Source of the DNA: Verrucomicrobiota bacterium
Lineage (GTDB): Bacteria; Verrucomicrobiota; Kiritimatiellia; CAIQIC01
DNA: 64,000 bases
Direction: 5' to 3'
Assembly (NCBI GenBank): GCA_004321905.1
Contig: SCQF01000046.1
Coordinates: forward strand, 25,614-89,613
In this document: positions 1 to 64,000 of the stretch, in pieces
Layout of the letters: every line of letters begins with the position of its first letter
How positions within the stretch are numbered: the stretch's first letter is position 1
Made by a program: the position numbers and the translations under genes
Notes under the pieces: generated by a model
Told to the model about the DNA's origin: nothing
Database searches by the model: none
The model's input: only the letters and a program-made list of their open reading frames with translations

Positions 1-990
1 GGCGGCGACCCAGTGTTCCGCAGCCAGCACCGTCACCATGAGGCGGCCTTTCCAGCCCTCATCCACGGTCGCACCCATGAAAACCTTCGCATCGCGTCGG
101 GCGACTTGCTGGATATTGCTCATGACTTGCTGGACATCGAGCAAGGCCAAATCCGGGCCGCCGAGAATGTTGACGAGAAAGGCATCGGCTTGGGCAATGA
201 CGTTGCCATGCTCCAGCAACGGACTGGCCAGCAGGGCTTGGGTGGCCTGACGTGCCTTGTCCGTACCGGAACCCTCGGCATAACCGAAAGAACAGGCCCC
301 GCCGCTGTTTTCCACGAGGTTTTTGAGATCGGCAAAATTCAGGCGGATTAACCCGGTCTCGGTCAATAATTTCCAAATGCCGATCACGGCCATGCTGATC
401 ATGTGGTCAGAAGCGTCGAAGGCTGCTTTAAGCGTCGCCTGATCAGGTACAATTTCCAACAGCCGCTGGTTGGGCAGACAAATGGTGGCATCGGAATGCA
501 TCCGTAATTGGCGCAAAGCCTCGTTGGCAACATCTTTGTCGCGGTTGGCCTCAAACTCGAACGGCGTCGAAGCGAAGCAAATGGTCAGCGCGCCCTGCTC
601 ATGCGCGATACGTGCAATCGCCGGCGCCGCCCCACTCCCCGTACCGCCACCGAGCGTGGTGATCACGAAGACCAAGTCCATGTTCTCCACTAACGTGCGA
701 ATTTTGACATCCTCGTCTTCGGCGGCAACCCGTCCGATGGCTGCATCGCCGCCCGCGCCGAAGCCACGTGTGAGCGCGCGGCCAATGGATAGCTGCACCG
801 GCAAACCTACGGCCTGCAAGGCTTGGTCGTCGGAATCCACGGCCACCACGGCGGGACCATGGACCAGTTGTTCAGCCACATGCCGCGCCGCGCGGCAACC
901 GCCGCCGCCCACACCCACGACTAGCAAGCGATAGGGCGCGTTTTGCGGCGCGTTGACATCACTTTCCACCAGTCGCAGAGCTGCACTCAT
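1..990 (-). CDS. ftsZ: Cell division GTPase FtsZ (C-terminus runs off window start)
   Basis: Hand translation of the minus strand from the ATG at 988-990 gives MSAALRLVESDV...GGGTGSGAAPAIARIAHEQGALTICFASTPFEFE, the tubulin/FtsZ signature. No stop before position 1. Last gene of the dcw cluster. Confidence 0.9.
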   Translation of the reverse strand, partial: MSAALRLVESDVNAPQNAPYRLLVVGVGGGGCRAARHVAEQLVHGPAVVAVDSDDQALQAVGLPVQLSIGRALTRGFGAGGDAAIGRVAAEDEDVKIRTLVENMDLVFVITTLGGGTGSGAAPAIARIAHEQGALTICFASTPFEFEANRDKDVANEALRQLRMHSDATICLPNQRLLEIVPDQATLKAAFDASDHMISMAVIGIWKLLTETGLIRLNFADLKNLVENSGGACSFGYAEGSGTDKARQATQALLASPLLEHGNVIAQADAFLVNILGGPDLALLDVQQVMSNIQQVARRDAKVFMGATVDEGWKGRLMVTVLAAEHWVAA

Positions 991-992
991 TT

Positions 993-2186
993 TTAGATTC
1001 CTACTATTTTACGCAGACGGTCAAAAATTCCGCTGGTCGGACGGAAAGTCCGCGCCGCATATCGCAGCATACCGACCACGGCCGCACACTCAGGCTGTTC
1101 CATCACCAGTGTCAGCCCATTCACGTCGCGTGGCCGTCCAAGGCGACAGGGTAACCCGAAAATTTTCTCGGCCAATTGATCCACTTTTTTCAGGCGTGCG
1201 CCACCGCCCGTGAGCACCACACCACTGCCCAGCTTGGAAATCAGCTTGTTCTGCCGGAGCTGCTCGCGGATCAACACCAAGGTTTCCTCCATGCGCACAT
1301 GCATGATCGTGTGTACGTCGGCCAAGCGCACCATGCGTGGCGGCTGCCCGGTACCCGGATTGACGCTGACCGTTTGATTACGCAGGCTGAGGTCCGACAG
1401 CGCCGCCCCGTATTCCAGTTTTACGCGCTCAGCTTCCGCCAAGGGAATACGCAAGCCAAAGGCCAAGTCATTGCTGAGGTGATCACCGCCCACCGCAAAC
1501 GCACCGGCATCAGCCAATCGTTCCTCGGCATAAGCGACGTAATCCGTTGTGCCACCGCCAAGATCAATCATCAAGGCGCCGTTATTTTTTTCGGCGGGTG
1601 TCAACACGGCCAACGCGGCGCACAGGCCACTGAAGGCGACGTCTTGCACATCCACTTGCGCGCTACGCACCACCTTGACGATGTTGCGCATGGGATTACG
1701 TAATCCGTGGAGAATCAACATATCGAGCGCCAACCGCGCGCCTTCCATGCCTTCGGGTTTGACCACCGCCTGGCCATCGTTCACATAAAAATGCTGGCGG
1801 ATCGTGTGCAGGATTTCGTGATCGGTGGGCAGACTGACGGCGCGCGCCATTTCCTCGACGCGCTCAATTTCTTCCGCTGTGATTTCACCCTCATCGTTCA
1901 AAACCGGCACCGCACCACGATTGACCAAGCTGCGAATGTGTCCACCGGAAACCAGGAGATGAACTTGATTGATCGTCAGATGCCCATTTTCCTCCGCTTG
2001 CTGTAACGCTTCGCGTACACAGGAAAGCGCGTTATCAAAATCAATAATTTCCCCTTTGCGCACACCGCGCGAGGGGCATTCCCCCAGACCACTGATCACC
2101 AATTGACCTTCTTCGGTCAGCTCACCCACCAAGGCGCGCACTTTGGTGGTGCCGATTTCCAAGGCGACGACGGGCGGCAAGTTCAT
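993..2186 (-). CDS. ftsA: Cell division protein FtsA (actin-like ATPase)
   Basis: ORF 993..2264; MNLPPVVALEIGTTKVRALVGE... is a typical FtsA N-terminus. Start chosen at the internal Met (2186). Lies directly upstream of ftsZ. Confidence 0.88.
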   Translation of the reverse strand: MNLPPVVALEIGTTKVRALVGELTEEGQLVISGLGECPSRGVRKGEIIDFDNALSCVREALQQAEENGHLTINQVHLLVSGGHIRSLVNRGAVPVLNDEGEITAEEIERVEEMARAVSLPTDHEILHTIRQHFYVNDGQAVVKPEGMEGARLALDMLILHGLRNPMRNIVKVVRSAQVDVQDVAFSGLCAALAVLTPAEKNNGALMIDLGGGTTDYVAYAEERLADAGAFAVGGDHLSNDLAFGLRIPLAEAERVKLEYGAALSDLSLRNQTVSVNPGTGQPPRMVRLADVHTIMHVRMEETLVLIREQLRQNKLISKLGSGVVLTGGGARLKKVDQLAEKIFGLPCRLGRPRDVNGLTLVMEQPECAAVVGMLRYAARTFRPTSGIFDRLRKIVGI

Positions 2187-2196
2187 CGCGCAGTCC

Positions 2197-3090
2197 TCAT
2201 AGCCCCGCTTCCGGTGACGACGATCCCAATTGCACGGGCACACTATGTTCCAACGAACAATCAATCACGCTTGCGGTTTGCCGCCGTTCCGCCAAGGCTT
2301 TTTTCGTGCTCGCCAGTTTACGCAGATGATCTTCCATTCGCGTACGGGCCAGCAAGACTTGCTCACCGCTAGCCAAACGCAGATCAAGATGTTCCGGATG
2401 CGCCACATTGATGGCGTTGATGCGCACTTGCGGCCCCATATGCAACGTTTCACATAAATCCAAAACATTCAGGGCATCCTGAATTTTCGTGTCCGTGATT
2501 TGCAGACCCGGGCGCAAACCGTGCACCAGTCCGCCGAGAATGACGGGTAAACGAGCCACGGCGGCCCGCGGGACCAGCACATGGCCTTCTCGATCCACTG
2601 GTAAACTCATTTTATCGGTGACCAACACGGCCACCGCCACGCGTTCGCCGACCCGCAGCACCAACGTATCCGGCAACTGTCGTCGAATTTCAACCGAGCG
2701 CACTACCGGCAACGTTAGCAGGTCGGCGTGAATTTTACGCAGGTTGACGGCAAAAAGATTCACGCCCGGCTGAAGGTTATACTGCTCCCGCAACTCCTGG
2801 GGCTTCAGTGTGCCGTCGGTGCGAATATCCAAATTACGGATGGCAAACAGCGGGTTGGAGGCAAACAATTGTTCACGCACCCAGTCCGCGCCCATCACCC
2901 CCACCCACCCGCAACCCGCCACGGCCACAACCAAGACCGCCACGGCGCTGATCCATTTGACGCGCGCTTGTTTTTGCTCCTGCGCACGCGCATTGACCTG
3001 CAAAATCTGTTCACCGTTCGTCTTTTTGCGGCGGTTTGATCGCCGCAATGATTTTTCCGCATTCTCTCGAAACCACATGCTCATCTCCAA
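2197..3090 (-). CDS. ftsQ: Cell division protein FtsQ (POTRA domain, single TM)
   Basis: 297 aa with an N-terminal TM helix and a POTRA-like segment. Sits in the ddl-ftsQ-ftsA-ftsZ order. Confidence 0.75.
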   Translation of the reverse strand: MEMSMWFRENAEKSLRRSNRRKKTNGEQILQVNARAQEQKQARVKWISAVAVLVVAVAGCGWVGVMGADWVREQLFASNPLFAIRNLDIRTDGTLKPQELREQYNLQPGVNLFAVNLRKIHADLLTLPVVRSVEIRRQLPDTLVLRVGERVAVAVLVTDKMSLPVDREGHVLVPRAAVARLPVILGGLVHGLRPGLQITDTKIQDALNVLDLCETLHMGPQVRINAINVAHPEHLDLRLASGEQVLLARTRMEDHLRKLASTKKALAERRQTASVIDCSLEHSVPVQLGSSSPEAGL

Positions 3091-3098
3091 ATTTTTTT

Positions 3099-3989
3099 TC
3101 AGTGTACCGTGGCTCCCTGCATGATGCGATCACAAAGCGCCGCGAAACCCAAGCCCGCGGCGGCGGCGGCCTTGGGCAACAGACTGGTCTCCGTGAAACC
3201 GGGGATCGTGTTCATTTCCAACACAAAAAGTTGATCGTCCGGTGTCAGCCGCAGATCCACACGCCCCAGATCGCGGCAATCGAGCGCGTGAAACACGCGC
3301 CGTGCCAAATCCTGACACCGCGCCGCCTGCTCCGCCGTCAGCGGCGCGGGCACCAGATATTCTGTGCGGCCGGTCGTGTATTTTGCGCCATAGTCATACC
3401 AACCGTCTGGCGCACGAATTTCCACCACCGGCAACACGTCCTCGCCCAACAGTCCGACGGTCAACTCGCGACCCGAAATATAGCGCTCGACAAGCACCGC
3501 GCCGTGTTGCAGCGCATCAGCCAACGCCGCCGTCCAATCGCTTTCCGCACGCACGCAATGCAGCCCAATGCTCGACCCCTGGCAGGCCGGCTTGACCACC
3601 ACGGGCAACGGCAAGCGATGCGCTGCCGGCGCCGATAACACTTCATATTCGGGCGTCGGAATCGAAGCCTCGCCGAATACACGCTTGCTCAGCAACTTAT
3701 CAAACGCTTTCCGGCTCGCCGCGGCACCGGAACCAGTGTACGGCATATTCAGTGCGCACAATTTATCCTGCACGACTCCATCTTCGCCATACGCGCCGTG
3801 CAAGGCCAAAAATACCGCTTCGACATCCGCGGCGAATTTCAATTCGCCATCCTGCGGATCCACTTCCTCCACGGCATACCCCGCCTCGCGCAAGCCGCGC
3901 GCCACCGCCGCGCCGGAGCGCAATGACACCGCGCGTTCCGCCGATGGCCCGCCCATCAAAACCGCAACTTTCTTAAACTTTTTCCCCAT
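3099..3989 (-). CDS. ddl: D-alanine--D-alanine ligase
   Basis: MGKKFKKVAVLMGGPSAERAVSLRSG... ATP-grasp; classic Ddl N-terminus; dcw context. Confidence 0.9.
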   Translation of the reverse strand: MGKKFKKVAVLMGGPSAERAVSLRSGAAVARGLREAGYAVEEVDPQDGELKFAADVEAVFLALHGAYGEDGVVQDKLCALNMPYTGSGAAASRKAFDKLLSKRVFGEASIPTPEYEVLSAPAAHRLPLPVVVKPACQGSSIGLHCVRAESDWTAALADALQHGAVLVERYISGRELTVGLLGEDVLPVVEIRAPDGWYDYGAKYTTGRTEYLVPAPLTAEQAARCQDLARRVFHALDCRDLGRVDLRLTPDDQLFVLEMNTIPGFTETSLLPKAAAAAGLGFAALCDRIMQGATVH

Positions 3990-5397
3990 AAAATTCCTTC
4001 GCCCAAAACGCTATTTTTTCAACATCGCCCGCGCCCACAACCAGCAGCGCGTCGCCGGGTTGCAAAAATCCGCGCAAATAATTCCATGCGGCTTCCAAAG
4101 ATGCAACCTCTCGCGGCCGTAGGCCACCACTTTGTTCAAAATGCCGCGCCAAATCAGCGCTCGTGCCACCCGCCAGTGGCGGCTCCGAGGCTGCATAAAC
4201 CGGCGTGAGCACCACCTCGTCCACGCCGACAAATGCGCCGGGAAAATCCGCGCCCAGCGCCCGCGTCCGCGTGTAGCGATGCGGCTGAAACACCGCCACC
4301 ACCCGCCGCCGCCCCAGTCCGCGCGCCGCCGCGACCAGCGCGCAGATTTCCGTGGGATGATGCGCGTAGTCGGAAATCACCAAAATGTCTGCGGCGTCGC
4401 TGACGATCTCGAAACGCCGACGCGCCGGCGAGAAGCTTTCCAAGCCTTGGAAAAGTGCGGTGACCGGTTTTCCAAGTCTTGGAAAAAGTTCCAGTCCGAC
4501 GGCGCACGCCGCTAGCGCATTCAAAATATTATGCCGCCCCGGCACCGGCAGTCGCACGCGCCCAAGTTTTTCGCCGCGCCACAGCACATCGAAGCTGCTG
4601 GCGAGCGCCGCAAGTTCGATATGCTCGGCGCGCAATTCCGCAGCGGACGAAAACCCAAAAGATAAACCGGTGTTGCCCAACGCCGCGGCGCGTGGATCAT
4701 CGGCACAAAAAATCAGGCGCCGCGCCTGGCGCGCAAATCGGCGGAAACAATCAAACAACTCGCCCTCGCCGTAAAAATGTTCCATATGGTCGAACTCGAT
4801 ATTCGTGATGACGGCGATGTCCGGCGCGTAGAGCGCGAGCGTGCCATCGCTCTCATCGGCCTCGACCACTACGGTGGTACCCTGCCCTACGCCCGCCACG
4901 CCGCCGAGCGCCTCCACCACGCCGCCGATGGCGAAGGCGGGATCGTGTCCGGTCGCCTTGAGCAGTTGCGCGATCATCGCGGTGGTGGTGGTCTTGCCGT
5001 GCGTACCGGCGACGGCGATCGAAAGCGGGAATTCACGAAGCAATGCAGCCAGCACGACGCCGCGCGCGAGCACCGGGAGACCACGCGATGTCGCAGCTTG
5101 CACTTCGGCGGTATCCGCGGCCACCGCCGGCGTACGCACCAGCCAGGCGATGTCCGCCGTTACATGTTCCGTATCCTGGCCAAAATGAACGGTGATACTG
5201 TGGCTCAGCAGCCAGTCGGTGATCCGCGTTGGCGCGACGTCGCAGCCGGAAACTATAAAGCCGCGCGCGGCCAGCAGCCGCGCCAAGCCGGCCATGCCGA
5301 TGCCACCGATGCCAATGAAGTGCACGGCACTCGGATCGCGTTCCAGCAGCCCCCGCGCCGCCGCCAAGTCGCGTTCCAGTTGACTGAAGTCAGGCAT
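3973..5397 (-). CDS. murC: UDP-N-acetylmuramate--L-alanine ligase MurC (carries an in-frame palindromic-element insertion)
   Basis: Mur ligase motifs (HFIGIGGIGMAGLA, DYAHHPTEI). Start set at MPDFSQLER to give a short overlap with murG. The segment LFPRLGKPVTALFQGLESF is encoded by the dispersed palindromic pair at 4437-4487. Confidence 0.9.
   Translation of the reverse strand: MPDFSQLERDLAAARGLLERDPSAVHFIGIGGIGMAGLARLLAARGFIVSGCDVAPTRITDWLLSHSITVHFGQDTEHVTADIAWLVRTPAVAADTAEVQAATSRGLPVLARGVVLAALLREFPLSIAVAGTHGKTTTTAMIAQLLKATGHDPAFAIGGVVEALGGVAGVGQGTTVVVEADESDGTLALYAPDIAVITNIEFDHMEHFYGEGELFDCFRRFARQARRLIFCADDPRAAALGNTGLSFGFSSAAELRAEHIELAALASSFDVLWRGEKLGRVRLPVPGRHNILNALAACAVGLELFPRLGKPVTALFQGLESFSPARRRFEIVSDAADILVISDYAHHPTEICALVAAARGLGRRRVVAVFQPHRYTRTRALGADFPGAFVGVDEVVLTPVYAASEPPLAGGTSADLARHFEQSGGLRPREVASLEAAWNYLRGFLQPGDALLVVGAGDVEKIAFWAKEFYGEKV
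4437..4487. repeat. Paired palindromic dispersed element, in-frame inside murC
   Basis: tttccaagccttggaaaag-N12-ttttccaagtcttggaaaaa. Confidence 0.9.
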
Positions 5398-6511
5398 GGT
5401 CACGCCCGGTTTTTTCCACGAGCCCGGCCAGCGCCTCCGCACCGCAACATTCGCGGTGCGCGTGACCCACGGCGCTCATGCTCGCGAGTTTTTCGCGCGC
5501 CCGATAACGCGCGGCGAGATAATCGGCCAACCACGCCGCTGAAAGATTTTTTTCGGAAACATAATCAGCGGCGCCCAGCCGCGACATAGCCTGCGCGTTC
5601 GCAAGCTGATGATTGGCAGCCGCAAAAGGATACGGCACGAGCAGCGCAGGCACGCCGAAGGCCAGTAATTCCGCGCAGGTCGAAGCACCGGAGCGACACA
5701 CCGCCAGATCGGTCGCCGCATAAAGCTCCGCCATCTGCGTGGTGAAAGCGTGGACGGTATGCGGCACGGCGGCCCGTTCATACGTGGCGCGAATTTCGGT
5801 CTCGTCCGCTGGTCCCGTGAGGTGAATGACCTGAATGGGCACGCCGTCCGCGCGGAGCGCCAGCAAGGCTTCCGACGCGACTTCGTTCAGAGAATGCGCG
5901 CCGCGACTACCGCCCAGCACCATGACCGTGAAACGCTCCGCCGTGGTCACGCGCTGAAAATTGCGACTGGCCACTTCCAACTCGCGGCGCAACGGCATAC
6001 CGGTGATCACCAAGCGACCGTGCGGCAGATAAAACCGCGACGCTTCAAAACTGGCCGCCACCGCGCGCGCCCAGCGCGAAAACAGCCGGATCGTGCGTCC
6101 CGGCACAACATTGGCCTCGTGCAACACCACCGGAACATGGCCGCGCAACGCGGCGTAAATTGGGCCGACGGACGCATAACTGCCCATCGCCAGCAGAACA
6201 TCCGGCGGCTGTGTACGCATTTTTTTTCGGCACACACGCATCGCCCGCAGCAGACTCCACACCGCGGGGATGAAACGCAGCGAGAACCTTGTCGGCAAAC
6301 CCTGCGCGGGGATCGTCACCACCGTACCCGACCAACCGCTGACCGCCGCCGATTCCACATCTTTGCCGGCCAGCCAGAGCGTCACCGTGTGCCCGCTGGC
6401 GCGGAGCACTTCCGCCGTCGCCAAGCCGGGGAAAATATGACCGCCGGTGCCGCCACAGGCCAACGCGATGTGCAGCGGCGCGGAACTCGTTGGATGATTG
6501 TTGGCGTTCAT
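5390..6511 (-). CDS. murG: UDP-N-acetylglucosamine--N-acetylmuramyl-(pentapeptide) pyrophosphoryl-undecaprenol GlcNAc transferase MurG
   Basis: MNANNHPTSSAPLHIALACGGTGGHIFP... (G-loop). The true start is the internal Met at 6509-6511; the longer ORF upstream only reads through a palindromic repeat. Confidence 0.9.
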   Translation of the reverse strand: MNANNHPTSSAPLHIALACGGTGGHIFPGLATAEVLRASGHTVTLWLAGKDVESAAVSGWSGTVVTIPAQGLPTRFSLRFIPAVWSLLRAMRVCRKKMRTQPPDVLLAMGSYASVGPIYAALRGHVPVVLHEANVVPGRTIRLFSRWARAVAASFEASRFYLPHGRLVITGMPLRRELEVASRNFQRVTTAERFTVMVLGGSRGAHSLNEVASEALLALRADGVPIQVIHLTGPADETEIRATYERAAVPHTVHAFTTQMAELYAATDLAVCRSGASTCAELLAFGVPALLVPYPFAAANHQLANAQAMSRLGAADYVSEKNLSAAWLADYLAARYRAREKLASMSAVGHAHRECCGAEALAGLVEKTGRDHA

Positions 6512-7071
6512 GGTGATGCGCTGTTTCCAAGCCTTGGAAAACGTCCCGACCGGTTTTTCCAAGGCTTGGAAACAGCGCGCTCCTTGGTCAGCAAAAACCG
6601 CTTCCACTCCACACCGGCGGAAAATCCGCCGAGTTTTCCGCCCGCAGCGACGACACGATGGCACGGGATAAAAAGCGGCAGCGGATTCACGCCACACGCC
6701 GTGCCCACTGCCCGCGCCGCGCGCGGCGCGCCGATGCGGCGGGCCAGTTCGCCGTACGTGACCGTGACACCCCGCGGAATTTTCTGCAACGCGGTGAGCA
6801 CGCGGGCGGTAAACGCGGTGCGCGCAGCGGGTTTGAGCGGCGGCAACGTGGAGGGTTCCCGACCACGCAACCAGACGCGGAGGCAGCGTTCGGCTTGGCG
6901 CAGAACGACACAATCCGCCGGTGTTGGGCAGTGTAGGCGGACGGTTGTCACGCGCAGCGCCAAGTGGCCCCGCGGCACCGGCAACGTGCAGCTCGTCAGC
7001 GCACCGGCCTGGGCCTGTACACCGATGACGCCCCACGTAGTGACAAGGTCGAGCCGGGACGATGCAGTCAT
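6508..7071 (-). CDS. ogt: Methylated-DNA--protein-cysteine methyltransferase (Ogt/Ada C-terminal domain family)
   Basis: PCHRVV active-site motif with the surrounding HTH. The C-terminal tail (KPWKNRSGRFPRLG) is read through the palindromic element at 6524-6572. Confidence 0.75.
   Translation of the reverse strand: MTASSRLDLVTTWGVIGVQAQAGALTSCTLPVPRGHLALRVTTVRLHCPTPADCVVLRQAERCLRVWLRGREPSTLPPLKPAARTAFTARVLTALQKIPRGVTVTYGELARRIGAPRAARAVGTACGVNPLPLFIPCHRVVAAGGKLGGFSAGVEWKRFLLTKERAVSKPWKNRSGRFPRLGNSASP
6524..6572. repeat. Paired palindromic dispersed element (ogt 3' end / murG upstream)
   Basis: tttccaagccttggaaaa-N12-tttttccaaggcttggaaa. Confidence 0.9.
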
Positions 7072-7072
7072 G

Positions 7073-7495
7073 TTAGTGGAAGATCAGCCGAAAAACGATG
7101 AAGCCGAGAACCAGAGCCCCAAGCAGCAAAGCGATGGCCCGATTACGTTGAATGTTGCGTTCGCGCCCCAACGTCGGCGGGCCAAAAAAACGGGTGCTGG
7201 AAAAATAGCGCGCAAACCGGTCGTCGTTGGAAACGGGGATACGGCGGTCTTGCCCAGCCAGCGTGGCCTCGGCGGTCGGCGCCGGCTCGGCCAGCGCCGG
7301 TGTCGGTGGAACTGGCGGCGTGGTACGGAGGCGTGGCGCAACGGGCCGCGTTGTGGGCGGCAGATAGGGGCGCTCCATCAAACGCTCGGGTTTTTTGAGC
7401 GCGCGCTCCAGCCGTTTGATTTCGGCGCGCAATTCGGCGCTGCTATCTTCCACGTCGTGCAAGCGCCGCTCAATCAAATTCTTGGCAATACGCAT
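7073..7495 (-). CDS. Hypothetical coiled-coil, Pro-rich, C-terminally membrane-anchored protein
   Basis: ORF 7073..7606. Start chosen at MRIAKNLIERR to avoid overlapping the upstream gene. Coiled-coil N-terminus, PT-rich linker, C-terminal hydrophobic helix. Confidence 0.45.
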   Translation of the reverse strand: MRIAKNLIERRLHDVEDSSAELRAEIKRLERALKKPERLMERPYLPPTTRPVAPRLRTTPPVPPTPALAEPAPTAEATLAGQDRRIPVSNDDRFARYFSSTRFFGPPTLGRERNIQRNRAIALLLGALVLGFIVFRLIFH

Positions 7496-7509
7496 AGGCC
7501 GGCCACCGT

Positions 7510-8265
7510 TCAGGGCATATGACTGTGCCAGAAGAGAATCACGCCCGTCAGCACCAGCAGCACAACGATCAGCGGCAGCGTGATGGCAAGGCCGACCATG
7601 AGCCAATCGCCGAAACCTTTTTCCAGCTCCTCCGCCACGTGCCGGCCCTCCTCAAAAATCACCGCCGGATGCGCCGCCGCGCTCGACGGTGTTTTGGCGT
7701 CGCCGCTGACCGCATCAATTTTGGCAACCGCCTTGTTATATTCGATGCGGACATCGTCCACGAGCGTGGCCGCTTTGTTGAGTTCATCGCGGAACGAATC
7801 TTCCGGCCAGGTCTCCTCGTCAATAGCCTGCACGTCGCCCAACATGGCTTTGAAGCGTTTACGCGTGGCGCTGAGCAGTTCCGCCAAGCGATTGGCCTGA
7901 ATTTCCTCTTTCTCCAGCGTGACCAGACTTTGGTTGAGCCGATCCGACATTTCCCGCTTGCCGCGCTGATAATCCTCCTGCCGCTTGCGCAAATCCTCCA
8001 AATCCTTTCGCTGTAGGTCAAGGTCTTCCTGGCGTTTGCGCAGCTTCTCAAGTTCCTCCATCGCGCCGGCCACCTTGGAATCCAATTCCTGTTTATGCTT
8101 GGTCATGCGCGTGATGGTGAAATCCGAAACCGACCGAACGGGCACGCCATCCGCGCCCGCACCTTCGCTGCCGACCTTGGTGAGATCATCCGCCGCCAGC
8201 TTGGCGCGCCGCTCAGCCTCTTGGGCGCGATTCAAATCGTCATCAAAAAAATCCCGGTTTGCCAT
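7510..8265 (-). CDS. Hypothetical coiled-coil protein with C-terminal TM anchor
   Basis: 251 aa; charged heptad-like repeats (LEKLRKRQEDLDLQRKDLEDLRKRQ) and a C-terminal TM helix; no recognisable catalytic motif. Confidence 0.5.
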   Translation of the reverse strand: MANRDFFDDDLNRAQEAERRAKLAADDLTKVGSEGAGADGVPVRSVSDFTITRMTKHKQELDSKVAGAMEELEKLRKRQEDLDLQRKDLEDLRKRQEDYQRGKREMSDRLNQSLVTLEKEEIQANRLAELLSATRKRFKAMLGDVQAIDEETWPEDSFRDELNKAATLVDDVRIEYNKAVAKIDAVSGDAKTPSSAAAHPAVIFEEGRHVAEELEKGFGDWLMVGLAITLPLIVVLLVLTGVILFWHSHMP

Positions 8266-8331
8266 AGTCTTGCTCCTGTAAAATTGCCGCGTGCATTGTA
8301 AGCAGCCGCGGGCGACGGCTCAATCCCTATT

Positions 8332-9033
8332 TCAGGGCGGCAGCACCAACGTTTGGCCAGCGCGCACGCTCTCCGGCGAGGTCAGCGCGTCGCGATTGGC
8401 CTCAAAGATTTTGCGCCATTTGCTGCGGCTTTTGTATTCCTTGACCGCAATCGCCGCGAGCGTCTCCCCCGGTTGCACAAGATGCGTGCGTACGGCGGGT
8501 TGCGCCACCACCGGCTGCGGCGGAGCGAGCGAACGCGGCGCGGCATTGGACACCGGCAAGACCACGCTCGCTTTCGGCGCCGCATTCGTACCCTCCAGTT
8601 GCGCGCGCAACGTCGCGATCTCTTTTTTGAGCAGCGCGATCTCCTCAATCGCCCCTGGTGGCCGGTTGGGCAGCGCCGCGGCGTAGTACAACCGCGCTTC
8701 GCGAATCAGCCCTTCGACCAAATCCCGTTTCTGCGCGGCGGGCCGCAACTCGATGTTGCGTTGGTAGTGATAAATCGCCCGGAGGTAGTCTTCTTTTTTG
8801 ACATAGAGCAACCCCACCTCCAGATGGGCGCTCGCCAGTTGCGGTTTGCGATCCAACGCCTCGTTATACAGCTTGATCGCCCCATCAAGGTCCTCGGCGT
8901 TGCGCCGTTCGCGGGCGCGTTGCAGGAACGGATCGCGCTCGTCGCGGCGATCCTGGAACGAAACACCTTCGCCGCAGCCGGCGACCCAGCCCGCGAGCGC
9001 GAGGCCCACCGCCATCCGTAAAATGGATTTCAT
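8332..9033 (-). CDS. Lipoprotein with TPR repeats and C-terminal LysM peptidoglycan-binding domain
   Basis: Signal peptide plus lipobox (LAGWVAGC), TPR-like segment, C-terminal LysM (HLVQPGETLAAIAVKEY...ESVRAGQTLVLP). Confidence 0.7.
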   Translation of the reverse strand: MKSILRMAVGLALAGWVAGCGEGVSFQDRRDERDPFLQRARERRNAEDLDGAIKLYNEALDRKPQLASAHLEVGLLYVKKEDYLRAIYHYQRNIELRPAAQKRDLVEGLIREARLYYAAALPNRPPGAIEEIALLKKEIATLRAQLEGTNAAPKASVVLPVSNAAPRSLAPPQPVVAQPAVRTHLVQPGETLAAIAVKEYKSRSKWRKIFEANRDALTSPESVRAGQTLVLPP

Positions 9034-9088
9034 GCGCCTCTCCTACCATCCGTTGGCCGCAGCGTCAATCATCGCGATGCGGTAAACG

Positions 9089-9137
9089 CTCCAAGGGTTG
9101 GGAAAAGTGAACGTGCGGTTTTCCAAGCCTTGGAAAA
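9089..9137. repeat. Paired palindromic dispersed element (first unit degenerate)
   Basis: ctccaagggttgggaaaag-N10-ggttttccaagccttggaaaa. Confidence 0.85.
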
Positions 9138-9142
9138 CACCG

Positions 9143-12100
9143 TTATTCTGTTTTTTTCACCGGAGGGTTGTCGAGAATTTTGCGGACGGCGCCGAGCAGC
9201 GCGCTCAGCGGATAGGGTTTTTGCAGGAAGTGGAAACCTTTTTCTTCGATGGCGGCCCAGCGTGACCGTTCATCGGTGTAGCCGCTGCATAGGAGCACCG
9301 GTAAACCAGGCTGCTGGGCGAGAATTTTTTCGCTCAACTCGATGCCGTTGCCGTCGGGCAGCACGACATCGCTAAAGAGCAGATCAAACCGATGATCAGC
9401 ATGAGGGCAAGCCTGCACCGCTTCCTGCGCCGATGCGCAGGCGACGATGCTATAGCCGGCGGAGCGCAACACCTGCGCGGCCAAGGTGCGCACGCCCGGC
9501 TCGTCTTCCACCAACAGAATGCGCTCGCCATGACCATGCAGCGCCGCGGCCACAGGCGCGCCACCCTCCTCGTCCAGAACAGGGTCAACGCCGACATAGA
9601 CCGGCAGGTAGAGCTTGAAGGTGGTACCATGGCCGATTTGGGTAGACACATTGATCCAACCGTTATTTTGTTTGGCGACGCCATAACTGACGGCGAGGCC
9701 CAAGCCCGTGCCCTTGCCTTCCTTTTTGGTCGTAAAAAATGGCTCAAAAATGTGGGCCAATACGTCGGAACTCATGCCTGTGCCGGTATCGGAAACGGCC
9801 AGACAGACGAACCGGCCGCGGCGTACTTCGCGCATCACGGTTTTGTCCTGCCCCTCAAACTCCACGGTGGTCGTGCAAATGGTCAGCCGACCACCGTTGG
9901 GCATAGCGTCGCGGGCGTTGACGGCCATGTTCATGATGTATTGATCCATTTGCGCAGGATCAACCTTGACGCGCTTGAGCGCCGGGTCGAGTTGGGTTTC
10001 GAGTTCAATATCTTCGCCGAGCAAGCGGCGCAGCATTTTTCCCGTGCTGGTCACGACTTGATTCAAGTCCAGTACGCGCGGCGAAACCGCCTGCTTACGG
10101 CTAAACGCGAGCAGTTGCCGGGTCAAATCGGCCGCCCGCAAGGCCGCTTTCTGGATTTCGTGCAAATCATGCCATTGTGGATTCTGTTGGTCGGTGTCCG
10201 TGAGCAAAATTTCGGTGAAACCCAAAATTGCTTGCAACAAATTGTTGAAATCGTGGGCGACGCCGCCCGCCAGCCGGCCGATGGCGTCCATTTTCGAGGC
10301 CTGCTGGATTTGCTGTTGCATCTCCATCTCGTGGGTGATGTCGCGGGAGATGCCGACGAGGCCGCTGATCTGTCCCGCTTGATCCTTGATGGGTACCTTG
10401 GTAATGGAACTCCAGTGAACTTGGCCATCCGGCTGTACGACTTGTTCGACCTTGGCGATCAACGGTTGGCCGGTTTGCAAAATATGCTTTTCATCCGCAA
10501 AGATTTCCTGTGCGCGCTGGGGCGCCTGGAATTCAAAATCGGTACGCCCAATGACAGCCCTTGGATGCGTCAGCTTCAAATAGGTGGCGTGTGCCCGGCT
10601 GATCTTGGTGAAGCGAAGTTCACTGTCTTTGAAGTATACCTTGTCGGGGATGTTATCCATCAGGGCATAGAGCAGATTGCGCTCCTGAAGCACAGCCTCT
10701 TCTGCCTGTTTACGCGCGGTAATATCAACAATGGACCCCTCTAAGACACCTTGTTCACGATAAAGTTTTGCAGAAATAAGGCAGTCGCGCGCCTCCGCTT
10801 GTTTGTTCAGCATTTTGCATTCAAAATCCACCACGCGGCCATCGGTTTCGAGTTGGCGGACCATCTTTTCCCGCTCACGCGGATCGGCCCAATATATCAC
10901 CCCTTTTGAACCCAACAGCTCCTCCCGCGTACGGCCAAAAATCTCCAAATATTTCCTGTTCATGTCTAAAATCTGGGAACCATCCAGTTTCCCCCTGAAC
11001 ATACCCACCTCGGCATTGTCGAACAGGTTCCGAAACTTCTCCTCGCTCTGGCGCAACGCTATGACGGCCTGTTTTTGAGCCGTGATATCGCGGGCCACAT
11101 GCACGCTGCCGATGAGCTTGCCGGTGGCATCAAAAATCGGGTCGCAACTGATCAGGTAATCACCGCCCAGCTTGGATTCATGCACCTCCAATTCGTGAGA
11201 CTGGCCGTCCTTCATCAATTGGGCGTGCGGACAATGGTCAATCGGACAGATGGTACCATGAAGACATTCGTAACACGGACGTCCGCGGACCGCGTCTGGC
11301 GGTATCCCGATTTTATTTATCAACGCTTTGTTGGCACGCACAATACGATGATTCATGTCATGGATGGAAATCAGGTCCGGTACGGCATCGAACGTGCGTT
11401 CCCAATCTTCTTTGGCGCGAATCAATTCCGTTTCCGCGTACTTGGTCAGATAATCAAAATGGCTCACGAGCGCCTGCCGTTCTTGCACCACCGCCATTTG
11501 ACTCCGAAAAAAAATCTTTTTCTGGCGCTGATCCCAAGCCAACCAGATCAAACCCGGCATGACGAGCAACAACAGCCCCAGCAAGCCGGCAATTCGGGTG
11601 CGAAAACGAAGTGGGGCATAAATTTCTTCGGCATCCACCTTGGCGACCATGAACCACGGCGAATCCGGCACCCGCCGCGTGATGCTCAGCACGGGCACTT
11701 CACGATAATCCACGCCTTCGAAAACACCTTCGACGCCACGCACGACCAATGCGGCGGGAAGATTTGTTTTTGTGAGCGGATAGCGCAGCGCCAAAGCCGT
11801 GTTTTTTCGATGACGCAGCTCATTCAAAAACAAGACATCGCTGCCATCACGTCGCACCAACAGCGTTTCCGCCGAAGCACTGGACATCGGCCACGACTGA
11901 ATCAACGGGTACAGATATTCGTTGGGGTCTATGTTCATCAGGACCACGCCAACGCACTGCGTGGTCGCGCCACCAACCGCGGGCAACAGCAAAGGCGTAA
12001 ACAGGCTGAGATGAATCTCCCGCTCCCCATCATCGCAATAGAGATCGGATAGGTAGGCGTGGCGGGATCGCACCACCTCGGCAACCAGCTTGCGGCTGTT

Positions 12101-12511
12101 GGCGGTCAAACGCGGCAGAGCACCGCTGTCGCCCAAACGCACGACACCCTGCGCATCCACCAGCAGCACGTGGGTATATTTTTCGGCGCGCTGCACCGAC
12201 CGCAACCAGTACAGCAGGTCGTTTCGGCGTTGCATCTCGGCGGGATTGCCCAGAAATGTTTGGACCGAACGGATCAACTGCCGATCGCTCACGAGCAGGC
12301 CGGCATCACCCAGACGCTCTTCCCGCCAACGGACGATCTGCCGCACCTTCAGCTCGGCAATCGCCGTCAATTGCTGATAAATTTTCCCGCGCACCTCGGC
12401 TTGCTGCCGGCGAAAAAAGAAAAACGCACTCCCCAACGATGCGAGTGCGATGAAAGCGAAAACCGCCAGCGGCGCCCAAATCGATCTTCGCTGTTTATCG
12501 TTTACGGTCAT
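9143..12511 (-). CDS. Hybrid sensor histidine kinase / response regulator with periplasmic sensor, multiple PAS domains, HisKA-HATPase and C-terminal REC
   Basis: TM-flanked N-terminal sensor, several PAS-like blocks, H-box ([16 protein letters not shown]), G-boxes (DTGTGM...GTGLGL), C-terminal receiver ([11 protein letters not shown]...D). Start set at MTVNDK. Confidence 0.85.
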
Positions 12512-12585
12512 GTTCTTACACCACAACGTTATGGTATAGAATAAGTTTCACATGTCAACCACGCGCGCGACCACCGCCGCGCGCC

Positions 12586-12634
12586 TTTCCAAGCCTTGGA
12601 AAAGTCCAGCCTCGGTTTTTCCAAGGCTTGGAAA
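12586..12634. repeat. Paired palindromic dispersed element (2 x TTTCCAAG[G/C]CTTGGAAA, 14-nt spacer)
   Basis: ctttccaagccttggaaaag-N-tttttccaaggcttggaaa; member of the ~20-copy family. Confidence 0.9.
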
Positions 12635-12677
12635 CCGATGCCCGCATAGCGCGGTGGCGTTGAAATTGTTTTGGCCG

Positions 12678-12705
12678 TTGACATCGCGCGGGAAATCCAT
12701 ATAGT
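12678..12705 (+). promoter_or_regulatory. Candidate sigma70 promoter for tRNA-Ala (TTGACA-16-TATAGT)
   Basis: ttgaca at 12678-12683, 16-nt spacer, tatagt at 12700-12705, about 17 nt before the mature tRNA 5' end. Confidence 0.4.
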
Positions 12706-12722
12706 CGCCCCCGCTTTCGGCT

Positions 12723-12798
12723 GGGGGGTTAGCTCAGTTGGGAGAGCGCCTGAATGGCATTCAGGAGGTCGGGAGTTCAACTCTCCTACCCTCCACCA
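12723..12798 (+). tRNA. tRNA-Ala (anticodon GGC)
   Basis: Hand-folded cloverleaf: acceptor GGGGGGU with a G3:U70 wobble (the Ala identity element), anticodon loop AUGGCAU, T-loop TTCAACT, encoded CCA. Confidence 0.9.
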
Positions 12799-12870
12799 AC
12801 CCCGAAAAGCGTTGAACATCTTTCCGACGACGACGGTCGAACACACTGAACTTGAGGAAAGGAAACCACC

Positions 12871-13563
12871 ATGTTTTTTGATCCGTTATATTTCAAGTTG
12901 GTGTTGCCGGGGTTGGCGCTGGCGCTACTGGCGACGTGGCTGACGAAAAGTACGTTTGCCAAGTATGCGCGCGTGGCGGCCTCATCCGGCTTGACCGGCG
13001 CAGAAGCGGCCGAGCGTTTGCTGGCTTCGCAGGGCATCAGCGGCGTCACGATCCGCGAGCATCAGGGTTTTCTGAGCGACCACTATGATCCGCGCGACCA
13101 AACGCTGAATCTCTCGCCCGAGGTCTATGGCTCCCGCTCGCTCGCAGCCATCGGCGTGGCGTGTCACGAAGCCGGCCACGCCATCCAGCACGCCAAACTC
13201 TATGCGCCGCTCAAACTACGCACGGAGTTGGTGCCGATCACAAACTTCGGCAGCAATTTTTCGTACATCATCTTTATTGCCGGCATGATGTTCCATTCGC
13301 CGATGCTGTTCAAAGTCGGCGTGCTGCTCTTCATGCTGACGGTGGTGTTCGCCATCGTCACGTTGCCGGTGGAATGGGACGCGAGTCGGCGCGCGAAGGC
13401 GCTGATGGTCCGCGCCGGCATTGTCACTCCGCAAGAACAAAGCGGCGCGGCCAGTGTGCTCAATGCCGCTTTTTTGACCTATGTGGCCAGCGCGGTGACG
13501 GCGCTGTTGACGCTGCTCTATTATCTGCTCCGCTCCGGCATGCTCGGCGGACGGCGGGATTGA
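12871..13563 (+). CDS. Membrane zinc metallopeptidase (YugP/Zn_peptidase_2-like, HEAGH motif)
   Basis: CHEAGHAIQH zinc-binding motif, N-terminal TM and C-terminal TM helices; typical putative neutral zinc metallopeptidase family. Confidence 0.8.
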   Translation: MFFDPLYFKLVLPGLALALLATWLTKSTFAKYARVAASSGLTGAEAAERLLASQGISGVTIREHQGFLSDHYDPRDQTLNLSPEVYGSRSLAAIGVACHEAGHAIQHAKLYAPLKLRTELVPITNFGSNFSYIIFIAGMMFHSPMLFKVGVLLFMLTVVFAIVTLPVEWDASRRAKALMVRAGIVTPQEQSGAASVLNAAFLTYVASAVTALLTLLYYLLRSGMLGGRRD

Positions 13564-13566
13564 AGG

Positions 13567-13956
13567 TTAGGTAGGGTCGGCGCTCCGAGCCGACCGCGGT
13601 GCGTTCAGAGAACACGCCCTGCTTTTGACGGCAGATGAATTGGTTCGCGTTTCCGTCGCGATCCATCGAAGAAATTGAGGGTTACCTTGCGCCAGGGGCA
13701 GCGTAACCACGCACGGTACATCGTAGCCATGCAGGGCGCGCACTTTCTGGATGACGCGTTGCGCCAGTGTGGCGCGCGTCTTGGCCAGCACCAACACTTC
13801 GCGGGACTTTTTCAGTCGCCCGCGCCACCAATAGAGCGACGCCATCGGCCCCACCATGTTGACGCACGCAACCAAGTGTTCACGTAGCAAAACCTGGCTG
13901 ATGCGGTTGGCTTCGGCCCGGGTGGCCGCTGTGATATAGACCAGTATAAATTTCAT
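13567..13956 (-). CDS. cutA: Divalent-cation tolerance protein CutA
   Basis: MKFILVYITAATRAEANRISQVLLREHLVACVNM...YDVPCVVTLPL matches the CutA1 family; start set at MKFILVY. Confidence 0.75.
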   Translation of the reverse strand: MKFILVYITAATRAEANRISQVLLREHLVACVNMVGPMASLYWWRGRLKKSREVLVLAKTRATLAQRVIQKVRALHGYDVPCVVTLPLAQGNPQFLRWIATETRTNSSAVKSRACSLNAPRSARSADPT

Positions 13957-14012
13957 GGCAGTTGCTTGAAGTTTCTGCAGCATAGATTATGATTTTTCGC
14001 GCTGCGGGTAAA

Positions 14013-14558
14013 ATGAAAAACAGCGTGAACAAGATTTTTCGGCGGGCCGGATTGGTGGGTATCCTCTGGCTGGCAGGGTGCGCCTCGCTGCCGGAAGAAT
14101 ATCGCCCCCAAACCGTTGGTCCGCTGGATGATGGGCAGACCAACAACGGCGTGATCATTCAACTGGTCGCCCGCAATCGCACAACCCAGCTCGGCCAGCC
14201 GGTGGTTTTTCAAGTGGTGGTGCGCAACATCAGTAATCACGCCTTCTGGATTCCGCATAAGCCGCCGCAGGGATTCTTCTGGACCTTTCCAGATGGCCGA
14301 CATGATTGCTATTTCTTCGACCGTGAACAAGTGCGTTATTTTAGCAAAAATGATTGTGTTCTGCTCCAACCGGGGCATGAAATTGCGCTAACAGGACTGG
14401 TGGACACGGCAGCCTTTAGTCAGCTCGGGATCACCGAGTTTAGAGCCGAAATTGACGTTGCCCGAAATACTAACCCTGAATTGACGCCCTGCTGGTCGGG
14501 GCGCGCGTTTTCCAACTCGTTTGGTGTCCAATTGGTCCCCTACCAAACATCCAGGTGA
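14013..14558 (+). CDS. Hypothetical lipoprotein
   Basis: Signal peptide with lipobox (ILWLAGCAS); no known domain recognised. Confidence 0.5.
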   Translation: MKNSVNKIFRRAGLVGILWLAGCASLPEEYRPQTVGPLDDGQTNNGVIIQLVARNRTTQLGQPVVFQVVVRNISNHAFWIPHKPPQGFFWTFPDGRHDCYFFDREQVRYFSKNDCVLLQPGHEIALTGLVDTAAFSQLGITEFRAEIDVARNTNPELTPCWSGRAFSNSFGVQLVPYQTSR

Positions 14559-14707
14559 ATCACCTTATCCGCACCACCGCTCACCCACTCATCAAATTGT
14601 AATCAACCGCTTCCTGATCACGCTCGCACACCGCAACACGGCGAGACTTGATTTGTGTCCGACAGGAAAGTAAGCTGCGCCCGCTTTTTGAAAAAAGGAG
14701 CACTATC

Positions 14708-15787
14708 ATGGCTAGAATTTATAATTTCAGTGCCGGTCCGGCCGTCCTGCCGCTCGCCGCGCTGGAAGAAGCGCAACGCGATCTCGTGGATTACAAAGGT
14801 TCCGGCATGTCCATCATGGAGATGAGCCATCGCGGCAAGGAATATGAAACGGTGCATAACGAAGCCGTGGAAAACATCCGCAAACTGCTCAAGTTGCCGG
14901 AAAATTATACCGTGATCTTCATGACCGGCGGCGCGACGGCGCAATTTGCATTGATCCCCATGAATTTGCGTGGCGAAGGCCGGGTTGCCGACTACATCAA
15001 TACCGGCGCGTGGGCCAGCAAGGCCATCAAAGAAGCCAAACTGTTGGGTAAGGTCAATGTGATCGCCGACACCGAGAAGGACATCCCGACGCGCCTGCCG
15101 GACGTGGCGGCGCTCAGGTTCACACCCGGCGCGGCCTATGTGCATATCACCTCGAACGAGACCATCGCTGGCACGCAGTGGAAAGCATTCCCCCAAACCG
15201 AAGCGCCGCTCATTGCCGATATGTCATCCGATATCCTTTCGCGCCCGATTGATGTGAACCAGTTTGGGTTGATTTACGCCGGTGCGCAGAAAAACCTCGG
15301 CCCGGCCGGTGTGACGGTGGTGGTGATCCGCAAAGACCTCGCTGAACGTGCCGGCGGAAAATATCCAATGATCCTCCGCTACAAGACACACTTGGAGGAG
15401 AACTCGCTACATAACACCCCGCCGTGTTTCGCCATTTATATGCTCGCGCTCTGCACGCGCTGGCTGCTCAACCTTGGCGGCGTTGACGCCATCACCAACA
15501 TCAACCGCGACAAAGCGGCGAAGCTATACGCGGCCATTGACGCCTCTGGTTTTTACAAAGGCGCTGCCGTCAAAGAATTTCGTTCCGATATGAACGTCAC
15601 CTTCCGCCTGCCCAGCGAGGCACTGGAAGAGCAGTTCGTCAAGGAAGCCGGCGCGCAAAAGCTCAAAGGGCTGAAGGGCCACCGTTCGGTCGGCGGCATC
15701 CGCGCTTCGATCTATAACGCCTTCCCCGTCGCCGGTGTGGATGCGCTCATCGCGTTCATGAAAGACTTTGAAAAACGCAACGGTTAA
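14708..15787 (+). CDS. serC: Phosphoserine aminotransferase
   Basis: MARIYNFSAGPAVLPLAALEEAQRDLVDYKGSGMSIMEMSHRGKEYE... is the canonical SerC N-terminus; PLP-fold aminotransferase class V. Confidence 0.92.
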   Translation: MARIYNFSAGPAVLPLAALEEAQRDLVDYKGSGMSIMEMSHRGKEYETVHNEAVENIRKLLKLPENYTVIFMTGGATAQFALIPMNLRGEGRVADYINTGAWASKAIKEAKLLGKVNVIADTEKDIPTRLPDVAALRFTPGAAYVHITSNETIAGTQWKAFPQTEAPLIADMSSDILSRPIDVNQFGLIYAGAQKNLGPAGVTVVVIRKDLAERAGGKYPMILRYKTHLEENSLHNTPPCFAIYMLALCTRWLLNLGGVDAITNINRDKAAKLYAAIDASGFYKGAAVKEFRSDMNVTFRLPSEALEEQFVKEAGAQKLKGLKGHRSVGGIRASIYNAFPVAGVDALIAFMKDFEKRNG

Positions 15788-15831
15788 GGTAAAAACTCCG
15801 CCGGCCTTGCTGTTACCATCCGGCAATTTGC

Positions 15832-15908
15832 GTGCCTGTAGCTCAACTGGATAGAGCGTTGGCCTCCGAAGCCAAAGGTTGTGGGTTCAACTCCCGCCAG
15901 GCACACCA
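15832..15908 (+). tRNA. tRNA-Arg (anticodon CCG)
   Basis: Hand-folded: acceptor GUGCCUG/CAGGCAC, D-arm GCUC...GAGC, anticodon stem UUGGC/GCCAA, loop CUCCGAA, T-arm GUGGG-UUCAACU-CCCGC, encoded CCA. 77 nt. Confidence 0.88.
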
Positions 15909-15922
15909 AACGAGCATACGTT

Positions 15923-16177
15923 GTGTACTTTGTCTATATCCTCCAGAGTTTACGCACGAACTGTTTTTACATCGGTACGACCGACGATTTAGTACGCCGT
16001 TTTCATCAGCACCAAACCGGTCGCAGCACCTATACCTGCAAATGCGGTCCGTGGTGGATGACCTACTACGAAATCCACGCCGATCGTTCATCCGCCCTCC
16101 ACCGCGAGCGCGAAATCAAACACTGGAAAAGTTCTACGCGCATCCAACGTTTAATCGCGGAATCGTTTCCGCCATGA
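15923..16177 (+). CDS. Small GIY-YIG nuclease-family protein (YhbQ/UPF0213-like)
   Basis: VYFVYILQS...CFYIGTTDDLVRRFHQHQTG contains the GIY-X10-YIG motif and the conserved R and H/N residues of small GIY-YIG proteins. Probable GTG start at 15923, 15 nt after the tRNA. Confidence 0.7.
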   Translation: MYFVYILQSLRTNCFYIGTTDDLVRRFHQHQTGRSTYTCKCGPWWMTYYEIHADRSSALHREREIKHWKSSTRIQRLIAESFPP

Positions 16178-16204
16178 CAGAGCGCCCCGGCTACCGTAGC
16201 CGGG

Positions 16205-16239
16205 AAGGTTGTGGGTTCAACTCCCGCCAGGCACACCAA
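16205..16239 (+). repeat. Duplicated 3' portion of tRNA-Arg (variable loop to discriminator, 35/35 identical); no 5' half
   Basis: aaggttgtgggttcaactcccgccaggcacaccaa repeated. The upstream ccggctaccgtagccgg resembles a diverged anticodon arm. No matching 5' acceptor strand was found. Confidence 0.85.
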
Positions 16240-16240
16240 G

Positions 16241-16291
16241 TTTTCCAAGGCTTGGAAAATTGAAACGACGCTTTTTCCAAACCTTGGAAAA
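16241..16291. repeat. Paired palindromic dispersed element
   Basis: gttttccaaggcttggaaaa-N12-tttttccaaaccttggaaaag. Confidence 0.9.
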
Positions 16292-16321
16292 GCGCACCGG
16301 AAAAGATAGAATCCCGCCACG

Positions 16322-19300
16322 ATGACTGGCCGCCGCTCCGAATCCGTGCTCGTGGTTCATCCCACGTCGCTTGCGCTCCGGCAACTCCAACGCCGCACGC
16401 TGACGCACGTAGGTTTCTTCGACGCGCGCGGTCACATCACCTTCGCCGGTTTGCTCAATAGCTGTGCCGAAGCTGCGCGGCAGGCCGGTTTGCTGGCGGG
16501 CCGAAGGTCGGCCTCGGATTTGGACTATGAAATGCTGCTACTGGAGACCGCCCAGCAGTTCCGTGCAAAATCCGCCGCCCAGCAAGGCCCGCTGGCCGCC
16601 CTCGCACAGCAAGCTTTGGAAGACACGCTTGACCAACTGATCGCCTTCCTCGCGCCGCTGGCCGATCGCATCGCCGATGCTCTCGCGATACTGGCGCGCG
16701 GCACACCCAAGAACCGCGCGCTCGCTACGCTCTATCAGGAGTTTCAAGCCGCTGCTAACGCGATGGACGTGAGCACAGAGGCCGATGAAAACGCAGCCAT
16801 TCTGCGCTTGTTGCGCGGTGACTGCACTGCGTGGCCCGCCGTCTTGCACGAAGCCACCGCCGTGCGCTTCGTCGCCGTACGTGCCATCACGCCGATGCTG
16901 GAAAGCGTCAGCCACGCGCTGGTCGGGAAACCAGGTGGCACACAGGTACAGATCGAGCATATTTTGGAAGAACACGAGCAGGAATGGTGGGGTGAAAAAT
17001 TCCTGGCGGGTTCCTGTCGGCTTTTGTTCGGAACGGAAAGCGCCGCCGAGGATGCCGCCTGCCATGCGGCGCAGACATGGAGCGTAGTCACCAGCCTACG
17101 CGAAGCCTACGCAATGCGCGATCCCGGCCTCGCCGCCGAAGCGCGCACGAACGTCGGCTTCTCCTGTTCCGCTGGTCTCTATGGTGAAGTGGAAGACCTC
17201 GCGCGCCGAATTTGCTGGGAATTGGAGCAACCGGACGCTCATCTGCGACCCGAAGAGATCGCGCTCGTCGTGCCCAACGTGGGCCAATATGCCGATGCCA
17301 TCGCTGACGTTTTCCAGCGCTTCCAGTTGCCCTATCACTTCCGCCGCGGCAATGCCGTGCTCGCCGCGCCGGTGACACAGGCGATTCTGCGCCTGCTGGA
17401 AGTTCGCGCCACGCGCAGTCGCGACGCTTTTTGTGCGTTGCTCGAAAGTCCGTGGCTGAAGTGGGAAAGAATACAGGAGACAGAATACAGAAGTCAGAAG
17501 CCAGAGGTCACTGAACAGCTATCCGCTATCCGCTATCCGCCATCTGCCCTCGCCGATTCCATCCGCCGCGCCGGGATTGAACCAGAAATGCCGGAGGCCG
17601 CGGTGCTCGCACTGCGTGTCCGTAATTTCCTCCTCGCTAAACGCCCGCCAGCAACGGACGCCCAAGCTATCGGCGATTTTGCGGCGCAAGTGTTTCGGCT
17701 GCTTTACGACAAAAACTCGGAACGTCGCCCACTCACCAAACTATGCAACCAACTGATCTCAGAACTTCGTCAAACGTTTGGCGTAGAAGGCCAAGTCCGG
17801 CAGTTTCTACAAAATAGTTTCGCGTCCGATGACCTCACGCGCCAAGCCGCGTTGTTCAATAGCCGCGCCTTGACCGCCGTCATCGCGCAACTGGAAACCC
17901 TCGGCAAACATAAGGCCGAGACCACAATGACGTGGGCCGAGCTGCTCGCGCTCTTGCGGCGCGTGTTGCGTAACGTGACGGTTGCCGCCGGCAGCGCCGA
18001 CGAGTCCGGCGTCTGGGTTCTCAATCCGCACGACGCGGCGGGCCTACATTTCCGCGTCACGCTCATCGCCGGGCTGAACGCCGGACGCTTCCCCGCCCTA
18101 CCCGCGCCCAGTCCGGTGTTTAGCGACGCCGAATTGCGGCAGTTGCGCGAGGCGTTGACCGCTTTACCGCAAACCGCGCTGGCACCGTCCGTGGCGCGGC
18201 GCAGCCAAGATAATCTGCTGTTTTTGACCACGCTGGCGACGGCGAGCGAACGGCTGGTGTTTTCCTATCAAAGCCGCGACGAAACAGGCGAAGAATTGCA
18301 ACCTTCAATCTGCTTTGCCACCGCATGGCGGCTCGCCGGCTGGCCAAGTTGGGAGAAGTTACCGTCGCAACCGCCTGATCCCTATGATCGCTGGCGCCTG
18401 AAGGTCGCGCCGGAAATTTTCCGCGAATTCTGGGAAGCCGCGCGAAACGGCAAGGACCTGCCCATCTGGCAACGTAAACCCTTTCACGGCGAATCGTTCC
18501 TCGCCACCCGCCCGCTGGCGCTCTGCCGTGCGGCGGATGAAGCGCGCCAACAAGCCGCACGTTCCCTTGCGGAGTGTAGGAGCCCGGCCCCTGCCGGGCG
18601 ACCTGCCGATGCCGTCAGCGAACTCGTCGCCCGCAGCCTGACGATGGAGGCGGAGCGCACCCGCATCTTCACGCAGCAGGCTTTGCAGCCAAACCAGCCG
18701 CCAGAACACGGCACGCGGTTCGTCGGTTCCATCACAGCCCAGACCTGGCAACAGGTACGCCCCAAACCGCGAACCATTCCGGATTTCAGCGCCACGGAAT
18801 TGGAGACGCTGGCGACCTGTCCCTATAAATACTATCTGCAACGTGTGCTCCACCTCGAAGCGCTCAAAACCAACGAACAGGAAGCTACGCCGCTCGCGCT
18901 CGGTAGTCTGGTGCACCGCGTGATGCACCATGCGCTGCTACTCCTGCGCGGTGATCCACCGCCGCCAGATGCCCCAGCCGTACTGGCCGACATCCGCCAC
19001 GGCTTCGCCGATCTATGCCGTCCGGCGTTTGCAGTGCAAACCACCGACCACCCGTGGCGCATTATGGTCAAGGGGCCCGGTCGTCCGGTGGTGCAATTCC
19101 AGCCGGATAAGACCGAGCATTACGCTGAATTTATGGCGGCGGTGGCCAACGCCGAACTCGAAGCCGAGGAACAAGCGCTGGCTAGCATGATGCTCGGCGC
19201 CATCGAGCAACGCGGCGTCGTACGAACCAACTTGATCGCCGGTTGCAACAATCTGCTCCGCTTGAGCCTGCAACCCGCCGAATTCGATAAATCCATGCTG

Positions 19301-19912
19301 CCGCCGTTGCGCCGCTATCCCGCACTACTGGAATTCGCCTTCGGTTCCGGCCAAGGTTGCGAGAAGTCCGCCGTGACGTTCGTCCATCCCGATGATCCCG
19401 TCAGCCGCTTGCGCGTCCACGGCAAGTTGGATCGCGTGGACTTGCTGGCCGATGACGACGGCGTCATCCGCGCGATGACGGTTGTGGACTACAAGGGCGT
19501 GAGCAAGAGCGGACTCCAAGCGGAAGAGCTGGCCGCAGAAATCATCGCCGCCCGTAATTGCCAATTGCCGGTCTATGGCCTCGTTGCACAGGCGACCTTC
19601 GGCGATGACCTCCCGTTGCTCTTGCAATATCTGCCGTATCGCGGCGACTTCAGCGAAATCCTCAAGCAAACGCCAAAGCGCTGGATCGCGCTCACCGGCG
19701 AACCGGTGGACTCCACCACGCTCGCCGAATTGATCGGCACACCGCAAACGCCCCTGATGGCGGCTTTCGCGCGGCGTATTTTCCAATGCTTGGAAATTCT
19801 TGAGCACGGTGATTTCCGTGCCGCGCCGCAAGCATGCGAACACTGTGAATTCCGCGGCTGCTGCCGTTACACCGCACCGGCGCTGGAAGGCGAAACAGAA
19901 GAAGGAGCGTAG
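16322..19912 (+). CDS. addB: AddB-like helicase-nuclease subunit (inactive-helicase-like N-terminal region, C-terminal PD-(D/E)XK nuclease with Fe-S cysteines)
   Basis: 1196 aa upstream of a UvrD-type helicase-nuclease. Nuclease motifs: ATCPYKYYLQ, DYKGVSK, and the terminal Cys cluster CEHCEFRGCC (CxxCx4C). No Walker A found. Contains the in-frame heptamer array at 17461-17530. Confidence 0.72.
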   Translation: MTGRRSESVLVVHPTSLALRQLQRRTLTHVGFFDARGHITFAGLLNSCAEAARQAGLLAGRRSASDLDYEMLLLETAQQFRAKSAAQQGPLAALAQQALEDTLDQLIAFLAPLADRIADALAILARGTPKNRALATLYQEFQAAANAMDVSTEADENAAILRLLRGDCTAWPAVLHEATAVRFVAVRAITPMLESVSHALVGKPGGTQVQIEHILEEHEQEWWGEKFLAGSCRLLFGTESAAEDAACHAAQTWSVVTSLREAYAMRDPGLAAEARTNVGFSCSAGLYGEVEDLARRICWELEQPDAHLRPEEIALVVPNVGQYADAIADVFQRFQLPYHFRRGNAVLAAPVTQAILRLLEVRATRSRDAFCALLESPWLKWERIQETEYRSQKPEVTEQLSAIRYPPSALADSIRRAGIEPEMPEAAVLALRVRNFLLAKRPPATDAQAIGDFAAQVFRLLYDKNSERRPLTKLCNQLISELRQTFGVEGQVRQFLQNSFASDDLTRQAALFNSRALTAVIAQLETLGKHKAETTMTWAELLALLRRVLRNVTVAAGSADESGVWVLNPHDAAGLHFRVTLIAGLNAGRFPALPAPSPVFSDAELRQLREALTALPQTALAPSVARRSQDNLLFLTTLATASERLVFSYQSRDETGEELQPSICFATAWRLAGWPSWEKLPSQPPDPYDRWRLKVAPEIFREFWEAARNGKDLPIWQRKPFHGESFLATRPLALCRAADEARQQAARSLAECRSPAPAGRPADAVSELVARSLTMEAERTRIFTQQALQPNQPPEHGTRFVGSITAQTWQQVRPKPRTIPDFSATELETLATCPYKYYLQRVLHLEALKTNEQEATPLALGSLVHRVMHHALLLLRGDPPPPDAPAVLADIRHGFADLCRPAFAVQTTDHPWRIMVKGPGRPVVQFQPDKTEHYAEFMAAVANAELEAEEQALASMMLGAIEQRGVVRTNLIAGCNNLLRLSLQPAEFDKSMLPPLRRYPALLEFAFGSGQGCEKSAVTFVHPDDPVSRLRVHGKLDRVDLLADDDGVIRAMTVVDYKGVSKSGLQAEELAAEIIAARNCQLPVYGLVAQATFGDDLPLLLQYLPYRGDFSEILKQTPKRWIALTGEPVDSTTLAELIGTPQTPLMAAFARRIFQCLEILEHGDFRAAPQACEHCEFRGCCRYTAPALEGETEEGA
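17461..17530 (+). repeat. Heptamer tandem-repeat array ((NNNNCAG)x6 followed by (CTATCCG)x3), in-frame inside addB
   Basis: gaataCAGgagaCAGaataCAGaagtCAGaagcCAGaggtCAc...ctatccgctatccgctatccg; related to the arrays flanking the four-helix-bundle gene at 31243-31690. Confidence 0.8.
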
Positions 19913-19924
19913 GGGGAATGGTGC

Positions 19925-19995
19925 TGATCCCTAATAGATTTTTGGTAGGGCGCTCGCGCCGCGAGCGCCGCGGACGGCGCGGCGCGCCGTCCCTA
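19925..19995 (+). other. GC-rich multi-hairpin element in the addB-addA intergenic region
   Basis: ggtagggcgctcgcgccgcgagcgccgcggacggcgcggcgcgccgtccctacc: an outer GGTAGGG/CCCTACC stem enclosing two internal hairpins; no T-tract follows. Confidence 0.5.
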
Positions 19996-20017
19996 CCTAT
20001 GGCAAGAATGCTTTGAA

Positions 20018-23000
20018 ATGAGCGTAACCTTCAAAATCCAATTCAGCGCTTCCGCCGGCACGGGCAAGACCTATCAGGTGACGCAGCTCTATCTCGCCCT
20101 TGTGCTGGGCCACCCCTATCCCAAGGAAGCCGGCGAACTGATCGGAATCGCACCCGGCACGATTCATCCCGGCGGAGAACCGCTGCCATGCGAAAAGATT
20201 CTGATGCTGACCTTCTCGCGTAATGCCGCCGCCGAGTTACGGCAGCGCATCACCGCGGGCATCGAAGAGGCGCGCGCTGACGCGGAAGCCAAGCACAACG
20301 ATGAAATCGCTGCGCGCTGCTGGAATTTGCTGCATCGCCTGCCCGCCGCCGACATCTCCACCATCCACGCCTACGCGCAGCGCCTGGTGGAACAGCACGC
20401 CCTGCGGCTCGGCCTCTCGCCCGCCTTCAGCATCCTCGATGAGGACGCGGCCTCCGATTTACGTCAGGAAATTTTCGAGGCCGCATTGCACGACGCACTG
20501 GAAAACGGCAACGATGCCGACCACGCCACACGGGAGGCGCTCTGTGCCGGGCGCGGCGCAAGCGAAGTTCTCGGCGCGCTGCAAGCGTTACTGCAAAACA
20601 CACGCAGTCTTGGTCTGCGGCTGGAAAACATGGACCTTGCGGGACTGGTCGAGCAGCCCGCGCCGCCAACGCTCGAACGATTGCGCCAGTTACGGACGCA
20701 ACTCGCCACCGCCAACGGCCAGAACAAGCGCGGCAAAGCGCCACAAATTTTAGCTGACTTGGATGGCTTGCTTGCCACTGCGACCATGAATGCCGATATG
20801 GTTGCGCTAGCCGCCCATGTCGCGGAACTGGCCGAAGGACAATGGGGAAAAGATAATCCCGCGCTTTCCGCGACACGCGACGCGTTGCAGCACTTCGGGG
20901 CCTATGCCGAGCACCGCCGCGCCGCCGATGCGCTCCCGCCCTTGCTCCACCTCGTAAAAAGCGCGGCGCAGCGTTACGAAAACGCCAAGCGCGAACGCGC
21001 CGGGCTGGACTTCGACGATCTCCTGCTGCTCGCGCGCGACCTCGTGATGCACCACGCCGAGGCGCTGCCGCCCATCACCGCGATCATCGTGGACGAGGCG
21101 CAGGACAACTCGGCACTGCAAAACGAATTTATCCGCGGACTCCAAGCCGCACGCTCTGCCGCGCTCGCGCTCTGCGGCGATTGGAAGCAGACCATCTACG
21201 CTTGGCGTAACGCCGATCCCCAAGGTTTGGAACGACTCGCCAAGGAAACCAAATTACGCGGCGTACCATTGCGTCAGAGCTTCCGTAGTCAGCAGGGCGT
21301 GCTCGACTGGATCAACGACTTCTGTCGTGGCGTACTCTTTGACGAGGCCTACCGCGCTGACGACGAATTGCTGCCCTGTCCACGCGCACTGGCCACCGAA
21401 CCACCCAACATCGAGCTGCTCCTGCCGGAATGGGAACTGCAACCCGACCCGTTCGAGCCCGTTGGTAGAAAAATGCGGCTGGAACTCTCACCCACCGACT
21501 TGAAGCGGCTGGCCAAAGAAGAAAGTTTTCAAGGTTCGGAAAAACCAGCGAACGGAGTTTCCAAGAATTGGAAAACTGTGCTCGCACAGTCGGAACAAGC
21601 AATCGCGCTGGAAGCACGCGCCCTTGCCCGACGTATCGAACTTCTCACCGCTGGTCCGGCTTCCAGCGCGGCGGTTTCCAAGGTTTGGAAAAATGGTAGC
21701 TGGAGCCAACCGGAGTCGCCGCCGTACCGCCGCCGCGACATTCTGATTTTGCTCAAAGCCACCAGCCGGCAGGAAATTTATGAAGCCGCGCTACGCGAAC
21801 GCGGCATTCCGTACACGACCGACGGTAAAGGGCGCGGCTTCCTGACGCGGCAGGAAGTACAGGACATCGCCAGCCTGCTCTCATGGCTGGCGTTCCGAGA
21901 TGACCTCGTCGCGCTGCTCGCGGTCGCACGCTCGCCGTTCTGCGCGCTTTCCGATGAAGTGCTGGCCGTACTCGCGCAGGGCAGCAACGCCACAAACTTG
22001 GCCATCGCGCTGACCGGCGTGGATACCACCGCCGCGACGGCGCGACTCGCCGAATTGGGCTTGGCTGCGGAAGCGCCGACGTTTGCGCACGCGGTGGAAT
22101 TCTTCCGCCGGATGCGGCTGCTGGCCGGGCGACTCCCACCCGTGGAACTGGTGCGCGAAGCCATCCGGCTGACCGGCTTCGATGCCACACTCGCCGGCTC
22201 GTTCCACGGCGCGCAGCGGCTCGCCAACCTCAAAAAATTGCTCTCGTGGATTGAGACGCACGAACGCAGCGAAGGCCTCGACCTCGCGGGCGTCGCACGC
22301 TGGCTGACCACCGAAATTGAAAATGGCGAGGATCGGCCCGATGCGCCCGTACTCGATCCGCAGGACGACGCCGTACGCATCAACACCGTCCACGCCGCCA
22401 AGGGCCTGACCAGTCCGGTGGTTTGTTTGCCGGACCTGCGGCGTATCCCGGCCCCGGATCAGCAATGGCTTCTGCCCCACCCGACCGCCACGGGCTTGAC
22501 CATTGCGGCCAAGCTGAAAACACGCCAGCCGGACTTGCCCGACGCGCCGGAATGGAATACCAGCGATTTCGAGAATGCCAAGGACGCGGTCAAAACCTCG
22601 CGCACCGCCGAAGACCAGCGGCTCTTTTATGTGGCCGCGACGCGTCCGCGCGATCTGTTGGTATTCTCGGGCGAGAATGCGCATCGCACTGCGACGTGGC
22701 GCGGCGCGCTCAACCACTATCTGCTCGCCGACTCCGAACGCGCGCTGCGCCTGATGACATTGCGCGATTACCGCCAGTTGGAAGAGGAATGGCGCGCGGC
22801 GGGACTGGCCGCACCACGCACCGTACCTGCCGGCGAGATCAGCGCGACGCAACTGGCCGAGCAAACCGCCCTGCCCGAGCGCCCGCCACACCCGGAACTC
22901 TACCGCTATTCGGCCACGCTGCTTGCCAGCGTGCCGACGACCGATGACCCCGCCGCGCTACGGGAATTTATCGAGGAAGATTTGGCTGGGTTGCAAACGC

Positions 23001-23659
23001 CGCACTCCACGCGCCGCGCCGCCGCCACAGAGGATAGCCGCGCGGAGCGTATCACTACCGGCGTACGCGCCCATGCCGCGCTACGCGCCGCGCCGCTCCA
23101 AGACAGTCAACCCGCCACACCGAAGACGGCCACAGCCAGCGCCTTGGCGTGGCTGCGGAAAAACTGCGGCGACCTGCCGCCCGCTCACGTACTGCGCGAA
23201 CTGCCGTTCGTCGCCCGCTTTTCGCACGATGGCGCGGTGGCGCTGGTGGATGGCGCGGCGGATTTGGTTTTCTGGCGCAACGGCGCGTGGCACATCGTGG
23301 ACTATAAATTCACCGAGCAAACACCGGACGAATTGCGGCAGCGCTACGCCTTGCAACTGGCAATCTATGCCGCCGCGCTCTTCACGCCCGATGGGCTGCC
23401 GCGTTTTGCCCACACAACGAATAGCGGCGCCCTCGGAGAGGCCGCTCTACCGAAAAAAGGTAGGGTGCGTTCTCCGAACGCGCCGTCTTTGAAATTGAGC
23501 TTGCTGCGTTGCAGCCGCGATTTCCAATGTTTGGAAATTCCGTTTGCTGATTTTCCAAGCCTTGGGAAAACCGCCGCCGCCGTCATTGCCACCGCCCGCA
23601 TCCTGCGTAAGTTCCAACCAAGTGGAATCAGCACCGATTTTTCAGCCCGGCGGGATTAG
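20018..23659 (+). CDS. addA: AddA/RecB-type ATP-dependent helicase-nuclease (UvrD-like helicase plus C-terminal PD-(D/E)XK nuclease)
   Basis: Walker A (SASAGTGKTY), UvrD helicase motifs, C-terminal nuclease (IVDYKFTEQ...YALQLAIYAAAL). Palindromic-element units are inserted in-frame at 21527-21576 and 21674-21693 (SFQGSEKPANGVSKNWKT, AVSKVWKNG). The C-terminal tail is read through the element at 23521-23570. Confidence 0.85.
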   Translation: MSVTFKIQFSASAGTGKTYQVTQLYLALVLGHPYPKEAGELIGIAPGTIHPGGEPLPCEKILMLTFSRNAAAELRQRITAGIEEARADAEAKHNDEIAARCWNLLHRLPAADISTIHAYAQRLVEQHALRLGLSPAFSILDEDAASDLRQEIFEAALHDALENGNDADHATREALCAGRGASEVLGALQALLQNTRSLGLRLENMDLAGLVEQPAPPTLERLRQLRTQLATANGQNKRGKAPQILADLDGLLATATMNADMVALAAHVAELAEGQWGKDNPALSATRDALQHFGAYAEHRRAADALPPLLHLVKSAAQRYENAKRERAGLDFDDLLLLARDLVMHHAEALPPITAIIVDEAQDNSALQNEFIRGLQAARSAALALCGDWKQTIYAWRNADPQGLERLAKETKLRGVPLRQSFRSQQGVLDWINDFCRGVLFDEAYRADDELLPCPRALATEPPNIELLLPEWELQPDPFEPVGRKMRLELSPTDLKRLAKEESFQGSEKPANGVSKNWKTVLAQSEQAIALEARALARRIELLTAGPASSAAVSKVWKNGSWSQPESPPYRRRDILILLKATSRQEIYEAALRERGIPYTTDGKGRGFLTRQEVQDIASLLSWLAFRDDLVALLAVARSPFCALSDEVLAVLAQGSNATNLAIALTGVDTTAATARLAELGLAAEAPTFAHAVEFFRRMRLLAGRLPPVELVREAIRLTGFDATLAGSFHGAQRLANLKKLLSWIETHERSEGLDLAGVARWLTTEIENGEDRPDAPVLDPQDDAVRINTVHAAKGLTSPVVCLPDLRRIPAPDQQWLLPHPTATGLTIAAKLKTRQPDLPDAPEWNTSDFENAKDAVKTSRTAEDQRLFYVAATRPRDLLVFSGENAHRTATWRGALNHYLLADSERALRLMTLRDYRQLEEEWRAAGLAAPRTVPAGEISATQLAEQTALPERPPHPELYRYSATLLASVPTTDDPAALREFIEEDLAGLQTPHSTRRAAATEDSRAERITTGVRAHAALRAAPLQDSQPATPKTATASALAWLRKNCGDLPPAHVLRELPFVARFSHDGAVALVDGAADLVFWRNGAWHIVDYKFTEQTPDELRQRYALQLAIYAAALFTPDGLPRFAHTTNSGALGEAALPKKGRVRSPNAPSLKLSLLRCSRDFQCLEIPFADFPSLGKTAAAVIATARILRKFQPSGISTDFSARRD
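21527..21576. repeat. Paired palindromic dispersed element (degenerate), in-frame inside addA
   Basis: ttttcaaggttcggaaaaa-N11-gtttccaagaattggaaaac. Confidence 0.8.
21674..21693. repeat. Single palindromic unit, in-frame inside addA
   Basis: gtttccaaggtttggaaaaa. Confidence 0.8.
23521..23570. repeat. Paired palindromic dispersed element at the addA 3' end
   Basis: tttccaatgtttggaaa-N13-ttttccaagccttgggaaaa. Confidence 0.85.
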
Positions 23660-23830
23660 ACCATCCTTGATGGCTTTGGCGACAGCGCCACTCCGGCTAT
23701 GCACATGCCGTTTGGTATAGATGCGGCGCAGACAGGCATCCACGGTGTGGTAATTCAATTGCAAACGCGCAGCGATCTTTTTTGGGCAAGTACTTCCGCC
23801 GCGTGCTCATCGGTGCGCCGCCCTTCAACA
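23642..23830 (-). pseudogene. Remnant of a LuxR/FixJ-family regulator: C-terminal HTH only, frameshifted at an A6/T6 homopolymer
   Basis: One minus-strand frame reads ...CPKKIAARLQLNYHTVDACLRRIYTKRHVHSRSGAVAKAIKDGLI* (LuxR-type HTH signature). The upstream LTDEHAAEVLAQ segment is in a different frame, joined across the run at 23778-23783. No REC or other N-terminal domain remains; glgB ends at 23891. Confidence 0.45.
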
Positions 23831-23890
23831 CATCCCGGAGGCCAGCCGTGATCCACTCGACGGGTTGGCCCGGACAAACGCACCGCATTT

Positions 23891-26080
23891 TCAAGCGCCC
23901 ACGACCGGCTTCAAGATCAACGCACCGAGCGGCGGCAAGGTGAGCACCACCGAGCACGACTGCCCCTGCCAAGGCGTACGCTCCGGCTGGACGCGCAACA
24001 CCGGCGCGGTGCCGCTACCACCAAAATGCGCGTCATCGGTGTTCAGCATGCAAACCAATGGCGCAGCCCCAGGCACACCAACACGATAACCAGCACGCGA
24101 CATGGGCGTGGCGTTGAAGACACAAACGAGATCGTCGCCCGGCGTTCGCCCACGGCGGATAAAACTGACGACGCTTTGCTGCGAGTCGTGGAAATCAATC
24201 CACTGAAAACCTTCCCACGAGAAGTCAACCTGGTGCAACGCCGGTTGGGCGCGCAGCAGGCCGTTGAGTTCACGCAAAAGCGCCTGGAGTCCTTGATGCG
24301 GCGCGTACTGGCACAGGTGCCAGTCCAAACTGCGATGGTAATCCCATTCATTCCACTGGCCAAATTCCGAGCCCATGAACAGCAGCTTCTTGCCGGGATG
24401 CGCATACATCAGCGCGTAGAGCAGGCGCAGGTTGGCGAATTGTTGCCAATGGTCGCCGGGCATCTTGGCCAACATCGCGCCTTTGCCGTGCACCACTTCA
24501 TCGTGCGAGAAGGGCAGAATGAAATTTTCGGTGAAGGCATAGAGCAACGAGAAGGTGATGTGGTTGTGGTGGAACTTGCGGTAGATGGGGTCCTTGGTGA
24601 AGTATTCCAACGTGTCGTGCATCCAGCCCATGTTCCATTTGAAATCAAAGCCAAGGCCGCCGAGATAAGTCGGACGTGACACCATGGGCCACGCGGTGGA
24701 TTCTTCGGCGAACGTCAGAAAGCCGGGATACTCGGTGTGTACCACCTCGTTGAACTTTTTCAGGAAACTCACAGCCTCCAGATTTTCGCGTCCACCAAAT
24801 TCGTTGGGGATCCACTCCCCTGCTTTGCGCGAATAATCCAGATAAAGCATACTCGCCACCGCATCCACGCGCAGTCCATCAATGTGAAAGACGTCGGCCC
24901 AATAGAGCGCGTTGGAGAGCAGAAACGCGCGTACCTCATTGCGACCATAGTTGAAAATCAGCGTACCCCAATCTTTGTGCTCACCCTTGCGCGGATCAGC
25001 ATGTTCATAGAGATGCGTACCGTCGAAATAGGCCAAACCGTGCCCGTCGCGCGGAAAATGCGCCGGCACCCAATCCACGAGCACACCAAGGCCGGCCTGG
25101 TGGCAGCGATCCACAAACTCCGCGAAATCCTCCGGCGATCCGAAACGCGAAGTCGGCGCATAATAGCCGATCGTTTGATAGCCCCACGACCCATCGAGCG
25201 GATGCTCCGACACCGGCAACAGCTCAATATGCGTGAACCCAAGGTCTTTGACGTACGGGATGAGTTGATCGGCCAACTCACGATACGTCAGCCAGCGATT
25301 ACGCTGCTCCGGCACACGCCGCCAAGAACCCAAATGAACCTCATAAACACTGATCGGCTGCTCGTGCCAATTCGTCCGTTGCCGATGCTCCAGCCATGCG
25401 CTGTCCCGCCACGTATGTTGCCGGACATCACAAACACGTGAAGCCGACTTCGGGCGTAGCTCCGAGGAAAAAGCATAAGGATCGGCCTTCGTCATCAACG
25501 AACCTTCGCGGCTCTTGATCTCAAATTTGTAAAGGTCACCAACCTTCAGACCCGGAATAAACAACTCCCATAAACCGGAACTTCCGCGGCTTTGCATCGG
25601 ATGAGACCGTCCATCCCAGCGATTGAAATCCCCGACCACGCTCACCCGCGCCCCGTTCGGGGCCCAGACCGCAAAGTGCACGCCCGCTTCGCCGGCGATG
25701 GTCAGCGGATGCGCGCCCATTTTGTCATAGGTGCGGTAATGCGTACCTTCGCCGAAAAGATACTGATCGAAATCCGTGATTTGTAGCGGGCACGCATACG
25801 GATCGGCGACTTCCCAACCGGTGCCATCCGAACGCGTCATGCGCAAACGATAAGCGAACGGTTCGCGGCCCGGCAACGTGATCTCGAACAAACCATCTTT
25901 GTGAATACGTTCCATCGCCTGTGCCACACCGGTGGCGGCCTCGATCACCTCCGCTTTGGCGGCGTGCGGCTGCATCGTACGGATACAAAGCCCAGCCTCC
26001 GTGACGTGCGGGCCGAGCACCTCGAACGGCGCATAGTGTTGGGCTTTGACGACGGCACGAATGGCGTCCTTGTTTATCAT
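23891..26080 (-). CDS. glgB: 1,4-alpha-glucan branching enzyme
   Basis: 729 aa; GH13 branching-enzyme architecture (N-terminal CBM48-like, catalytic [19 protein letters not shown]... motifs). Confidence 0.9.
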
Positions 26081-26107
26081 GCCGGAACAGTAACAGAGAA
26101 TTTCCGA

Positions 26108-26158
26108 CTTTCCAAGGTTTGGAAAATCTGCCGGTTACTTTTTCCAACCCTTGGAAAA
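26108..26158. repeat. Paired palindromic dispersed element
   Basis: ctttccaaggtttggaaaa-N12-tttttccaacccttggaaaa. Confidence 0.9.
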
Positions 26159-29086
26159 TTATGGCTGGCGCGTAAGTCTGAAGGACTGCGATGTTTGCGG
26201 CTGGAGTTCCACCGCGGCGGCACCTTCGATGTGCCAATTAGGCGGAGGCTGTAGGCGCGCTTTGAAGTCGCCATCCACACATAGCGTCAAAACGGCGTGA
26301 TCGCGATCTTGACGTTGCCACTGAATCTTTAGTGTACCGGTTGGCAACGGCGTGACGCCTTCGACACGTTCGAGGCTGTCGAGTTGCGGCGTGACAGTGA
26401 CGCGCTGTCCACCGGGTTCATCCAACCGCACGCCCAAAACATAGCGGCTAAGAATATAGGCCGGCCCGGCTGACCAGGCGTGGCAATAGCTGCGCGTGGG
26501 ATAACGACCACCGCCCAAATTGCCGTTGGCGAACGATTCCCAGAACGTTGTGGTCTGCCCATCCAACATGCCGCCCCACAAATCGCGGATGGTGGCCAAC
26601 ATCGGCTCGATCCGGCCTGTTTCGCCCAGCAATTCGAGGAGATAGAGCGTGGCGAAGGGACTGCCAAATTGGACGACGTTGTTCGTTGCCTGCCCCAGCG
26701 CAATCGCCAAAACGCGTTGCTGACGTTCCGGCGGCACCACGCCGTGGAGCAACGCAAGCGTGTTGATCTGTCGTGAAACACTGGTGCTGCGCGAACCATC
26801 GTTGTGGATGCTATCCACATAGGCGCCGCGCGTTTCGTCCCAAAGATAGCGGTTGATGTTTGCGGTCAGTTGATCGGCGGCGGTGCGATAGCGCGTGGCG
26901 GTCGGCGCGTCCTGCGCGACCTCGGCCATGCGTGCGCCCAGCTGCAAGGTATCCACGAGGAAGGTGTTGTTGTGCGTCACGCAATGCTGGTTGTTGTCGA
27001 GGCCGATCCAGTCGAAAAACTGCCACGCGGAAATGCTGAATAAGCCGGTCCGGGGATCAAGGTATTTGGTCAGGCAGTTGTTGAGCATCTGGCGGACGGC
27101 GGGATAGTAGGCCCTGACCAGGGTTCCCCGGTCGCCGGTGTACCAATAATTTTCCCAGCACATCCGCGCCCAGAGGAAACTCCACGCAGGGATGATGCGG
27201 CCCCAGCGGGTCGGGATGCGCATATGCACCAAGTCGTCGTGTTCCAAGCTTTGCGCGCCGAGCAATCCGCAGCGCTGCACCAACCGCGCGTCGCCAAACA
27301 TCATGTAGCACACCAACGCCTCGTTGCGGGCGTCGCCGAGCCAGAACGATTGCTCGTAGAGCGGACAATCCACGAAGGTGTCTTCCATGCAACAGAGCAT
27401 GGTTTGACGGCAAGTCTTCCAAACATTGTTAAGCAGCGCGTCCGACGAGACAAACGCACCGCGATCGGCCACCGGATAGTGTGTGAAGTTGCCGGTCACA
27501 CGTCGAATTTTTACATCGGCGGGCCGCGCGCGAACGGTCAAGGCCAGATAACGCCCGCCAAAATGCCGCATCGTCATATAACTCTGCCCGCCCGCCCGCG
27601 TGACGTAACGGAAGCTGGAACGGTTGCGCCACGACCACTGGGGCGTGCCTCCGTGGAAGCGCTCGAAAATATTCGCATCCAGCACCACGCCAGCAGGCGC
27701 GTCGAGCTCAAAACCGAGGTGCGCGTTATATTCCTGCCCCAGATCAATCATCAGCTCAAGATCATCGGTGCCGGCGGGGATCGTTGTGACTTCCGCGTTG
27801 TCAAAGACCAACCCTTGCGGATTGATAACCGTCCCCGGCCCGAGCACGTTACGGAAGCAGGTCAAACCATGCACATCTGTTGGAATCAATTCGCGCGGTT
27901 CAAGATCACGGAATTTTTGACGGAACGGTTGGAGCGCCGCCAGCGTGGAAGCCGCGCGCATTTTGCGCCACGTTTGATCCTTCGCCTGGAACGGCCCCGC
28001 CACACTCCACGGCCCTGTGCCACACGGATTACGCAAAGTAACTGACGCCTCGGCGTCCAGAACGAACTGAAATTCTTCCGTCTCCGACAGGTCATCGAGC
28101 ACCACAATGAGCGGATTAGCGCCTTGCTGCAGATGCACCGTGGCACGCTCCTGCTGCAAGAGGTCGCGCTCCACATCCACCGTCTGGCCGTTCAACCGAT
28201 ACGTGCCAAATTCAAACGCCGAACTCGGCCGCCCGATGAACGCATCCTGTTCTTTCTCGCTGACCAGTTCCGTGACGAGCACAAACCGATAGAAGTTGCG
28301 GTTGTCGGCCTTGCGCGCGATGCCCTGACAGCGGCCCAGATTGACGGTGGAAACGATTCGCGGCGCGCGCACCCGCTGTACCGATAGCACCGCGGCTGGA
28401 CGAATGCTTTCTTTTTCCAGTTGAGGAATTCCGCTCGGTTGTAAATCCTTCCATGGGCCAGCGAGTGCCGGTGCGATCTCCGCGGCGGCCAGCCAACCCG
28501 TCACGGTGCCATTCGGTTGCAACCAATCCACGCACGCTTGGCGGGCGTCATATTGTTCTTCAAACCCCACATGTGCGCTGACGACGGGACTACGCGGGTT
28601 GTGCGCGGGATCATCGCAGACTTGCCACGCACGATCTGTGACCAAAACATGTTGCCCCGCGGCATCTATCCAGTCCAACTGCGCCAAAAGTCCGGGCCGC
28701 ACCGCAATACTTTCCGCCGTGTCCCGCCCCCAATGATGCACACGCACACCGATCACGTTCACGCCGGGCTGCAAGAAACGCGCGATGTCTAACACGTCGT
28801 AGCGGTAATGCTCCGGGAAAGCACGCACGGGGCCATCGCCAACAAATTCACCGTTGATGAACACCTGATAACGCGTATCAGCCGTGATGGCCAACTGCGC
28901 CGACTGCACCGCGCCGTGGATGTCCCATTGCCGCCGGGCGAGCATCCAGCAGTTATAATCATCTTTGCTATCGGGCCGAAAAATCCATTGCGCCTGCCAA
29001 GCCGCTGGTTTTATGGGTTCGGCTGGTATCGCCGCCGGGGTGCCAAAATAAAGCAGGACCAGCAAAGGCCAGAGATTTTGTTTCAT
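26159..29086 (-). CDS. Secreted large glycoside hydrolase, alpha-L-rhamnosidase-like (GH78-type)
   Basis: About 975 aa after the signal peptide MKQNLWPLLVLLYFGTPAA. VDCPLYEQSFWLGDARNE resembles the GH78 DCPxRER-W-GD motif. Start set at the internal Met (29084-29086); the upstream ORF extension only reads through a palindromic element. Confidence 0.6.
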   Translation of the reverse strand: MKQNLWPLLVLLYFGTPAAIPAEPIKPAAWQAQWIFRPDSKDDYNCWMLARRQWDIHGAVQSAQLAITADTRYQVFINGEFVGDGPVRAFPEHYRYDVLDIARFLQPGVNVIGVRVHHWGRDTAESIAVRPGLLAQLDWIDAAGQHVLVTDRAWQVCDDPAHNPRSPVVSAHVGFEEQYDARQACVDWLQPNGTVTGWLAAAEIAPALAGPWKDLQPSGIPQLEKESIRPAAVLSVQRVRAPRIVSTVNLGRCQGIARKADNRNFYRFVLVTELVSEKEQDAFIGRPSSAFEFGTYRLNGQTVDVERDLLQQERATVHLQQGANPLIVVLDDLSETEEFQFVLDAEASVTLRNPCGTGPWSVAGPFQAKDQTWRKMRAASTLAALQPFRQKFRDLEPRELIPTDVHGLTCFRNVLGPGTVINPQGLVFDNAEVTTIPAGTDDLELMIDLGQEYNAHLGFELDAPAGVVLDANIFERFHGGTPQWSWRNRSSFRYVTRAGGQSYMTMRHFGGRYLALTVRARPADVKIRRVTGNFTHYPVADRGAFVSSDALLNNVWKTCRQTMLCCMEDTFVDCPLYEQSFWLGDARNEALVCYMMFGDARLVQRCGLLGAQSLEHDDLVHMRIPTRWGRIIPAWSFLWARMCWENYWYTGDRGTLVRAYYPAVRQMLNNCLTKYLDPRTGLFSISAWQFFDWIGLDNNQHCVTHNNTFLVDTLQLGARMAEVAQDAPTATRYRTAADQLTANINRYLWDETRGAYVDSIHNDGSRSTSVSRQINTLALLHGVVPPERQQRVLAIALGQATNNVVQFGSPFATLYLLELLGETGRIEPMLATIRDLWGGMLDGQTTTFWESFANGNLGGGRYPTRSYCHAWSAGPAYILSRYVLGVRLDEPGGQRVTVTPQLDSLERVEGVTPLPTGTLKIQWQRQDRDHAVLTLCVDGDFKARLQPPPNWHIEGAAAVELQPQTSQSFRLTRQP

Positions 29087-29142
29087 ACCGTGGGCTCCAG
29101 AAATGTACATTGCGGGAAAGCGTATAACAAAAACCGAACGGA

Positions 29143-29189
29143 CTTTCCAAGGTTTGGAAAACCGAAAGCACACTTTTTCCAAGCCTTGC
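29143..29189. repeat. Paired palindromic dispersed element (second unit truncated)
   Basis: ctttccaaggtttggaaaa-N13-tttttccaagccttg. Confidence 0.85.
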
Positions 29190-29240
29190 CCCCCCCACCC
29201 GCTCACGCTGCCGATAACATTCGACGTACGAGTCGCCGGC

Positions 29241-30227
29241 CTATTTCTCTTCCGGCTTCTCGAAATAAACGGTGAAGTGCACGTTGTCGAAGGTCACTTT
29301 GTAGCGGCTAAGCAGGCCGCGACCAATACGCACCGTTTTATCCGGTTCCAAGCCGCGCTCGCGCAGCGTGTAGGCGCGCACTTGCCGAAACACAAGATCG
29401 CCAAGGCTCACCTGCTTGACCGGACCGAGCGTCATCTTGGGCAGCGCGATTTCAAAATCGCCACCGGTATCGAGGATGATCGTCTCCTTTTTGCCATCCA
29501 CCATGCCATTGACGGTATAGACGCCCTCGCTCTCCGCCAGCGGCACCGCCGCGACGAGTTGATCCTCTTTGGGGTGGTAGGTCAGCGTGGAGGCCAGCGT
29601 GATCAGCCGATTATGGAAGTCAAACTGCGCGGTGGCAAAAGCGCGGAGTACATTGCAGCCGAGCACACCTTCCAAGGCGGGCTGTTCCACATTGCGCGCC
29701 AACGTACCCAGCGGACCGGAGGCGGTGCGGACATAGGCGATCGTATTTTCCATGCGCAACGTGTCGAAGCTGAGCGAACTCAATAGGCAGCCGTACCCGA
29801 GAATATCGTCCCGCACGTGCCGGGGTGTGATGCCATACGCGCGATCCGAACCGACGGTTTTGGCCTGCAAGGCCGCGGTGGACTCAAACCGCAACCAGCT
29901 TTCCTTGGCACTGGTATCCAGTAAAAAGGGCAACGCATCCTCGGACTTCAAGCCGGCGGCGATCACCGGCGCGCTATCACCCCGTTTGGACATGAACGGC
30001 AAGACGGCCTGCTGACCGGCATGCAAGCGATTGGCGCCCACAAACACAGGGCCATCATCAGAACTATACATGGTGATGGCATAACGTCGCGGATCTTCCG
30101 GCTTGCCAAAGAAGGCGCGCAACTTGTCTTCCGGCAACGGACGGATCGCGTCCGGCTGCGGCGAACGGCAGCCGACCAAACCCGCGACCAACAACAACGC
30201 TCCACATATGATTTTTTTCATAGTCAC
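29241..30227 (-). CDS. Lipoprotein with two retropepsin-like aspartyl protease modules
   Basis: Lipobox (LVAGLVGC); two D-T/S-G motifs (LLDTSAKES and IILDTGGDFEIA), as in clan AA aspartic peptidases. Confidence 0.5.
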   Translation of the reverse strand: MTMKKIICGALLLVAGLVGCRSPQPDAIRPLPEDKLRAFFGKPEDPRRYAITMYSSDDGPVFVGANRLHAGQQAVLPFMSKRGDSAPVIAAGLKSEDALPFLLDTSAKESWLRFESTAALQAKTVGSDRAYGITPRHVRDDILGYGCLLSSLSFDTLRMENTIAYVRTASGPLGTLARNVEQPALEGVLGCNVLRAFATAQFDFHNRLITLASTLTYHPKEDQLVAAVPLAESEGVYTVNGMVDGKKETIILDTGGDFEIALPKMTLGPVKQVSLGDLVFRQVRAYTLRERGLEPDKTVRIGRGLLSRYKVTFDNVHFTVYFEKPEEK

Positions 30228-30243
30228 TCCTCAAACTTTTGCT

Positions 30244-31239
30244 TCAACCCCGCTCGGGGCGCAGTTCGCGCATAAGCAGCGCCTGCACCGCCTGTCGCGG
30301 ATCTTTGCCCTCGTTGATCACCGCACAGACTTCCTCCGTGATCGGCGCCCGCAAAGCGTGCTGCACAGCCACCGTACGCGCCGTCGTGCAGGTCCAAACA
30401 CCTTCGGCCACCTGCGCCATGCTATCCAAAATCTGCTGGATGGATTCACCGCGCCCCAGCCGCTCGCCGACCATGCGGTTGCGGCTATGCCGGCTGGTGC
30501 AGGTCACGACCAAATCGCCCATCCCGCTCAAACCCGCAAACGTATCCGGCTGCGCGCCCAACGCCACCCCCAACCGCGTAATCTCCGCCAATCCGCGCGT
30601 CATCAGCGCCGCCTTCGTGTTGTCGCCATAACCAATACCATCACATACGCCCGCGGCGATGGCGATCACGTTCTTCAGCGCACCACCGAGTTCGACACCC
30701 GCTACATCCGACGAGGTATAGACCCGAAACGTTGCATGACTGAAAACTTTTTGCAGCGCCACCGCCTTGGCGTGATCGGCACAGGCGATCGTCACCGCCG
30801 TGGGAACACCGCGCGCTACTTCCTCGGCATGGCTCGGCCCGGAGAGCGCGGCAATCGGCGCATGGCCCAGCAATTCCTCGGCCACTTGCGTCATACGGCG
30901 TCCGGTTTCGCGGTCCAACCCCTTCGTCACGCTGACCACCAGCGCCTGCGGTAGAATTAGGGACGCAAATGACCGCAGCACGTCGCGGAAAAATTTTGAG
31001 GGCACCGCGAGCACGACCACCTCGGCGTCGCGCAACGCCTCGGCGCGATCCGCAATCCATGCAATTTCCTTGGGCAACTTCACGCCCGGCAGAAATTTCG
31101 TGTTCTCGCCGATGCGCCGGATTTCGTCCAAATAGTCCGGGAACGGTCCCCAGACGCGCACCGCGTGCCCCGCCTGCGCCAAGCCCACCGCCAGCGCCGT
31201 ACCCCAACCGCCATCGCCAATGACCGAAATTTTTTTCAT
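30244..31239 (-). CDS. gpsA: NAD(P)H-dependent glycerol-3-phosphate dehydrogenase
   Basis: MKKISVIGDGGWGTALAVGLAQAGH... Rossmann fold. Start set at MKKISVIG. Confidence 0.9.
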   Translation of the reverse strand: MKKISVIGDGGWGTALAVGLAQAGHAVRVWGPFPDYLDEIRRIGENTKFLPGVKLPKEIAWIADRAEALRDAEVVVLAVPSKFFRDVLRSFASLILPQALVVSVTKGLDRETGRRMTQVAEELLGHAPIAALSGPSHAEEVARGVPTAVTIACADHAKAVALQKVFSHATFRVYTSSDVAGVELGGALKNVIAIAAGVCDGIGYGDNTKAALMTRGLAEITRLGVALGAQPDTFAGLSGMGDLVVTCTSRHSRNRMVGERLGRGESIQQILDSMAQVAEGVWTCTTARTVAVQHALRAPITEEVCAVINEGKDPRQAVQALLMRELRPERG

Positions 31240-31242
31240 ATG

Positions 31243-31290
31243 AAGAATACAGAATTCAGGAAACAGGAGACAGAATAGCGGCGGAATAGG
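31243..31290 (+). repeat. Heptamer array (aataCAGaattCAGgaaaCAGgagaCAG) plus GAATAGCGG-type repeats at the 3' flank of the four-helix-bundle gene
   Basis: 7-nt periodicity with an invariant CAG; followed by aatagcggcggaatagg, which resembles the reverse complement of the CTATCCG repeats in addB. Confidence 0.75.
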
Positions 31291-31618
31291 CGTTGAGCAA
31301 CCGCCCAACTTCATCAAGTTGACCGACCAAACCGCCAGGATCACCATAATGCAAATCGTGCGCCAGAATTAGATAGTACCGGGATTCCTCCAAGGAGCCT
31401 TGGGCGATATTGAAAAACCGCTTTTTGTCAGCAGGGCCTTTTTTCTTAAACCCTTCGGCGATATTGGCCGGCACCGAAACGGCGGCGCGGCGGAGTTGTG
31501 AAGTCAGCCCATACAATTCAGCGCGCGGAAAATTTGCGGAAAAACTATAGATTCCCAAAACCCATTGATGCGCCTTTTGCCAGACGATCAAATCTTGAAA
31601 GGTTTTGGCCGCGGGCAT
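31256..31618 (-). CDS. Four-helix-bundle protein (23S rRNA intervening-sequence protein family, TIGR02436-like)
   Basis: MPAAKTFQDLIVWQKAHQWVLGIYSFSANFPRAELYGLTSQLRRAAVSVPANIAEGFKKKG...EESRYYLILAHDL is the canonical family signature. Wedged between plsY and gpsA and flanked by inverted heptamer arrays. Confidence 0.8.
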   Translation of the reverse strand: MPAAKTFQDLIVWQKAHQWVLGIYSFSANFPRAELYGLTSQLRRAAVSVPANIAEGFKKKGPADKKRFFNIAQGSLEESRYYLILAHDLHYGDPGGLVGQLDEVGRLLNAYSAAILSPVS

Positions 31619-31620
31619 AC

Positions 31621-32316
31621 TCACCGTTCTCCTCCCGTGTTCTGTATGCTGCCTCCTGTCTGCTGTGTTCTGTTTGCTGCTTCCTTTTTCCCAAACTGAA
31701 ATCTACTTTCTGTCCCCGTCATCAACCGCTGGATATTCGCCTTATGCCGAAAAACCACCAGCAAGCCTAGCAGCGTCAGCACAATCGGCGTGAGCAACTC
31801 TTGTCCACGATATAACCACCACCCCGCCGCTGGCACCACCAGCGCCGCACCCATCGAAGCGAACGAAACGTAACGTGAAGTCAGAAACAAAACCAGCCAG
31901 CCCAACACGCCGACGCCCACCGCCGCCGGTGCGACGCCGATCAACACGCCCGCGCTGGTCGCCACGCCCTTGCCGCCTTTGAATTTGAGATAGACCGGAA
32001 AATTGTGTCCCAAAATCGCGGCGACGCCACAGAGCAGTCCGAAGGAATTTTCCAAGCCTTGGAAAACCGGGATATCCGCTTTTCCCAGCATTGGAAAAAC
32101 CAACACTGGCACGAGGCCTTTCATCGCATCCAACGTGAAGGTGAGGATGCCCCACCCTTTGCCGACGCTACGGAAAACGTTGGTCGCACCGATATTCTTG
32201 CTGCCAACGGTACGGATATCCACGCCCTTGAGTCGTCCGATGAGCAGACCGAACGGAATCGCGCCCACCAGATAAGCGCCCGCCAGCCAGCCAATGAAAT
32301 TGAGCCATGCGTTCAT
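31621..32316 (-). CDS. plsY: Glycerol-3-phosphate acyltransferase PlsY (in-frame palindromic-element insertion)
   Basis: YLVGAIPFGLLIG...ILGHNFPVYLKFKGGKGVATSAGV are PlsY motifs. The loop FPMLGKADIPVFQGLENSFG is encoded by the element at 32048-32099. The C-terminal tail is read through the heptamer array. Confidence 0.85.
   Translation of the reverse strand: MNAWLNFIGWLAGAYLVGAIPFGLLIGRLKGVDIRTVGSKNIGATNVFRSVGKGWGILTFTLDAMKGLVPVLVFPMLGKADIPVFQGLENSFGLLCGVAAILGHNFPVYLKFKGGKGVATSAGVLIGVAPAAVGVGVLGWLVLFLTSRYVSFASMGAALVVPAAGWWLYRGQELLTPIVLTLLGLLVVFRHKANIQRLMTGTESRFQFGKKEAANRTQQTGGSIQNTGGER
31625..31690 (-). repeat. Heptamer array, inverted relative to 31243-31290, at the 5' flank of the four-helix-bundle gene
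   Basis: Plus strand reads CTGTATGCTGCCTCCTGTCTGCTGTGTTCTGTTTGCTGCTTC. The reverse complement is (NNNNCAG)x5 including acaggaggcagcatacagaa, close to acaggagacagaata at 31263-31277. Confidence 0.75.
32048..32099. repeat. Paired palindromic dispersed element, in-frame inside plsY
   Basis: ttttccaagccttggaaaa-N13-ttttcccagcattggaaaaa. Confidence 0.9.
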
Positions 32317-32404
32317 CGGCGCGATTGGATAGCACAACGACGCGCGTCCGGCGAGTTCCTTTTGACCCGCTTATTTTGGATAAGAAATTGTTTTAGCACA
32401 TCCG

Positions 32405-32525
32405 TTGCTGACGTGTTGTTTTTCGCCCATACTATGTCCCTGAAAAAGCACGGAGTCATTTTCGCAAGCCGTCCGGCCAAGCCAAACTTTGTTGTGTGAC
32501 AAATTTTAATGTGGGAAAGCGGACT
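32405..32525 (+). repeat. Upstream copy of a ~100-120-nt imperfect direct repeat (promoter/leader-like), 5' of the GH5-like gene
   Basis: tgacgtgttgtttttcgcccatactatgtccctgaaaaagcacggagtcattttcgcaagccgtccggccaagccaaac...gtgggaaagcggac aligns at about 75% identity with 33961-34083. Confidence 0.7.
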
Positions 32526-32700
32526 TTAGGTGGGGTTTGGTGCAACAGGACAAGACCGATACGTGGGATTCTTCTGTGGAAGAGTTAATAGCAGACTTGA
32601 CGCAATGCGGGTAGTCAAGGAGAGTGTGCAGATGAAAACCGATTCAGGAAAAAGCGAAACAGCATGTCCTTCGAATCCCGGCGATGCAGGCAGCTTCCGT

Positions 32701-33756
32701 ATGAGCCGCCGGCAGGCGATGACCTTGGGAGCATCCGTGGCCGGGATTGCGCTGCTGCCTTCGTTGGTCAAGTCGAAACCGGTCGGCGGACAGGACCAAC
32801 AAACGTCGCGCGTAACAGAATATAAGGATCTACGCGGGTTCAACTACCAACCGAGTTGGGGTGCCACGGGCGAAGGAATCTGGCTGCACTTCGACGAGGC
32901 GAAATGCGGGCAGGAACTCGACCAAATCCGGCGGTATTTCCCGAAATGCACTGTATTGAGGATTTGGCTTTCCTATCACGCTTGGGGGATTGACCGGCTC
33001 AAATTCCTCGCAGCGGCGGGCAAAATGGCGGCATTGATAAAGGAGCGTAAACTTCAGATGATGCCAGTTTATTTCAACGGCTGGGGTGCAGAGGGAATGC
33101 ATCCTTTCGGGAGTTTTGCGCAGCACTGGATTGGCAGTCAGAAACCATGGACGATTTATAAACAATACCTAACCGAAACGGTTCAGGAAATATCAGAAAA
33201 AGGAGATTTGCTGGCACACGACATTTCAAATGAGCCGTATAACGGCTATTACTGGGATGAAAAAATAAGAGGTGACATCACAGAGTTCCTGAAGGCAATG
33301 GCATCTGAAATCCGGTCCATCACTCCAGATACACCAATCGGCGTTGGTTCGCAGGGGACGTGGCTGGCCGATCTCGACATGCTCAACCCCTTCGTCGATA
33401 TTTTCTACATACATCCATATGTTTACGGCCGTTACAGCCAGCCCGATAAATTGGAGAAAAAACTTTCCGAATTCGACGGAATGATGGCCAAGCTCAGGCA
33501 GTTAAATAAGCCGGTCATTTCCAACGAGTGCTGCTGGGGCAGCAACAACGACGCCGGGCGCGCCGAAACCATCAAGCAAGAGCTGACGCTGCTGAAACAG
33601 CATGGCATCGGTTTCCTGCCCCACGCGGCTCACCATTCCTGGGTAGCGGATCTTCACCGGCCCCGTCCGGATTATAAAACATGGAGCATGTATATGGGGT
33701 TCATTGATCCGAATGGTTCCATCCGTTCGGGGCATGAAATCTATAACGAGTTTTGA
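32701..33756 (+). CDS. Tat-secreted glycoside hydrolase, clan GH-A (GH5-like); low-GC gene
   Basis: Twin-arginine signal (MSRRQAMTLGASVAGIALLP), NEP acid/base motif (DISNEPYNG), candidate nucleophile in PVISNECCWG. Local GC is about 50% against about 62% in the flanks. Confidence 0.62.
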   Translation: MSRRQAMTLGASVAGIALLPSLVKSKPVGGQDQQTSRVTEYKDLRGFNYQPSWGATGEGIWLHFDEAKCGQELDQIRRYFPKCTVLRIWLSYHAWGIDRLKFLAAAGKMAALIKERKLQMMPVYFNGWGAEGMHPFGSFAQHWIGSQKPWTIYKQYLTETVQEISEKGDLLAHDISNEPYNGYYWDEKIRGDITEFLKAMASEIRSITPDTPIGVGSQGTWLADLDMLNPFVDIFYIHPYVYGRYSQPDKLEKKLSEFDGMMAKLRQLNKPVISNECCWGSNNDAGRAETIKQELTLLKQHGIGFLPHAAHHSWVADLHRPRPDYKTWSMYMGFIDPNGSIRSGHEIYNEF

Positions 33757-33799
33757 GCTTATCAATGGAGAAATGAAGGACGAGAGCGTTTCCCTAAAT

Positions 33800-33900
33800 G
33801 ATGTGGCCGGCTGAAGCCCCGGCGTAGGATGCGGACTCCGTCCGCATCAGGAAAAGCGACCGGAGGTCGCTTCTACGTGGCGCGTGGCCAACATCACGTT
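33800..33900 (+). other. Structured GC-rich element downstream of the GH5-like gene (two tandem hairpins inside an outer stem)
   Basis: cgtaggatgcggactccgtccgcatcaggaaaagcgaccggaggtcgcttctacg: hairpins GATGCGGAC-TCC-GTCCGCATC and AGCGACC-GGA-GGTCGCT enclosed by CGTAG/CTACG. Confidence 0.45.
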
Positions 33901-33960
33901 TGTTTCGCAGCAGCTGCGCTACATGATTACCAGAAACGATCGAGGCTGACAGCAGCAGGA

Positions 33961-34083
33961 TTTAACCGTTGACGCACTGTTTTCCGACCGCGCTATGCTC
34001 CTAAAAAATCATGGAGCCATTTTTGCGAACCACTCGGCCAAGTCAGCCCCTCTTCCAGAACGAATTTTCAGGCGGGAGAGCGG
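33961..34083 (+). repeat. Downstream copy of the ~100-120-nt imperfect direct repeat, within the purA 5' region
   Basis: tgacgcactgttttccgaccgcgctatgctcctaaaaaatcatggagccatttttgcgaaccactcggccaagtcagcc...ggcgggagagcggac. Confidence 0.7.
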
Positions 34084-34229
34084 ACGTGGCGTGAGAATTG
34101 GCGCATAAGAACAAGCTTGGTGTGCGATGACCGCCTACGGCGGATCTTCCGCGCCGGGCGAATTCCTTTTGACGCGGTTTTTGGGTTGACCGACGCGAAG
34201 GCTTTGCATAACGTCGCCCGGCATTTGGC

Positions 34230-35566
<1,337 letters not shown>

Positions 35567-35576
35567 AGTTGACCGG

Positions 35577-35627
35577 TTTTCCAAGGCTTGGAAAATGGAA
35601 AGTGATGTTTTTCCAGACCTTGGAAAA
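35577..35627. repeat. Paired palindromic dispersed element (purA-uppS intergenic)
   Basis: gttttccaaggcttggaaaa-N13-tttttccagaccttggaaaag. Confidence 0.9.
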
Positions 35628-35639
35628 GTTGCCGAAAAC

Positions 35640-36356
35640 ATGAGCGACGAAAAACAAAATATGCCGCACCATGTGGCGATCATCATGGACGGCAATGGCC
35701 GCTGGGCCAAAGCGCGTGGCTGGCCGCGCCTGAAGGGCCATCAGGAAGGTGCCAACTCGCTCCGTGCCATTCTCCGCGCCTGTCGCGACCACGGGATCAA
35801 GTATCTCACGGTATATGCGTTCAGCTCTGAAAACTGGGTACGCCCAAAAAGCGAAGTTAGTGGACTGATGAACCTGCTGAAGACGTTTCTCCGTAAGCAG
35901 GAGCATGAATTGCACGAAAACAAAGTGCGCCTGCGCATGATCGGGCGGATGGCAGACCTGCCTGCCGCCGTGCAACAGGAACTGGAGCGCGTCATGGCTG
36001 CCACCGCGCACTATACCGAGCATCACCTCATTCTCGCGTTGAGTTACGGTTCACGCACGGAAATCACCGAGGCCTGTCGCGCCATCGCGCGCGAAGTGAA
36101 AGCCGGCCAACTCGATCCGGAAAAAATCACAGAGCAGACAGTGGCGCAGCAGCTCTATCTGCCGGATGTGCCCGATCCCGATCTGCTGATTCGGACGAGT
36201 GGCGAAATGCGCATCAGCAATTTCCTGCTCTGGCAAATTTCCTATAGCGAACTCTATGTGACGCCGGTCTTCTGGCCCGACTTCCGCGAGCAAGAGTTCG
36301 CCGCCGCGCTCGCCGACTACGCCAAACGTCATCGCCGTTTTGGAGACATCAAGTGA
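35640..36356 (+). CDS. uppS: Isoprenyl transferase / undecaprenyl-diphosphate synthase
   Basis: HVAIIMDGNGRWAKARG...YAFSSENW motif of cis-prenyltransferases. Start set at MSDEKQNM, downstream of the palindromic element. Confidence 0.9.
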   Translation: MSDEKQNMPHHVAIIMDGNGRWAKARGWPRLKGHQEGANSLRAILRACRDHGIKYLTVYAFSSENWVRPKSEVSGLMNLLKTFLRKQEHELHENKVRLRMIGRMADLPAAVQQELERVMAATAHYTEHHLILALSYGSRTEITEACRAIAREVKAGQLDPEKITEQTVAQQLYLPDVPDPDLLIRTSGEMRISNFLLWQISYSELYVTPVFWPDFREQEFAAALADYAKRHRRFGDIK

Positions 36357-37216
36357 AGGTGCCCGCGCTGATCCAACGCACCGTGAGCGGTGTGCTGATT
36401 ATCGCCGCGTTATTGGGCGTGTTGTTTTGGTTGCCGCCCATCGGGATGCTCCCCATTCTGCTCGCAGTGGCCGCGCTCGCCTCCTTCGAGTTTTTCAAGC
36501 TATTGCCGGCGGCAAACATTCCGCGCTATCCATGGATCGGCACGCTGTGCGGCTTGCTGTTCCTGGTGGGTGTCTGGTTTGAATACACGCGGCCCGACAT
36601 GGTGCGGCCCGTGATCGAACCGGCCTTGCTCTTTGCACTTGTGACCACGATTCTCATCCGCCAATTCCCGCAGAAAGAAAATCCGCGCCCGCTGGAAACG
36701 ATGGCGGGGACGATCATGGGCGTACTCTATGCCCCGTTTCTCTTGAGCTTCTTTCCGCGCCTAATGTTCCAGTGGGGTTCCGCCGGTGGTGGCTGGCTGA
36801 TCCTCTACCTTGTTTTCGTGGTGAAGATGAGCGACGTCGGCGCGTATTTCGTCGGCTGTTCATTGGGACGCCACAAACTCTGCCCACGCATCTCACCCAA
36901 GAAAACGTGGGAAGGCTTTTTCGGCGGCCTCGTCTTTGCGCTGACGACCAGCGTCTTCTGGTGGAAGTTGGCCCACGGTCACGTCGGCGCGCTAGCGATC
37001 ACGTTGCCGCACGCGCTGGCGTTGGGTCTATTGCTTGCGCTGATGGGCGTGCTCGGCGACCTCGCCGAATCCATTCTCAAGCGCGCCGCCAACGTCAAGG
37101 ATTCAGCCAGTTATATCCAAGGCATGGGCGGCATCCTCGACGTGCTCGATAGCTTGCTGTTGGCCGCACCCACGCTTTATGTCTACGCCCTGCTCTTTCT
37201 GAAACCCACAAGTTGA
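36353..37216 (+). CDS. cdsA: Phosphatidate cytidylyltransferase
   Basis: Multi-TM protein with the CdsA signature (KTWEGFFGG...); uppS-cdsA-rseP synteny. Confidence 0.85.
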   Translation: MKVPALIQRTVSGVLIIAALLGVLFWLPPIGMLPILLAVAALASFEFFKLLPAANIPRYPWIGTLCGLLFLVGVWFEYTRPDMVRPVIEPALLFALVTTILIRQFPQKENPRPLETMAGTIMGVLYAPFLLSFFPRLMFQWGSAGGGWLILYLVFVVKMSDVGAYFVGCSLGRHKLCPRISPKKTWEGFFGGLVFALTTSVFWWKLAHGHVGALAITLPHALALGLLLALMGVLGDLAESILKRAANVKDSASYIQGMGGILDVLDSLLLAAPTLYVYALLFLKPTS

Positions 37217-37223
37217 ATACCCT

Positions 37224-38618
37224 ATGCTAACCATCCTCTATACCATCATCGTCGTGATCCTCCTGCTGGGCGCAACGATTTTTGTCCATGAATTGGGCCA
37301 CTTCCTCGTCGCCCGCTGGTGCGGCCTGGTGATTGACACCTTCTCCATCGGCTTCGGCCACGCCATTTGGAAACGCAAGGTCGGCGACGTCACCTACAAA
37401 ATCGGCTGGATTCCTTTCGGCGGCTACGTGGCGTTGCCACAGATGGACCCGACGCACTCCGACGCCGCCACCGAAGACAAGGAAAGCCGCCAGTTACCGC
37501 AGGCCGCGCCGTGGAAAAAAATTCTCGTTGCCATCGCCGGCGGTATTGGCAACATCATTTTTGCCTTCGTGCTGGCGTGGATCGTCTACCTCGTTGGCAA
37601 GCCGAGCTCACCAGAAGAACGCAACTGCATCATCGGCTACGTGGACACCAACAGCGCCGCCTATACCGCCGGCTTGCGTATCGGCGACGAGATTACCGCC
37701 ATCAACAACGAAAATATCGGCAACTGGAACGAGTTATTCCTGCGTACCGCTTTGACGCACACCGCGCGAATGCAGGTGCGCAACACAACCGGCACGACGC
37801 GCCAACTTGATGTGCCCGTGGTAAACGGCGCGATCAACATCCCGCACATCGAAGGCATTGGCCCGCAGAATTTCTGCAACGTCGTCTCCGTGATGCCCGG
37901 CTCCAGCGCCGAAAAGGCCGGTATTCGCAGCGGCGACCGCGTGCTTGAGATCGCCGGGCAAAAACTGATGAGCCGCGAGCACATGATCAGCGTCGTCAAC
38001 AGCCATCGCGACGAGGAAGTTCCCGTCGTGGTGTTACGCGACGGACACCGCGTCGAATTGCGCGTGAAGCCCATTTACGATGCCGCCATCGGTCGCGCCC
38101 GTATCGGCATCCAATTCCCCAACGCGATGTTCGACATGGACTTTGATCAAATCGTCCACCCCAAGCCCACGACGCAAATCCGCGAGCACGCCGAATATGT
38201 CTTCCGCGTGCTGAAGGCGCTAACGACACCCCGGGAAATGCGCGGCGCAGCGGAAGGCCTGGGCGGGCCGGTGATGGTGCTCTGGATGTTTTGGTGGGCG
38301 GTCAAACGCGGCATCATGATCGCCTTATGGTTCACCTGTTTCTTTAACGTGAACTTGGCCGTACTCAATTTATTGCCAATCCCAATTCTCGACGGTGGGC
38401 ACGTGATCTTCGCGCTCTGGGAAATGATTACGCGCCGCCCGCTCCACGCCAAGGCCGCCAACATCATCATGAACTTTTTCCTCTACCTGATTCTGCTGGC
38501 CGCCGCCGTCCTGCTCTACCGCGATTGCACCCGCATGATCGTTCCGTTCTTCAAGCACTCCGTCGCAGAAACCAACGCATCCGCGGTGATCACAAATGCA
38601 CCGTCTCCATCTCGGTAG
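37224..38618 (+). CDS. rseP: RIP metalloprotease RseP (site-2 protease with PDZ domains)
   Basis: HELGHFLVARWCG zinc motif, PDZ region, LDGG motif near the C-terminus. Confidence 0.9.
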   Translation: MLTILYTIIVVILLLGATIFVHELGHFLVARWCGLVIDTFSIGFGHAIWKRKVGDVTYKIGWIPFGGYVALPQMDPTHSDAATEDKESRQLPQAAPWKKILVAIAGGIGNIIFAFVLAWIVYLVGKPSSPEERNCIIGYVDTNSAAYTAGLRIGDEITAINNENIGNWNELFLRTALTHTARMQVRNTTGTTRQLDVPVVNGAINIPHIEGIGPQNFCNVVSVMPGSSAEKAGIRSGDRVLEIAGQKLMSREHMISVVNSHRDEEVPVVVLRDGHRVELRVKPIYDAAIGRARIGIQFPNAMFDMDFDQIVHPKPTTQIREHAEYVFRVLKALTTPREMRGAAEGLGGPVMVLWMFWWAVKRGIMIALWFTCFFNVNLAVLNLLPIPILDGGHVIFALWEMITRRPLHAKAANIIMNFFLYLILLAAAVLLYRDCTRMIVPFFKHSVAETNASAVITNAPSPSR

Positions 38619-38682
38619 GGCGACGCCGCCGGCGAAGCCGTTGTTTGCGGCTCACCGGGACGGTAGGGAGAACAGGGAGCAT

Positions 38683-40155
38683 ATGCGGAATCGCTTTTCA
38701 ATACTGTTGGGGGCGCTGCTTCTTGGCTCGTCCGCCAGCGCCGAGAGCGCGCAGTTAGCGACTGACGCCGTTGAAACCAAATACCTGCTGTTCCAAGTCT
38801 GCCCTGCAATGCCCGGCTTTTCGCCCATTTTTCCGCCAGTGCCCGGTCGCATGGCGCTGACCAAGGAACAGCTCGCAGATTTCGCGCGCGGCGTGACCAA
38901 AGCCATCGGCATGACCGGCGACGCACGGCAGAAGCTGGGCTTCACCATCGGGCCGCTCTGTTTCGACATGCCCGACGGGGAAATCCGGCAGTGGATGCGC
39001 GATGCTTTCGCCGTCGCGCGGGGAAATGATGTGGCGGTTGCGTTTCACATTGATGATTCGATGTTCTGGGGGCAGCGCAAGGATTTGCTTTCCAATCCGG
39101 ACAACATCGAGACGGCGGACTGGAAACAAATTCCCAATACGGGCCGGCGGCTGGACTGGGGGCTGAAGCCAACCAAGGCTGCACCGCAAATGTGTTTCAA
39201 TGTGCCGGCCATCGTAACGGCGGTACAAAAGCGCGCAGAACTGATCGGCGCAGAGATCACGCGCGAACTCCCGATTTTGAAGGCGCAGGGGAAGGCGCAT
39301 CTCTTTGCGGGTGTCATCGCGGGATGGGAAACACAAATCGGCCCCGATTGGGAAACGGGAAAATCGCTTGGATTTCGCGCACTGGCCCACCGCGGGTTCA
39401 GCGAAAAGAGACCGCCGAAGGACCTCGACGCCGAACGCGTGAGCGTTGTGAAGGAGTGGATCGAACTCTGGGCGAACTTGCTTCACGCCGGCGGCACGCC
39501 ACGCGAAAAAATTTTCTGCCACATCGCGTTTACATCACAGGGACTTGCCCCGGAGAAATGGGCAACCACCGGCGCGCAGAAGGCCCGCTTCGCCCCGGCG
39601 GAGGTGGCGTTCAGCGCCGCGTATCGTCCGGGCTTTTCCACCTATCCCGAGGGGACCACTTTCAGTCAAATCCACGACGCGCTGGCCGTTCACGGCGGGC
39701 CGGGCTGGATTTCTGCCGAGGGCGTCAACGTATCGCCCACGGGCATGCCCGGCGAGCCAACGATGGAAACGTATCTGGGCCGGATATTCAACCACGGCGG
39801 CGTACTGGCAAACGTGTTTTCCTGGGGCATCGGCGGCGAGGCCCAACGCACAAATTTCTTCCGCCTGGCCACCGAGAGCCCCGAATGTCTGGCCGCCTAC
39901 TCCAAATTTCTGCGCGGCGAAAAGCTGGCCGAGTCCGCCGCCCGCAGGTTTTCAGCGTCGGCGCTGCAAGAAAAAATGCACCGGATTCAAACCGGGATCC
40001 AAGGCTATAGACAAGAGGCCGGATTGATGCAGAAACTGCGGATGAAATCGCTGATGCAAAAACTTGATTCGCTGATCAACGGCAAGAAGTGGCTGGAAGC
40101 TGACCAGGTTGCCGATGAGGTATGGGCGCTAATTTCCGAAAAACAAATGAAATGA
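38683..40155 (+). CDS. Hypothetical secreted protein (about 490 aa)
   Basis: Signal peptide MRNRFSILLGALLLGSSASA; no recognised catalytic motif. Start set at the internal Met. Confidence 0.5.
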   Translation: MRNRFSILLGALLLGSSASAESAQLATDAVETKYLLFQVCPAMPGFSPIFPPVPGRMALTKEQLADFARGVTKAIGMTGDARQKLGFTIGPLCFDMPDGEIRQWMRDAFAVARGNDVAVAFHIDDSMFWGQRKDLLSNPDNIETADWKQIPNTGRRLDWGLKPTKAAPQMCFNVPAIVTAVQKRAELIGAEITRELPILKAQGKAHLFAGVIAGWETQIGPDWETGKSLGFRALAHRGFSEKRPPKDLDAERVSVVKEWIELWANLLHAGGTPREKIFCHIAFTSQGLAPEKWATTGAQKARFAPAEVAFSAAYRPGFSTYPEGTTFSQIHDALAVHGGPGWISAEGVNVSPTGMPGEPTMETYLGRIFNHGGVLANVFSWGIGGEAQRTNFFRLATESPECLAAYSKFLRGEKLAESAARRFSASALQEKMHRIQTGIQGYRQEAGLMQKLRMKSLMQKLDSLINGKKWLEADQVADEVWALISEKQMK

Positions 40156-40447
40156 GGAGCTTGCGCCTCGCATCACCGATACTTTTTCGCAGGGGTAAGT
40201 CAGTCAAAATCCAACTGTAGCCTAACAAAATCGGTTGAGCGAACCGCCGCCCCGCTTCGCCGCTCAACGTCGGGCGGCAGTTCGAGCGTGCCTCGTACGC
40301 TCCACCCCCACGATCGGCGACGGTCTCACCCCTGTCGTTCGGGGACCGTATAAAACCGTAAATTTTTGTGCCAACTTATTGACTTTTCCGGCCAATCTGC
40401 TATCAATCCGCGCCCGCCGCGAACGGCGGAGGAAACGGAGAACGACC

Positions 40448-40603
40448 ATGTCCATGCATCCTAGTTTGAAGTCGGCGAGCAAGATCACGGCGAAGCGTAA
40501 CGTGCTCAAGCGCTTCGAGCGCATTGATATCATGCGCAAGAACGACAAGTGGAAAGAGGGCGACCGCGCTTACGGCTTGCCGAAAACCAAGCAATCCGCC
40601 TAA
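40448..40603 (+). CDS. Small basic protein (51 aa), hypothetical, immediately upstream of ahcY
   Basis: GGAGG-like RBS (cggaggaaacggagaacgacc) before the ATG; lysine/arginine-rich; preceded by a candidate promoter TTGACT-16-TATCAA at about 40376-40404. Confidence 0.45.
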
Positions 40604-40641
40604 TCACGTTTGCTGCTGGCCCACCCGTCCAAGGAGTTGCC

Positions 40642-42057
40642 ATGAAGCAGAAGAAATCCATCCGCAAGGGCGATTTTATCGTCAAAGATATGTCCTTGGC
40701 CGAGTTTGGGCGCAAAGAAATTGAGTTGGCCGAGTTTGAGATGCCCGGCCTGATGGCGATTCGTGAAGAGTTTGACAAACAGCAGCCCCTCAAGGGCGCG
40801 CGCATCGCTGGTTCGCTCCACATGACGATTCAGACCGCCGTACTGATCGAGACGCTCCAGCACCTTGGCGCGAAGGTACGCTGGGCCAGTTGCAACATCT
40901 TCTCGACGCAAGACCACGCTGCCGCCGCGATCGCTGCGCGCGGTACCCCCGTCTTCGCCGTCAAAGGCGAGACGCTGGCAGACTATTGGGAATACACCGA
41001 CCGCATTCTCGACTGGGGCGACGAAGTCCCGAATATGATTCTCGATGACGGCGGCGATGCGACGCTGTTCGTGCACCTTGGCCATCAAGCGCTGACGAAT
41101 CCTTCGATTCTCAACCGCAAGCCGGGCAGCCCCGAAGAGAAAATCCTGCTCGCGCAGGTCAAGAAGGCCGTGAAGAAGAATCCGGGCCGCTTCGCGAAGA
41201 TGGTCAAGACTATCCGTGGCGTCAGCGAAGAAACGACCACCGGCGTCCACCGGCTCTATCAGATGATGGAACGCGGGGAACTGCTTTTCCCTGCCTTCAA
41301 CGTCAACGACTCCGTCACCAAGAGCAAGTTCGATAACGTCTATGGTTGCCGCCACTCGCTCGTGGACGCCATCATGCGCGCCACCGACGTGATGCTCTCC
41401 GGCAAGGTCGCCGTCGTCGCCGGCTTTGGCGATGTGGGCAAAGGCTCCGCGGCCTCGCTGCGCGGCCAGCACGCCCGCGTCATCATCACCGAGATTGATC
41501 CCATCTGCGCCTTGCAGGCCGCGATGGAAGGTTATGAAGTGATGACGATGGGCGAGGCCAGCAAGATCGGCGATATCTTCGTGACCACCACCGGCTGCTG
41601 CGATGTGATCACCGAGCAGCACATGAAGCAGATGAAGAACATGGCGATTGTCTGCAACATCGGTCACTTTGACTCCGAAATTCAGATCGAAGCCATCCGC
41701 AAATACAAATGGGAAGAGATCAAGCCGCAGGTTCACCAAGTCACGTTCCCTTCAAAGCGCAGCATCATCGTGCTCGCGGAAGGTCGCCTAGTGAATCTTG
41801 GCTGCGCGACCGGCCATCCGAGCTTCGTGATGTCGAACAGCTTCACCAACCAGACGATGGCGCAGATTGAGCTCTACTCGAACCCGGGCAAGTATCCGAT
41901 CGGTGTTTATACGCTGCCAAAGCTCCTCGACGAAAAGGTTGCGCGCCTGCACCTCGGCAAGCTCGGCGTCAAACTCGACAAGCTCACGCCCGCGCAGGCC
42001 AAGTACCTCGGCATCCCCGTTGCCGGCCCGTTCAAGCCGCACCATTACCGCTACTGA
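40642..42057 (+). CDS. ahcY: Adenosylhomocysteinase (S-adenosyl-L-homocysteine hydrolase)
   Basis: [38 protein letters not shown]... is the canonical AhcY; NAD-binding GFGDVGKG. Confidence 0.95.
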
Positions 42058-42107
42058 TTTTCCAGGGCTTGGAAAATTTTTCCGCGCTTTTTCCAAACCT
42101 TGGAAAA
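42058..42107. repeat. Paired palindromic dispersed element
   Basis: ttttccagggcttggaaaa-N11-tttttccaaaccttggaaaa. Confidence 0.9.
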
Positions 42108-42169
42108 CCGTGCCGGACAGAGTTGAACTATCCGCCATCGGCGTGCTATAGTTTGCCTGTCTTAAGGAG

Positions 42170-42847
42170 ATGATCATGAAAAAACAATTTGGCGTTTTGG
42201 CGGCGGTACTGCTCGGAACAAATTGGGCGGCGTTGGCGGGCGGCACGGTGGTCGTCGCACCGGCGCGCTACAACGTGATGCAGGTGGGCCTGGACCTCGC
42301 GGCCCGTAATGGCGTCACACTGGTCAGCTACCAAGGCGAAGCCACCACGGCCAAGCCGCTGATCCACGTCTGGAATGGGCAGGAATGGAACTTTGTGGCA
42401 TTGGAAGATTTCCAAGCCGGTAAGTTCCTGAGTGAAAAGCCGAAACAGACCGTGGTCGTCGGCGATGAACAGATGGTACCACAAGCTTTCGCCCCGATCT
42501 CCGCATGGGCCGGCCAGCAGCAGACCATTCGGGCCATTGAGACCGAGGCGCTGTTGAACCAGTTGGGTACGGCGCTCAAATTCCGCGACGCGGATTGGCA
42601 GTGGTATGCCAGCCGTTACAATCTGAAGTTGCAAGACCTCAACGCGCCCAAGCGCAAGACGAGCATTTACGACCAACCATTCGGTCAACCTTTTACGCTG
42701 AAGCACCGGGGCATGACGCAAAAAACGAGCGAAATCCAGCCACCTGCGCCGCCGCCCGCGAAAACGGAAGCGGCCGAGCCCAAGCCCGCGGTAGTAGAAG
42801 CGCCTGTTCTGGAAACACCCCCGGTGGAAAAACCGGCGACGAAATAA
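42170..42847 (+). CDS. Hypothetical secreted protein with Pro/Ala-rich C-terminus
   Basis: Signal peptide (MKKQFGVLAAVLLGTNWAALA); C-terminal PAPPPAKTEAAEPKPAVV low-complexity tail. Confidence 0.5.
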   Translation: MIMKKQFGVLAAVLLGTNWAALAGGTVVVAPARYNVMQVGLDLAARNGVTLVSYQGEATTAKPLIHVWNGQEWNFVALEDFQAGKFLSEKPKQTVVVGDEQMVPQAFAPISAWAGQQQTIRAIETEALLNQLGTALKFRDADWQWYASRYNLKLQDLNAPKRKTSIYDQPFGQPFTLKHRGMTQKTSEIQPPAPPPAKTEAAEPKPAVVEAPVLETPPVEKPATK

Positions 42848-42857
42848 AGCGACACCC

Positions 42858-43199
42858 ATGAACCACCTGCGTCATCGGTTTACGTTACCCTTGAAGACGA
42901 GCGCGGCCTTGGCGGCGCTCGTCTTGCTGGGCACCAGCGGCTGCGTGCGTGTGCCGATCCAAAAGGAAAAGATCGAGACGCGACTGATCACGGTAACGAC
43001 GAGCAGTCAAACCACCCTGTGCTGGGACTCGCGCACGGACTTGATTTATACCGTACTGGTAGCGGAGCGGTTCGACGCCGCTCAATGGCAACCGCTGGCC
43101 AACCTCACCAATCTGCGCGGCACCGGCGCACGGATGCAGTTCCAAGTTCCCGAAGACCCCAATCATCCGCGCACGTATAAACTGTACGCCCACCCGTAG
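42858..43199 (+). CDS. Hypothetical lipoprotein
   Basis: Lipobox LLGTSGC; 113 aa. Confidence 0.5.
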   Translation: MNHLRHRFTLPLKTSAALAALVLLGTSGCVRVPIQKEKIETRLITVTTSSQTTLCWDSRTDLIYTVLVAERFDAAQWQPLANLTNLRGTGARMQFQVPEDPNHPRTYKLYAHP

Positions 43200-43225
43200 C
43201 GCCCATCGAAAAATCGCGTCGTGAT

Positions 43226-43279
43226 TTTTCCGAGGCCTGGAAAGCGGATGTTCGTATTTTTCCAAACCTTGGAAAAAAA
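43226..43279. repeat. Paired palindromic dispersed element (first unit degenerate)
   Basis: tttttccgaggcctggaaag-N12-tttttccaaaccttggaaaaaaa. Confidence 0.8.
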
Positions 43280-43285
43280 CTGATC

Positions 43286-44329
43286 TCAAGGTTTTGTCGC
43301 CGCGGAATTGCGAGTTTTGAAAACAGCCATCACCGGGCGATGGTCGGAGCCTTGCAATGTTTGAGGGTGTCGAACGGCCAATGTTTTTTCCCGAACCACG
43401 TTCGCCTGCATGGCGTGGCTGACCAGGATGTAATCAATCCGCTCGTATTGATCCAGCAAGGCTGAATAATAAGTCCAGACATCGCCGAGCGGATCGGCGG
43501 GCCGCACGTCTTCCAGACATCGCGTTCGTTCGCCTTTGGCCTCGTGCAGGGCGGCGGATTCGGGCGCGTCGTTCAGATCACCCAGGACCACCAATTGCAG
43601 ATCGGGATTTTCCTTGAGCGCGGCGCGCACGTGGTTGTTGAGCAGGCGCGCCTCGTTGCGGCGCATTTCGGTCTGGCCAAATTTATTGAACACCTTGGAT
43701 TTGAGATGTGCCACCATGATCCGAAAGCTATAGGTGGGCGTGACCTGAATGGTCGCATCGAGAAAACCACGCAAGACCTTTAGCTTCGCGCTCCCCATGC
43801 TGTATTGATCATTCGTGTGCAGCGTTTGCGAAGTGATCGGGAAGCGACTCAGCAGCGCAAGATTGGCCTGATGCTGGCCACGGTGCAAATAGACCGCGTG
43901 CGGATAATCCAAGCCACGGGCTTTGAGTTCCGACCGGAAACCATCGAAGAAATCGTGATTACCCATTTCTTGCACGGCCAACACATCGGGCCGGGCGGCG
44001 GCAAGCACATCCAGAACAGCCAGTCGTTCGTCGTCCGGTTTGGGATTTTTGGCCTGGCCATCACCATCACGATCTTCATAACCATAGAGGCGCAGGTTAT
44101 ACGTCATCACCGAAAATTCATCGGCGGCAGGACGCGGTATCGTTGGCCCGGCACTCGCAGCCATGACCGGTGATGAACGGGGGCGGCAGGCCAGCGGCAC
44201 ACAACCAAACAACACGGCGGCACAGGCCACACCAGCCCAGCGCAAGAGAGAAAGACGAAGCAGTTGCTTAGCGCTTGTAGGCTTTTTCAATACGCTGCGC
44301 CACATCCTTGTAGCGGATGTCCACGCCAT
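43286..44329 (-). CDS. Endonuclease/exonuclease/phosphatase (EEP) family protein, secreted
   Basis: VMTYNLRLYGYEDRDGDG...VLAVQEM...SDHRPVMAVF are EEP motifs; signal peptide after an internal Met. Confidence 0.7.
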   Translation of the reverse strand: MAWTSATRMWRSVLKKPTSAKQLLRLSLLRWAGVACAAVLFGCVPLACRPRSSPVMAASAGPTIPRPAADEFSVMTYNLRLYGYEDRDGDGQAKNPKPDDERLAVLDVLAAARPDVLAVQEMGNHDFFDGFRSELKARGLDYPHAVYLHRGQHQANLALLSRFPITSQTLHTNDQYSMGSAKLKVLRGFLDATIQVTPTYSFRIMVAHLKSKVFNKFGQTEMRRNEARLLNNHVRAALKENPDLQLVVLGDLNDAPESAALHEAKGERTRCLEDVRPADPLGDVWTYYSALLDQYERIDYILVSHAMQANVVREKTLAVRHPQTLQGSDHRPVMAVFKTRNSAATKP

Positions 44330-45644
44330 AGATTTCCTTGAAGCGTTCGACCGCTTTGTCGGTTTGCCCCATCAAGTCGTGCAAGAGGCCCATCTCATAT
44401 ACAATGTCCTTCTTCACATCATCCATGAGCGTCAGTTCCGCGGCAGCCTTCGCCAGTTGTTCCAGCGCGATGTCATATTGACCCTTCTGCTTGAAGCAGA
44501 GGCCCAGATAGTACAGTGCGCGGGTGCGCCGTTGCGGATTACGCTGCGCCAACTGGAACGATTCCACGGCGTCCATCGTCATGCCGCGTTCATAGAACAA
44601 CACACCCAATTCATAGTGAAACTGCAAATCGTTCGGATAGCGTTTGACCAATTCTTTGGCGTTTTCAAAGATGTAGTCGGCGCGCGCCTGTTCCTGCGTC
44701 TCGGCCTCCGCCGTATGGCCAGCCGCGCGCGCCTGTTCAATCGCTGCATCAAATTTCTGGATCGCAATAGCGCTGACGGCGCGATCCACTTGCGGGTCGG
44801 CGCGCCCGGTGATTTTTTGAGCCTCTTGCAGCACCGTCAAGGCCTCGTCATAACGCTTGGAGCGCGCCAGATGGTCGGCCAACACGCGCCGATAATTGAT
44901 ATTCTCCGGCTCGCGCTGCACACGCTCCTGAAACTCGACAATGAGATCATCCAAATCTTTGCCCGTCTTGATCGCTTTCGCTTCCTGTTCCAAACTTTGG
45001 GCTTCCTTGGTGTCCTTGATGAGATCGCGGTGACTCTTGGCCCCTTCCCAGCCACCCTTGTTCATCGTGTCAGTGGCGATCGCGTCCTTAAGTTCCTTGA
45101 TCGCCACCGGATCGTTGGGCCTGGCCCGCGCGACTTCCTCGAAGCATAACCGCGACTCGTGCGTCAAACCGGTATCGCGATAGAGCCGCCCCAACCAGCG
45201 TACCCACTCGATATTTTGCGGAGCCTGCTCCCGCCCGCTCTCCAGCATCTGAATGGCAACCTCCGGCAGGTCAGCAGCAATCGCCACGTTGGCGAGCAAG
45301 ACAACAAATTTTGGCTGAAGCGGATCGGCCTTGATCAACTTCTCCGCCAATTTCAGTGCCTGCATCGGATCTTTTTTTAGTTTGGACTGGGCGGCAAAAA
45401 AGGTTGGCAGATTTGTGAGGAAGGCCATCAGATGCTTGCTGGCGCCACCACCGGCCTCGTTGAATTTGCGGATTTCGGCTGCGCGCAACCATTTGCGCGC
45501 CTGCAACAGGCGCGGCTCCAGCTCCAGTACCGCCTCGAACATACTGATCGCATAATCCAAGTTGTTACGTTCTACGGCGGTAAAAGCTTTCGCATAGATC
45601 TCACGCACTTTGCGCGGGGCATTATCCAATTGTACTTCTGCCAT
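44268..45644 (-). CDS. TPR-repeat protein
   Basis: Multiple TPR-like helical repeats along the whole length. Start set at MAEVQLDNAP. Confidence 0.65.
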   Translation of the reverse strand: MAEVQLDNAPRKVREIYAKAFTAVERNNLDYAISMFEAVLELEPRLLQARKWLRAAEIRKFNEAGGGASKHLMAFLTNLPTFFAAQSKLKKDPMQALKLAEKLIKADPLQPKFVVLLANVAIAADLPEVAIQMLESGREQAPQNIEWVRWLGRLYRDTGLTHESRLCFEEVARARPNDPVAIKELKDAIATDTMNKGGWEGAKSHRDLIKDTKEAQSLEQEAKAIKTGKDLDDLIVEFQERVQREPENINYRRVLADHLARSKRYDEALTVLQEAQKITGRADPQVDRAVSAIAIQKFDAAIEQARAAGHTAEAETQEQARADYIFENAKELVKRYPNDLQFHYELGVLFYERGMTMDAVESFQLAQRNPQRRTRALYYLGLCFKQKGQYDIALEQLAKAAAELTLMDDVKKDIVYEMGLLHDLMGQTDKAVERFKEIYGVDIRYKDVAQRIEKAYKR

Positions 45645-45798
45645 GGTCTCGGCTCCTTCGTTCGCGTGCACGCCATCTAACCCCCGCATCGTCGCCGGGT
45701 CAAGCAGTTTTCGCCCCCCGCACTTGCAATCCGCAAAAAAATCGGCACACTCTCCGCCCGTCGCCGCAATCCGGCACAATCACGGGAAGTCTGCAACG

Positions 45799-46821
45799 TT
45801 GAAACGCTGCTCATTATGGCTTGTTATTCTGGGGCTGCTCAGTCTTGGCGCGGCGCCGGCGTTGGCGCTTTGGACGACCCGCTCCGGCGCGCGGCCTGAC
45901 CGGCTCATCACCATTCGCGAAATTGCTTCGCGCTGCGGCTTGGAGGTTTCCACCCCGGGCAAAAAAATTGTGCTGCGTGGTCAAACTGCGCTCGTGGAAA
46001 TTTCCACCGAAGGGCGCGAAGCCAGGGTGAACGCCCAGCAAATCTGGCTGCACGCCCCGCCCGCCCGCAGTTGGGGCCGCTGGTGCCTGACCGAAACCGA
46101 CGCGCAAAAAATCATCGTCCCCTTGCTCAGTCCCGCATCCTATCTCCGCGGCTACGGCACCGCCGTTGTCGTACTCGATCCCGGCCACGGCGGCAACGAT
46201 CCCGGCGCCAGCAGCCGGCGCGGCCTGATCGAACCACGCATCGCGCTCGACATCGCCAAGCGCGTCCGCGCCAAGCTCATCAACGAGGGGTTTCACGCCT
46301 ACCTCACTCGCGATGTGGATCGCTTCATCGAACTCGACACCCGCCCGCGCCTCGCCGCCGCCCGCCATGCCGATCTTTTCATCAGCATCCATCTGAACGC
46401 CGCCGCCAGCCGCGACTCGCACGGCATCGAAACCTATGTCCTCACCTCGCCCGGTTTCCCCTCGACCTCCGGCAGCAACGGCGAAAATAGCTCCAAAAAC
46501 AACATCTGCTTCCCGGCCAACGCGCGCGATGTGGCCAACAACATCTTCGGCTATTACCTCCAGAAAAACCTTCGCACCGCGGCGCAGGCCGAAGACCGCG
46601 GCGTACGCCACGCCCGCTTCGTCGTGCTCAAAGAGGCGCCGTGTGTGGCCGCACTGGTCGAATGTGGTTTTTTGAGCAATGCCGCCGACGAACGTCGTCT
46701 GATGACCGACGAACATCGCGACGCCATTGCCACCGGCATCGCCAAGGGCATCATCGAATATGGCCGCGCCGTCCGGCGCGCCAATCCGGCGCCACCACCG
46801 ACGCAAAAAACCAACGGTTAA
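45799..46821 (+). CDS. N-acetylmuramoyl-L-alanine amidase (Amidase_3 family)
   Basis: VVLDPGHGGNDPGA...ADLFISIHLNA...VECGFLSN are Amidase_3 motifs. Probable TTG start at 45799 giving the signal peptide KRCSLWLVILGLLSLGAAPALA; the longer ORF from 45610 would overlap the divergent TPR gene. Confidence 0.78.
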   Translation: MKRCSLWLVILGLLSLGAAPALALWTTRSGARPDRLITIREIASRCGLEVSTPGKKIVLRGQTALVEISTEGREARVNAQQIWLHAPPARSWGRWCLTETDAQKIIVPLLSPASYLRGYGTAVVVLDPGHGGNDPGASSRRGLIEPRIALDIAKRVRAKLINEGFHAYLTRDVDRFIELDTRPRLAAARHADLFISIHLNAAASRDSHGIETYVLTSPGFPSTSGSNGENSSKNNICFPANARDVANNIFGYYLQKNLRTAAQAEDRGVRHARFVVLKEAPCVAALVECGFLSNAADERRLMTDEHRDAIATGIAKGIIEYGRAVRRANPAPPPTQKTNG

Positions 46822-46826
46822 ACCGA

Positions 46827-46846
46827 TTTTTCCAAGCCTTGGAAAA
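46827..46846. repeat. Single palindromic unit (between convergent amidase and dus genes)
   Basis: tttttccaagccttggaaaa. Confidence 0.9.
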
Positions 46847-46853
46847 CGGCGTG

Positions 46854-47900
46854 TCAGCAAAAAATTTCGTGCAGCGTCGCGCGCACATCGGCGACGGAAT
46901 GGAACGACATCAACCGCTGCATCAAGACGCGCTGGTGCGGTCGGCCCCGTAGCAGTAACGAAGCATGCGTACGGAATTGCATACAGGCAGATTCTTCGGC
47001 GGAGTAGCGCAAACGGCGGCGATGACGCTGCTCCAACTCGGCGAGCTTGATCAAGCCGTCCAACATTTCCAGCAAGGCCTCCACGCGCTCCGCCGGCGTG
47101 GGCGGCGTCCACGGGCGATTTTCTAGGCGGCAGGCGATTTCCGCGAACAGCCACGGATTGCCGATGGCGGCGCGCCCGATCATGATGCCGTCCACGCCAT
47201 TTTCCCGCCACAGGCGCAAGGCCTCATCGGCCGAGGTTATCCCGCCGTTGCCGAAAATCGGAATGCTGCGCTCCTGCTTAATCCGTGCGATCAGGCTCCA
47301 ATCCGGCGGCCCGGCATGACGTTTGGCGGCCACTCGTCCGTGGAGAAAAATCGCCGCCGCTCCACCCTCCTCAAGGGCCTGCGCAACCTCGGAGATATTG
47401 ATGCGGTTGGCCGCCAAACCAACGCGCGTCTTCACCGTCACCGGTAATTTGACGGCCGCACACACCGCTTGCACCACCCGTTTCAAATGGTTGGGATCGC
47501 GCAGCAGTCCCGCGCCTTCGCCACGCCGCATAATTTTGGGCACGGGACAGCCGGCATTGATATCAATCGAATCGAAACGCCCCAACGACTCGGCGACAGC
47601 CGCGGCGCGCGCCATGATGTCGGGATCGCGCCCGTAAATATGGGCCGCCAGCGGACGTTCAGCGGGCCACGTCTCCAGGAAATGCAACGTCTTGGCCTGG
47701 CCGCGCGCAAGACCTTCGGCACTGGTCAATTCTGTGACGGCCAAGCCGCAACCCTGGCGGCGACATAATTGGCGAAACGGCGGCGAGGTGATGCCCGCCA
47801 TCGGCGCCAAAACGACTGGCGGCGAGATCGTCAAAGCGCCCAACGATACGGATGATTTGAGCGGCTGCGGTTGATGGGCGAGGCTCATACGGCATACCAC
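46854..47900 (-). CDS. tRNA-dihydrouridine synthase (Dus family)
   Basis: LAPMAGITSPPFRQLCRR...IDINAGCPVPKI...KTRVG are Dus TIM-barrel motifs. Confidence 0.85.
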   Translation of the reverse strand: MVCRMSLAHQPQPLKSSVSLGALTISPPVVLAPMAGITSPPFRQLCRRQGCGLAVTELTSAEGLARGQAKTLHFLETWPAERPLAAHIYGRDPDIMARAAAVAESLGRFDSIDINAGCPVPKIMRRGEGAGLLRDPNHLKRVVQAVCAAVKLPVTVKTRVGLAANRINISEVAQALEEGGAAAIFLHGRVAAKRHAGPPDWSLIARIKQERSIPIFGNGGITSADEALRLWRENGVDGIMIGRAAIGNPWLFAEIACRLENRPWTPPTPAERVEALLEMLDGLIKLAELEQRHRRRLRYSAEESACMQFRTHASLLLRGRPHQRVLMQRLMSFHSVADVRATLHEIFC

Positions 47901-47906
47901 GGCGCG

Positions 47907-48935
47907 TCAGAATTTACGCAGCAATCCATGTTTATAGAGCTGGCAAATCAACTGCACATCGAGCTGATGCCCGGCCTTGAAAGAAACAATCTCGCCACAA
48001 AAGCGACCATCTTCAATCAAAGCGATGGCGGCGAGCAAATCCAACGCGGCACGATGCCAAACCACTTCCAAGGATTTCTCGCCATGCAGCAACTGCGGTG
48101 CATTGCGATAGTTGCGGCGACCGGCGATGAGAATGTTTTCGCGGCTGTAACCGAGATTGCGAATATCGGCGAAAAGCTTACCCAAGGTTTGGCAATAAAG
48201 CATTTTCCACGCGGGCGTATTGGTGCGCGCCGCCGCCGCATAGCGGAAACGTTCCGGATGCACACGAAAACGCACGCGTTGCCGCCCAATGACGTTGGGG
48301 AAGTCCACCGCGCAATCCACCCGCAATTCGGGTTGTGCCGTGCGGCACGGCGCCAGCGCCAAAAAAGCACCCGACGGCGAACAAAGCACGACCGGTTCTT
48401 TGACGGTGACCCATGTCGCGGGCTGCTCAAGCTCCTGCACCCCTGCGGATTCGACGGCTTGCACCAAGTCCATGCTGCCGTGGATGAACAACGGCGGATC
48501 ACCGGCGTCGGTACGCAACAACACATGATCCAAGCCCAACCCCACTTTCAGGGCAATGATGTGCTCGACCATGCGCAGATAGTTGTGCGGCGGGCCGGCA
48601 CGTAACACAATATTGCTGACCACATCGCCGGTCGTCCAAACATTACGCGCGGCGACGAGGAACGGCAGCGCATCCGTTTGGTCGCTCCGTTCAATCCACC
48701 AACCGCCGGATTCACGCGGCTCAAAGGTCAAGGTGCGGATGTGTTTTCCAAAAAATGTTCCGGGACCTTGGACCGTGAACGGACGCCGTAACGTGGTCTG
48801 CCGCACCGGTAGCGTTGGCAGGCGTTCATCCATCAAATCCCAGTCTACCGGCTGTTGGGCAAACGCCGCGTAACCCTGTTCCAGGGCGTGCGGCGGACCG
48901 GCCAGTAATCGTCCGAGTGGAGGTGCAGAAATCAT
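47907..48935 (-). CDS. lpxC: UDP-3-O-acyl-N-acetylglucosamine deacetylase
   Basis: RQTTLRRPFTVQGPGTFFGK...MVEHIIALKVGLGLDH...PLFIHGS follow the LpxC pattern. Confidence 0.82.
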   Translation of the reverse strand: MISAPPLGRLLAGPPHALEQGYAAFAQQPVDWDLMDERLPTLPVRQTTLRRPFTVQGPGTFFGKHIRTLTFEPRESGGWWIERSDQTDALPFLVAARNVWTTGDVVSNIVLRAGPPHNYLRMVEHIIALKVGLGLDHVLLRTDAGDPPLFIHGSMDLVQAVESAGVQELEQPATWVTVKEPVVLCSPSGAFLALAPCRTAQPELRVDCAVDFPNVIGRQRVRFRVHPERFRYAAAARTNTPAWKMLYCQTLGKLFADIRNLGYSRENILIAGRRNYRNAPQLLHGEKSLEVVWHRAALDLLAAIALIEDGRFCGEIVSFKAGHQLDVQLICQLYKHGLLRKF

Positions 48936-48943
48936 GGGTGTTT

Positions 48944-49408
48944 TCAGGGTTTGATCGGCAGGGAGTTATCCGCCGCGGGTGGCGCTTGGGCATCCAATTC
49001 GCTCACGACGCGTTTGAAACACTCGGGACAAATACCATGCGAAAATTCCGCACGGGAGTGCTCGCCAATATATTTTTCCAATTGCTCCCACGACTGGTTA
49101 TCGAGTTTAATTTTTTTGCAATAGGTGCAAATACGCAGGAAGCCTTGCAGAATGCGCTTTTGTTGCGCATAGGTATGGGCCACTGTAATGAACCCAATCA
49201 CGATGATACCCGCCGTCAGGATGGAGGTGCCCAGCCACGAGTTGCCCGGCTTGGGCGTTCCAAAGAAAACGTCCGAGAGATCAAGCACCTGATCCGCCCA
49301 AATCAGCGCCAAGAGCAATATGAATCCCAAGAATTGCCAAAAGGCAATCCATTCCAAAGGATTGCCCATCCCCTCCCGGCATGCCTGACTTGTCTTCTTC
49401 GTTTTCAT
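48944..49408 (-). CDS. Hypothetical membrane protein with C-terminal CxxC...CxxC zinc-ribbon; low-GC gene next to tRNA-Met
   Basis: Two TM helices, then CTYCKK...CPEC. Local GC is about 50%. Confidence 0.5.
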   Translation of the reverse strand: MKTKKTSQACREGMGNPLEWIAFWQFLGFILLLALIWADQVLDLSDVFFGTPKPGNSWLGTSILTAGIIVIGFITVAHTYAQQKRILQGFLRICTYCKKIKLDNQSWEQLEKYIGEHSRAEFSHGICPECFKRVVSELDAQAPPAADNSLPIKP

Positions 49409-49460
49409 GGCGTTAACCTAATCCACCCCCGCCCAAGCTAAAGTTTGCACCTACCACTCG

Positions 49461-49537
49461 TGGTGGGCCTGGTAGGGCTCGAACCTACGACCAAAGGATT
49501 ATGAGTCCTCCGCTCTGACCAACTGAGCTACAGGCCC
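49461..49537 (-). tRNA. tRNA-Met (anticodon CAU; elongator-type or possibly tRNA-Ile2)
   Basis: Hand-folded on the minus strand: acceptor GGGCCUG/CAGGCCC, D-arm GCUC-AGUUGGUCA-GAGC, anticodon stem GAGGA/UCCUU, loop CUCAUAA, T-arm GUAGG-UUCGAGC-CCUAC, encoded CCA. Confidence 0.85.
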
Positions 49538-49687
49538 ATACGTCAGGGGCATTAAACCAGTTTCTCGCCCCCGGTGCAATCATCCGCGCCAATGGGCAGA
49601 ACGTTAAACACGGGGATACACCACAGTGAAGGGCGCTTTACGCATGGAACTATGCTAGCCTCCTCGCGTAGCCATCAGTGGCTAGCT

Positions 49688-49849
49688 ATGAATAAACTTT
49701 GTATCTTTATTGGCGTCATGGTGTTCAGCTGGATGGGCTGGTGGCTCGGGGCCAAAATTGGCACCATGACGGGGTTTGCGCTCAGCAGTATCGGAAGCGT
49801 GGTGGGCGTCTACGTCGGCTGGCGCATCAACCGTGATTACCTCGGCTGA
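49688..49849 (+). CDS. Small two-TM membrane protein (53 aa), hypothetical
   Basis: MNKLCIFIGVMVFSWMGWWLGAKIGTMTGFALSSIGSVVGVYVGWRINRDYLG; Gly-zipper-like TM helices. Confidence 0.35.
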   Translation: MNKLCIFIGVMVFSWMGWWLGAKIGTMTGFALSSIGSVVGVYVGWRINRDYLG

Positions 49850-49871
49850 CCGTCCTTTCTTGCGGCACGCA

Positions 49872-51008
49872 TCAAACCAATTCGGCAAAAACACGATCGC
49901 TAATGAACAGGCTGCGCTCTGTCAGGCGCAAGCGTCCGGATTCCAATTCCAACAGCTCCAAAGCAAGCAGGCGCGGCACGGCATCGCCACCGAGGGCCAG
50001 CGCATCGAACCCCGTCTGTTGCCGAAAAACCGCGAGCTCCACGCCATTGAGCAGGCGTAAGCCCACGATCAGTGTTTCACGCGCCTTGGCTTCCGGCGCC
50101 AGTTGTTCCTCAAAATCACAGGGCGACCGCCCGTTCGCGATGCGCCGGCAATACTCGTCCAAATCTTCAATGTTGGATCGCCGCCGCCCGGCCACATGCG
50201 CGTGCGCCGCCGGCCCACAGCCGAAGTACTCGCCACCGCGCCAGTAGTTCAGATTATGCAAACATTCACGGCCCGGTCGCGCAAAGTTGGAAATTTCATA
50301 GTGCTGAAAACCTGCGCTTTTCATTTCGCGGCGGATCGCATGATATTGCTCGGCCTGCACCTCGTCCGGCACCTCGACAACTGCGCCGCGCGCACATTGC
50401 GCCGCCAGCGGCGTATCGGGCTCAACGGTGAGCGCGTAACAAGAGATATGGTCAGGCTGCCACGCCAAGAGCCCATGCAAGTCATTCAACACCGCGTCCG
50501 TTGTTTTGCCCGGTAGCGCGTACATCAAATCCACGCTCACGTTCTCGAACCCCGCCGTGCGGAGCAGTTCAAAACTCATCCGTGCATCGGCGGCGGTATG
50601 GATACGACCCAGCCGCTCCAGCATCGCATCGTCGAGCGTCTGCACGCCAAGCGATGCGCGGTTCATGCCGGACGCCCGCAGCAAGTCCGCCTTCGCCGGC
50701 GTCAGCGTCCCGGGATTTACCTCCACCGTCCATTCGCGCACCGCGGCACGCCGCACCTGTGGACGTAATAGGCCGAGTAAATTTTCCAATTGCCGCTGCG
50801 ACAAGGCCGTCGGTGTGCCGCCGCCGATAAAAAGGGTATCGGGCGCGAAGTTCACGGGCAGGGCTGCGAGTTCCTTTTCCAAGGCTTGGAAAAAGTCGGC
50901 GATCCGTTTTCCAAGGCCTGGAACTTTTGCGGCCAGCGGCAGCGAATAAAAACCGCAATAGACGCATTTGCTTTCGCAAAACGGAATATGGAGATACAGC
51001 CCGGCCAT
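49872..51008 (-). CDS. hemW: Radical-SAM heme chaperone HemW / oxygen-independent coproporphyrinogen-III-oxidase-like protein (in-frame palindromic-element insertion)
   Basis: MAGLYLHIPFCESKCVYCGF radical-SAM CxxxCxxC. The segment AKVPGLGKRIADFFQALEKE is encoded by the element at 50876-50924. Confidence 0.85.
   Translation of the reverse strand: MAGLYLHIPFCESKCVYCGFYSLPLAAKVPGLGKRIADFFQALEKELAALPVNFAPDTLFIGGGTPTALSQRQLENLLGLLRPQVRRAAVREWTVEVNPGTLTPAKADLLRASGMNRASLGVQTLDDAMLERLGRIHTAADARMSFELLRTAGFENVSVDLMYALPGKTTDAVLNDLHGLLAWQPDHISCYALTVEPDTPLAAQCARGAVVEVPDEVQAEQYHAIRREMKSAGFQHYEISNFARPGRECLHNLNYWRGGEYFGCGPAAHAHVAGRRRSNIEDLDEYCRRIANGRSPCDFEEQLAPEAKARETLIVGLRLLNGVELAVFRQQTGFDALALGGDAVPRLLALELLELESGRLRLTERSLFISDRVFAELV
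50876..50924. repeat. Paired palindromic dispersed element, in-frame inside hemW
   Basis: cttttccaaggcttggaaaaa-N12-tttttccaaggcctggaa. Confidence 0.9.
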
Positions 51009-51014
51009 GACGCG

Positions 51015-51296
51015 CTATTTTTCTTCGCCAAGGGCGAACATACGTTCGAGATCGTGCCGCGAGAAAACCTGGAAGGCGATGAGGGTTTCTGACCGCGTAA
51101 TACCGGCAACCTGCAGCATCTGGCGGGTCACGATTTCCGCCAGGGCCTCGTTGTTTTTGACGCGCAGAATGGCCACGAGATCATAGCGCCCAGCCACGGA
51201 AAAAACCTCCGTGATACCCGCCAGACCCGCGAGCCGTTCTGCTACTTCGTTCACCTGCCCCCGTTCGGTATTCAGCAGCACCATAGCCGTAATCAT
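51015..51296 (-). CDS. Stand-alone AsnC/Lrp C-terminal (RAM/ACT-like) domain protein
   Basis: 93 aa; ITEVFSVAGRYDLVAILRVKNNEALAEIV matches the Lrp/AsnC ligand-binding domain. Confidence 0.6.
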   Translation of the reverse strand: MITAMVLLNTERGQVNEVAERLAGLAGITEVFSVAGRYDLVAILRVKNNEALAEIVTRQMLQVAGITRSETLIAFQVFSRHDLERMFALGEEK

Positions 51297-51320
51297 GATT
51301 GTATGCTCCTCTTGATCGGT

Positions 51321-52046
51321 TTACCAAAAATGGTAATCACCCGTGGCCACTATGTAGATCCCCAGCAGGTAGTTGGTGATGCCGTGGGTGATGATCGCCG
51401 CCCAAAGGTCGCGCGTGCGCAGCAGCACCCAGCCGAACGCCAACCCGGCGAGAATGCCAGCGAACCACTGCGTATGTTCAAAGCCAAAGACGATGTTCAC
51501 GGTCAGGAAGATGAAGGGATGGAATTGCCCCAAATCCACCTGCCAGAATTTTCCGCCCAGCATCCAGCGATAGATGAAACTGCGCCAGAACAATTCCTCA
51601 CACGCAGCGATCGTCACGGAGGTGCCGAACAGCTTGATCGCTACCAGTGGCCAGCCACAGGTTTCCGGCGCAAAGGGCCAAACCTTGGGCAACGCCGGCG
51701 CGCCTGACCACGGTTGCACGGCGAGATAACTCATATAAAAATTGTGGAACGACGGGCAATGCGTTTGCATCCACGGCGTTTCCGGCACGACCCAGATGGC
51801 AAACACCACGAGGCCCACCCCGAGTGCCAGCGGCAAATGCCGCACACGCAGCGGCGCATACCAGCGCCACGGACGCACCGCGAGCAGCAGCAAGGTACAG
51901 AGGATGGTTTGCATCGTGTAGCGCATCGCCGGCTTGATCTGCGGCACGTCCAGCCCGATCATAATCGTCACCCACAGGACGTACGGTGCGATGTGCGCGA
52001 CATAAGCCATTCGGCCGTGGTTGAGGCTTTGGACTTCCGGTTGCAT
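51321..52046 (-). CDS. CPBP-family intramembrane metalloprotease (CAAX protease-like)
   Basis: Multi-TM with EELFWRSF and FGFEH-type motifs. Start set at MQPEV, downstream of the palindromic element. Confidence 0.65.
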   Translation of the reverse strand: MQPEVQSLNHGRMAYVAHIAPYVLWVTIMIGLDVPQIKPAMRYTMQTILCTLLLLAVRPWRWYAPLRVRHLPLALGVGLVVFAIWVVPETPWMQTHCPSFHNFYMSYLAVQPWSGAPALPKVWPFAPETCGWPLVAIKLFGTSVTIAACEELFWRSFIYRWMLGGKFWQVDLGQFHPFIFLTVNIVFGFEHTQWFAGILAGLAFGWVLLRTRDLWAAIITHGITNYLLGIYIVATGDYHFW

Positions 52047-52092
52047 GCAAAGTTTTCGCCATTGTAAGGAAAAACTTGCGAATGGCGACGCT

Positions 52093-52144
52093 TTTTCCAA
52101 TGATTGGAAACATATGAACGACCTTTTTCCAAGCCTTGGAAAAG
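52093..52144. repeat. Paired palindromic dispersed element
   Basis: tttttccaatgattggaaa-N14-tttttccaagccttggaaaag. Confidence 0.9.
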
Positions 52145-53082
52145 CCGACGTGGCTGCGCGGCTTGATGCGTCCATCGCATCGCACCAGCAAAACTACTTC
52201 GCCCTGTTTTCCAGCCTGCTCGGCGGCATCGTCACCGATCCACGCTGGATGCTGGTGCCCGTGGACGATCATCTCGTCCATCGCGGCGATGGCGTGTTCG
52301 ACACCGCCAAGTGTGTCGCGGGTAATCTTTATAATCTCGAAGCGCACCTTGATCGGCTGGAAACTTCCGCCGCGCGTATCGCACTCCAAGCGCCGTTGGA
52401 CCGCCCCACCCTGCGCGCGGCGGTCATTGCCACGGTGCGTGCCGGCGGTCGCCGTGATTGCCTCGTCCGTATTTTGCTCGGCCGCGGCCCCGGCAGCTTG
52501 GGCATCAGTCCGCGCGATGCTCCGCGCGCCTCGCTTTACATCATCGCCTACGCCGGTCAGCCGCCCTTCATGACGACGCATCCCGGCGGCGCGCGAATCA
52601 TCACCAGCCGCGTGCCGGTCAAATCCGATTTTTTTGCGACGATCAAAACCGTCAACTATTTGCCGAACGCGCTGATGAAATTGGAAGCCGTGCAAGCCGG
52701 CGTAGACTTTGCCGTCGCGTTTGATGCTGAGGGCCACATGGCGGAGGGCGCGACGGAAAATTTCGGCATCGTGACGGCTGATCGCCGGCTGCGGCTGCCC
52801 GGCTTGGCACATATTCTCGCCGGCACGACCATGAAACGCGCCGCCGAACTGGCTGTTGAAATAGTGCGCGACATCGAACGCGGCGCGATCACGCGCACCG
52901 AGGCGCTGACTGCGTCCGAGGTTTTAATCTTCGGCACCACACCCGACGTCACCAGCGTCGTCGCATGGGACGGCCACCGTATCGGCGCCGGTCAGCCTGG
53001 CCCGGTCGGCCAGGCGCTGAACGCCCGCCTCCAGCGTGACATGCTGGAAAACCATGACTTGCTCACAGCGGTCTGGAAATAA
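52114..53082 (+). CDS. Class IV (fold-type IV) PLP-dependent aminotransferase (branched-chain/D-amino-acid aminotransferase or aminodeoxychorismate-lyase-like)
   Basis: VHRGDGVFDT...TIKTVNYLPNALMKLEA...EGATENFGIV are class-IV signature regions. The N-terminal residues (FPSLGK) are encoded by the palindromic element. Confidence 0.78.
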   Translation: MNDLFPSLGKADVAARLDASIASHQQNYFALFSSLLGGIVTDPRWMLVPVDDHLVHRGDGVFDTAKCVAGNLYNLEAHLDRLETSAARIALQAPLDRPTLRAAVIATVRAGGRRDCLVRILLGRGPGSLGISPRDAPRASLYIIAYAGQPPFMTTHPGGARIITSRVPVKSDFFATIKTVNYLPNALMKLEAVQAGVDFAVAFDAEGHMAEGATENFGIVTADRRLRLPGLAHILAGTTMKRAAELAVEIVRDIERGAITRTEALTASEVLIFGTTPDVTSVVAWDGHRIGAGQPGPVGQALNARLQRDMLENHDLLTAVWK

Positions 53083-53141
53083 CAGAGCACCATGATTTTT
53101 CTTGCATCCAGCATTTTCCCCGCTAGAGTACGCGCCGCGAC

Positions 53142-53218
<77 letters not shown>

Positions 53219-53222
53219 ATTC

Positions 53223-53256
53223 CAAGCCCGGTGGAAATTCCACCGGGCTTTTTTAT
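53223..53256 (+). terminator. Rho-independent terminator after the tRNA (AAGCCCGGTGGAA-A-TTCCACCGGGCTT followed by a T-run)
   Basis: Perfect 13-bp stem followed by TTTTTT; an identical copy lies at 53601-53634. Confidence 0.7.
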
Positions 53257-53533
53257 GGCGGCACCACATCCATATTGGGTCTATGTGCTCTGGTCGACAA
53301 CCGGTGAATGTTTTTATGTCGGCGTTACAGATGATCTCGATCGGCGGCTCGCGCAACACAACGACGGCAGCTCACAATGGACCCGCCGTTATGCCGGTTC
53401 ATGGGCATTGGTTTGGCAAAAATCATTCGACACCTTGGGCGTTGCACGCGCACATGAGAACCTGCTCAAGCGACAACGCGGCGGACACGGATTCTTCCAG
53501 CATACCGGTCTTGACCCAGCCATTTATCAATGA
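53255..53533 (+). CDS. Small GIY-YIG nuclease-family protein (YhbQ/UPF0213-like), second copy
   Basis: MAAPHPYWVYVLWSTTGECFYVGVTDDLDRRLAQHNDG...: GIY-YIG motif followed by R-X-H-N. Begins inside the duplicated terminator region. Confidence 0.75.
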   Translation: MAAPHPYWVYVLWSTTGECFYVGVTDDLDRRLAQHNDGSSQWTRRYAGSWALVWQKSFDTLGVARAHENLLKRQRGGHGFFQHTGLDPAIYQ

Positions 53534-53542
53534 CGCTCAACC

Positions 53543-53639
53543 GGCTCATAATCCCGCCGTGGCGGGATCATTGGTTCAAATCCAATCCCTGCTACCAATT
53601 CCAAGCCCGGTGGAAATTCCACCGGGCTTTTTTATGGCG
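53543..53639 (+). repeat. Partial diverged copy of the tRNA(CAU) 3' half plus terminator
   Basis: ggctcataa-tcccgccgtggcggga-tcattggttcaaatccaatccctgctacca followed by the identical terminator hairpin; lacks the 5' acceptor and D-arm. Confidence 0.8.
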
Positions 53640-53646
53640 TGATTTC

Positions 53647-54237
53647 ATGTCCATCGAAACTAGCCTGAGAATTTTCCCGCCCGACTGGACGCAGCCGATG
53701 CCGCTGCGCGATTTCTTCGGCAACGATCAGCCGATTGAAGTTGATTTGGGTTGCGGCAAGGGTCGCTTTCTTCTCGCACACGCCACGGCGCATCCCAACG
53801 TGAATTTTTTCGGCGTAGACCGGATGCTGCGCCGCATCCGCAAGGTGGACAACAAAGCGCGCCGACAGGCTCTGAGCAACATCCGCCTGATGCGCATGGA
53901 AGCCTACTACGCCACTACCTATTTACTACCGCCGGCCAGCATCGCCACCTACTATATTTTTTTTCCTGACCCGTGGCCGAAGAAACGACACCACGAACAC
54001 CGGCTGTTCAATTCACGCTTCATGGATGCGCTGCACCGCACGCTCACGCCCGGCGGCGGCGTACACTTCGCCACCGACCATCTACCCTACTTCGCGGAAG
54101 TCTGCGCGTTGATTCGCGCCGACCGCCGTTTTGCCGAAATTCCGCCGTTCGTGCCCGAACCCGAAGAGCAGACCGATTTCGAGCGTTATTACATTGGCCG
54201 GACGCCGATTGGCCGGTTTTCCTTTCGGAAAACATAA
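53647..54237 (+). CDS. trmB: tRNA (guanine46-N7)-methyltransferase
   Basis: IEVDLGCGKGRFL...FPDPWPKKRHHEHR are TrmB SAM-MTase motifs. Start set at MSIETS. Confidence 0.88.
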   Translation: MSIETSLRIFPPDWTQPMPLRDFFGNDQPIEVDLGCGKGRFLLAHATAHPNVNFFGVDRMLRRIRKVDNKARRQALSNIRLMRMEAYYATTYLLPPASIATYYIFFPDPWPKKRHHEHRLFNSRFMDALHRTLTPGGGVHFATDHLPYFAEVCALIRADRRFAEIPPFVPEPEEQTDFERYYIGRTPIGRFSFRKT

Positions 54238-54256
54238 TTTTCCAAGGCTTGGAAAC
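54217..54256. repeat. Palindromic element (degenerate unit ttttcctttcggaaaa plus canonical unit)
   Basis: ggttttcctttcggaaaac...ttttccaaggcttggaaac. Confidence 0.7.
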
Positions 54257-54325
54257 TGGCATAGATTTTCAGCTTTATTTGCGACGGTGCTTACGGTAGC
54301 GTGCGTAGCGTCCAACAGGAAAGGC

Positions 54326-55324
54326 AATCAATCCATGAAGAAATTTGTTTTGGGTCTCGCAGTACTGGGGGCGCTGAGTTTGGCAGGCGTGTCGGCACAA
54401 GAAACTGACAACCTGAATGCAGAAATCAGCGCGTTGTTTAGTAAATTCGAGTCCATGGGTCACGGCTATTACACGCAAGCGGAATGGAGTCGGCTCAGTC
54501 AGCAGATGGACGCCATCGCCACGCGCGCCGAAACCGCCAAAGCATGGGATCAATTGGTCGAACTGAACCGAATCAAAGCGATGGCGCTGGGTCAGTTGAT
54601 GCGCGACCCGACGGCGGCCGTCGCCGTACTCAAGACCACGCTCACCAAATACGGTCAACTCGCTCCGGCGAAGATGGGCCGCATCTACGCGCTACTGGCG
54701 GATAATTATGCCCAGCTGGGCAACGAAGCGGAAATCACCACGCTCATCAAAGAATTTGAACAGAGCGCTTATTACAACGCCGAGCAGTATCCGTTCTCCG
54801 GCGGGCAAGGTACCGAAGTGCCGCTGACCGTGACGCGCCCCGCCGCGAAAGGCGCGGCTTCGATCATCGTCACCATGATGGAGCGCGCCCGTCGCAAAGC
54901 CACCTTTGGCCCGGGCAAAGTTTTCCCCGAGGCGACGCTCACCACGCTGCAAGGGCAAACCATCGCACTCGCGTCATTACGCGGCAAAGTGGTGTTAGTG
55001 GAATTTTGGATTCACGGACGCATGCTGCACCAGCGCCTGGTCCAGCAGATGAGGACCGCCTACCAGTTGCATCAGAAAGACGGCTTGGAAATTGTCAGCA
55101 TCAACCTCGAACCGAGCGAGGCATCGGCCACCTTGGCCGCCGATGCTCAGCGGCTGGGGATGAACTGGATTGTGACGACGCCGAACACGGAGTTGACGCA
55201 CAAGCTGGCGATCTTCGGCGACGCCACCAACTTCCTGCTCGACCGCAACGGCACCATCGTGACGCGCGATCTGCACGAAGCCGGCCTGCTGCAATCCGTC
55301 AAAGACGCCCTCGGCGTGCGCTAA
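54326..55324 (+). CDS. Hypothetical secreted protein with C-terminal thioredoxin-like (TlpA-like) fold lacking the CxxC motif
   Basis: Signal peptide MKKFVLGLAVLGALSLAGVSA; GKVVLVEFW resembles a redoxin beta-strand but no catalytic Cys pair is present. Confidence 0.5.
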   Translation, partial: NQSMKKFVLGLAVLGALSLAGVSAQETDNLNAEISALFSKFESMGHGYYTQAEWSRLSQQMDAIATRAETAKAWDQLVELNRIKAMALGQLMRDPTAAVAVLKTTLTKYGQLAPAKMGRIYALLADNYAQLGNEAEITTLIKEFEQSAYYNAEQYPFSGGQGTEVPLTVTRPAAKGAASIIVTMMERARRKATFGPGKVFPEATLTTLQGQTIALASLRGKVVLVEFWIHGRMLHQRLVQQMRTAYQLHQKDGLEIVSINLEPSEASATLAADAQRLGMNWIVTTPNTELTHKLAIFGDATNFLLDRNGTIVTRDLHEAGLLQSVKDALGVR

Positions 55325-55330
55325 GCTGCT

Positions 55331-55918
55331 GTGCCCTCGCCTGTCGGTCATAGCCTGATCGGCCTGACGCTCGGCGTGGCGTTTTTGGTTGCGCGGCGGC
55401 GAACGGAAGGGTGGCACAAGTGGTTGGGCGAAAATCGCGGCAGTCTGTTGACCACGGTCATTGCCGCCAACGCGTGCGATCTTGATTACCTACCCGGCTT
55501 GTTGATCGGCGCGCCCAATTCCATGCACCGGTGGCTGGGCCATACCGCGCTATGGGCCGCATTAGCGGGCATCATCATCTGGCTGCTCTGGCGACGCCTC
55601 GCGCCCCGGCTTCCACGCGGGGCACTGCCGGTGCTGCTCGCGGTCGCACTTTCCCACATCGTCGCAGACTATTTCGACGAGGACACCCGTGCGCCCTTTG
55701 GCATCCTCGCACTGTGGCCGTTCTATGACGGTTTTCTGATCTCCGCACATCCGATTTTTCTGAGCCTACAAAAAACGTCGCTCGCGGATGTGGTCTCGTG
55801 GCACAACGTTCGCGCCGTAACGCAAGAGGCGCTCTTGACGCTCCCGGCCTTGCTCGTCGTTGTGTTTTACAAATTGCGCCCGATCCGGCATGATGTCGCG
55901 CCAACGAAACCTGCATGA
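55331..55918 (+). CDS. Membrane-bound metal-dependent hydrolase (YdjM/DUF457-like)
   Basis: Multi-TM with H-rich motifs (SHIVADYFDED); family assignment by pattern only. Confidence 0.5.
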   Translation: MPSPVGHSLIGLTLGVAFLVARRRTEGWHKWLGENRGSLLTTVIAANACDLDYLPGLLIGAPNSMHRWLGHTALWAALAGIIIWLLWRRLAPRLPRGALPVLLAVALSHIVADYFDEDTRAPFGILALWPFYDGFLISAHPIFLSLQKTSLADVVSWHNVRAVTQEALLTLPALLVVVFYKLRPIRHDVAPTKPA

Positions 55919-56745
55919 ACGAATCCATTCCAGCCAAGCTTGGCATCATCGCGGGCAAAGGCCATTATCCGTTGCTGCTGGCCGAATCGGCGCGGCAGCA
56001 GGGCGTCCGCGAAATCTTTGCGCTCGCGTTTCACGGTGAGACCGAGCGGCGTATCCAGAAATTAGCCGACCGTGTCGTCTGGGTGCGCCTCGGCCAGTTG
56101 AGCGCGGCCTATGCCGCGCTGCAAGCCAGCGGCGTGCCGCATTTCGTCATGGCCGGTCAGATCACACCGACTTCACTCTTCAACATGCGGATGGACCGCG
56201 AATTGCTCGCGCTGCTGGGTCGGCTCCGCGAACGCAATGCTCATTCCATTTTCGGCGCGCTGACCGCAGAACTCAGCCAGCGCGGCATCGAAATGCTGCC
56301 GGCCAGCCGATTCATGGAAGCGCACATGCCCGACCCCGGCATCCTCACCACGCGCGCGCCGACGCCAGAACAGCAGGCGGATATCGAGCTTGGCCAGAAA
56401 GTCGCCAAGACAACGAGCGGATTGGAAATCGGCCAGACGGTGGCCATCAAAAACGGCACTATTTTGGCCGTCGAAGCCTTCGAGGGCACCGACGAAACGA
56501 TTCAGCGCGCCGGCAAGCTTGGCGGTCCCGGCGCGGTGGTGGTCAAAGTTTCCAAGCGCGGCCACGACGTGCGCTTCGATCTTCCGGTCGTCGGCGAACG
56601 CACACTCAAGTCGCTACGCAAAGCAGGTGTTGCCGTACTCGCCGTGGAAGCGCGCCGCACAATCTTGCTCGATCGTCCGGCCATCATCGCCCAAGCCGAA
56701 CGCCAAGGGTTGTGCTTGGTCGCCATCGAAACAACGGAGAATTGA
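55915..56745 (+). CDS. lpxI: UDP-2,3-diacylglucosamine pyrophosphatase LpxI (DUF1009 family)
   Basis: KLGIIAGKGHYPLLLAESARQQGV... is the DUF1009/LpxI N-terminus; the gene lies upstream of lpxB. Confidence 0.75.
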   Translation: MNESIPAKLGIIAGKGHYPLLLAESARQQGVREIFALAFHGETERRIQKLADRVVWVRLGQLSAAYAALQASGVPHFVMAGQITPTSLFNMRMDRELLALLGRLRERNAHSIFGALTAELSQRGIEMLPASRFMEAHMPDPGILTTRAPTPEQQADIELGQKVAKTTSGLEIGQTVAIKNGTILAVEAFEGTDETIQRAGKLGGPGAVVVKVSKRGHDVRFDLPVVGERTLKSLRKAGVAVLAVEARRTILLDRPAIIAQAERQGLCLVAIETTEN

Positions 56746-56748
56746 CCC

Positions 56749-57738
56749 ATGCTCTTCGGATCATCCAAGTCTGCCACAACTTCCGAAATGCCGACGGAAA
56801 AAATCAAAGTCGGCGTGGTTGGCGTCGGCGCACTCGGCCAACACCATGCGCGGATTTACTCCGAATTGCCGGAAGCCCAACTGGTGGGTGTCTATGACGT
56901 GGATGCCGGGCGTGCGAGTTCCATAGCTCGGAAATTCGGCGTTGCGGTTTTCCAAACCTTGGAAAGCCTGGTCGAGCAGTGCGAGGCTGCGAGCGTCGTG
57001 GTGCCCACCGACCGCCACCGCGAGATCGCCGGACTGCTGCTGGAGCACGGCCTGCACTTGCTCGTGGAAAAGCCGATTGCCGCCACCACCGCCGAGGCCG
57101 AGGCACTCGTTCAGTTGGCCGAGGCGCGTAATCTCATCTTGCAGGTCGGCCATGTCGAACGCTTCAATCCGGTGTTGGGCTTTCTCGATAGCCTGCAAAA
57201 GCCGCCACGCTTCATTGAGGCGCACCGGCTGGCCCCCTACCCTCCCCAGCGCGAAGGTCTCCCGCCGCGCGGCACCGAGGTCAGCGTTGTACTCGACCTG
57301 ATGATCCACGACCTCGAAGTGATTCTGCACCTCGTCCGCTCGCCGGTGAAGGCGATCCACGCCGTCGGCATTCCGGTTTTGAGTCCGACGGAAGACATCG
57401 CCAACGTGCGCTTGGTCTTTGAGAACGGCTGTGTCGCTAACGTCACCGCGAGTCGCATCAGTCCCGAGAAGATGCGGAAGATTCGCACCTTCTTTCCCGA
57501 TTGCTACGTCTCGCTCGATTATCAAGAGCAGAGTGGTCAAATCTACCGCAAGGACGGCGCAAACATCACCCGCGACAAGATTGAGATTGCGCGCGGCGAG
57601 CCGCTCGCCAACGAATTGCGCGCCTTCGTCCGTTGCGTTGCCGAGCGCGGCCAGCCGGTGGTCAGCGGCGCGCACGCCGCGGAGGCCCTCAAACTTGCGG
57701 TCGCCATCATGCACCGTATCCGCGAGGGCGCGTCGTGA
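56749..57738 (+). CDS. Gfo/Idh/MocA-family NAD(P)-dependent oxidoreductase (between lpxI and lpxB)
   Basis: IKVGVVGVGALGQHHARIY Rossmann fold, EKP motif. One palindromic unit is inserted in-frame (GVAVFQTLESLVEQ) at 56947-56966. Confidence 0.85.
   Translation: MLFGSSKSATTSEMPTEKIKVGVVGVGALGQHHARIYSELPEAQLVGVYDVDAGRASSIARKFGVAVFQTLESLVEQCEAASVVVPTDRHREIAGLLLEHGLHLLVEKPIAATTAEAEALVQLAEARNLILQVGHVERFNPVLGFLDSLQKPPRFIEAHRLAPYPPQREGLPPRGTEVSVVLDLMIHDLEVILHLVRSPVKAIHAVGIPVLSPTEDIANVRLVFENGCVANVTASRISPEKMRKIRTFFPDCYVSLDYQEQSGQIYRKDGANITRDKIEIARGEPLANELRAFVRCVAERGQPVVSGAHAAEALKLAVAIMHRIREGAS
56947..56966. repeat. Single palindromic unit, in-frame inside the Gfo/Idh/MocA gene
   Basis: gttttccaaaccttggaaag. 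Confidence 0.85.
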
Positions 57739-58871
57739 GCCGCACCGTGCTGGTGATCGCCGGCGAGGTCTCCGGCGACCAGCGCGCCGCCGAAGTCATC
57801 CGTGCGGTACGCGCTCAGCATCCCGATATTTCCTTTTGGGGCATTGGCGGCCCGGAGATGCGCGCCGCCGGTGCCGAAACGCTCCACGATATCCGCGAAA
57901 TGGCCGTGATGGGCTTGGTGGAGGTCTTGCGCCGCTACTTTTTCTTCCGCCGAGTTTTTAACGAGATGATCGCCGTCGCGGTGACCAAGAAACCCGACGC
58001 GGTTCTGCTGGTGGACTACCCCGGCTTCAACCTCCGCTTCGCCGCTCAAATGAAGCAACGCGGCATCAAAGTGATTTATTACATCTGCCCGCAAGTCTGG
58101 GCTTGGCACCGCTCGCGTATCCCCAAGATGGCGCAAATCGTAGATCGCTTACTGGCAATTTTCCCTTTTGAACCAGAGGTTTTCACGGGCACAAACCTGA
58201 AAGTGGATTTCGTCGGTCATCCGCTCGTGGACGTGGCCCAAGCGGCGCGCAATGCCTCACCCCGGTCGCTGCCGTGGCAAGGTGAGCCGTGTATTGCGTT
58301 GCTGCCCGGCAGCCGCCGTCAGGAAATCGAACGCATCCTGCCACCGATCTGGCAAGCCGCCGGGATCATGCAACAACAGAATCCCAACGCCAGCTTCATC
58401 CTTGCCGCACCCTCGGAGGCCGTCGCCAAAATCGTTCGCGCCACGCTCGCTTCATTGAGTAACGGGCCGACAAAATGGGAGTTGGTCATTGACCAAACGC
58501 GCGCGGTATTGCGGCAAGCGCGCGCGGCGCTGGTCGCTTCCGGCACGGCGACGCTCGAAACCGCGCTGATGAACTGCCCAATGCTCGTCGTCTATAAAAC
58601 ATCGCTGCCGACCTATCTGATCGGTCGTCAGCTCATTCGCGTCAACCACATCGGCATGGTGAATCTGATCGCGGGGCGCACGGTCTGCCCAGAATTCATT
58701 CAGCACGACGCCACGCCGGAAAAGCTGGCCGTCGCACTAACACCACTGCTCGGAGAAACTACCGAGCGCGCCGCACAACTCACCGGTCTCGCCGAAGTCG
58801 CTACTAAACTCGGCGCACCCGGTGCCGCGAATCGCGCTGCGGATATTCTGCTCACCGAACTCGGAGCGTAA
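57735..58871 (+). CDS. lpxB: Lipid-A-disaccharide synthase
   Basis: VLVIAGEVSGDQRAAEVI...LLVDYPGFNL...ICPQVWAWH are LpxB motifs. GTG start overlaps the upstream stop (GTGA). Confidence 0.9.
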   Translation: MSRTVLVIAGEVSGDQRAAEVIRAVRAQHPDISFWGIGGPEMRAAGAETLHDIREMAVMGLVEVLRRYFFFRRVFNEMIAVAVTKKPDAVLLVDYPGFNLRFAAQMKQRGIKVIYYICPQVWAWHRSRIPKMAQIVDRLLAIFPFEPEVFTGTNLKVDFVGHPLVDVAQAARNASPRSLPWQGEPCIALLPGSRRQEIERILPPIWQAAGIMQQQNPNASFILAAPSEAVAKIVRATLASLSNGPTKWELVIDQTRAVLRQARAALVASGTATLETALMNCPMLVVYKTSLPTYLIGRQLIRVNHIGMVNLIAGRTVCPEFIQHDATPEKLAVALTPLLGETTERAAQLTGLAEVATKLGAPGAANRAADILLTELGA

Positions 58872-59024
58872 AGCATCTCTGCATTGCACCACGGTTAAAA
58901 CAGCGGTTTCCTCCCCAAAATACATTTGATCAGTTCCTGCCACCTTCCAGGAGCCACGCAGTGTGGGTGGTATGGCTGCAATCACCGATTACAGCCAACG
59001 GAAGGAGTTTCAAGACCTGTTCGG

Positions 59025-59708
59025 TCAATGCACCGTTTCTGAAAATTTCTTTTCCGCCTGATAACTGAAGTAGGAATATACTGCTGGCACAATCCCGACC
59101 AAAATTACCAAGGGCAGAAGGCCCACAAGAAAGCAGAGCCGCGTTGGCAGAAACAAGCTTTCGGCGAAAAGACACGCTCCGCTCGCAACCATCAGGCGTC
59201 CACCCAGCCGGTGCGTTTTCATCCAGACCACGCGCAATTCTAGCGTCCATGGTGTGCGAAAACCGGCAAACCAATTGGGACGCAATTTGCCCATCGAATT
59301 ACCCATTACCGCAATCATCACACCCAGTCCGCCGGCAAGAAACCGGGTCATGTCCAGATGAAACCCCAGTGCCACGGCAAATATCGCCAGCGGTAGAGAG
59401 GAAAAGAACAGCGAGAATGCCAGCCGAAAAATTCTAAAAACCCCAGCGATGCTGGCCTGTGTTTCAACATCGTAATTTCGACATTTGGGATCCAAGCGCG
59501 GCAAAAAACCGATCAAGACAACCAAGGCCAGGTTGAGTATAGGAAAAAACAACGCGGCAAACTTTTTGCCGGCATAACCATCAATTTCACCACGAAAATT
59601 CCAATGAATCGGCAACCGGTCGGGCAATCTATCCCACAACAGGGCAGCAACACAAAATGGTGCGACCAGAATCAGCAGTTGCAGCCATTCTCTTTTTAGA
59701 AATTTCAT
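59025..59708 (-). CDS. SdpI/YhfL-family membrane protein (DUF1648 plus SdpI immunity-protein-like)
   Basis: Six predicted TM helices; WNFRGEIDGYAGK and GFRTPWTL motifs typical of SdpI-like proteins. Low-GC region; coupled to the ArsR regulator. Confidence 0.62.
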   Translation of the reverse strand: MKFLKREWLQLLILVAPFCVAALLWDRLPDRLPIHWNFRGEIDGYAGKKFAALFFPILNLALVVLIGFLPRLDPKCRNYDVETQASIAGVFRIFRLAFSLFFSSLPLAIFAVALGFHLDMTRFLAGGLGVMIAVMGNSMGKLRPNWFAGFRTPWTLELRVVWMKTHRLGGRLMVASGACLFAESLFLPTRLCFLVGLLPLVILVGIVPAVYSYFSYQAEKKFSETVH

Positions 59709-59980
59709 TAGGCTCCTCTTTTCTGTTTCTTGGTTATTTTCAAAAGCCAGGCAAAACATTCCTCAAGCACACTGGTATTCAGCGAATAGATGATAAATTG
59801 TCTATTTTTTTCGGGGAGAATCAACCCGGCTTGCTTGAGTAAATCCAGATGATGTGAAATCGTCGGCTTGCCGACAGTAAAGCCCTCGGCGATTTCGCCC
59901 GCCGTCATGTCTTTCGCACGTAATTGTTCAAGAATTGCGCGTCGCGTCGGGTCATTCAAGGCTTTGAATAGTTTGTCCAT
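59708..59980 (-). CDS. ArsR/SmtB-family transcriptional regulator (SdpR-like)
   Basis: LNDPTRRAILEQLRAKDMTAGEIAEGFTVGKPTISHHLDLLKQAGLI is the ArsR HTH; translationally coupled to the downstream sdpI-like gene. Confidence 0.8.
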   Translation of the reverse strand: MDKLFKALNDPTRRAILEQLRAKDMTAGEIAEGFTVGKPTISHHLDLLKQAGLILPEKNRQFIIYSLNTSVLEECFAWLLKITKKQKRGA

Positions 59981-60087
59981 AGCATTTCGATATTTTGATA
60001 ATAATCGAAATATAAATTAAATCAACACCCCATTAAAAGTCGGCCATGGGTTGGCACTTAACGCGATCTTGATCTATCTCCGCCATT

Positions 60088-62100
60088 CTACTCAGCATCT
60101 ACAAAATCCACTATCTCGACAGGGCATTCGGGGATGGCGGCCATGAATTTACGACCGTACCACTTAGTCAGAATCCGGTTATCCAGCACAACGATGATGC
60201 CGGTATCGGTGGCGGTGCGAATGAGGCGGCCCACACCTTGGCGGAATTTGAGGATCGCCTCCGGCAAGGAGTAGTCGCGGAAGGGATCTCCGCCGCGCTC
60301 CTTGATGCGATCCATGCGCGCCTTGGTCAGTGGTTGATCGGGCACGGCGAACGGTAAGCGCGTGATGATGACGTTGCTCAAGGCCTCGCCGCGGACATCC
60401 ACGCCCATCCAGAAGCTATCGAGGCCGAACAACACCGGTGCCTCCGCCGTACGGAATTTTTCGAGCATCGCGTGGCGCGGCAAGCCCTCGCCTTGCAGCA
60501 GGAAGGTGTAATCGGCGGCGGCAAAGTGATCGGCCACCAGTTCCGCGACACGGCGCATCAGGCCGGCAGCGGTGAACAGGACAAACGCGCGACCGTGCGT
60601 TTTGGCTACGAATTGCTCAATCGCCTTGGCGGCGGCGGGCGCGAATTGCTCGGTATCGTTCGGTTCCGGCAGACCCTTCACTAGATAGATCTGCATCTGG
60701 CGTTCGTAGTTGAAGGGTGAACCAAGCTGCAAGGCCTCGGCCTCTTCTGCGCCGATGCGCTGCTGGAAATACTCCAACTTATCCCCCACGGCCAAGGTGG
60801 CGCTGGTCATGATGACGCTATCGAGTTGCTTGAACAGAGTTTCCTGCAATACCGGACCGACTTCGATCGGCGCAGAATAGAGCACGATTTGTGCGCGGCG
60901 GCGACCTTCGCGTTCGACCCAATAGACTTGGTCGGGCAAGGATTGTTCCAGAAACGCTTCCAATGCCGCGCGTAGTTCGATGCCGCGCCGCCGCAAGGCG
61001 CGTAGCTCAAACTGCCACTCTTCGTTTTTCAGACCTTCGACGACTTCGGCGAGTTGTGCGGAAAGTTTCTCCATCAACTGCAACGCGTCGGTGGACACGT
61101 CGAGCCGCTTGGTCACCACCCGATGGCTCGCCTCGGCGGTGAAGTGCGCCCATTCGTTGATGTCGGCATAGAGCCGGTCCAGCGCGTCGCCCAGTTGCGT
61201 GACGGTAAGCGCGGCCTCGCGCGCTTTGACGAGGGCGAGCAGTCCTTTGCGTTCCTCCGGCAGATAGAGCCGCCGCAGCCAATGCTCAAAGCCATAGCGC
61301 GAGAGACGCAGACCAAGGTGATCGCCGGCGACGCTTTCGAGCATATGCGCTTCGTCGAGCACAGCCAGCTTGTAGTCCGGCAGAAAGGCTGCGCCTTGCG
61401 TGCGTAGCGCCATCTCGGAGAAAAACAAATGGTGATTCACCACCAGCATATGCGCTTCGCGAATACGGGCGCGGGCGTGCATCAGAAAACACTGCTTATA
61501 TTCAGGACAACGCGCACCGAGACAGTTGCCGTGTTCGCAGCAAACCAAGTCCCAGACTTCCGGCTTCGGCTGTTCTCGCATGTCCTGTAAACTGCCGTCT
61601 GCCGTGCGCGCAGCCCACGCCGCAATCTGCTCCAACTCGTCACTCATCCCAGTCTTGAATAATTCCTTGGTGTGCCCGCGCGCGCGCGCCAGCCGGCGCA
61701 GGCAAAGGTAGTTGCTCCGGCCTTTAACCAACACCGCCTTGAAGTCCACGCCGAGATGCTTTTGGAGGAACGGGATGTCCTTGCCCATCAACTGCTCTTG
61801 CAAGGCGATGGTGTAGGTGGAGACGATCACTTGGATATTGCGCGCCTGTGCGGCCAGCGCCAGCGGCACGAGATAGGCAAAGCTCTTGCCGACGCCCGTG
61901 CCAGCCTCCACCACCAAATGTTGTGCCTGGTCAAGCGCTTGGGCCACCGCCTGTGCCATCGCGCGCTGCTGCGGGCGCGGCTCATAAGGAAAGGGTTCGC
62001 CGGCCGTTCCGCGCTCCAAACCGCCGCCGGCTTTGAAAAATGCATCCGTGCGCGCGGCGAGGTTTGTGGTCTCGGGCTGAGTTGGTCGTGGCGCAATCAC
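60088..62100 (-). CDS. dinG: ATP-dependent DNA helicase, DinG/Rad3 (XPD) family
   Basis: VEAGTGVGKSFAYLVP (Walker A), DEAH box (VLDEAHML), Fe-S cysteine region, C-terminal helicase domain. Confidence 0.8.
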   Translation of the reverse strand: MIAPRPTQPETTNLAARTDAFFKAGGGLERGTAGEPFPYEPRPQQRAMAQAVAQALDQAQHLVVEAGTGVGKSFAYLVPLALAAQARNIQVIVSTYTIALQEQLMGKDIPFLQKHLGVDFKAVLVKGRSNYLCLRRLARARGHTKELFKTGMSDELEQIAAWAARTADGSLQDMREQPKPEVWDLVCCEHGNCLGARCPEYKQCFLMHARARIREAHMLVVNHHLFFSEMALRTQGAAFLPDYKLAVLDEAHMLESVAGDHLGLRLSRYGFEHWLRRLYLPEERKGLLALVKAREAALTVTQLGDALDRLYADINEWAHFTAEASHRVVTKRLDVSTDALQLMEKLSAQLAEVVEGLKNEEWQFELRALRRRGIELRAALEAFLEQSLPDQVYWVEREGRRRAQIVLYSAPIEVGPVLQETLFKQLDSVIMTSATLAVGDKLEYFQQRIGAEEAEALQLGSPFNYERQMQIYLVKGLPEPNDTEQFAPAAAKAIEQFVAKTHGRAFVLFTAAGLMRRVAELVADHFAAADYTFLLQGEGLPRHAMLEKFRTAEAPVLFGLDSFWMGVDVRGEALSNVIITRLPFAVPDQPLTKARMDRIKERGGDPFRDYSLPEAILKFRQGVGRLIRTATDTGIIVVLDNRILTKWYGRKFMAAIPECPVEIVDFVDAE

Positions 62101-62161
62101 GCGGGCGGTTCTAACAGAAAGCGGCGCGCGGCAAAAGAAATCTCGCGCAAATTCTGAGAAT

Positions 62162-62236
62162 TGGAGCGAGCGAAGGGAGTTGAACCCTCGACATCGACCT
62201 TGGCAAGGTCGCGCTCTACCACTGAGCTACGCTCGC
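62162..62236 (-). tRNA. tRNA-Gly (anticodon GCC)
   Basis: Hand-folded on the minus strand: acceptor GCGAGCG/CGCUCGC, D-arm GCUC-AGUGGUA-GAGC, anticodon stem CGACC/GGUCG, loop UUGCCAA, T-arm GAGGG-UUCAACU-CCCUU, encoded CCA. Confidence 0.9.
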
Positions 62237-62288
62237 TTCGTGAAAGGCGGGGGAACTATGCCAATTTTTTTATCGGCTGCAAGCCTTC

Positions 62289-62339
62289 TTTTCCAGGGCT
62301 TGGAAAAAGTGATCGTTTCGTTTTCCAAGCCTTGGAAAT
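62289..62339. repeat. Paired palindromic dispersed element
   Basis: cttttccagggcttggaaaaa-N12-gttttccaagccttggaaa. Confidence 0.9.
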
Positions 62340-63967
62340 CAAGGCGTAGTTTGCGCGAGATGGTGCGCTTGTTCCAAGGTGACAAGGTCGGCCAGTATCC
62401 GCAATGTCTCGCTGAGCACGATGTCGTTCTTTTTGCGCTTCTCTTTGCCCACGGTGATCTCCTCGTCCTCCTGCTCTTGAAGGCGTTCGATCTCATGATC
62501 CTGCCGGGCTTCCATCAAGCGCGTTTGGAGATTGAGTGAAACTTCCTTTTCGTTGGCGTGTTGCGCGGCACGCTGGAGCAATTTGCGATGCACGGTGTAT
62601 TGCGGGTCCTGCGCCAAGCGCTGCGCAGAGTGCTGACGGAGTTCCGCCAGCAACGGTTGGAGCGTACGGTCGCGCGCGTAGCCGGCGGCATCCACCGTGC
62701 TCCACTGCAAAGCGTTGGGCAGAAATTCCTCACCCATCTCCATTGAGTCAAGGATGGAAGGCACCACGATATCCGGCACCACGCCCTTGAGCTGGGTCGA
62801 GCCGCCGGCGATGCGATAGAAGCTGGCGGTGGTCAGTTTGAGCGCGCCCAGTTTTTCACTGATCGGGAGCAAACTCTGCACCGTACCCTTGCCATGCGTC
62901 TTGGTGTCGCCCACGACCACCGCACGACCATAATCCTGCAACGCCGCCGCCAGAATCTCCGACGCGGAAGCACTCAGGCGATTGACGAGCACGACCAATG
63001 GCCCGGCGTAATCAATACCCGGATCGGAATCCACCAAAACCTGTACATCGTTTTGTTGGCGCACTTGGACGACCGGGCCGGAGCCGATGAATTCACCCGT
63101 CAACTCGACGGCCTCTTCCAGCGAGCCGCCGCCGTTGTTGCGCAGGTCCAGCACGACGCCATCCACATGTTGGGTGCTGAAGGTATTCAAGATCGCGCGC
63201 ACGTCATGCGCCACGCTGGTGGCATCATGCTTACCTTGTTGCTGACCTTTCATGTCGGCATAAAATTCCGGGATGGTGACCACGGCTAAACTTAGCTTGG
63301 CCCCGTTGGGCGCGGACTGGACGCGCACCTCTTCCTTGGCACGCTGTTCCTCCAGCTTGATTTCATCACGCACGAGGTCAATTTTATGCGTTTTGGTCAT
63401 GGAAAGATCGCTCTTGGGCACCACCGTCAAGACCACCTTCGTGCCTTTCTTGCCGCGAATCAGCCGTACGGTTTTATTGAGCGGCCAATGGAGCACATCC
63501 TGGGCGGGATTATCGCCCTGGGCCACGGCAATGATTTTATCGCCGGCTTTGAGGCGGCCATCCCGCTCCGCCGGCCCGCCCGGCGTGAGCCGCTCAATCA
63601 TCGCCGCACCGTCTTCCGGGCGGAGCAGCGCACCGATCCCCACCAACGAGAGGCGCATGCTAATATCAAAATCCTCCTCCGTCATAGGCGAGAAATATTC
63701 CGAGTGCGGGTCATAGGCCATGGTGAAAGCCATGAGGTAACGCTGGAGCACCCATTCCAGATCGCTGTCCTGCAACACAGTTAAAAACTGCTTGTAACGC
63801 TTGAGAATAAATTCACGTGGAGCCAGACTGGGGTCGGCACGCTCATCATCCTCGTCGCTTGCGACCTTTTTGTCGTCATGCTTTTTGATCCAACCCATCA
63901 AGCCTTTGCCTTTTTTCCCCTTGGCTTTTTCTGCGTCCGCCAGTTTCATGGCCACGACGCGTCCCAC
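62339..63967 (-). CDS. ctpA: Carboxyl-terminal processing protease (S41 peptidase with PDZ domain)
   Basis: GVVLDLRNNGGGSLEEAV...VVLVNRLSASASEILAAALQDYGRAVVVGDTKTHGKGTVQ are S41 catalytic motifs; PDZ segment upstream. Confidence 0.85.
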   Translation of the reverse strand: MGRVVAMKLADAEKAKGKKGKGLMGWIKKHDDKKVASDEDDERADPSLAPREFILKRYKQFLTVLQDSDLEWVLQRYLMAFTMAYDPHSEYFSPMTEEDFDISMRLSLVGIGALLRPEDGAAMIERLTPGGPAERDGRLKAGDKIIAVAQGDNPAQDVLHWPLNKTVRLIRGKKGTKVVLTVVPKSDLSMTKTHKIDLVRDEIKLEEQRAKEEVRVQSAPNGAKLSLAVVTIPEFYADMKGQQQGKHDATSVAHDVRAILNTFSTQHVDGVVLDLRNNGGGSLEEAVELTGEFIGSGPVVQVRQQNDVQVLVDSDPGIDYAGPLVVLVNRLSASASEILAAALQDYGRAVVVGDTKTHGKGTVQSLLPISEKLGALKLTTASFYRIAGGSTQLKGVVPDIVVPSILDSMEMGEEFLPNALQWSTVDAAGYARDRTLQPLLAELRQHSAQRLAQDPQYTVHRKLLQRAAQHANEKEVSLNLQTRLMEARQDHEIERLQEQEDEEITVGKEKRKKNDIVLSETLRILADLVTLEQAHHLAQTTP

Positions 63968-64000
63968 ATATTCATTTTCGATTTTCCGCCGCCACAGCTC

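Follow-up and report, generated by a model that had tools for sequence, protein, structure and literature searches.

Phased palindromic units, apparently undescribed, dispersed within and between the genes of a freshwater Kiritimatiellia-like lineage

Is a short palindrome that recurs within genes as well as between them a mobile element, a signal or a binding site? The question is raised by 64,000 nt of DNA from a Verrucomicrobiota bacterium (hereafter the window), in which 34 matches to TTTCCAAGSCTTGGAAA with up to two mismatches occur as against 0.00 expected (100 dinucleotide-preserving shuffles, maximum 0 matches). The matches group into 21 loci, one per ~3 kb, and lie at or adjoining every coordinate listed in an earlier note on this DNA, whose claim of a recurrent 19-mer family stands. 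Nor is the motif a local oddity: pairs of perfect units at a distance of 32 bp occur in at least 120 metagenome contigs, the carriers being a freshwater, uncultured, Kiritimatiellia-like (PVC) clade, and a set of 745 kb holds 591 units. No published description of the palindrome sequence was found in the literature searched, and Rfam returned tRNAs only, with no match for the palindromic elements, in line with the earlier suggestion of novelty. The family is a real, dispersed and lineage-specific one that appears to be undescribed.

Each unit spans 19 nt and forms an odd palindrome, TTTTCCAAG-S-CTTGGAAAA (9 + 1 + 9 nt), with a single central G or C in place of the GG/CC centre first assumed. 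The half-sites TTTTCCAA and TTGGAAAA are fixed on both sides (arm positions 95-100% conserved), while the central ~3 nt are loose, the centre itself being 47/53 C/G and the adjoining positions variable. Compensatory Watson-Crick changes account for 0 pairs among roughly 130 arm changes. The unit is free of stop codons in all six frames, as had been stated, and encodes FSK[A/P]WK, FP[R/S]LGK or FQ[G/A]LE. What is constrained is the DNA sequence of the half-sites; neither the peptide that they encode nor base-pairing is.

Pairing is the rule in the window, where 18 of the 21 loci are doublets at 32 or 31 bp (Table 1), slightly more than the 16 of about 20 counted before. Of the 13 clean doublets, 11 have unit starts separated by 32 bp and two by 31 bp; five further doublets have one degenerate partner at the same distance, and three loci are single units. 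Opposite centres occur in 11 of the 13, favouring the order G then C, which is identical read from either strand; over the whole data set (34 GC, 15 CG, 18 CC, 17 GG) this preference is weaker. The doublet is nevertheless not the basic entity that it was taken for, as relatives carry arrays of 1-5 units with a strict 32-bp period (~three helical turns), and among 362 intervals measured in the 745 kb, 321 are of 32 bp, 37 of 31 bp and four of 30 bp.

Table 1. Palindromic loci of the window and their surroundings
Position	Type	Context	Encoded peptide or remark
4437..4485	doublet	murC (3973-5403, minus), codons ~320-336, between Mur_ligase_M and Mur_ligase_C	FPRLGK…FQGLES
6524..6572	doublet	between Ogt-like gene and murG, just upstream of murG N-terminal domain	Glyco_transf_28 begins at residue 190 of long ORF
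9089..9136	doublet, first unit degenerate	6 bp downstream of histidine-kinase stop (9143-12436, minus)	
12586..12634	doublet	divergent intergenic region, histidine-kinase start vs tRNA-Ala	long hairpin, DNA dG -19.4
16242..16290	doublet	55 bp upstream of AddB-like gene, right behind duplicated tRNA-Arg 3' end	
19780..19796	single unit	AddB-like gene, codons ~1153-1159, within PD-(D/E)XK domain	IFQCLEI
21527..21574	doublet, first unit degenerate	AddA-like gene	SFQGSEK…VSKNWK
21675..21691	single unit	AddA-like gene	VSKVWK
23521..23568	doublet, 31-bp spacing	C-terminal part of AddA-like gene	FQCLEI…FPSLGK
26109..26157	doublet	1 bp past rhamnosidase stop, 28 bp ahead of glgB start; tandem genes, minus	
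29144..29192	doublet, second unit (29176) half-degenerate	between tandem minus-strand genes	
32049..32097	doublet	plsY	FPMLGK…FQGLEN; oldest copy found
35578..35626	doublet	between purA stop and uppS start	
42059..42106	doublet, 31-bp spacing	1 bp past ahcY stop	
43227..43275	doublet	convergent gene pair, stops at 27 and 10 bp	
46829..46845	single unit	convergent gene pair, stops at 7 and 8 bp	
50876..50924	doublet	HemW-like radical-SAM gene, right behind CxxxCxxC motif	VPGLGK…FFQALEK
52094..52142	doublet	start of class-IV aminotransferase gene	FPSLGK from second unit
54217..54255	doublet, first unit degenerate	overlaps trmB stop	
56918..56965	doublet, first unit degenerate	GnnA-like Gfo/Idh/MocA gene, superimposed on native residues	SSIARKF…VFQTLES
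62290..62338	doublet	0 bp past tail-specific protease stop (62339-, minus); 53 bp from tRNA-Gly	

Copies in both coding and intergenic DNA, as the earlier note described, are confirmed: 8/21 loci lie within Pfam-supported genes, and the rest are intergenic or at gene ends, abutting stop codons or placed between convergent, tandem and divergent genes. The family is not an operator confined to the upstream side of genes. Location inside a gene, however, is not the same as insertion, and of the original reading of in-frame inserts the in-gene position holds at the eight loci, insertion fails at three at least, and growth in length is found at murC only. The GnnA-like site aligns without a gap with PDB 7bvj and with 120 homologues; its unit overlies native VFPTLES without indel, through synonymous changes and one P→Q change (codon level: GTGTTCCCGACCCTGGAAAGC in relative L221, TTTCCCAACTTTGGAAA in L222, TTTCCAAACCTTGGAAA in the window). 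The HemW-like site differs by +1 residue in the length comparison, and in the orthologous doublet of L139 (76% nt identity) the units are near-perfect while spacer and flanks have diverged. The aminotransferase start of L139 carries no units but is of equal length, with FPILDS for FPSLGK and the half-site TTTTCCAAT only. Since the units at these three sites overlie native codons and the spacer between them is likewise native, an analogy with in-frame insertion of Rickettsia palindromic elements (RPEs) fails there. Where codons are compatible, substitutions create and erase units in place.

At murC, the window protein exceeds that of E. coli by only four residues, 'LFQGLESF' aligning with native 'ILRALESF', and orthologues have 0, 2, 3 or 5 units at one site, with growth in ~32-bp steps and extra peptide encoded. 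Array size changes in steps of ~32 bp. Compared at orthologous sites, mobility as first envisaged finds a gain of length at murC, but presence or absence of units with no change of length at the GnnA-like and aminotransferase loci.

Orthologous sites share units by inheritance, and these are better conserved than their surroundings (94% identity vs 79% for flanks). In PlsY relatives down to 59% identity the 17-residue segment is present in all without length change, and the plsY DNA of L216, L217, L218 and L219 has two units 32 bp apart; in the 66% GC genome of the Kiritimatiellia relative with the 59%-identical PlsY, both units of the doublet read TTTCCAAT-C-ATTGGAAA, each in a different reading frame. 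Other copies come and go. The doublet at 6524 has an orthologue in L083 and none in L081 or L085; the ahcY end in contig L113 has no units, and a 3-unit array follows ~290 bp further on. No units occur in L085 or in L221 (88% GnnA identity), which keeps a decayed half-site at the position aligned with the trmB end. Outgroup genomes hold about one copy per 14-20 kb or less.

In relatives from Trout Bog Lake, whole composites of 83 or 115 bp, which make up the 3- and 4-unit arrays, have been copied to many unrelated intergenic sites, with recognisable, ordered spacer types and end-specific unit variants. For this lineage the earlier note was wrong to dismiss a MITE whose body is conserved. The idea of a spacer fixed in length and free in sequence survives as to length, and as to apparent freedom within the window; in relatives the spacers cluster into families, with 931 pairs at least 10/13 identical despite unrelated flanks vs ~23 in shuffles, a control that removes position-specific composition. 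Trout Bog spacer similarity might partly reflect shared preference instead of descent.

We interpret the palindrome as probably a protein docking site, and the whole, at slightly less than an even chance, as an undescribed family of short interspersed palindromic repeats of the REP/BIME/REPIN kind that a protein recognises. Recognition by a dimeric protein, as proposed earlier, fits because both half-sites are constrained in sequence, the centre is loose and compensatory pairs are lacking; its cognate protein was not found in 938 kb of motif-bearing DNA, where phmmer with E. coli RayT as the only query gave no RayT homologue. REPs and REPINs are extragenic, have an asymmetric 5' tetranucleotide and show compensatory hairpin changes, and in these respects the present family differs, with its 8/21 loci in genes, its fully symmetric unit and its lack of compensation. 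It resembles REPs in its placement at stop codons and between genes; its doublets fold as hairpins, and target-site duplications, which HUH-type elements typically do not leave, were looked for and not found. In the published description of REPINs (PMC3116915), the spacer between the conserved palindromic arms matters mostly by its length. Arms conserved around a length-fixed spacer make REPIN/BIME the closest architectural analogue, in place of the RPEs preferred by the earlier note, from which several coding sites without insertion also lead away.

The main rival, which we hold unlikely though worth serious attention, is a drive like that of the known uptake sequences, USS in Pasteurellaceae and DUS in Neisseriaceae. 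Here the palindrome would be the preferred sequence of a receptor associated with DNA uptake or recombination, and mutations improving the match would spread preferentially by transformation, so that units accumulate in place wherever the sequence can be tolerated. Locus spacing along the window is unusually even (CV 0.49 vs 0.93, P = 0.0004), and native codons have become units where they stand, through synonymous or mild non-synonymous substitutions and with no indel; both would suit drive or selection acting site by site, as for uptake sequences. A transposition model predicts neither in-place origin with a native spacer nor even locus spacing. The density of 0.5-0.8 units per kb, the one motif kept across diverged relatives and lost in some, the higher conservation of units than flanks, the frequent inverted pairs at gene ends and the native peptides that already resemble FQxLE/FPxLGK (murC 'RALESF', HemW-like 'Y..AL..E', GnnA 'FPTLES') all suit such a drive, as does the occurrence in viral contigs, not beyond chance (9 single matches). 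Published uptake sequences in coding regions behave similarly (PMC2817400), but their reading frames correlate with preferred codons (USS; PMC2817400), whereas the units end their codons in A/T against the genome bias. Moreover, known uptake sequences are asymmetric 9-12-mers that show neither strict phasing in arrays nor copied composites like those of 83/115 bp, the arrays in murC lengthen by inserted modules of ~32 bp, and the phylum has no known competence.

Doubtful, and more so, is the model built on the RPE analogy of the earlier note, a purely selfish RPE- or MITE-like element that moves in frame into genes and between them and then decays. RPEs are a documented precedent for in-frame palindromic elements (PMC10969869), and the Trout Bog composites and the variable module number with extra peptide in murC agree with such an element. 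So do array lengths, which follow n×32−13 and at 51 and 147 bp are divisible by three, and the arrays embedded in coding DNA, which mostly have two units (8/80, vs 2/68 with three and 0/33 with four). Insertion is contradicted at the three coding loci, however, and the persistence of the plsY doublet at the DNA level over ~40% protein divergence, like the conservation of orthologous units above flanks, is the opposite of neutral decay. Searches at the elements found neither a target-site duplication nor a target motif, and the only terminal inverted repeats are the units themselves; nor was any transposase, multi-copy transposase-like ORF family or phage link of the repeat family found.

It is very unlikely that the doublet acts as a hairpin in transcripts, whether to stabilise 3' ends, to mark a site of processing or to terminate transcription, roles that have been put forward for REPs past stop codons. 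Doublets do fold as 18-22 bp hairpins, stable as RNA (−21 to −40 kcal/mol, z −3.3 to −9.3), and many lie 0-10 bp past stops. Yet no U-tract stands behind them, so terminator polarity is absent; arm changes neither compensate nor preserve wobble pairs, common variants giving C·A mismatches on the transcribed strand; and complementarity between mirrored spacers is lower than after permutation. The loci in ORFs, the copies in divergent promoter regions and the missing Rfam match likewise speak against it. Least credible of all is an operator of an ordinary transcription factor or a segregation or occlusion site of the parS/NBS type: the target is palindromic and of dimer type, copies are few in outgroups, parS sites too can be in genes and conserved at the DNA level, and the TTTCC…GGAAA of the unit presumably recalls the Noc-binding site ATTTCCCGGGAAAT, but 21 loci in 64 kb amount to >1000 per genome (assuming a few Mb), far above any regulon or parS, NBS or SBS set, positions are mostly 3' ends or in genes, array number differs among close relatives, and the unit has an odd centre and 19 bp as against the 16 bp of parS/NBS sites.

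On the reading as a protein-recognised repeat family, a conserved sequence-specific protein would bind one dimer per unit, cooperatively along one helix face where units are phased every 32 bp. Candidates for it are an enzyme of HUH/RAYT type that has become domesticated and a protein with a nucleoid or architectural role. That the palindrome is kept between genes and atop ordinary codons alike argues that the cells preserve the DNA sequence itself. The activity of the recogniser, or selection for its binding, may hold the units at consensus, and the same process would allow expansion of the family in certain lineages and its decay elsewhere; its patchy occurrence among relatives is consistent with gain or loss of the cognate factor.

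The repeat family described in the earlier note is real. A scan of the window for TTTCCAAGSCTTGGAAA with up to two mismatches recovers 34 units, compared with none in any of 100 dinucleotide-preserving shuffles of the same sequence. The unit is a 19-nt odd palindrome, best written TTTTCCAAG-S-CTTGGAAAA, and given the G+C content of the window (about 59%) it forms an A/T-rich island. As had been claimed, it contains no stop codon in any frame, and this holds for all six. The units group into 21 loci, namely 13 clean doublets, five doublets with a degenerate partner and three singles. Start-to-start distances in the clean doublets are 32 bp in 11 cases and 31 bp in two. Opposite unit centres are found in 11 of the 13 window doublets, but in only 49 of 86 doublets overall. 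In this one window the loci are more evenly spaced than random positions (mean spacing 2.9 kb, CV 0.49 vs 0.93, P = 0.0004), and the same is true against intergenic sites chosen at random (P = 0.004, again for one window only). The long AddA-like and AddB-like genes hold internal units where an intergenic site is not on offer.

The structure of the arrays was followed through 745 kb of motif-bearing DNA, comprising 591 units, with loci seeded by perfect units. Arrays range from one to five units, with 86 arrays of two, 78 of three, 36 of four and three of five units, and the 362 intervals between units measure 32 bp in 321 cases, 31 bp in 37 and 30 bp in four. The arms are 95–100% conserved, a value inflated in the seed by the choice of perfect units, with the same pattern displayed by the unbiased window; the centre is C or G equally often and two adjoining positions vary. 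Not a single compensatory Watson-Crick pair occurs among all arm changes, which implies a constraint on the sequence of each half-site and not on pairing. Covariation is likewise absent inside the units and between mirrored spacers. Orthologous units are 94% identical, compared with 79% in their flanks, in genomes that are 76–86% identical in DNA, and the doublet of the HemW-like radical-SAM gene retains near-perfect units around a diverged spacer between relatives. Doublets fold as hairpins of 18–22 bp (DNA −14 to −25, RNA −21 to −40 kcal/mol), and the consensus of the copied composites described below folds into a single 56-bp stem.

The sequence of the spacer had been regarded as freely variable. 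In the relatives, however, spacers fall into families: at loci with unrelated flanks, 931 spacer pairs are alike at 10 or more of 13 positions, versus about 23 after shuffling. Four-unit arrays align as copies of one dyad-symmetric composite, and three-unit arrays have a mirrored arrangement of their own (Table). Sequence conservation ends at the outer units, beyond which flank complementarity is lacking; neither target-site duplications of 2–8 bp above expectation nor a target consensus at the array sites could be found. For these reasons, and with a conserved body confined to the composites of the Trout Bog relatives, the family does not match a classical MITE. The earlier judgement that a MITE pattern with a conserved body does not fit is nonetheless contradicted by these relatives, which hold copied composites of 83 and 115 bp. 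Mirrored spacers within an array show less complementarity than permuted ones (4.6 vs 5.3 and 5.1 vs 6.0), giving the impression that long perfect palindromes are avoided. End units in the arrays of contigs L087-L206 carry a specific variant on their inward side; the first unit in Trout Bog contigs reads AAGsATT and the last AATsCTT, and in the window the forms are AAGGTTT and AAACCTT.

The position of the loci relative to genes was assessed with a codon-usage gene model, Pfam and ARAGORN, with Pfam covering 10 proteins that overlap elements. Eight of the 21 window loci lie inside genes, all in Pfam-supported ORFs. The others are intergenic, many of them 0–10 bp past a stop codon, and their neighbouring genes may be tandem, convergent or divergent, in agreement with the placement first reported. 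Apparent coding units at the 5' ends of murG and uppS are artefacts, because first-start ORF calling reads through units without stops and thereby extends the ORFs upstream of their true start. Across all loci, 8 of 80 two-unit arrays, 2 of 68 three-unit arrays and none of 33 four-unit arrays lie within coding-like sequence. This bias towards two-unit arrays fits the array length of n×32−13, which is divisible by three at 51 and 147 bp. Sulfatases constitute the largest gene family among motif-bearing loci, and in one Trout Bog-type contig a sulfatase doublet (FPRLGK…FQGLEK) is located exactly between the twin-arginine signal peptide and the mature domain. Next to another doublet, in the window, the 3' end of a tRNA-Arg gene is directly repeated around a small ORF; of the two copies, only the first, a complete tRNA, is called by ARAGORN and Rfam. 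From its sequence, this arrangement looks like a cassette of ~330 bp integrated at the tRNA-Arg 3' end. A tmRNA at 15.9–16.24 kb was rejected, as the region represents the duplicated tRNA-Arg 3' end.

Table. Positions and composition of the palindrome loci, arrays and neighbouring features
Feature	Sequence	Position	Details
Loci with degenerate partner unit	window	9089, 21527, 29176, 54217, 56918	
Loci inside genes	window		murC, addB-like, addA-like (three), plsY, hemW-like, GnnA-like Gfo/Idh/MocA
ORF read-through	window	5390-7522, 35559-35640	spurious 590-aa plus-strand ORF opposite murG; over-long murG and uppS N-termini
tRNA-Arg repeat region	window	15832-16241	
Last 34 nt of tRNA-Arg(CCG)	window	15875-15908	AAGGTTGTGGGTTCAACTCCCGCCAGGCACACCA
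Direct repeat of these 34 nt	window	16204-16237	
Small GIY-YIG-like ORF	window	15923-16177	flanked by the tRNA-Arg repeats
Palindrome doublet	window	16242	immediately after the repeat region
Unit with decayed counterpart	window	54239	half-site TTTTCCAAGC…GGGAAA in L221
Sulfatase with doublet	L091	2640-4283	
Intergenic doublet with altered outer bases	L219	13967-14015	CTTCCAAGCCTTGGAAG and GTTCCAAGGCTTGGAAC; in addition to the plsY doublet
Contig without units	L221 (ENA GROS21 SAMEA9560845 scaffold_201)	1-20990	
Four-unit composite, 115 bp	relatives		U1 (AAGsATT) – cGGGAACcgc.ggT – U2 – AgtTCAc.gtgAac – U3 – Acc.gcGGTTCCCg – U4 (AATsCTT)
Three-unit array, 83 bp	relatives		U–S1–U–rc(S1)–U

The earlier note interpreted the palindromes as mobile elements inserted in-frame into proteins. 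Comparison of intergenic sites with empty sites is confounded, since relatives at 76–84% nucleotide identity are too rearranged, and the usable comparisons come from coding sites. Insertion is supported in murC, whose orthologues possess 0, 2, 3 or 5 units at one interdomain site. These units are read in all three frames (FQGLEK, FSKDWK, FPSLGK) and arrays of two to five of them add +4 to +35 residues, the last unit overlapping the native 'RALE(N/S)F'. The series indicates that arrays grow by modules of ~32 bp. At the other coding loci compared, however, the proteins are not, or hardly, lengthened: the change is nil in the GnnA-like protein, at the aminotransferase start and, within its clade, in PlsY, and one residue in the HemW-like protein.

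The clearest of these cases is the GnnA-like gene, a member of the Gfo/Idh/MocA family. Its product aligns gap-free with PDB 7bvj across the doublet, and no gap column occurs at this place among 120 homologues, for which the ancestral peptide is VFPTLES. The site reads GTG TTC CCG ACC CTG GAA AGC in the motif-free contig L221, TTTCCCAACTTTGGAAA in the motif-bearing L222 and TTTCCAAACCTTGGAAA in the window, the latter with a P→Q change, and the spacer of the doublet encodes the native KFGVA. The gapless alignment and the codon comparison thus imply that the unit was made in place, by synonymous changes to A/T-ending codons and one amino-acid change. The single residue gained by the hemW-like doublet was counted relative to NocN, and its 'FFQALEKEL' falls on a native Y..AL..E helix. 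The aminotransferase start has the same length in a relative, which encodes FPILDS in place of the FPSLGK of the window and retains no more than a half-site.

In PlsY, the 17 residues FPxLGK-x6-FQxLE are present at constant length in all relatives down to 59% identity. The doublet still consists of two units 32 bp apart in L216, L218 and L219 (the latter being the Kiritimatiellia MAG GCA_023953695.1, contig prefix JAMLJG01, shared with Kiritimatiellia bacterium isolate ACE_NR_VERR3), and these distant genomes hold 0–1 other copies per 20 kb. L216, with 66% GC, carries TTTCCAATCATTGGAAA in both units, each read in a different frame. Selection at the protein level cannot account for the same 17-mer appearing in two frames despite a strong GC3 bias. 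The altered intergenic doublet of L219 may represent a "dialect" of its lineage.

The motif extends well beyond the window, as at least 120 metagenome contigs carry two perfect units 32 bp apart. Judging by their names, most of the listed motif contigs stem from freshwater data sets, among them that of the Trout Bog Lake hypolimnion. The closest MurC proteins in GTDB species-representative genomes, from Verrucomicrobiota, Lentisphaerales and Kiritimatiellia MAGs, are 50–54% identical to that of the window, and the murC loci of these nearest representatives lack the motif. Metagenomic MurC proteins reach 68–76% identity, and two of their contigs, L081 (65% GC) and L083 (57% GC), bear the same motif. 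No unit was found in 7.6 kb of the L085/L086 lineage, nor in the 21 kb of L221 (65% GC). The latter is a close relative with an 88% identical GnnA and a syntenic ydjM-lpxI-gnnA-lpxB order, and at the position of one of the window units its sequence keeps a decayed half-site, which suggests a recent loss of the whole family in this lineage. Viral contigs yielded nine isolated single units in 2.9 million, which is near chance level by our own rough estimate and therefore indicates no phage link. An Rfam gathering scan of the window returned only five tRNAs, an E-value scan around 16.2 kb tRNAs and sub-threshold noise only, and a literature search for the 11–15-mer unrelated primer or miRNA matches only.

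The family is a clade-specific, ancient palindrome that is constrained at the DNA level and displays strict helical phasing. Its units are gained and lost in place by substitution, local growth proceeds by ~32-bp modules, and in one lineage units are copied as composites. The occurrence of the family as first observed is therefore upheld, and its original interpretation in part. Sequence-specific half-sites, a loose centre and the 32-bp phasing point to a dimeric, cooperative protein as the simplest mechanism; such a DNA-binding protein would occupy the units cooperatively on one helix face.

The closest known kind are the REP/BIME/REPIN sequences with RAYT of Enterobacteria and Pseudomonas, and our best reading, by analogy, is that the family would work like this class. 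The likeness includes doublets and clusters at fixed distances and arms around a spacer in which length matters more than sequence (PMC3116915), and extends to short palindromes with copy numbers from hundreds to thousands, long predicted hairpins of ssDNA or RNA, sites just past stop codons and between convergent genes, the lack of target-site duplications, long vertical persistence and lineage-specific population sizes. The predominant 32-bp interval and the hairpin stems conform to the REPIN doublet. In contrast, the loci in Pfam-supported ORFs depart from an extragenic-only distribution, and the arms lack compensatory changes that would keep the hairpin. The unit also differs in being fully symmetric, without a GTAG-type 5' tail, in its strict period and in its position over native codons, and the host is a bacterium of the PVC group. 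REPINs go with a cognate RAYT gene, a single-copy Y1 HUH transposase that the repeats usually border. A phmmer search with E. coli RayT, a single distant query, found no match in the ORFs of 938 kb of DNA consisting of fragments of several genomes. All-against-all clustering of 3376 ORFs likewise revealed no multi-copy transposase-like family, the largest real families being sulfatases and sensor kinases. Because the palindromes are not confined to extragenic DNA, show no compensation and are accompanied by no RAYT that we could find, we liken them to the REPIN class rather than file them as members.

The main rival is a drive similar to that of uptake sequences, the USS of Pasteurellaceae and DUS of Neisseriaceae, which gives the best account of how units originate in place at the codon level, of their even spacing and of their conservation (PMC2817400). 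The similarities comprise a comparable density, the use of several coding frames and inverted pairs at gene ends (PMC2817400; see also PMC1939737). Uptake sequences form by substitution at sites where the peptide allows it, are kept among related species and are evenly spaced, and a competent cell takes up the DNA that bears them preferentially, through a specific receptor; the palindromes have likewise accumulated by substitution in coding and non-coding DNA and are conserved in relatives. Such a drive, however, leaves the phased arrays and the ordered composites unexplained, and a palindromic 19-bp unit, phased arrays of up to five units, composites with ordered spacers and module growth as in murC all set the family apart from USS and DUS. 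A bolder proposal, which we regard as rather unlikely, is that the palindromes are not mobile insertions but are "written" into the chromosome where they stand, regularly spaced and covering even essential codons. The directional process behind this would depend on a single putative recognition protein and might be a drive like that of uptake signals or a conversion templated by ssDNA copies of the unit. If true, it would be the first genome-wide system of motif accumulation of such a kind outside Proteobacteria, and the first anywhere whose signal is phased, palindromic and built of several units.

The analogy with RPE, palindromic repeats translated within unrelated housekeeping proteins, is appropriate only for expansions of the murC type (PMC10969869). 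RPEs are ~100–150 bp long with a conserved body and are inserted as an extra peptide, whereas here we mostly find 51-bp doublets with a native spacer and, at three loci, 0–1 added residues. Partial likeness is also seen to HIP1 of cyanobacteria, a palindrome of 8–10 bp that is strongly over-represented in one clade, in coding as well as non-coding DNA, and is not known to have a mobile carrier; HIP1 is neither phased nor arrayed, unlike the present family with its 32-bp period and composites. The neisserial dRS3/NIME sequences form intergenic arrays of the short repeat ATTCCC-N8-GGGAAT in hundreds of copies, dRS3 being a target of phage or IS110-type integration. Like the palindromes, they are short repeats with inverted-repeat ends, set in arrays that alternate with other sequence, but NIME spacers are repeat segments of 50–150 bp and dRS3 is not found over codons. 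Two readings are weak: an RNA-level element, with RNA hairpins in its favour and a constraint on half-site sequence rather than pairing against it, and an operator, to which paired half-sites would be suited and which was rejected for transcription factors on anatomy. Also rejected were a CRISPR array (one to five units at many dispersed loci including ORFs, with 13-nt spacers that are native coding or in families), an intrinsic terminator (an A/T-rich stem with T before and A runs after it, no 3' U-tract, copies in ORFs and promoter regions) and a centromere or occlusion site of the parS or Noc-binding type (16-bp even palindromes bound by a ParB-family protein, tens per genome, versus an odd palindrome of 19 bp with a locus about every 3 kb of the window).

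Short interspersed palindromes of the REP/BIME/REPIN type, like uptake sequences, have been described almost exclusively in Proteobacteria, and the origin and upkeep of both are still debated. The present family, from an uncultured PVC lineage, joins traits usually split between these two classes: doublets, arrays and copied composites as in REPINs, and, as in uptake sequences, units that are created in place from native codons, evenly spaced and better conserved than their flanks. This mix of behaviour is unusual. Its mechanism is testable, owing to motif-bearing and motif-free close relatives (88–91% identity in one protein) and to the abundance in the Trout Bog Lake metagenome. Approachable questions are which gene co-occurs with the motif, whether transposition, slippage or biased recombination generates new copies, and what a DNA signal costs in protein sequence space. 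The units moreover distort gene calling, and through them essential enzymes such as MurC gain peptide modules that vary.

Follow-up and report, generated by a model that had tools for sequence, protein, structure and literature searches.

In the 64-kb window analyzed here (the whole stretch of DNA, 64,000 nucleotides, from a Kiritimatiellia-like MAG), short palindromic DNA repeats occur between genes and in frame inside them. The family is best read as lineage-restricted and REP-like by anatomy, without the GTAG/CGTC tag. From the comparison of orthologous sites we lean towards the reading that the in-gene copies of these dyad repeats formed largely in place, and that they would be kept by a genome-wide force acting at the level of DNA.

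The 15-nt palindrome TTCCAAGNCTTGGAA (up to two mismatches) is present in 34 copies in the window, where 0.18 are expected, a count reached by none of 100 shuffles, and its copies are mostly paired, 31–32 bp apart. The repeat consensus is approximately T(T)TTCCAAGSCTTGGAA(A)A with a weak CGG/CCG extension, and the position-frequency table gives a T-run and an A-run as the flanks of the unit. Each unit is a perfect dyad of 15–20 bp with a 1-nt centre and contains no stop codon in any frame. The period between adjacent units is 32 bp in 29 and 31 bp in 13 cases, which together make up 42 of the 44 adjacent pairs; arrays comprise one to five units, single units account for 21 of 56 loci, and a pair spans 47–51 bp with a spacer of 12–17 bp. 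The spacers are unrelated in sequence: Only a weak enrichment of GTGA and CCGG was seen, in place of the shared spacers that copy-paste of whole pairs or tandem duplication would leave. Approximately 60% of the units lie in the ~15% of the window that is non-coding. The intergenic copies are mostly located inside co-directional gene strings and are thus probably transcribed. No duplicated flanks, as expected of target-site duplications, are visible in the 13 pairs of the window, a Pfam scan of its ~50 ORFs yielded no obvious candidate for a transposase, RAYT, DNA-binding protein or methyltransferase, and an Rfam scan found five tRNAs and no family matching the repeat. RAYTs are single-copy, and none was found among the called genes of the relatives' loci either, which cover part of the genome. 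A literature search for the repeat sequence returned no relevant match. The copies in the window are as follows, with the strand given where one is assigned:

4438..4484, minus strand, palindrome pair in murC (units 4438-4452 and 4470-4484, 32-bp period), encoding FPRLGK-PVTAL-FQGLE, residues 320-335
6525..6571, minus strand, pair at the ogt/murG junction
9121..9135, unit between genes, accompanied by a degenerate one at 9089
12587..12633, pair in the intergenic space of two divergent genes
16243..16289, pair in intergenic DNA, upstream of addB
19781..19795, plus strand, single unit in the AddB-like gene, encoding FQCLE
21527..21573, plus strand, degenerate pair in the AddA-like gene, encoding FQGSE...SKNWK
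21676..21690, plus strand, single unit in the AddA-like gene, encoding SKVWK
23522..23567, plus strand, pair (31-bp period) in the AddA-like gene, close to the C-terminus, encoding FQCLE...FPSLGK
26110..26156, pair in the intergenic space that separates glgB from the rhamnosidase gene
29145..29159, unit at the rhamnosidase ORF's 5' end, accompanied by a degenerate one at 29177
32050..32096, minus strand, palindrome pair in plsY, encoding FPMLGK-ADIPV-FQGLE, residues 81-96, TM2-TM3 turn
35579..35625, pair between purA and uppS
42060..42105, pair with a 31-bp period downstream of ahcY
43228..43274, intergenic pair
46830..46844, single unit downstream of dus
50877..50923, minus strand, palindrome pair in hemW, encoding VPGLGK-RIAD-FFQALE, residues 29-44, after CxxxCxxC
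52095..52141, pair in the divergent region between an Rce1-like gene and a class-IV aminotransferase gene
54240..54254, single unit directly after trmB
56950..56964, plus strand, single unit TTCCAAACCTTGGAA in the GnnA-like Gfo/Idh/MocA gene (extended DNA match CGGTTTTCCAAACCTTGGAAA), encoding FQTLE, residues 68-72
62291..62337, intergenic pair adjoining a tRNA gene

We focused on four of the host genes, which are of the essential type:

3973..5442, minus strand, murC (UDP-N-acetylmuramate--L-alanine ligase; Pfam Mur_ligase, Mur_ligase_M and Mur_ligase_C; PDB 2f00 at 5e-84)
31621..32337, minus strand, plsY (acyl-phosphate:glycerol-3-phosphate acyltransferase; Pfam PF02660 G3P_acyltransf at 3.6e-55; PDB 5xj5 at 1.7e-40)
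49872..51008, minus strand, hemW (radical-SAM haem chaperone family; Pfam Radical_SAM and HemN_C; 100% match to P0241)
56749..57738, plus strand, GnnA-like Gfo/Idh/MocA oxidoreductase gene (lipid-A dehydrogenase), between lpxI and lpxB

A sequence-only reading of this DNA had reported that these genes read in frame through the element, and it had located and translated the copies exactly. Its statement that the reading frames are kept holds as well, and the genes are intact: All four ORFs are real genes with the expected domains, the annotated MurC product (474 aa) matches P0001 at 100%, and confident AlphaFold models were obtained for MurC (pLDDT 93.7; TM 0.87–0.93 to 1p3d) and PlsY (TMt 0.81 to 5xj7). 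Sequencing errors, which that reading had named as a possible source of false read-through, are excluded as such a source by the recurrence of the same architecture in independent NCBI, JGI, ENA and Logan assemblies.

The same reading had taken the copies for insertions in which a pair adds 16–17 residues and a single unit adds seven; the orthologue alignments give zero for the GnnA-like protein, approximately zero for HemW, a length within the normal range for PlsY and four additional residues for MurC. Orthologues thus show no indel at the site in the GnnA-like protein and HemW and largely none in PlsY, which is the outcome that had been named as fatal to the insertion claim. Specifically, the alignments of the GnnA-like protein are gap-free against its PDB homologues 7bvj, 3uuw and 3e18 as well as against 60 representatives. 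The HemW segment comprises 43 aa versus 43–44 aa in the nearest motif-less clade (P0259–P0262) and 36–49 aa across all motif-less orthologues, and the variable loop of PlsY comprises 35 aa versus 28–41 aa in motif-less orthologues. The MurC segment measures 31 aa; 89 of the 91 motif-less orthologues have 27 aa there, and the extra residues are FPRL. In each gene, native residues lie under one of the palindromes: F-P-M-L in PlsY (found in the motif-less L001 and also in L003), G-L-x-x-F in MurC, Y/F-L-x-A-L-E in HemW and F-x-S/T-L/M-E in GnnA. In MurC, MAFFT aligns GKPVTALFQGLESF to a native 14-residue G-x-P-F-E-x-V-R-x-G-L-x-x-F segment; in HemW, FFQALEKEL aligns to native R-Y-L-D-A-L-E-R-E-L, "VAR-FFQALEKEL" being homologous to "IAR-YLDALEREL" residue for residue. 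Because one unit matches the ancestral sequence residue for residue in every gene, the copies look overprinted and not inserted: As read from these alignments, the in-gene repeat overlies codons that were similar to it beforehand, and no clean insertion of 16–17 residues is apparent. The proposed location in surface loops stands for a turn of three to four residues, such as the GKPV loop of MurC, and fails for most motif-encoded residues, which are helical in the AlphaFold models: In MurC, FPRL ends the helix 303–323 and TALFQGLE lies in the helix 328–335 beyond the GKPV loop, and in PlsY a turn (89–91) connects the helices 60–88 and 92–112. With a net gain in MurC only, and there of four residues, the description of this case as exactly the RPE situation, in the sense that the entire 47–51-bp pair was cleanly inserted into surface loops as an RPE would be, finds no support.

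Is it the peptide or the DNA that is constrained? Among repeat-bearing orthologues (57–74% identity), codons at identical residues are themselves identical in 59 of 62 cases inside the palindromes as compared with ~53% outside (binomial, 2e-12); between L170 and L171 the codon identity is 10/10 inside and 0.42 outside. In repeat-poor or repeat-free relatives the value inside drops to 13/20, which is the background level. The codon usage gives an expected probability of 0.044 for FQxLE and of 2e-4 for FPxLGK, and the palindromes make use of rare codons (CCA 12%, CTT 8%, GGA 9%). In the repeat-poor L165 the peptide FFQALEKE persists although the DNA motif is gone (codons CAG/GAG/CCC AGC GTG GGT), and L168 carries PALPGLAN. 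Near-identity of the codons inside the palindromes, together with relatives that keep the peptide and lose the DNA motif, places the constraint on DNA and not on protein. At the level of the sequences compared, the orthologues establish that the in-gene copies are old and occupy the same residue positions, and that their DNA stays constant, synonymous sites included, where the family is present and decays by point substitution where the family has been lost.

The family is narrowly distributed. The relatives compared include repeat-rich genomes (L003, L082, L163, L164, L166, L169) and repeat-poor or repeat-free ones (L161/L167, L165, L168). Among the matches listed, one of the 80 loci from genomes and two of the 80 from metagenomes bear the motif; likewise among the matches listed, a scan of a genome collection with the PlsY alignment yielded mostly distant phyla and five Kiritimatiellia-like loci, with the motif in L003 only. 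A metagenome scan with HemW yielded three close relatives, and viral contigs lack the pair and contain single units at chance level. In relatives, MurC carries three to five units at the same site and is up to 97 aa longer, and the ogt-murG spacer measures 19 nt in the repeat-free L161 and 88 nt with the pair in L163, a gain of ~69 nt. These MurC expansions and the longer spacer imply that a mode of insertion or duplication exists too. MurC of L161 carries the 9-mer CAACCTTGG and was considered as a decayed element; with some uncertainty we prefer an ancestral state, since its 14 residues fit the native P-[FW]-[DE]-x-[MV]...L-x-x-F and since L161 branches basally to the repeat-bearing clade, the direction of gain or loss being taken solely from NJ trees. 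Synonymous sites of the PlsY pair are frozen in four genomes; L170 and L171 are among these, and no other copy lies within their 17–20 kb. L171 also contains a ComEC gene, which says nothing about competence or biased uptake.

In the reading we lean towards, the in-gene copies would not have been pasted into a loop as an element of 47–51 bp: Codons that, suitably spaced, already spelled a half-site in part would have been altered by substitutions or by patches no longer than 12 nt, with a change of zero to a few residues as the outcome. The retaining force would be genome-wide and act on DNA. In our preferred version, a symmetric (dimeric) DNA-binding or DNA-processing protein would recognize each dyad, with cooperative phasing at three helical turns, and the copies would be kept by selection or by biased conversion or uptake-type drive. 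Recognition of the dimer type rather than base pairing is suggested by the self-symmetry of the units, by centre bases that complement each other in no more than 23 of 44 pairs, and by variants that are almost never compensated (at positions 7/9, three compensated versus 60 uncompensated). Several observations run against this reading. In-place formation of a 15–19-nt palindrome takes at least about six substitutions per unit, so that a strong drive would be required, and no candidate protein was found in the Pfam scan of the window; moreover, the length gains at the MurC site and in the ogt-murG spacer are real, and the PlsY pair that is frozen in L170 and L171 without other copies nearby is more in keeping with a gene-specific role than with a genome-wide force. 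A more far-reaching form of the idea, which we put forward tentatively and would not expect to hold in full, is that an undescribed process in Kiritimatiellia writes a 19–20-bp dyad at a 31–32-bp phase into existing DNA, conserved helices of essential enzymes included, leaving the length unchanged and keeping the dyad letter-perfect while the system is present; this would amount to REP-like genesis by templated short-patch conversion or uptake-type drive, not by transposition.

The length gains would be explained directly if whole pairs of ~50 bp had jumped into genes by transposition of the RPE, REP or MITE type, with later deletions trimming them to near-native length and tolerant sites surviving: The intergenic ogt-murG region gains its ~69 nt together with the pair, the MurC site exceeds that of 89 of 91 motif-less orthologues in length and holds three to five units in relatives, the in-gene spacers share the weak CCGG/GTGA features typical of the family, and intragenic REP dimers are documented in Opitutus terrae and in repair genes (PMC3733652), to which the four loci in AddA and AddB may be compared. 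We nevertheless consider transposition rather unlikely, because an exactly compensating deletion would be required in gnnA (zero indel in a well-aligned Rossmann segment) and in hemW, because it leaves unexplained why one unit always falls on homologous native residues, and because neither a target-site duplication nor a conserved spacer nor a transposase was seen in the window. Alternatively, paired units could form an mRNA stem of ~15–19 bp with a gene-specific role in processing, stability or translational pausing, notably in plsY, where the frozen synonymous sites in four genomes, L170 and L171 among them, and the probable transcription of most intergenic copies would fit. The centres and the uncompensated variants speak against such an RNA element, as do the frequent single units and the absence of an Rfam match, and an inter-unit stem does not need self-palindromic units, which renders this option improbable; a long inter-unit hairpin (REPIN/RNA) had looked attractive when 10 of the 13 pairs of the window alone had complementary centres, and it was dropped when the larger data set gave the proportion cited above. 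That FPxLGK and FQxLE are ancestral or functional enzyme peptides and the palindrome is incidental receives some backing from the native F-P-M-L (PlsY), A-L-E (HemW, MurC) and F-x-T-L-E (GnnA) and from the peptide retained in L165. This explanation is largely refuted by the codon analysis with its frozen synonymous sites and rare codons; furthermore, the same DNA motif occurs at ~13 intergenic loci, and motif-less orthologues lack the Q, K and G of the motif positions, so that we regard it as very improbable. An assembly or sequencing artefact has practically no standing: No points in its favour were found, the same sites show the same architecture in assemblies from four sources, and the models are confident.

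The sequence-only reading had also foreseen odd peptides in the proteins of this organism, and correctly so: The ~18,000 residues of the window contain six FQxLE, three SKxWK and four PxLGK, and all 13 are encoded by palindromes. The repeat family thereby gives rise to systematic annotation errors, namely N-termini that are falsely extended, a missing stop codon and odd peptides. An ogt-like ORF (6508-7071, minus strand) reads through the pair at 6525..6571 and gains 22 residues, and a long murG ORF crosses the same pair with an artefactual extension. Beyond annotation, the family addresses the origin and spread of REP-like repeats, which are not yet settled: whether REPs still form de novo is a question put explicitly by Di Nocera et al. 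(PMC3733652). Orthologous sites with and without the motif that differ by zero residues (gnnA, hemW), by four (murC) or by an array of five units (murC in relatives) constitute natural experiments, as do sister genomes in which the DNA motif decays and the peptide lasts, and they make the choice between insertion and in-place conversion directly testable. The same comparisons point to a DNA-level function or drive that could be traced by contrasting repeat-rich with repeat-free sister genomes.

Among known systems, intragenic REP dimers encode 20–30 aa and are most numerous in the verrucomicrobium (PVC) Opitutus terrae, often in recombination and repair genes, and in the two REP super-families described one end of the unit carries an unpaired tag, GTAG or CGTC (Di Nocera, De Gregorio and Rocco 2013, PMC3733652). 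Shared with REPs are short, high-copy palindromic units (34 in 64 kb), mostly between co-directional genes, dimer spacers of differing sequence and similar length, and copies contained entirely in the ORFs of known proteins, including repair genes (AddA and AddB in the present case). In contrast to REPs, the present repeat has T-run/A-run flanks with weak CGG/CCG instead of the tag, a perfect dyad with a 1-nt centre, strict 31–32-bp phasing in arrays of up to five units and in-gene copies that add 0–4 residues, and no RAYT was seen in the sequence covered. The RPEs of Rickettsia are ~100–150 bp long, similar over their whole length, and form discrete insertions that add tens of residues (PMC10969869, PMC3733652). 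Both families place palindromic repeats in frame inside functional housekeeping genes, at orthologous sites shared by related species, but ours, in a Kiritimatiellia-like host, has units of 15–20 bp, pairs of 47–51 bp, unrelated spacers and a net change of 0 to +4 aa in the window. REPINs are REP doublets that form hairpins, for which the arms, as inverted copies, have to pair with each other (Bertels and Rainey 2011, PMC3116915); a usual doublet, vertical persistence and apparent decay in lineages losing the system are common to both, whereas the units described here are self-symmetric, so that their arms are complementary only through their own palindromy, with inconsistent centres and compensatory changes essentially absent. 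USS/DUS are asymmetric 9–12-bp cores in coding regions (Findlay and Redfield 2009, PMC2817400). The likeness to them, known here from the DNA sequence alone, comprises a density of about one motif per 1–2 kb in coding and non-coding DNA, lineage specificity, a raised frequency of encoded peptides (in the window exclusive to the motif) and an apparent in-place build-up at tolerant or compatible residues without length change (GnnA-like gene, unit 2 of HemW); phased palindrome pairs or arrays replace the asymmetric cores. The cyanobacterial HIP1 (8 bp, GCGATCGC) shows no phasing at short range and is linked to orphan methyltransferases (Xu, Lawrence and Durand 2018, PMC5861425; Elhai 2015, PMC4390886). 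It resembles our repeat as a palindrome that is hyper-abundant both within ORFs and in the DNA separating them, its sites being conserved from genome to genome more than coding constraint accounts for, and differs from it in sequence, in length (15–20 bp here), in the 31–32-bp phasing and in the strong intergenic enrichment of the latter. MITEs measure 70–300 bp, with terminal inverted repeats of 15–30 bp and target-site duplications, as opposed to a pair of ~50 bp with no duplicated flanks visible in 13 pairs. CRISPR arrays are long, with repeats of 23–47 bp, spacers of 26–72 bp and cas genes, as opposed to repeats of 15–20 bp, spacers of 12–17 bp and at most five units per array, some inside genes. 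By analogy, the closest precedents of the family are probably best seen in the intragenic REPs of Opitutus and Rickettsia, in RPEs and in uptake sequences.

Two perfect 15-nt palindromes, TTCCAAGCCTTGGAA and TTCCAAGTCTTGGAA, lie at a spacing of 32 bp at 4438-4484 of the window. Their pattern, TTCCAAGNCTTGGAA with at most two mismatches, occurs 34 times in these 64 kb, against a mean of 0.18 in dinucleotide-preserving shuffles, 0/100 of which match this count: the palindromes noticed by the sequence-only reading are real and far above chance. Thirteen window loci are pairs with a period of 31-32 bp, several seemingly single units have a degenerate partner, and T-run/A-run flanks lengthen the unit to T(T)TTCCAAGSCTTGGAA(A)A, with weak CGG/CCG outside. 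The unit carries zero stop codons in all frames and reads as FQxLE, SKxWK or FPxLGK; between units 32 bp apart the frame moves on by one, from FPxLGK to FQxLE to SKxWK, and the same order is seen in genes. All 13 FQxLE/SKxWK/PxLGK peptides among the ~18,000 window residues come from palindromes. Four well-supported genes read through copies:

3973-5442, minus strand, murC
31621-32337, minus strand, plsY
49872-51008, minus strand, hemW
56749-57738, plus strand, Gfo/Idh/MocA (GnnA-like) gene between lpxI and lpxB, closest solved relative and best PDB match 7bvj

The peptides previously quoted for these genes are correct. An NCBI MAG with the label 'Verrucomicrobia bacterium' matches the window proteins at 100% identity; among named relatives, Kiritimatiellaeota/Kiritimatiellae MAGs come nearest to them. 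Sequencing error as the source of the read-through is excluded because independent assemblies show the same palindrome read-through. The order lpxI, GnnA-like dehydrogenase, lpxB occupies 55915-58871, and an LpxC-like gene lies at 47907-48935; the GnnA-like gene in this string hints at a GlcN3N-type lipid A.

Segment length between flanking invariant motifs, best 120 homologues per protein
MurC: motif-less orthologues exactly 27 aa in 89/91; window 31 aa; motif-bearing relatives 31-124 aa
HemW: motif-less orthologues 36-49 aa; window 43 aa; motif-bearing relatives 38-44 aa
PlsY: motif-less orthologues 28-41 aa (mode 33); window 35 aa; motif-bearing relatives 33-41 aa

Each pair had been taken to add 16-17 residues, and the single unit in the Gfo/Idh/MocA gene 7. 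The segment lengths show the former figure to be the span encoded by the DNA element, not residues gained; in HemW, the motif-less sister clade P0259-P0262 has segments of 43-44 aa. The latter fails outright: the GnnA-like protein aligns with zero gaps to three solved structures and 60 representatives, and its FQTLESL is the window form of native F-x-[ST]-[LMI]-E-x-L. In each of the four genes one unit falls on ancestral residues. PlsY FPMLGK sits over native F-P-M-L, found in the motif-less locus L001 and also in L003; in HemW, native 'IAR-YLDALEREL' corresponds residue by residue to 'VAR-FFQALEKEL'; and in MurC, MAFFT aligns GKPVTALFQGLESF with the native 14-residue G-x-P-F-E-x-V-R-x-G-L-x-x-F, the sole extra being FPRL. 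The predicted structures of MurC (pLDDT 93.7; TM 0.87-0.93 to 1p3d) and PlsY (pLDDT 87.7; TMt 0.81 to 5xj7) are confident and native-like: the motif residues lengthen MurC helix 303-323 and make up the 4-residue loop and helix 328-335 that follow; those of PlsY run from the last part of TM2 through a 3-residue turn into the beginning of TM3. The idea of a clean RPE-like insertion into surface loops thus survives only in part: the in-frame copies are real, but most motif residues are helical in these models and the net change is 0-4 residues, on compatible native codons.

The comparison of codons at identical residues indicates that constraint acts on the DNA of the palindromes. Between window and orthologue, 44-58% of such codons are identical outside palindromes, against 59/62 inside palindromes in repeat-bearing genomes of 57-74% protein identity (binomial about 2e-12). 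The frozen codons include the rare CCA (12%), CTT (8%) and GGA (9%), and from codon usage alone the palindrome would be expected with a probability of 0.044 for FQxLE and 2e-4 for FPxLGK; inter-unit spacers are saturated. Three loci with few or no copies in their fetched DNA stand at background level (13/20 identical codons pooled): in L165 the first unit has decayed and FFQALEKE, though retained as a peptide, is spelled with CAG and GAG codons; the equal-length segment of L168 reads PALPGLAN; and L167 has FFHALEKE. The PlsY pair is frozen between L170 (10218-10264) and L171 (6796-6842, a variant dyad, TTCCAATCATTGGAA, present twice), with 10/10 codons identical versus 0.42 outside and no other copy in these 17-20-kb loci, an oddity that fits none of the explanations so far.

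Judged from the sequences, genuine length gains happen too. The MurC site of relatives holds 3-5 units (e.g. FQGLE...FPKVEK...FPRLGK...SKPWK...FQALE in L164), and the ogt-murG spacer measures 19 nt in the repeat-free L161 versus 88 nt in L163, where it holds a pair. In the window, the ogt/MGMT-like ORF (6508-7071, minus strand; PF01035 in relatives) has lost its stop where relatives end (...KERAL-stop/...KERAS-stop) and runs through the pair 6525-6571, gaining 22 residues, VSKPWKNRSGRFPRLGNSASP, and overlapping the murG start. The longest murG ORF (5390-7036, minus strand, 548 aa) crosses this pair in a third frame (FQALEKPVGTFSKAWK); its Glyco_transf_28 domain begins at residue 190, and the ORF is an artefactual N-terminal extension and an annotation hazard. 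In NJ trees, motif-less P0005 lies at the base of the repeat-bearing MurC clade, which fits a gain of the motif after the P0005 split, and the partly decayed HemW proteins P0251/P0256 are nested inside the repeat-bearing clade, which fits loss.

Among 160 loci from many phyla listed by PlsY/HemW homology, the motif is confined to L003 (Kiritimatiellaeota NIOZ-UU71), L081 and L082; L163, L164, L166 and L169 came from targeted look-ups and have 0.3-0.7 units per kb. Across motif-bearing sources the period is 32 bp (n=29) or 31 bp (n=13), and arrays reach 5 units with spacers unrelated to one another:

L082, 6272-6382
L166, 6924-7063 and 20606-20714
L164, 10913-11053

With 3-5 palindromes that keep strictly to the 31-32-bp period, these arrays, one of them within a relative's murC, superficially resemble a miniature CRISPR array. 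Because just 23/44 pairs have units with complementary centres and departures from dyad symmetry are hardly ever offset by a compensating change, the data argue for half-sites recognised independently rather than for a conserved hairpin. Searches yielded no matching Rfam family, no transposase among the window genes, no literature record of the repeat sequence and no palindrome pair in 2.9 million viral contigs. Close relatives (69-80% protein identity) with zero or very few palindromes in their fetched DNA, namely L161, L167 (Logan SRR260844xx), L168 and L165, would serve as natural controls for finding the gene(s) responsible. L004 (Kiritimatiellae MAG MH-Pat, 20.6 kb), whose genome is without the TTCCAAG palindrome, has a different abundant repeat, core TAACTGACGGATCCAGG, with 6 copies in 20 kb. 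Further features of the window are:

19781-19795, in-frame copy in an AddB-like gene
21527-21573, 21676-21690 and 23522-23567, in-frame copies in an AddA-like gene
12723-12795, 15832-15905, 49464-49537, 53142-53215 and 62165-62236, tRNA genes (Rfam, n=5)

Against B. subtilis AddA, native 'KVYD' aligns with 'SKVWK', with a 6-residue gap adjoining. A pair at 52095-52141 lies in the short gap that separates an Rce1-like gene (minus strand) from a divergent class-IV aminotransferase gene (plus strand), whose 5' end it may overlap. Two tRNA genes are within a few hundred bases or less of a pair (15832-15905 near 16243-16289; 62165-62236 near 62291-62337).

On balance we lean towards a repeat family that is maintained at the DNA level and whose in-gene copies arose largely in place, with insertion or duplication as a second mode at array sites and between genes. 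The overlay on compatible native codons, the frozen synonymous sites, the decay of copies where relatives are repeat-poor and the restriction to one lineage are read directly from the data, as are the presence, in-frame reading and lengths of the copies; the direction of change, the in-place mechanism and recognition by a putative dimeric protein are what we infer. Intragenic REPs and REP dimers are known: they are most numerous in Opitutus terrae, a verrucomicrobium, and in genes for DNA repair (PMC3733652). The classic example of in-frame reading is that of the RPEs (PMC10969869). Intragenic REP-like repeats are an already known kind, of which the window family is a variant: its anatomy is REP-like, and the four in-frame loci in the AddA/AddB helicase-nuclease genes echo the reported intragenic-REP preference for recombination and repair genes. 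Unlike REPs it has no GTAG or CGTC tag, and it differs from REPs and RPEs in the perfect dyad symmetry of each unit, in strict phasing at three helical turns and, mainly, in the overprinting of its in-gene copies. In this overprint-and-hold behaviour it is closer to coding-region uptake sequences (PMC2817400) and to HIP1 (PMC5861425), as these are described, and it makes the origin of REP-like repeats testable.

Follow-up and report, generated by a model that had tools for sequence, protein, structure and literature searches.

When a small nuclease gene is found lodged against a tRNA gene, the obvious comparison is with the Seg endonucleases of T-even phages, and SegB of phage T4 is the closest analogue of the loci described below. 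SegB is a GIY-YIG nuclease that cuts within tRNA genes and yields tandem [tRNA + segB] repeats via microhomology between the tRNA 5' end and the segB 3' end (PMC13096335). Its cleavage motif matches the conserved T-loop box, and SegB drives preferential inheritance (PMC2330249, PMC13096335). The stand-alone GIY-YIG proteins of bacteria have been treated in phylogenomics as vertically inherited repair factors, with their tRNA-gene context unmentioned (PMC1564403). Integrase-bearing islands and prophages likewise target tRNA and tmRNA genes, leave the tRNA intact, and are bounded by a direct repeat of part of it. Finally, there are several classes of short structured palindromes in which a conserved base encloses a variable interior and which are tied to one enzyme gene or to tRNA genes, namely the REP elements with their RAYT genes, the attC sites of integrons, and the GC-rich palindromes flanking tRNA genes in fungal mitochondria. 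The enzymes of the first two are a Y1 transposase and a tyrosine recombinase, respectively, whereas the enzyme considered here is of the GIY-YIG type.

The stretch of DNA analysed (hereinafter, the window) comprises 64 kb of contig SCQF01000046.1 of a Verrucomicrobiota bacterium and contains two modules that resemble each of these systems in part. Like SegB and the rest of the Seg family (T4, T6), each has a free-standing GIY-YIG gene in a tRNA gene region, and arrays such as that at L022, like those ORFs whose ends fall within the following tRNA copy, look the same as in SegB. However, the modules are chromosomal and bacterial, whereas Seg genes reside in phages, and the module protein is a catalytic domain of 80-100 aa from the Slx1/UPF0213 branch, whereas Seg proteins belong to the I-TevI/Seg branch. 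We know of no palindrome-disabled tRNA duplicate in Seg systems. With UPF0213 (YhbQ) and Slx1, the module proteins have in common the minimal GIY-YIG core with its Tyr, Tyr, Arg, His and Glu but, in contrast to a vertically inherited UPF0213, many lineages here are nested at tRNA genes, patchily distributed and multi-copy. Unlike integrase islands, the modules encode no integrase, whether a tyrosine or a serine recombinase, their insert holds a single ORF and is only about 300 nt, their duplications are 5' or 3', variable in length (35 and 72 nt) and inclusive of flank rather than built on a fixed att core, and the duplicate bears a foreign palindrome. Unlike the palindromes of the REP/RAYT, attC and mitochondrial kind, those of the modules occur only in the tRNA copies next to the ORF, with no dispersal through the genome. 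No published description of a tRNA-nested GIY-YIG module was found in the literature, and the data point to selfish DNA living on tRNA genes, of a kind that seems not to have been described before.

Two nuclease genes nested at tRNA genes

The first module consists of the following features:

15832-15908, + strand: functional tRNA-Arg(CCG), CCA encoded (ARAGORN; Rfam tRNA model, 71 bits; conserved serC synteny)
15909-15922, + strand: 14-nt spacer between tRNA and ORF, without a promoter-like match
15923-16177, + strand: GIY-YIG ORF 1, intact, 84 aa, GTG start (Pfam PF01541, E=5.7e-16)
16178-16184, + strand: CAGAGCG, remnant of the D-stem 3' strand of a disabled tRNA copy (compare ATAGAGCG of the tRNA; alignment)
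16185-16205, no strand: perfect GC-rich palindrome C-CCCGGCTAC-C-GTAGCCGGG-A of the (T)CCCG...CGGG(A) class, in the place of the anticodon arm
16205-16239, + strand: exact 35-nt copy of tRNA-Arg, from the variable loop to the CCA and 1 nt beyond (repeat search, blastn)

The second module, at 53142-53639, comprises:

53142-53218, + strand: functional initiator-type tRNA-Met(CAT) (ARAGORN; initiator call by eye, based on the 1:72 mismatch and on likeness to the tRNA-fMet of E. coli)
53224-53254, + strand: intrinsic terminator of the tRNA-Met, with a second copy at 53603-53633
53255-53533, + strand: GIY-YIG ORF 2, 92 aa (PF01541, E=1.4e-14)
53535-53551, + strand: diverged D-stem, anticodon-stem 5' strand and anticodon loop of a disabled tRNA-Met (GCTCAACCGGCTCATAA)
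53552-53567, no strand: palindrome TCCCGCC-GT-GGCGGGA in place of the anticodon-stem 3' strand and variable loop
53568-53639, + strand: tRNA-Met copy (T arm, acceptor 3' strand, CCA, terminator, ATGGCG), 72 nt, 71/72 identical

The first-pass annotation of this DNA had claimed a complete tRNA-Arg followed by a small GIY-YIG nuclease ORF and a perfect 35-nt repeat of the tRNA end, and all three are borne out, with the ORF intact and, by its sequence, of the Slx1/UPF0213 type. A repeat search of the window recovered 15875-15909 = 16205-16239 as an exact direct repeat, for which simple arithmetic gives a chance expectation of about 1e-12 in 64 kb. This repeat ends in the encoded CCA and 1 nt, not in the discriminator plus 2 nt as described earlier, and lies 27 nt, not 30 nt, from the ORF stop. 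The copy had also been described as a partial 3' copy with no 5' half; the 3' repeat is indeed exact, but more than the 3' end is present, since the 7-nt D-stem remnant precedes the palindrome, whose core, CCCGGCTAC-C-GTAGCCGGG (16186-16204), abuts the repeat on its 5' side. The AGAGCG of the remnant is found at four other loci as well (L169, L002, L057, L009). An Rfam scan of the module 1 region detected the tRNA and no other family.

In module 2, the duplicated segment (53189-53260 = 53568-53639, one mismatch) includes the tRNA terminator. ORF 2 sits behind the terminator because the latter is itself duplicated, and the first two codons of the ORF (ATGGCG) fall within the duplicated host segment. 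The original flank, the trmB gene with its ATG at 53647, follows the copy. Both nuclease genes are intergenic, free of intron or intein, as befits free-standing homing genes. No promoter-like site was found between tRNA and ORF in either module, and the whole of module 1 is presumably driven by the tRNA-Arg(CCG) promoter. ORF 1 has a GC content of 51% against 59% for the window, and the GC3 values of ORF 1 and ORF 2 are 0.60 and 0.52, respectively, against about 0.70 in the neighbouring genes. Those neighbours are housekeeping genes: no recombinase or transposase was found within 6-8 kb of either module, and searches with the window ORFs gave no transposase family match, which, with the variable lengths of the duplications, speaks against an IS or transposon. 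The 14-nt spacer of module 1 is similar to the spacer before the ORF in its sister module, L169.

Both ORFs score above the PF01541 gathering score and thus belong to the GIY-YIG superfamily. Pfam detects the catalytic domain only, at residues 1-72 of the 84-aa protein and 7-75 of the 92-aa protein, and no separate DNA-binding domain such as the one by which I-TevI and Seg proteins read long targets; recognition of a long site is therefore unexplained. The two proteins are about 41-46% identical (tblastn, alignment). Y5, Y16, G18, R26, H30, E62 and K66 are invariant in 92 homologues; ORF 1 retains all of them, and Y5, Y16, G18, R26, H30 and E62 are present in both window proteins. The best PDB match is 1ZG2 (UPF0213 protein BH0048, E=4e-5), followed by three Slx1 chains at 0.03-0.17, and the NCBIfam search returned only a sub-threshold match to a group I intron endonuclease. 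With modest confidence, we place the ORFs by sequence in the Slx1/UPF0213 (YhbQ) branch and not with UvrC or I-TevI. The family evolves under purifying selection: pN is 0.14-0.28, pS is saturated, and dN/dS is about 0.06-0.13.

Recurrence of the modules and their disabled tRNA copies

MAGs of Verrucomicrobiota, Bacteroidota, Patescibacteria and other groups show the same architecture, namely, a working tRNA, an ORF of the MYFVYILQS type and, to one side or the other, a tRNA copy disabled by a palindrome. In the sample surveyed, which consisted of 80 genome loci with 88 full-length homologous ORFs, a tRNA or tmRNA lies on the same strand within 175 nt of 58 ORFs; a tRNA and/or a CCCG palindrome is nearby in 67, and 113 of the 123 tRNA genes in these loci share the strand of the ORF. 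These counts and the second module in the window uphold the earlier view that an integrase-less module recurs for reasons other than chance. ORFs at least 65-70% identical share the tRNA isotype, and switches appear at about 60% identity, so that each ORF lineage is faithful to one tRNA type; several diverged copies can be found at different tRNAs of one genome, and no near-identical copies at different tRNAs or in different hosts were found. At the same time, small stand-alone GIY-YIG proteins form 5,726 clusters at 50% identity (E<=1e-3), and two observations count against the tRNA-cassette reading: some lineages of the family are not located at tRNAs at all, with no known RNA gene adjoining, and a tmRNA-linked lineage has a promoter-like box of its own and no duplicate. 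Libraries of defence systems and phage families gave marginal matches only. The search for a carrier yielded no phage matches and only five matches to chromids or chromosome-like 'plasmids', none of them a true plasmid.

The downstream piece is a disabled tRNA duplicate and not an att scar. In a typical copy, a GC-rich perfect palindrome takes the place of at least one arm, most often that of the anticodon (positions 27-43), and the second tRNA copy is non-functional because of this replacement by a sequence built on (T)CCCG...CGGG(A). The duplicated pieces are arranged about the ORF in two ways that mirror each other: in other genomes, it is the 5' part of the tRNA that is duplicated, upstream of the ORF. 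Breakpoints are concentrated where one arm meets the next, around positions 26 and 44. Full-length, cloverleaf-like copies are seen in L005, L022 and L177, the stop codon of the ORF frequently falls within the 5' end of the tRNA copy that follows, and there are tandem arrays of units that have no ORF. The partial tRNA, which the first-pass annotation took for the classic footprint of site-specific integration, does not stand up as such: the repeats measure 35 nt in one module and 72 nt, with host flank, in the other, 5'-part copies occur elsewhere, and arms are replaced by palindromes. Campbell-type integration of a small circle and target duplication by a staggered cut were also considered, and both are conceivable.

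The loci with GIY-YIG genes contain 99 palindromes in 418 kb, 59 of them within 150 nt of an ORF, whereas control loci contain 12 in 374 kb. In a scan unbiased as to sequence, the count was 134 in the 31 kb close to ORFs and 462 in 387 kb of other sequence, with TCCC as the outer word in 21 and 16 cases, respectively. Palindromes occupy several different positions within the tRNA copies, sometimes two or three to a copy. Their structure is conserved: the inner pairs draw on all four pair types, and in the palindrome of L169 (CCCGGC-CGC-G-GCG-GCCGGG) two compensatory double changes separate it from that of module 1. Over 381 stem positions there are 375 Watson-Crick pairs, 6 mismatches and no G:T pair, which points to symmetry at the level of DNA. 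The module 1 palindrome matches the tRNA anticodon arm at 10 of 17 positions; its derivation from a mutated arm was rejected as a general explanation because the other tRNAs lack such similarity and have the CCCG base in common nonetheless.

The presence of the modules at orthologous sites is sporadic and accompanied by decay, as in homing genes. The gene order serC-tRNA-Arg(CCG) is kept in about 25 relatives; the module is present there in the window and in L083/L169, and is absent in the closest relatives, L100 and L082, as well as in L084 and L085, so that the relatives lacking the insert that had been called for do exist. At the tRNA-Pro/DUF167/RsmE site, the series runs from empty (L181) through a 15-codon remnant (L179) and a single module (L170) to a double one (L177). 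Frameshifted ORF copies and tandem arrays, with copies 94-100% identical, are found among the loci. The working tRNA beside the ORF is identical in sequence to the tRNAs at the empty sites of L100 and L084, and therefore no resistance polymorphism is visible. A metagenome scan based on SerC revealed many module-free serC-tRNA-Arg relatives but not the exact empty junction of module 1, which cannot be defined because the downstream flank of the relatives is not conserved; the SerC sequence of the window itself occurs on one other contig only, which breaks within the tRNA. Nor was an exact empty site obtained for module 2, the TrmB homologues of relatives not being beside tRNA-Met. The saturated synonymous divergence between orthologous modules fits long residence as well as repeated homing. 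Synonymous sites are saturated in the diverged ORF of L169, whose tRNA copy nevertheless exactly matches the tRNA of its own genome; accordingly, an exact repeat cannot date the insertion.

Persistence of the modules

We suggest, with about even confidence, that each module is a selfish, integrase-less cassette specialised for life on tRNA genes, which persists via nuclease-stimulated recombination dependent on tRNA homology. Its minimal nuclease of the Slx1/UPF0213 type (80-100 aa) is encoded on the tRNA strand, directly after or before a working tRNA, and would be expressed by read-through from the tRNA promoter, with no promoter of its own. The predicted nuclease might occasionally break tRNA-gene DNA, as T4 SegB does, recognising either sequence or a stem-loop or cruciform structure. 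Repair of the break with the conserved homology of the tRNA could then copy the ORF beside the same tRNA in chromosomes that lack it and, by the same route, duplicate tRNA segments. Gene conversion would prevent the disabled copy from diverging, in its outer portion, from the resident tRNA, and unequal recombination would generate tandem arrays and precise losses. The palindrome may either shield the spare copy from cutting and block its use as a tRNA, or serve as the structured substrate of the nuclease. The homing-endonuclease-like role proposed earlier is retained as the best explanation for the predicted nuclease. A bolder version, possible but on balance doubtful, is that nuclease and (T)CCCG...CGGG(A) palindrome together form a structure-guided selfish element of a new class that reads the stem-loops of tRNA genes as DNA structures and swaps the arms of spare copies for its own hairpin, a 'replace and cripple' drive; just as tentatively, in some cases (L177) the element would bring or retain a functional tRNA, with the resident one being disabled.

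The first-pass annotation had set against mobility a picture of tandem tRNAs around a resident ORF, the second tRNA simply decayed. Part of this picture holds, in that two or more tRNA copies flank a long-resident ORF in L169, L033, L022 and L177, but the second copy is specifically disabled and the module is patchily distributed; in a modified form, the 'mobile or selfish' reading can be kept. An alternative is a domesticated, host-beneficial enzyme, structure-specific like Slx1 and tied functionally to tRNA genes, that processes stalled forks, R-loops or cruciforms at the highly transcribed tRNA genes with which it is co-transcribed, the tRNA duplicates and palindromes being by-products of the recombination it causes. 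Such a role would account for the strong purifying selection at saturated dS, the lasting fidelity of ORF lineages to one tRNA, the lack of a phage or plasmid vehicle, the UPF0213 and Slx1 proteins as nearest solved relatives, the operon-like overlap of the L170 ORF with the start of the next gene (ATGA), and the lineages that, being tRNA-less or tmRNA-linked, resemble stable residents; yeast Slx1 itself maintains repeated rDNA, according to background cited in PMC1564403. We nevertheless consider this explanation, by-products included, unlikely: it has to contend with patchiness among close relatives, the 15-codon remnant, frameshifted copies and tandem arrays, with several diverged copies at different tRNAs of one genome and with atypical GC3, and a housekeeping role leaves unexplained why spare tRNA copies should be disabled by a conserved palindrome.

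The first-pass annotation also raised the option of a recombinase acting in trans. A small promoterless cassette could be a passenger whose palindrome, with a conserved base and variable interior that resemble the logic of attC, is recognised as a structure, as are integron attC and the folded sites of XerCD hijackers, the GIY-YIG gene being cargo or an accessory. The same ORF family in every cassette is hardly cargo-like, however, no recombinase is found near the window modules, the palindrome shifts its position within the tRNA copies and may occur two or three times in one, and the duplications vary in length and include host flank, all of which makes this passenger scheme quite improbable. 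Similarly improbable is a device acting on RNA, in which the nuclease mRNA would be processed or stabilised by means of the tRNA-like piece and the hairpin ('tRNA punctuation') and the duplication in the DNA would be incidental. The tRNA-type sequences on both sides of a promoterless ORF, the stops within the 5' end of the next copy and the cloverleaf-like copies of L005, L022 and L177 would suit it, but the majority of disabled copies, among them the two in the window, have no 5' acceptor strand and can form no RNase P substrate, the hairpin stems hold 0 G:T in 381 positions, Rfam matches are limited to tRNA, and ORF-less tandem unit arrays exist. As to a classical integrase island eroded down to one gene between attL and attR, such islands do usually show a complete tRNA whose 3' end is directly repeated further downstream, but there is no integrase at the window modules, the same content of about 300 nt is found in dozens of genomes, 5'-part duplications occur upstream, repeat length varies with flank included, and a conserved palindrome takes the place of arms; this origin is effectively refuted by the recurrence of the minimal module without integrases.

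Small stand-alone GIY-YIG proteins of the UPF0213/YhbQ type are very common and have no established role, and nesting at tRNAs offers a testable hypothesis, that of a nuclease acting on tRNA-gene DNA. Should the structure-guided element prove real, it would provide the first biological role for this large uncharacterised family. A selfish cassette on tRNA genes would bring homing-type selfish genes, familiar from phages and organelles, into the bacterial chromosomes of several phyla, including Patescibacteria, and explain a class of partial tRNA genes as well as assembly breaks at tRNA loci. An exact repeat of a tRNA end need not imply an integrase-mediated insertion or a recent event. Annotations of such loci are to be read with care: tRNA finders call some of the disabled copies tRNAs, and gene callers stretch the ORFs into tRNAs; in the NCBI record, ORF 1 is a 98-aa 'GIY-YIG nuclease family protein' with its start placed within the tRNA.

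Two modules at tRNA genes

The window holds two modules, each with a tRNA gene, a short ORF of the GIY-YIG family and a repeat of part of the tRNA (forward-strand coordinates):

15832-15908, tRNA-Arg(CCG) (ARAGORN; Rfam tRNA model, 71 bits)
15923-16177, ORF 1, GTG start, 84 codons (Pfam GIY-YIG, E=5.7e-16)
16185-16205, module 1 palindrome, C-CCCGGCTAC-C-GTAGCCGGG-A
15875-15909 and 16205-16239, exact 35-nt direct repeat
53142-53218, initiator-type tRNA-Met, with a terminator directly after it
53255-53533, ORF 2, 92 codons (Pfam GIY-YIG, E=1.4e-14)
53552-53567, module 2 palindrome, TCCCGCC-GT-GGCGGGA
53189-53260 and 53568-53639, 72-nt repeat with one mismatch (T arm, acceptor strand, terminator and six further bases)

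The spacer between tRNA-Arg(CCG) and ORF 1 is 14 nt long. The 35-nt repeat covers the tRNA from its variable loop to the encoded CCA, with one further base, and 64 kb of sequence would not be expected to hold a repeat so long by chance. The first-pass annotation had described the tRNA-Arg(CCG), the GIY-YIG ORF and the exact repeat, all of which are borne out by ARAGORN, Rfam, Pfam and a repeat search of the window. Its claim of a like architecture with another tRNA at 53142-53639 also holds, as does its view of the modules as integrase-less: neither has an integrase, a transposase or any other recombinase gene within 6-8 kb. The proteins of ORF 1 and ORF 2 are only about 41-46% identical and, hence, the two are not recent copies of each other. 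Both have a lower GC3 (0.60 and 0.52, respectively) than their neighbours (about 0.70). Amid housekeeping genes, module 1 adjoins SerC and an AddB/AddA-type helicase-nuclease pair, and module 2 adjoins a class IV aminotransferase and TrmB. The AddB-like (PD-(D/E)XK) and AddA-like (UvrD helicase plus nuclease) genes, immediately 3' of module 1 (16322-23659), correspond to a double-strand-break processing complex; their presence there is probably a coincidence.

In both modules, a perfect GC-rich palindrome abuts the 5' side of the repeat and is itself preceded by remnants of more 5' tRNA sequence, namely, CAGAGCG, left from the 3' strand of the D-stem, in module 1, and a diverged D-stem, an anticodon-stem strand and an anticodon loop in module 2. 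These features rule out a bare att-type 3' end, and the earlier reading of the partial tRNA as an integration footprint gives way to that of a disabled duplicate: because of the palindrome and the remnants, the downstream piece is a copy of the tRNA in which a foreign hairpin has taken the place of all or part of the anticodon arm, its 5' part having been overwritten by the end of the ORF.

Recurrence, arrangements and the palindrome

A homologue scan with ORF 1 as the query and one genome per species yielded 80 loci (hereafter GIY loci) in Verrucomicrobiota, Kiritimatiellae, Bacteroidota, Ignavibacteria, Fidelibacterota/Marinimicrobia, many Patescibacteria and MAGs labelled Gammaproteobacteria, the sample being biased to one branch of the family since the search patterns favoured MYFVYILQ starts. 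A same-strand tRNA or tmRNA gene starts or ends within 175 nt of 58 of the 88 full-length homologous ORFs (upstream only in 32, downstream only in 18, on both sides in 8), and for 67 of the 88 there is a tRNA, a CCCG palindrome or both in the vicinity. Within 418 kb of GIY loci, 113 of 123 tRNA/tmRNA genes share the strand of the ORF.

Two mirror arrangements occur among these loci. In arrangement A, that of the window, a working tRNA is followed after 0-50 nt by the ORF, a D-arm remnant, the palindrome and an exact copy of the 3' part of the tRNA, often with some of the host 3' flank. In arrangement B, the host 5' flank and an exact copy of the 5' part of the tRNA are followed by one or more palindromes, a decayed 3' remnant, the ORF and the working tRNA. 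The ORF often runs into the 5' end of the next tRNA, which then holds its final codons and its stop (the TAG of GTAGCTCA). In both, decay affects the ORF-proximal part of the disabled copy, and the ORF-distal part matches the resident tRNA without a difference. The breakpoints cluster at arm boundaries, 5' pieces ending at about 19-29 and 3' pieces starting at about 43-47, with a minority in the D loop, the anticodon loop, or the T arm or loop. Some copies are full-length and cloverleaf-like with one or two arms replaced (L005, L022, L177), some carry hairpins inserted in the D loop (L033, L177), and some in Patescibacteria have two or three hairpins each (L044, L070, L075). Tandem arrays of a tRNA copy plus an ORF, with ORFs 94-100% identical, are found at L022, L013, L076, L021 and L041, and the existence of ORF-less tandem arrays of hairpin-bearing units (period 69 nt in L009, 77 nt in L071) shows that disabled units amplify on their own.

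ORF-less arrays of partial tRNA units adjoin a working tRNA at L009 (2790-2995), L007 (2779-2926) and L071 (2546-2760). ARAGORN calls no intact tRNA at L005. The tRNA-Pro copy on the 3' side of the ORF there (3358-3400) ends abruptly past the anticodon loop and unrelated sequence follows; another element may have inserted at that loop. In a tmRNA lineage of Patescibacteria (L045, L063, L066, L069), the ORF lies 134-171 nt downstream of tmRNA, beyond a conserved spacer with its own TATAAT-like box and different hairpins, and no duplicated tmRNA end is seen. In a more distant relative (L138/L139), a different, more distant GIY-YIG ORF (MNTNHTVYILRS..., 1643-1888) is located about 120 nt downstream of the orthologous serC-linked tRNA-Arg(CCG), with no obvious disabled copy beside it.

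The palindrome is conserved and specific: the 418 kb of GIY loci contain 99 perfect CCCG...CGGG hairpins (59 no more than 150 nt from an ORF), compared with 12 in 374 kb of control loci chosen via SerC and TrmB. A scan for perfect palindromes of any core (stem of at least 7) gave 134 in the 31 kb flanking ORFs versus 462 in the remaining 387 kb; TCCC as the outer word occurs 21 times near ORFs versus 16 elsewhere. CCCG palindromes are confined in the window to the two modules, save for the tRNA-Met terminator and one coding-region match, and are absent from those lineages of the ORF family that are not at tRNAs. The 51 hairpins comprise 375 Watson-Crick pairs, 6 mismatches and no G:T pair, which argues for symmetry at the DNA level (a cruciform, a single-stranded DNA hairpin or a templated origin) rather than an RNA-only structure; all four pair types are used at inner stem positions, partly owing to the selection criterion.

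Conservation, patchiness and the proposed mechanism

By their divergence, the ORFs are functional genes: pN is 0.14-0.28 with synonymous sites at or near saturation, dN/dS is 0.06-0.13 where computable, and, across 92 sequences, conservation is at least 98% at Tyr5, Tyr16, Gly18, Arg26, His30, Glu62 and Lys66. Each ORF lineage keeps to one tRNA type: pairs of ORFs at least 65-70% identical adjoin the same isotype (Pro, Ser, Lys, Tyr, Asp, Phe, Leu(taa), Arg(ccg); tmRNA with tmRNA), with isotype changes appearing at about 60% identity.

The nearest homologue of ORF 1 (P0122 at locus L169, 72%) is likewise at tRNA-Arg(CCG), with a hairpin-bearing 3' copy on each side of the ORF. L169 starts with the same 78 nt with which L083 ends; L083 is a serC-tRNA-Arg contig, and its SerC shares 79% identity with that of the window. 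Relatives lacking the insert, for which the first-pass annotation had proposed to look, do exist: L100, the closest to the window by SerC (82%), and L082, the sister of L083 (87% to L083), carry tRNA-Arg without the module, so that its presence in the window and L083/L169 calls for two gains or two losses. The T stems of tRNA-Arg differ between the window and L169 (GTGGG/CCCGC versus GCTGG/CCAGT), each disabled copy matches the tRNA-Arg of its own genome exactly, and two compensatory double changes separate the palindromes. The explanation is either a continual homogenisation of each copy with the resident tRNA or the independent insertion of related cassettes; on neither account does the exact 35-nt repeat date an insertion. 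The window arrangement can be derived from that of L169 via recombination between two direct repeats of the latter.

Four states are seen in another orthologous series from Verrucomicrobia, where tRNA-Pro(tgg) precedes DUF167-RsmE. In L181, the site is empty, the promoter region is the same and the tRNA is identical; in L179, the tRNA is followed by only the first ~15 codons of the ORF; L170-L176 (nine contigs) have one ORF and disabled copies on both sides of the working tRNA; and L177/L178 have two ORFs, the copy in the original position, behind the native promoter, being disabled by two hairpins while the working tRNA lies upstream together with the other ORF. This last state hints at a possible ability of the cassette to supply or retain a tRNA of its own as the resident copy is disabled. 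In L177 (reverse strand, 2599-3617), the upstream working tRNA differs in the sequence preceding it and has a compensatory anticodon-stem change. A selfish gene would be expected to behave in this way, with gain, duplication, decay and loss at a single site.

The data show directly the anatomy of the modules, their recurrence, the selection on the ORFs, the fidelity to a tRNA type and the patchiness; the mechanism is inferred. The best, albeit unproven, explanation is one already raised by the first-pass annotation, that the GIY-YIG protein itself drives the system. Given the strong strand bias and the lack of a promoter-like site in the spacer of module 1 or after the terminator of module 2, the ORF would be expressed by read-through from the tRNA promoter. 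The nuclease would break tRNA-gene DNA, and repair via tRNA homology would copy the ORF, duplicate tRNA segments and homogenise the copies, yielding also arrays and precise losses; the palindrome would either immunise and silence the spare copy or serve as the structured substrate of the enzyme. The best precedent is SegB, a phage GIY-YIG enzyme whose cleavage site in tRNA genes is a motif that matches the T-loop box, and which gives rise to tandem [tRNA-Tyr + segB] repeats by microhomology of the tRNA 5' end with the 3' end of segB (PMC13096335). The module seems to behave like a free-standing homing endonuclease gene, with which it shares intergenic location and sporadic distribution; however, such genes usually encode a separate DNA-binding domain, whereas the protein here is, by Pfam, a bare catalytic domain that would need to recognise its DNA by structure, as Slx1 does, or through oligomers or partners. 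As the domain is bare, no resistance changes set the working tRNA apart from those of empty-site relatives, searches found no vehicle (phage or plasmid carrier), and the residence of the module looks long from sequence comparison, a host-beneficial role at tRNA genes stays a serious rival to a self-driving nuclease. Movement of the cassette by a trans-recombinase and a role in RNA processing are rivals to a lesser degree. An integrase-type island and an IS were rejected, there being no recombinase or transposase within 6-8 kb of the modules and the repeats being 35 versus 72 nt long.

The ORF protein belongs to the GIY-YIG superfamily and, by sequence, to its Slx1/UPF0213 branch. In a 2006 phylogenomic survey of that superfamily, the stand-alone Slx1-like proteins of bacteria are regarded as repair factors with vertical inheritance, with no mention of a tRNA-gene context (PMC1564403), and a search of the openly accessible full-text literature found no published description of the module. 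The window contains a true example of a widespread nuclease cassette, nested at tRNA genes and apparently undescribed, set apart from known homing-type nuclease genes by a distinct structural hallmark and broad phylogenetic reach.

Annotation, assembly and another repeat in the window

Gene callers run these ORFs upstream into the tRNA (15881-16177 in the window; P0121), the NCBI product of ORF 1 being 98 aa long; many database homologues have 20-60 extra N-terminal residues, and some entries fuse two tandem ORFs. ARAGORN reads some disabled copies as odd tRNAs ('tRNA-His(atg)' in L008, 'tRNA-Phe(aaa)' in L015). Short-read contigs with these loci (L081, 3126 nt; the short contigs of P0122-P0139) tend to end in or beside the tRNA, and the window's own SerC contig ends just ahead of the 35-nt repeat, a pattern that fits assembly being broken by the duplicated tRNA segment.

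Another palindrome, TTCCAANNNTTGGAA, occurs at 27 sites in the 64-kb window (4438-62337; none expected in shuffles), often as intergenic pairs 32 nt apart. One pair (16243-16257 and 16275-16289) lies immediately 3' of module 1 and supplies the -35-like hexamer of the sole promoter-like match before the 1196-aa gene. Similar motifs come after tRNA-Arg in the relatives L109, L127, L130 and L137, and TTCCAANNNTTGGAA is probably a lineage-wide regulatory or repeat element.
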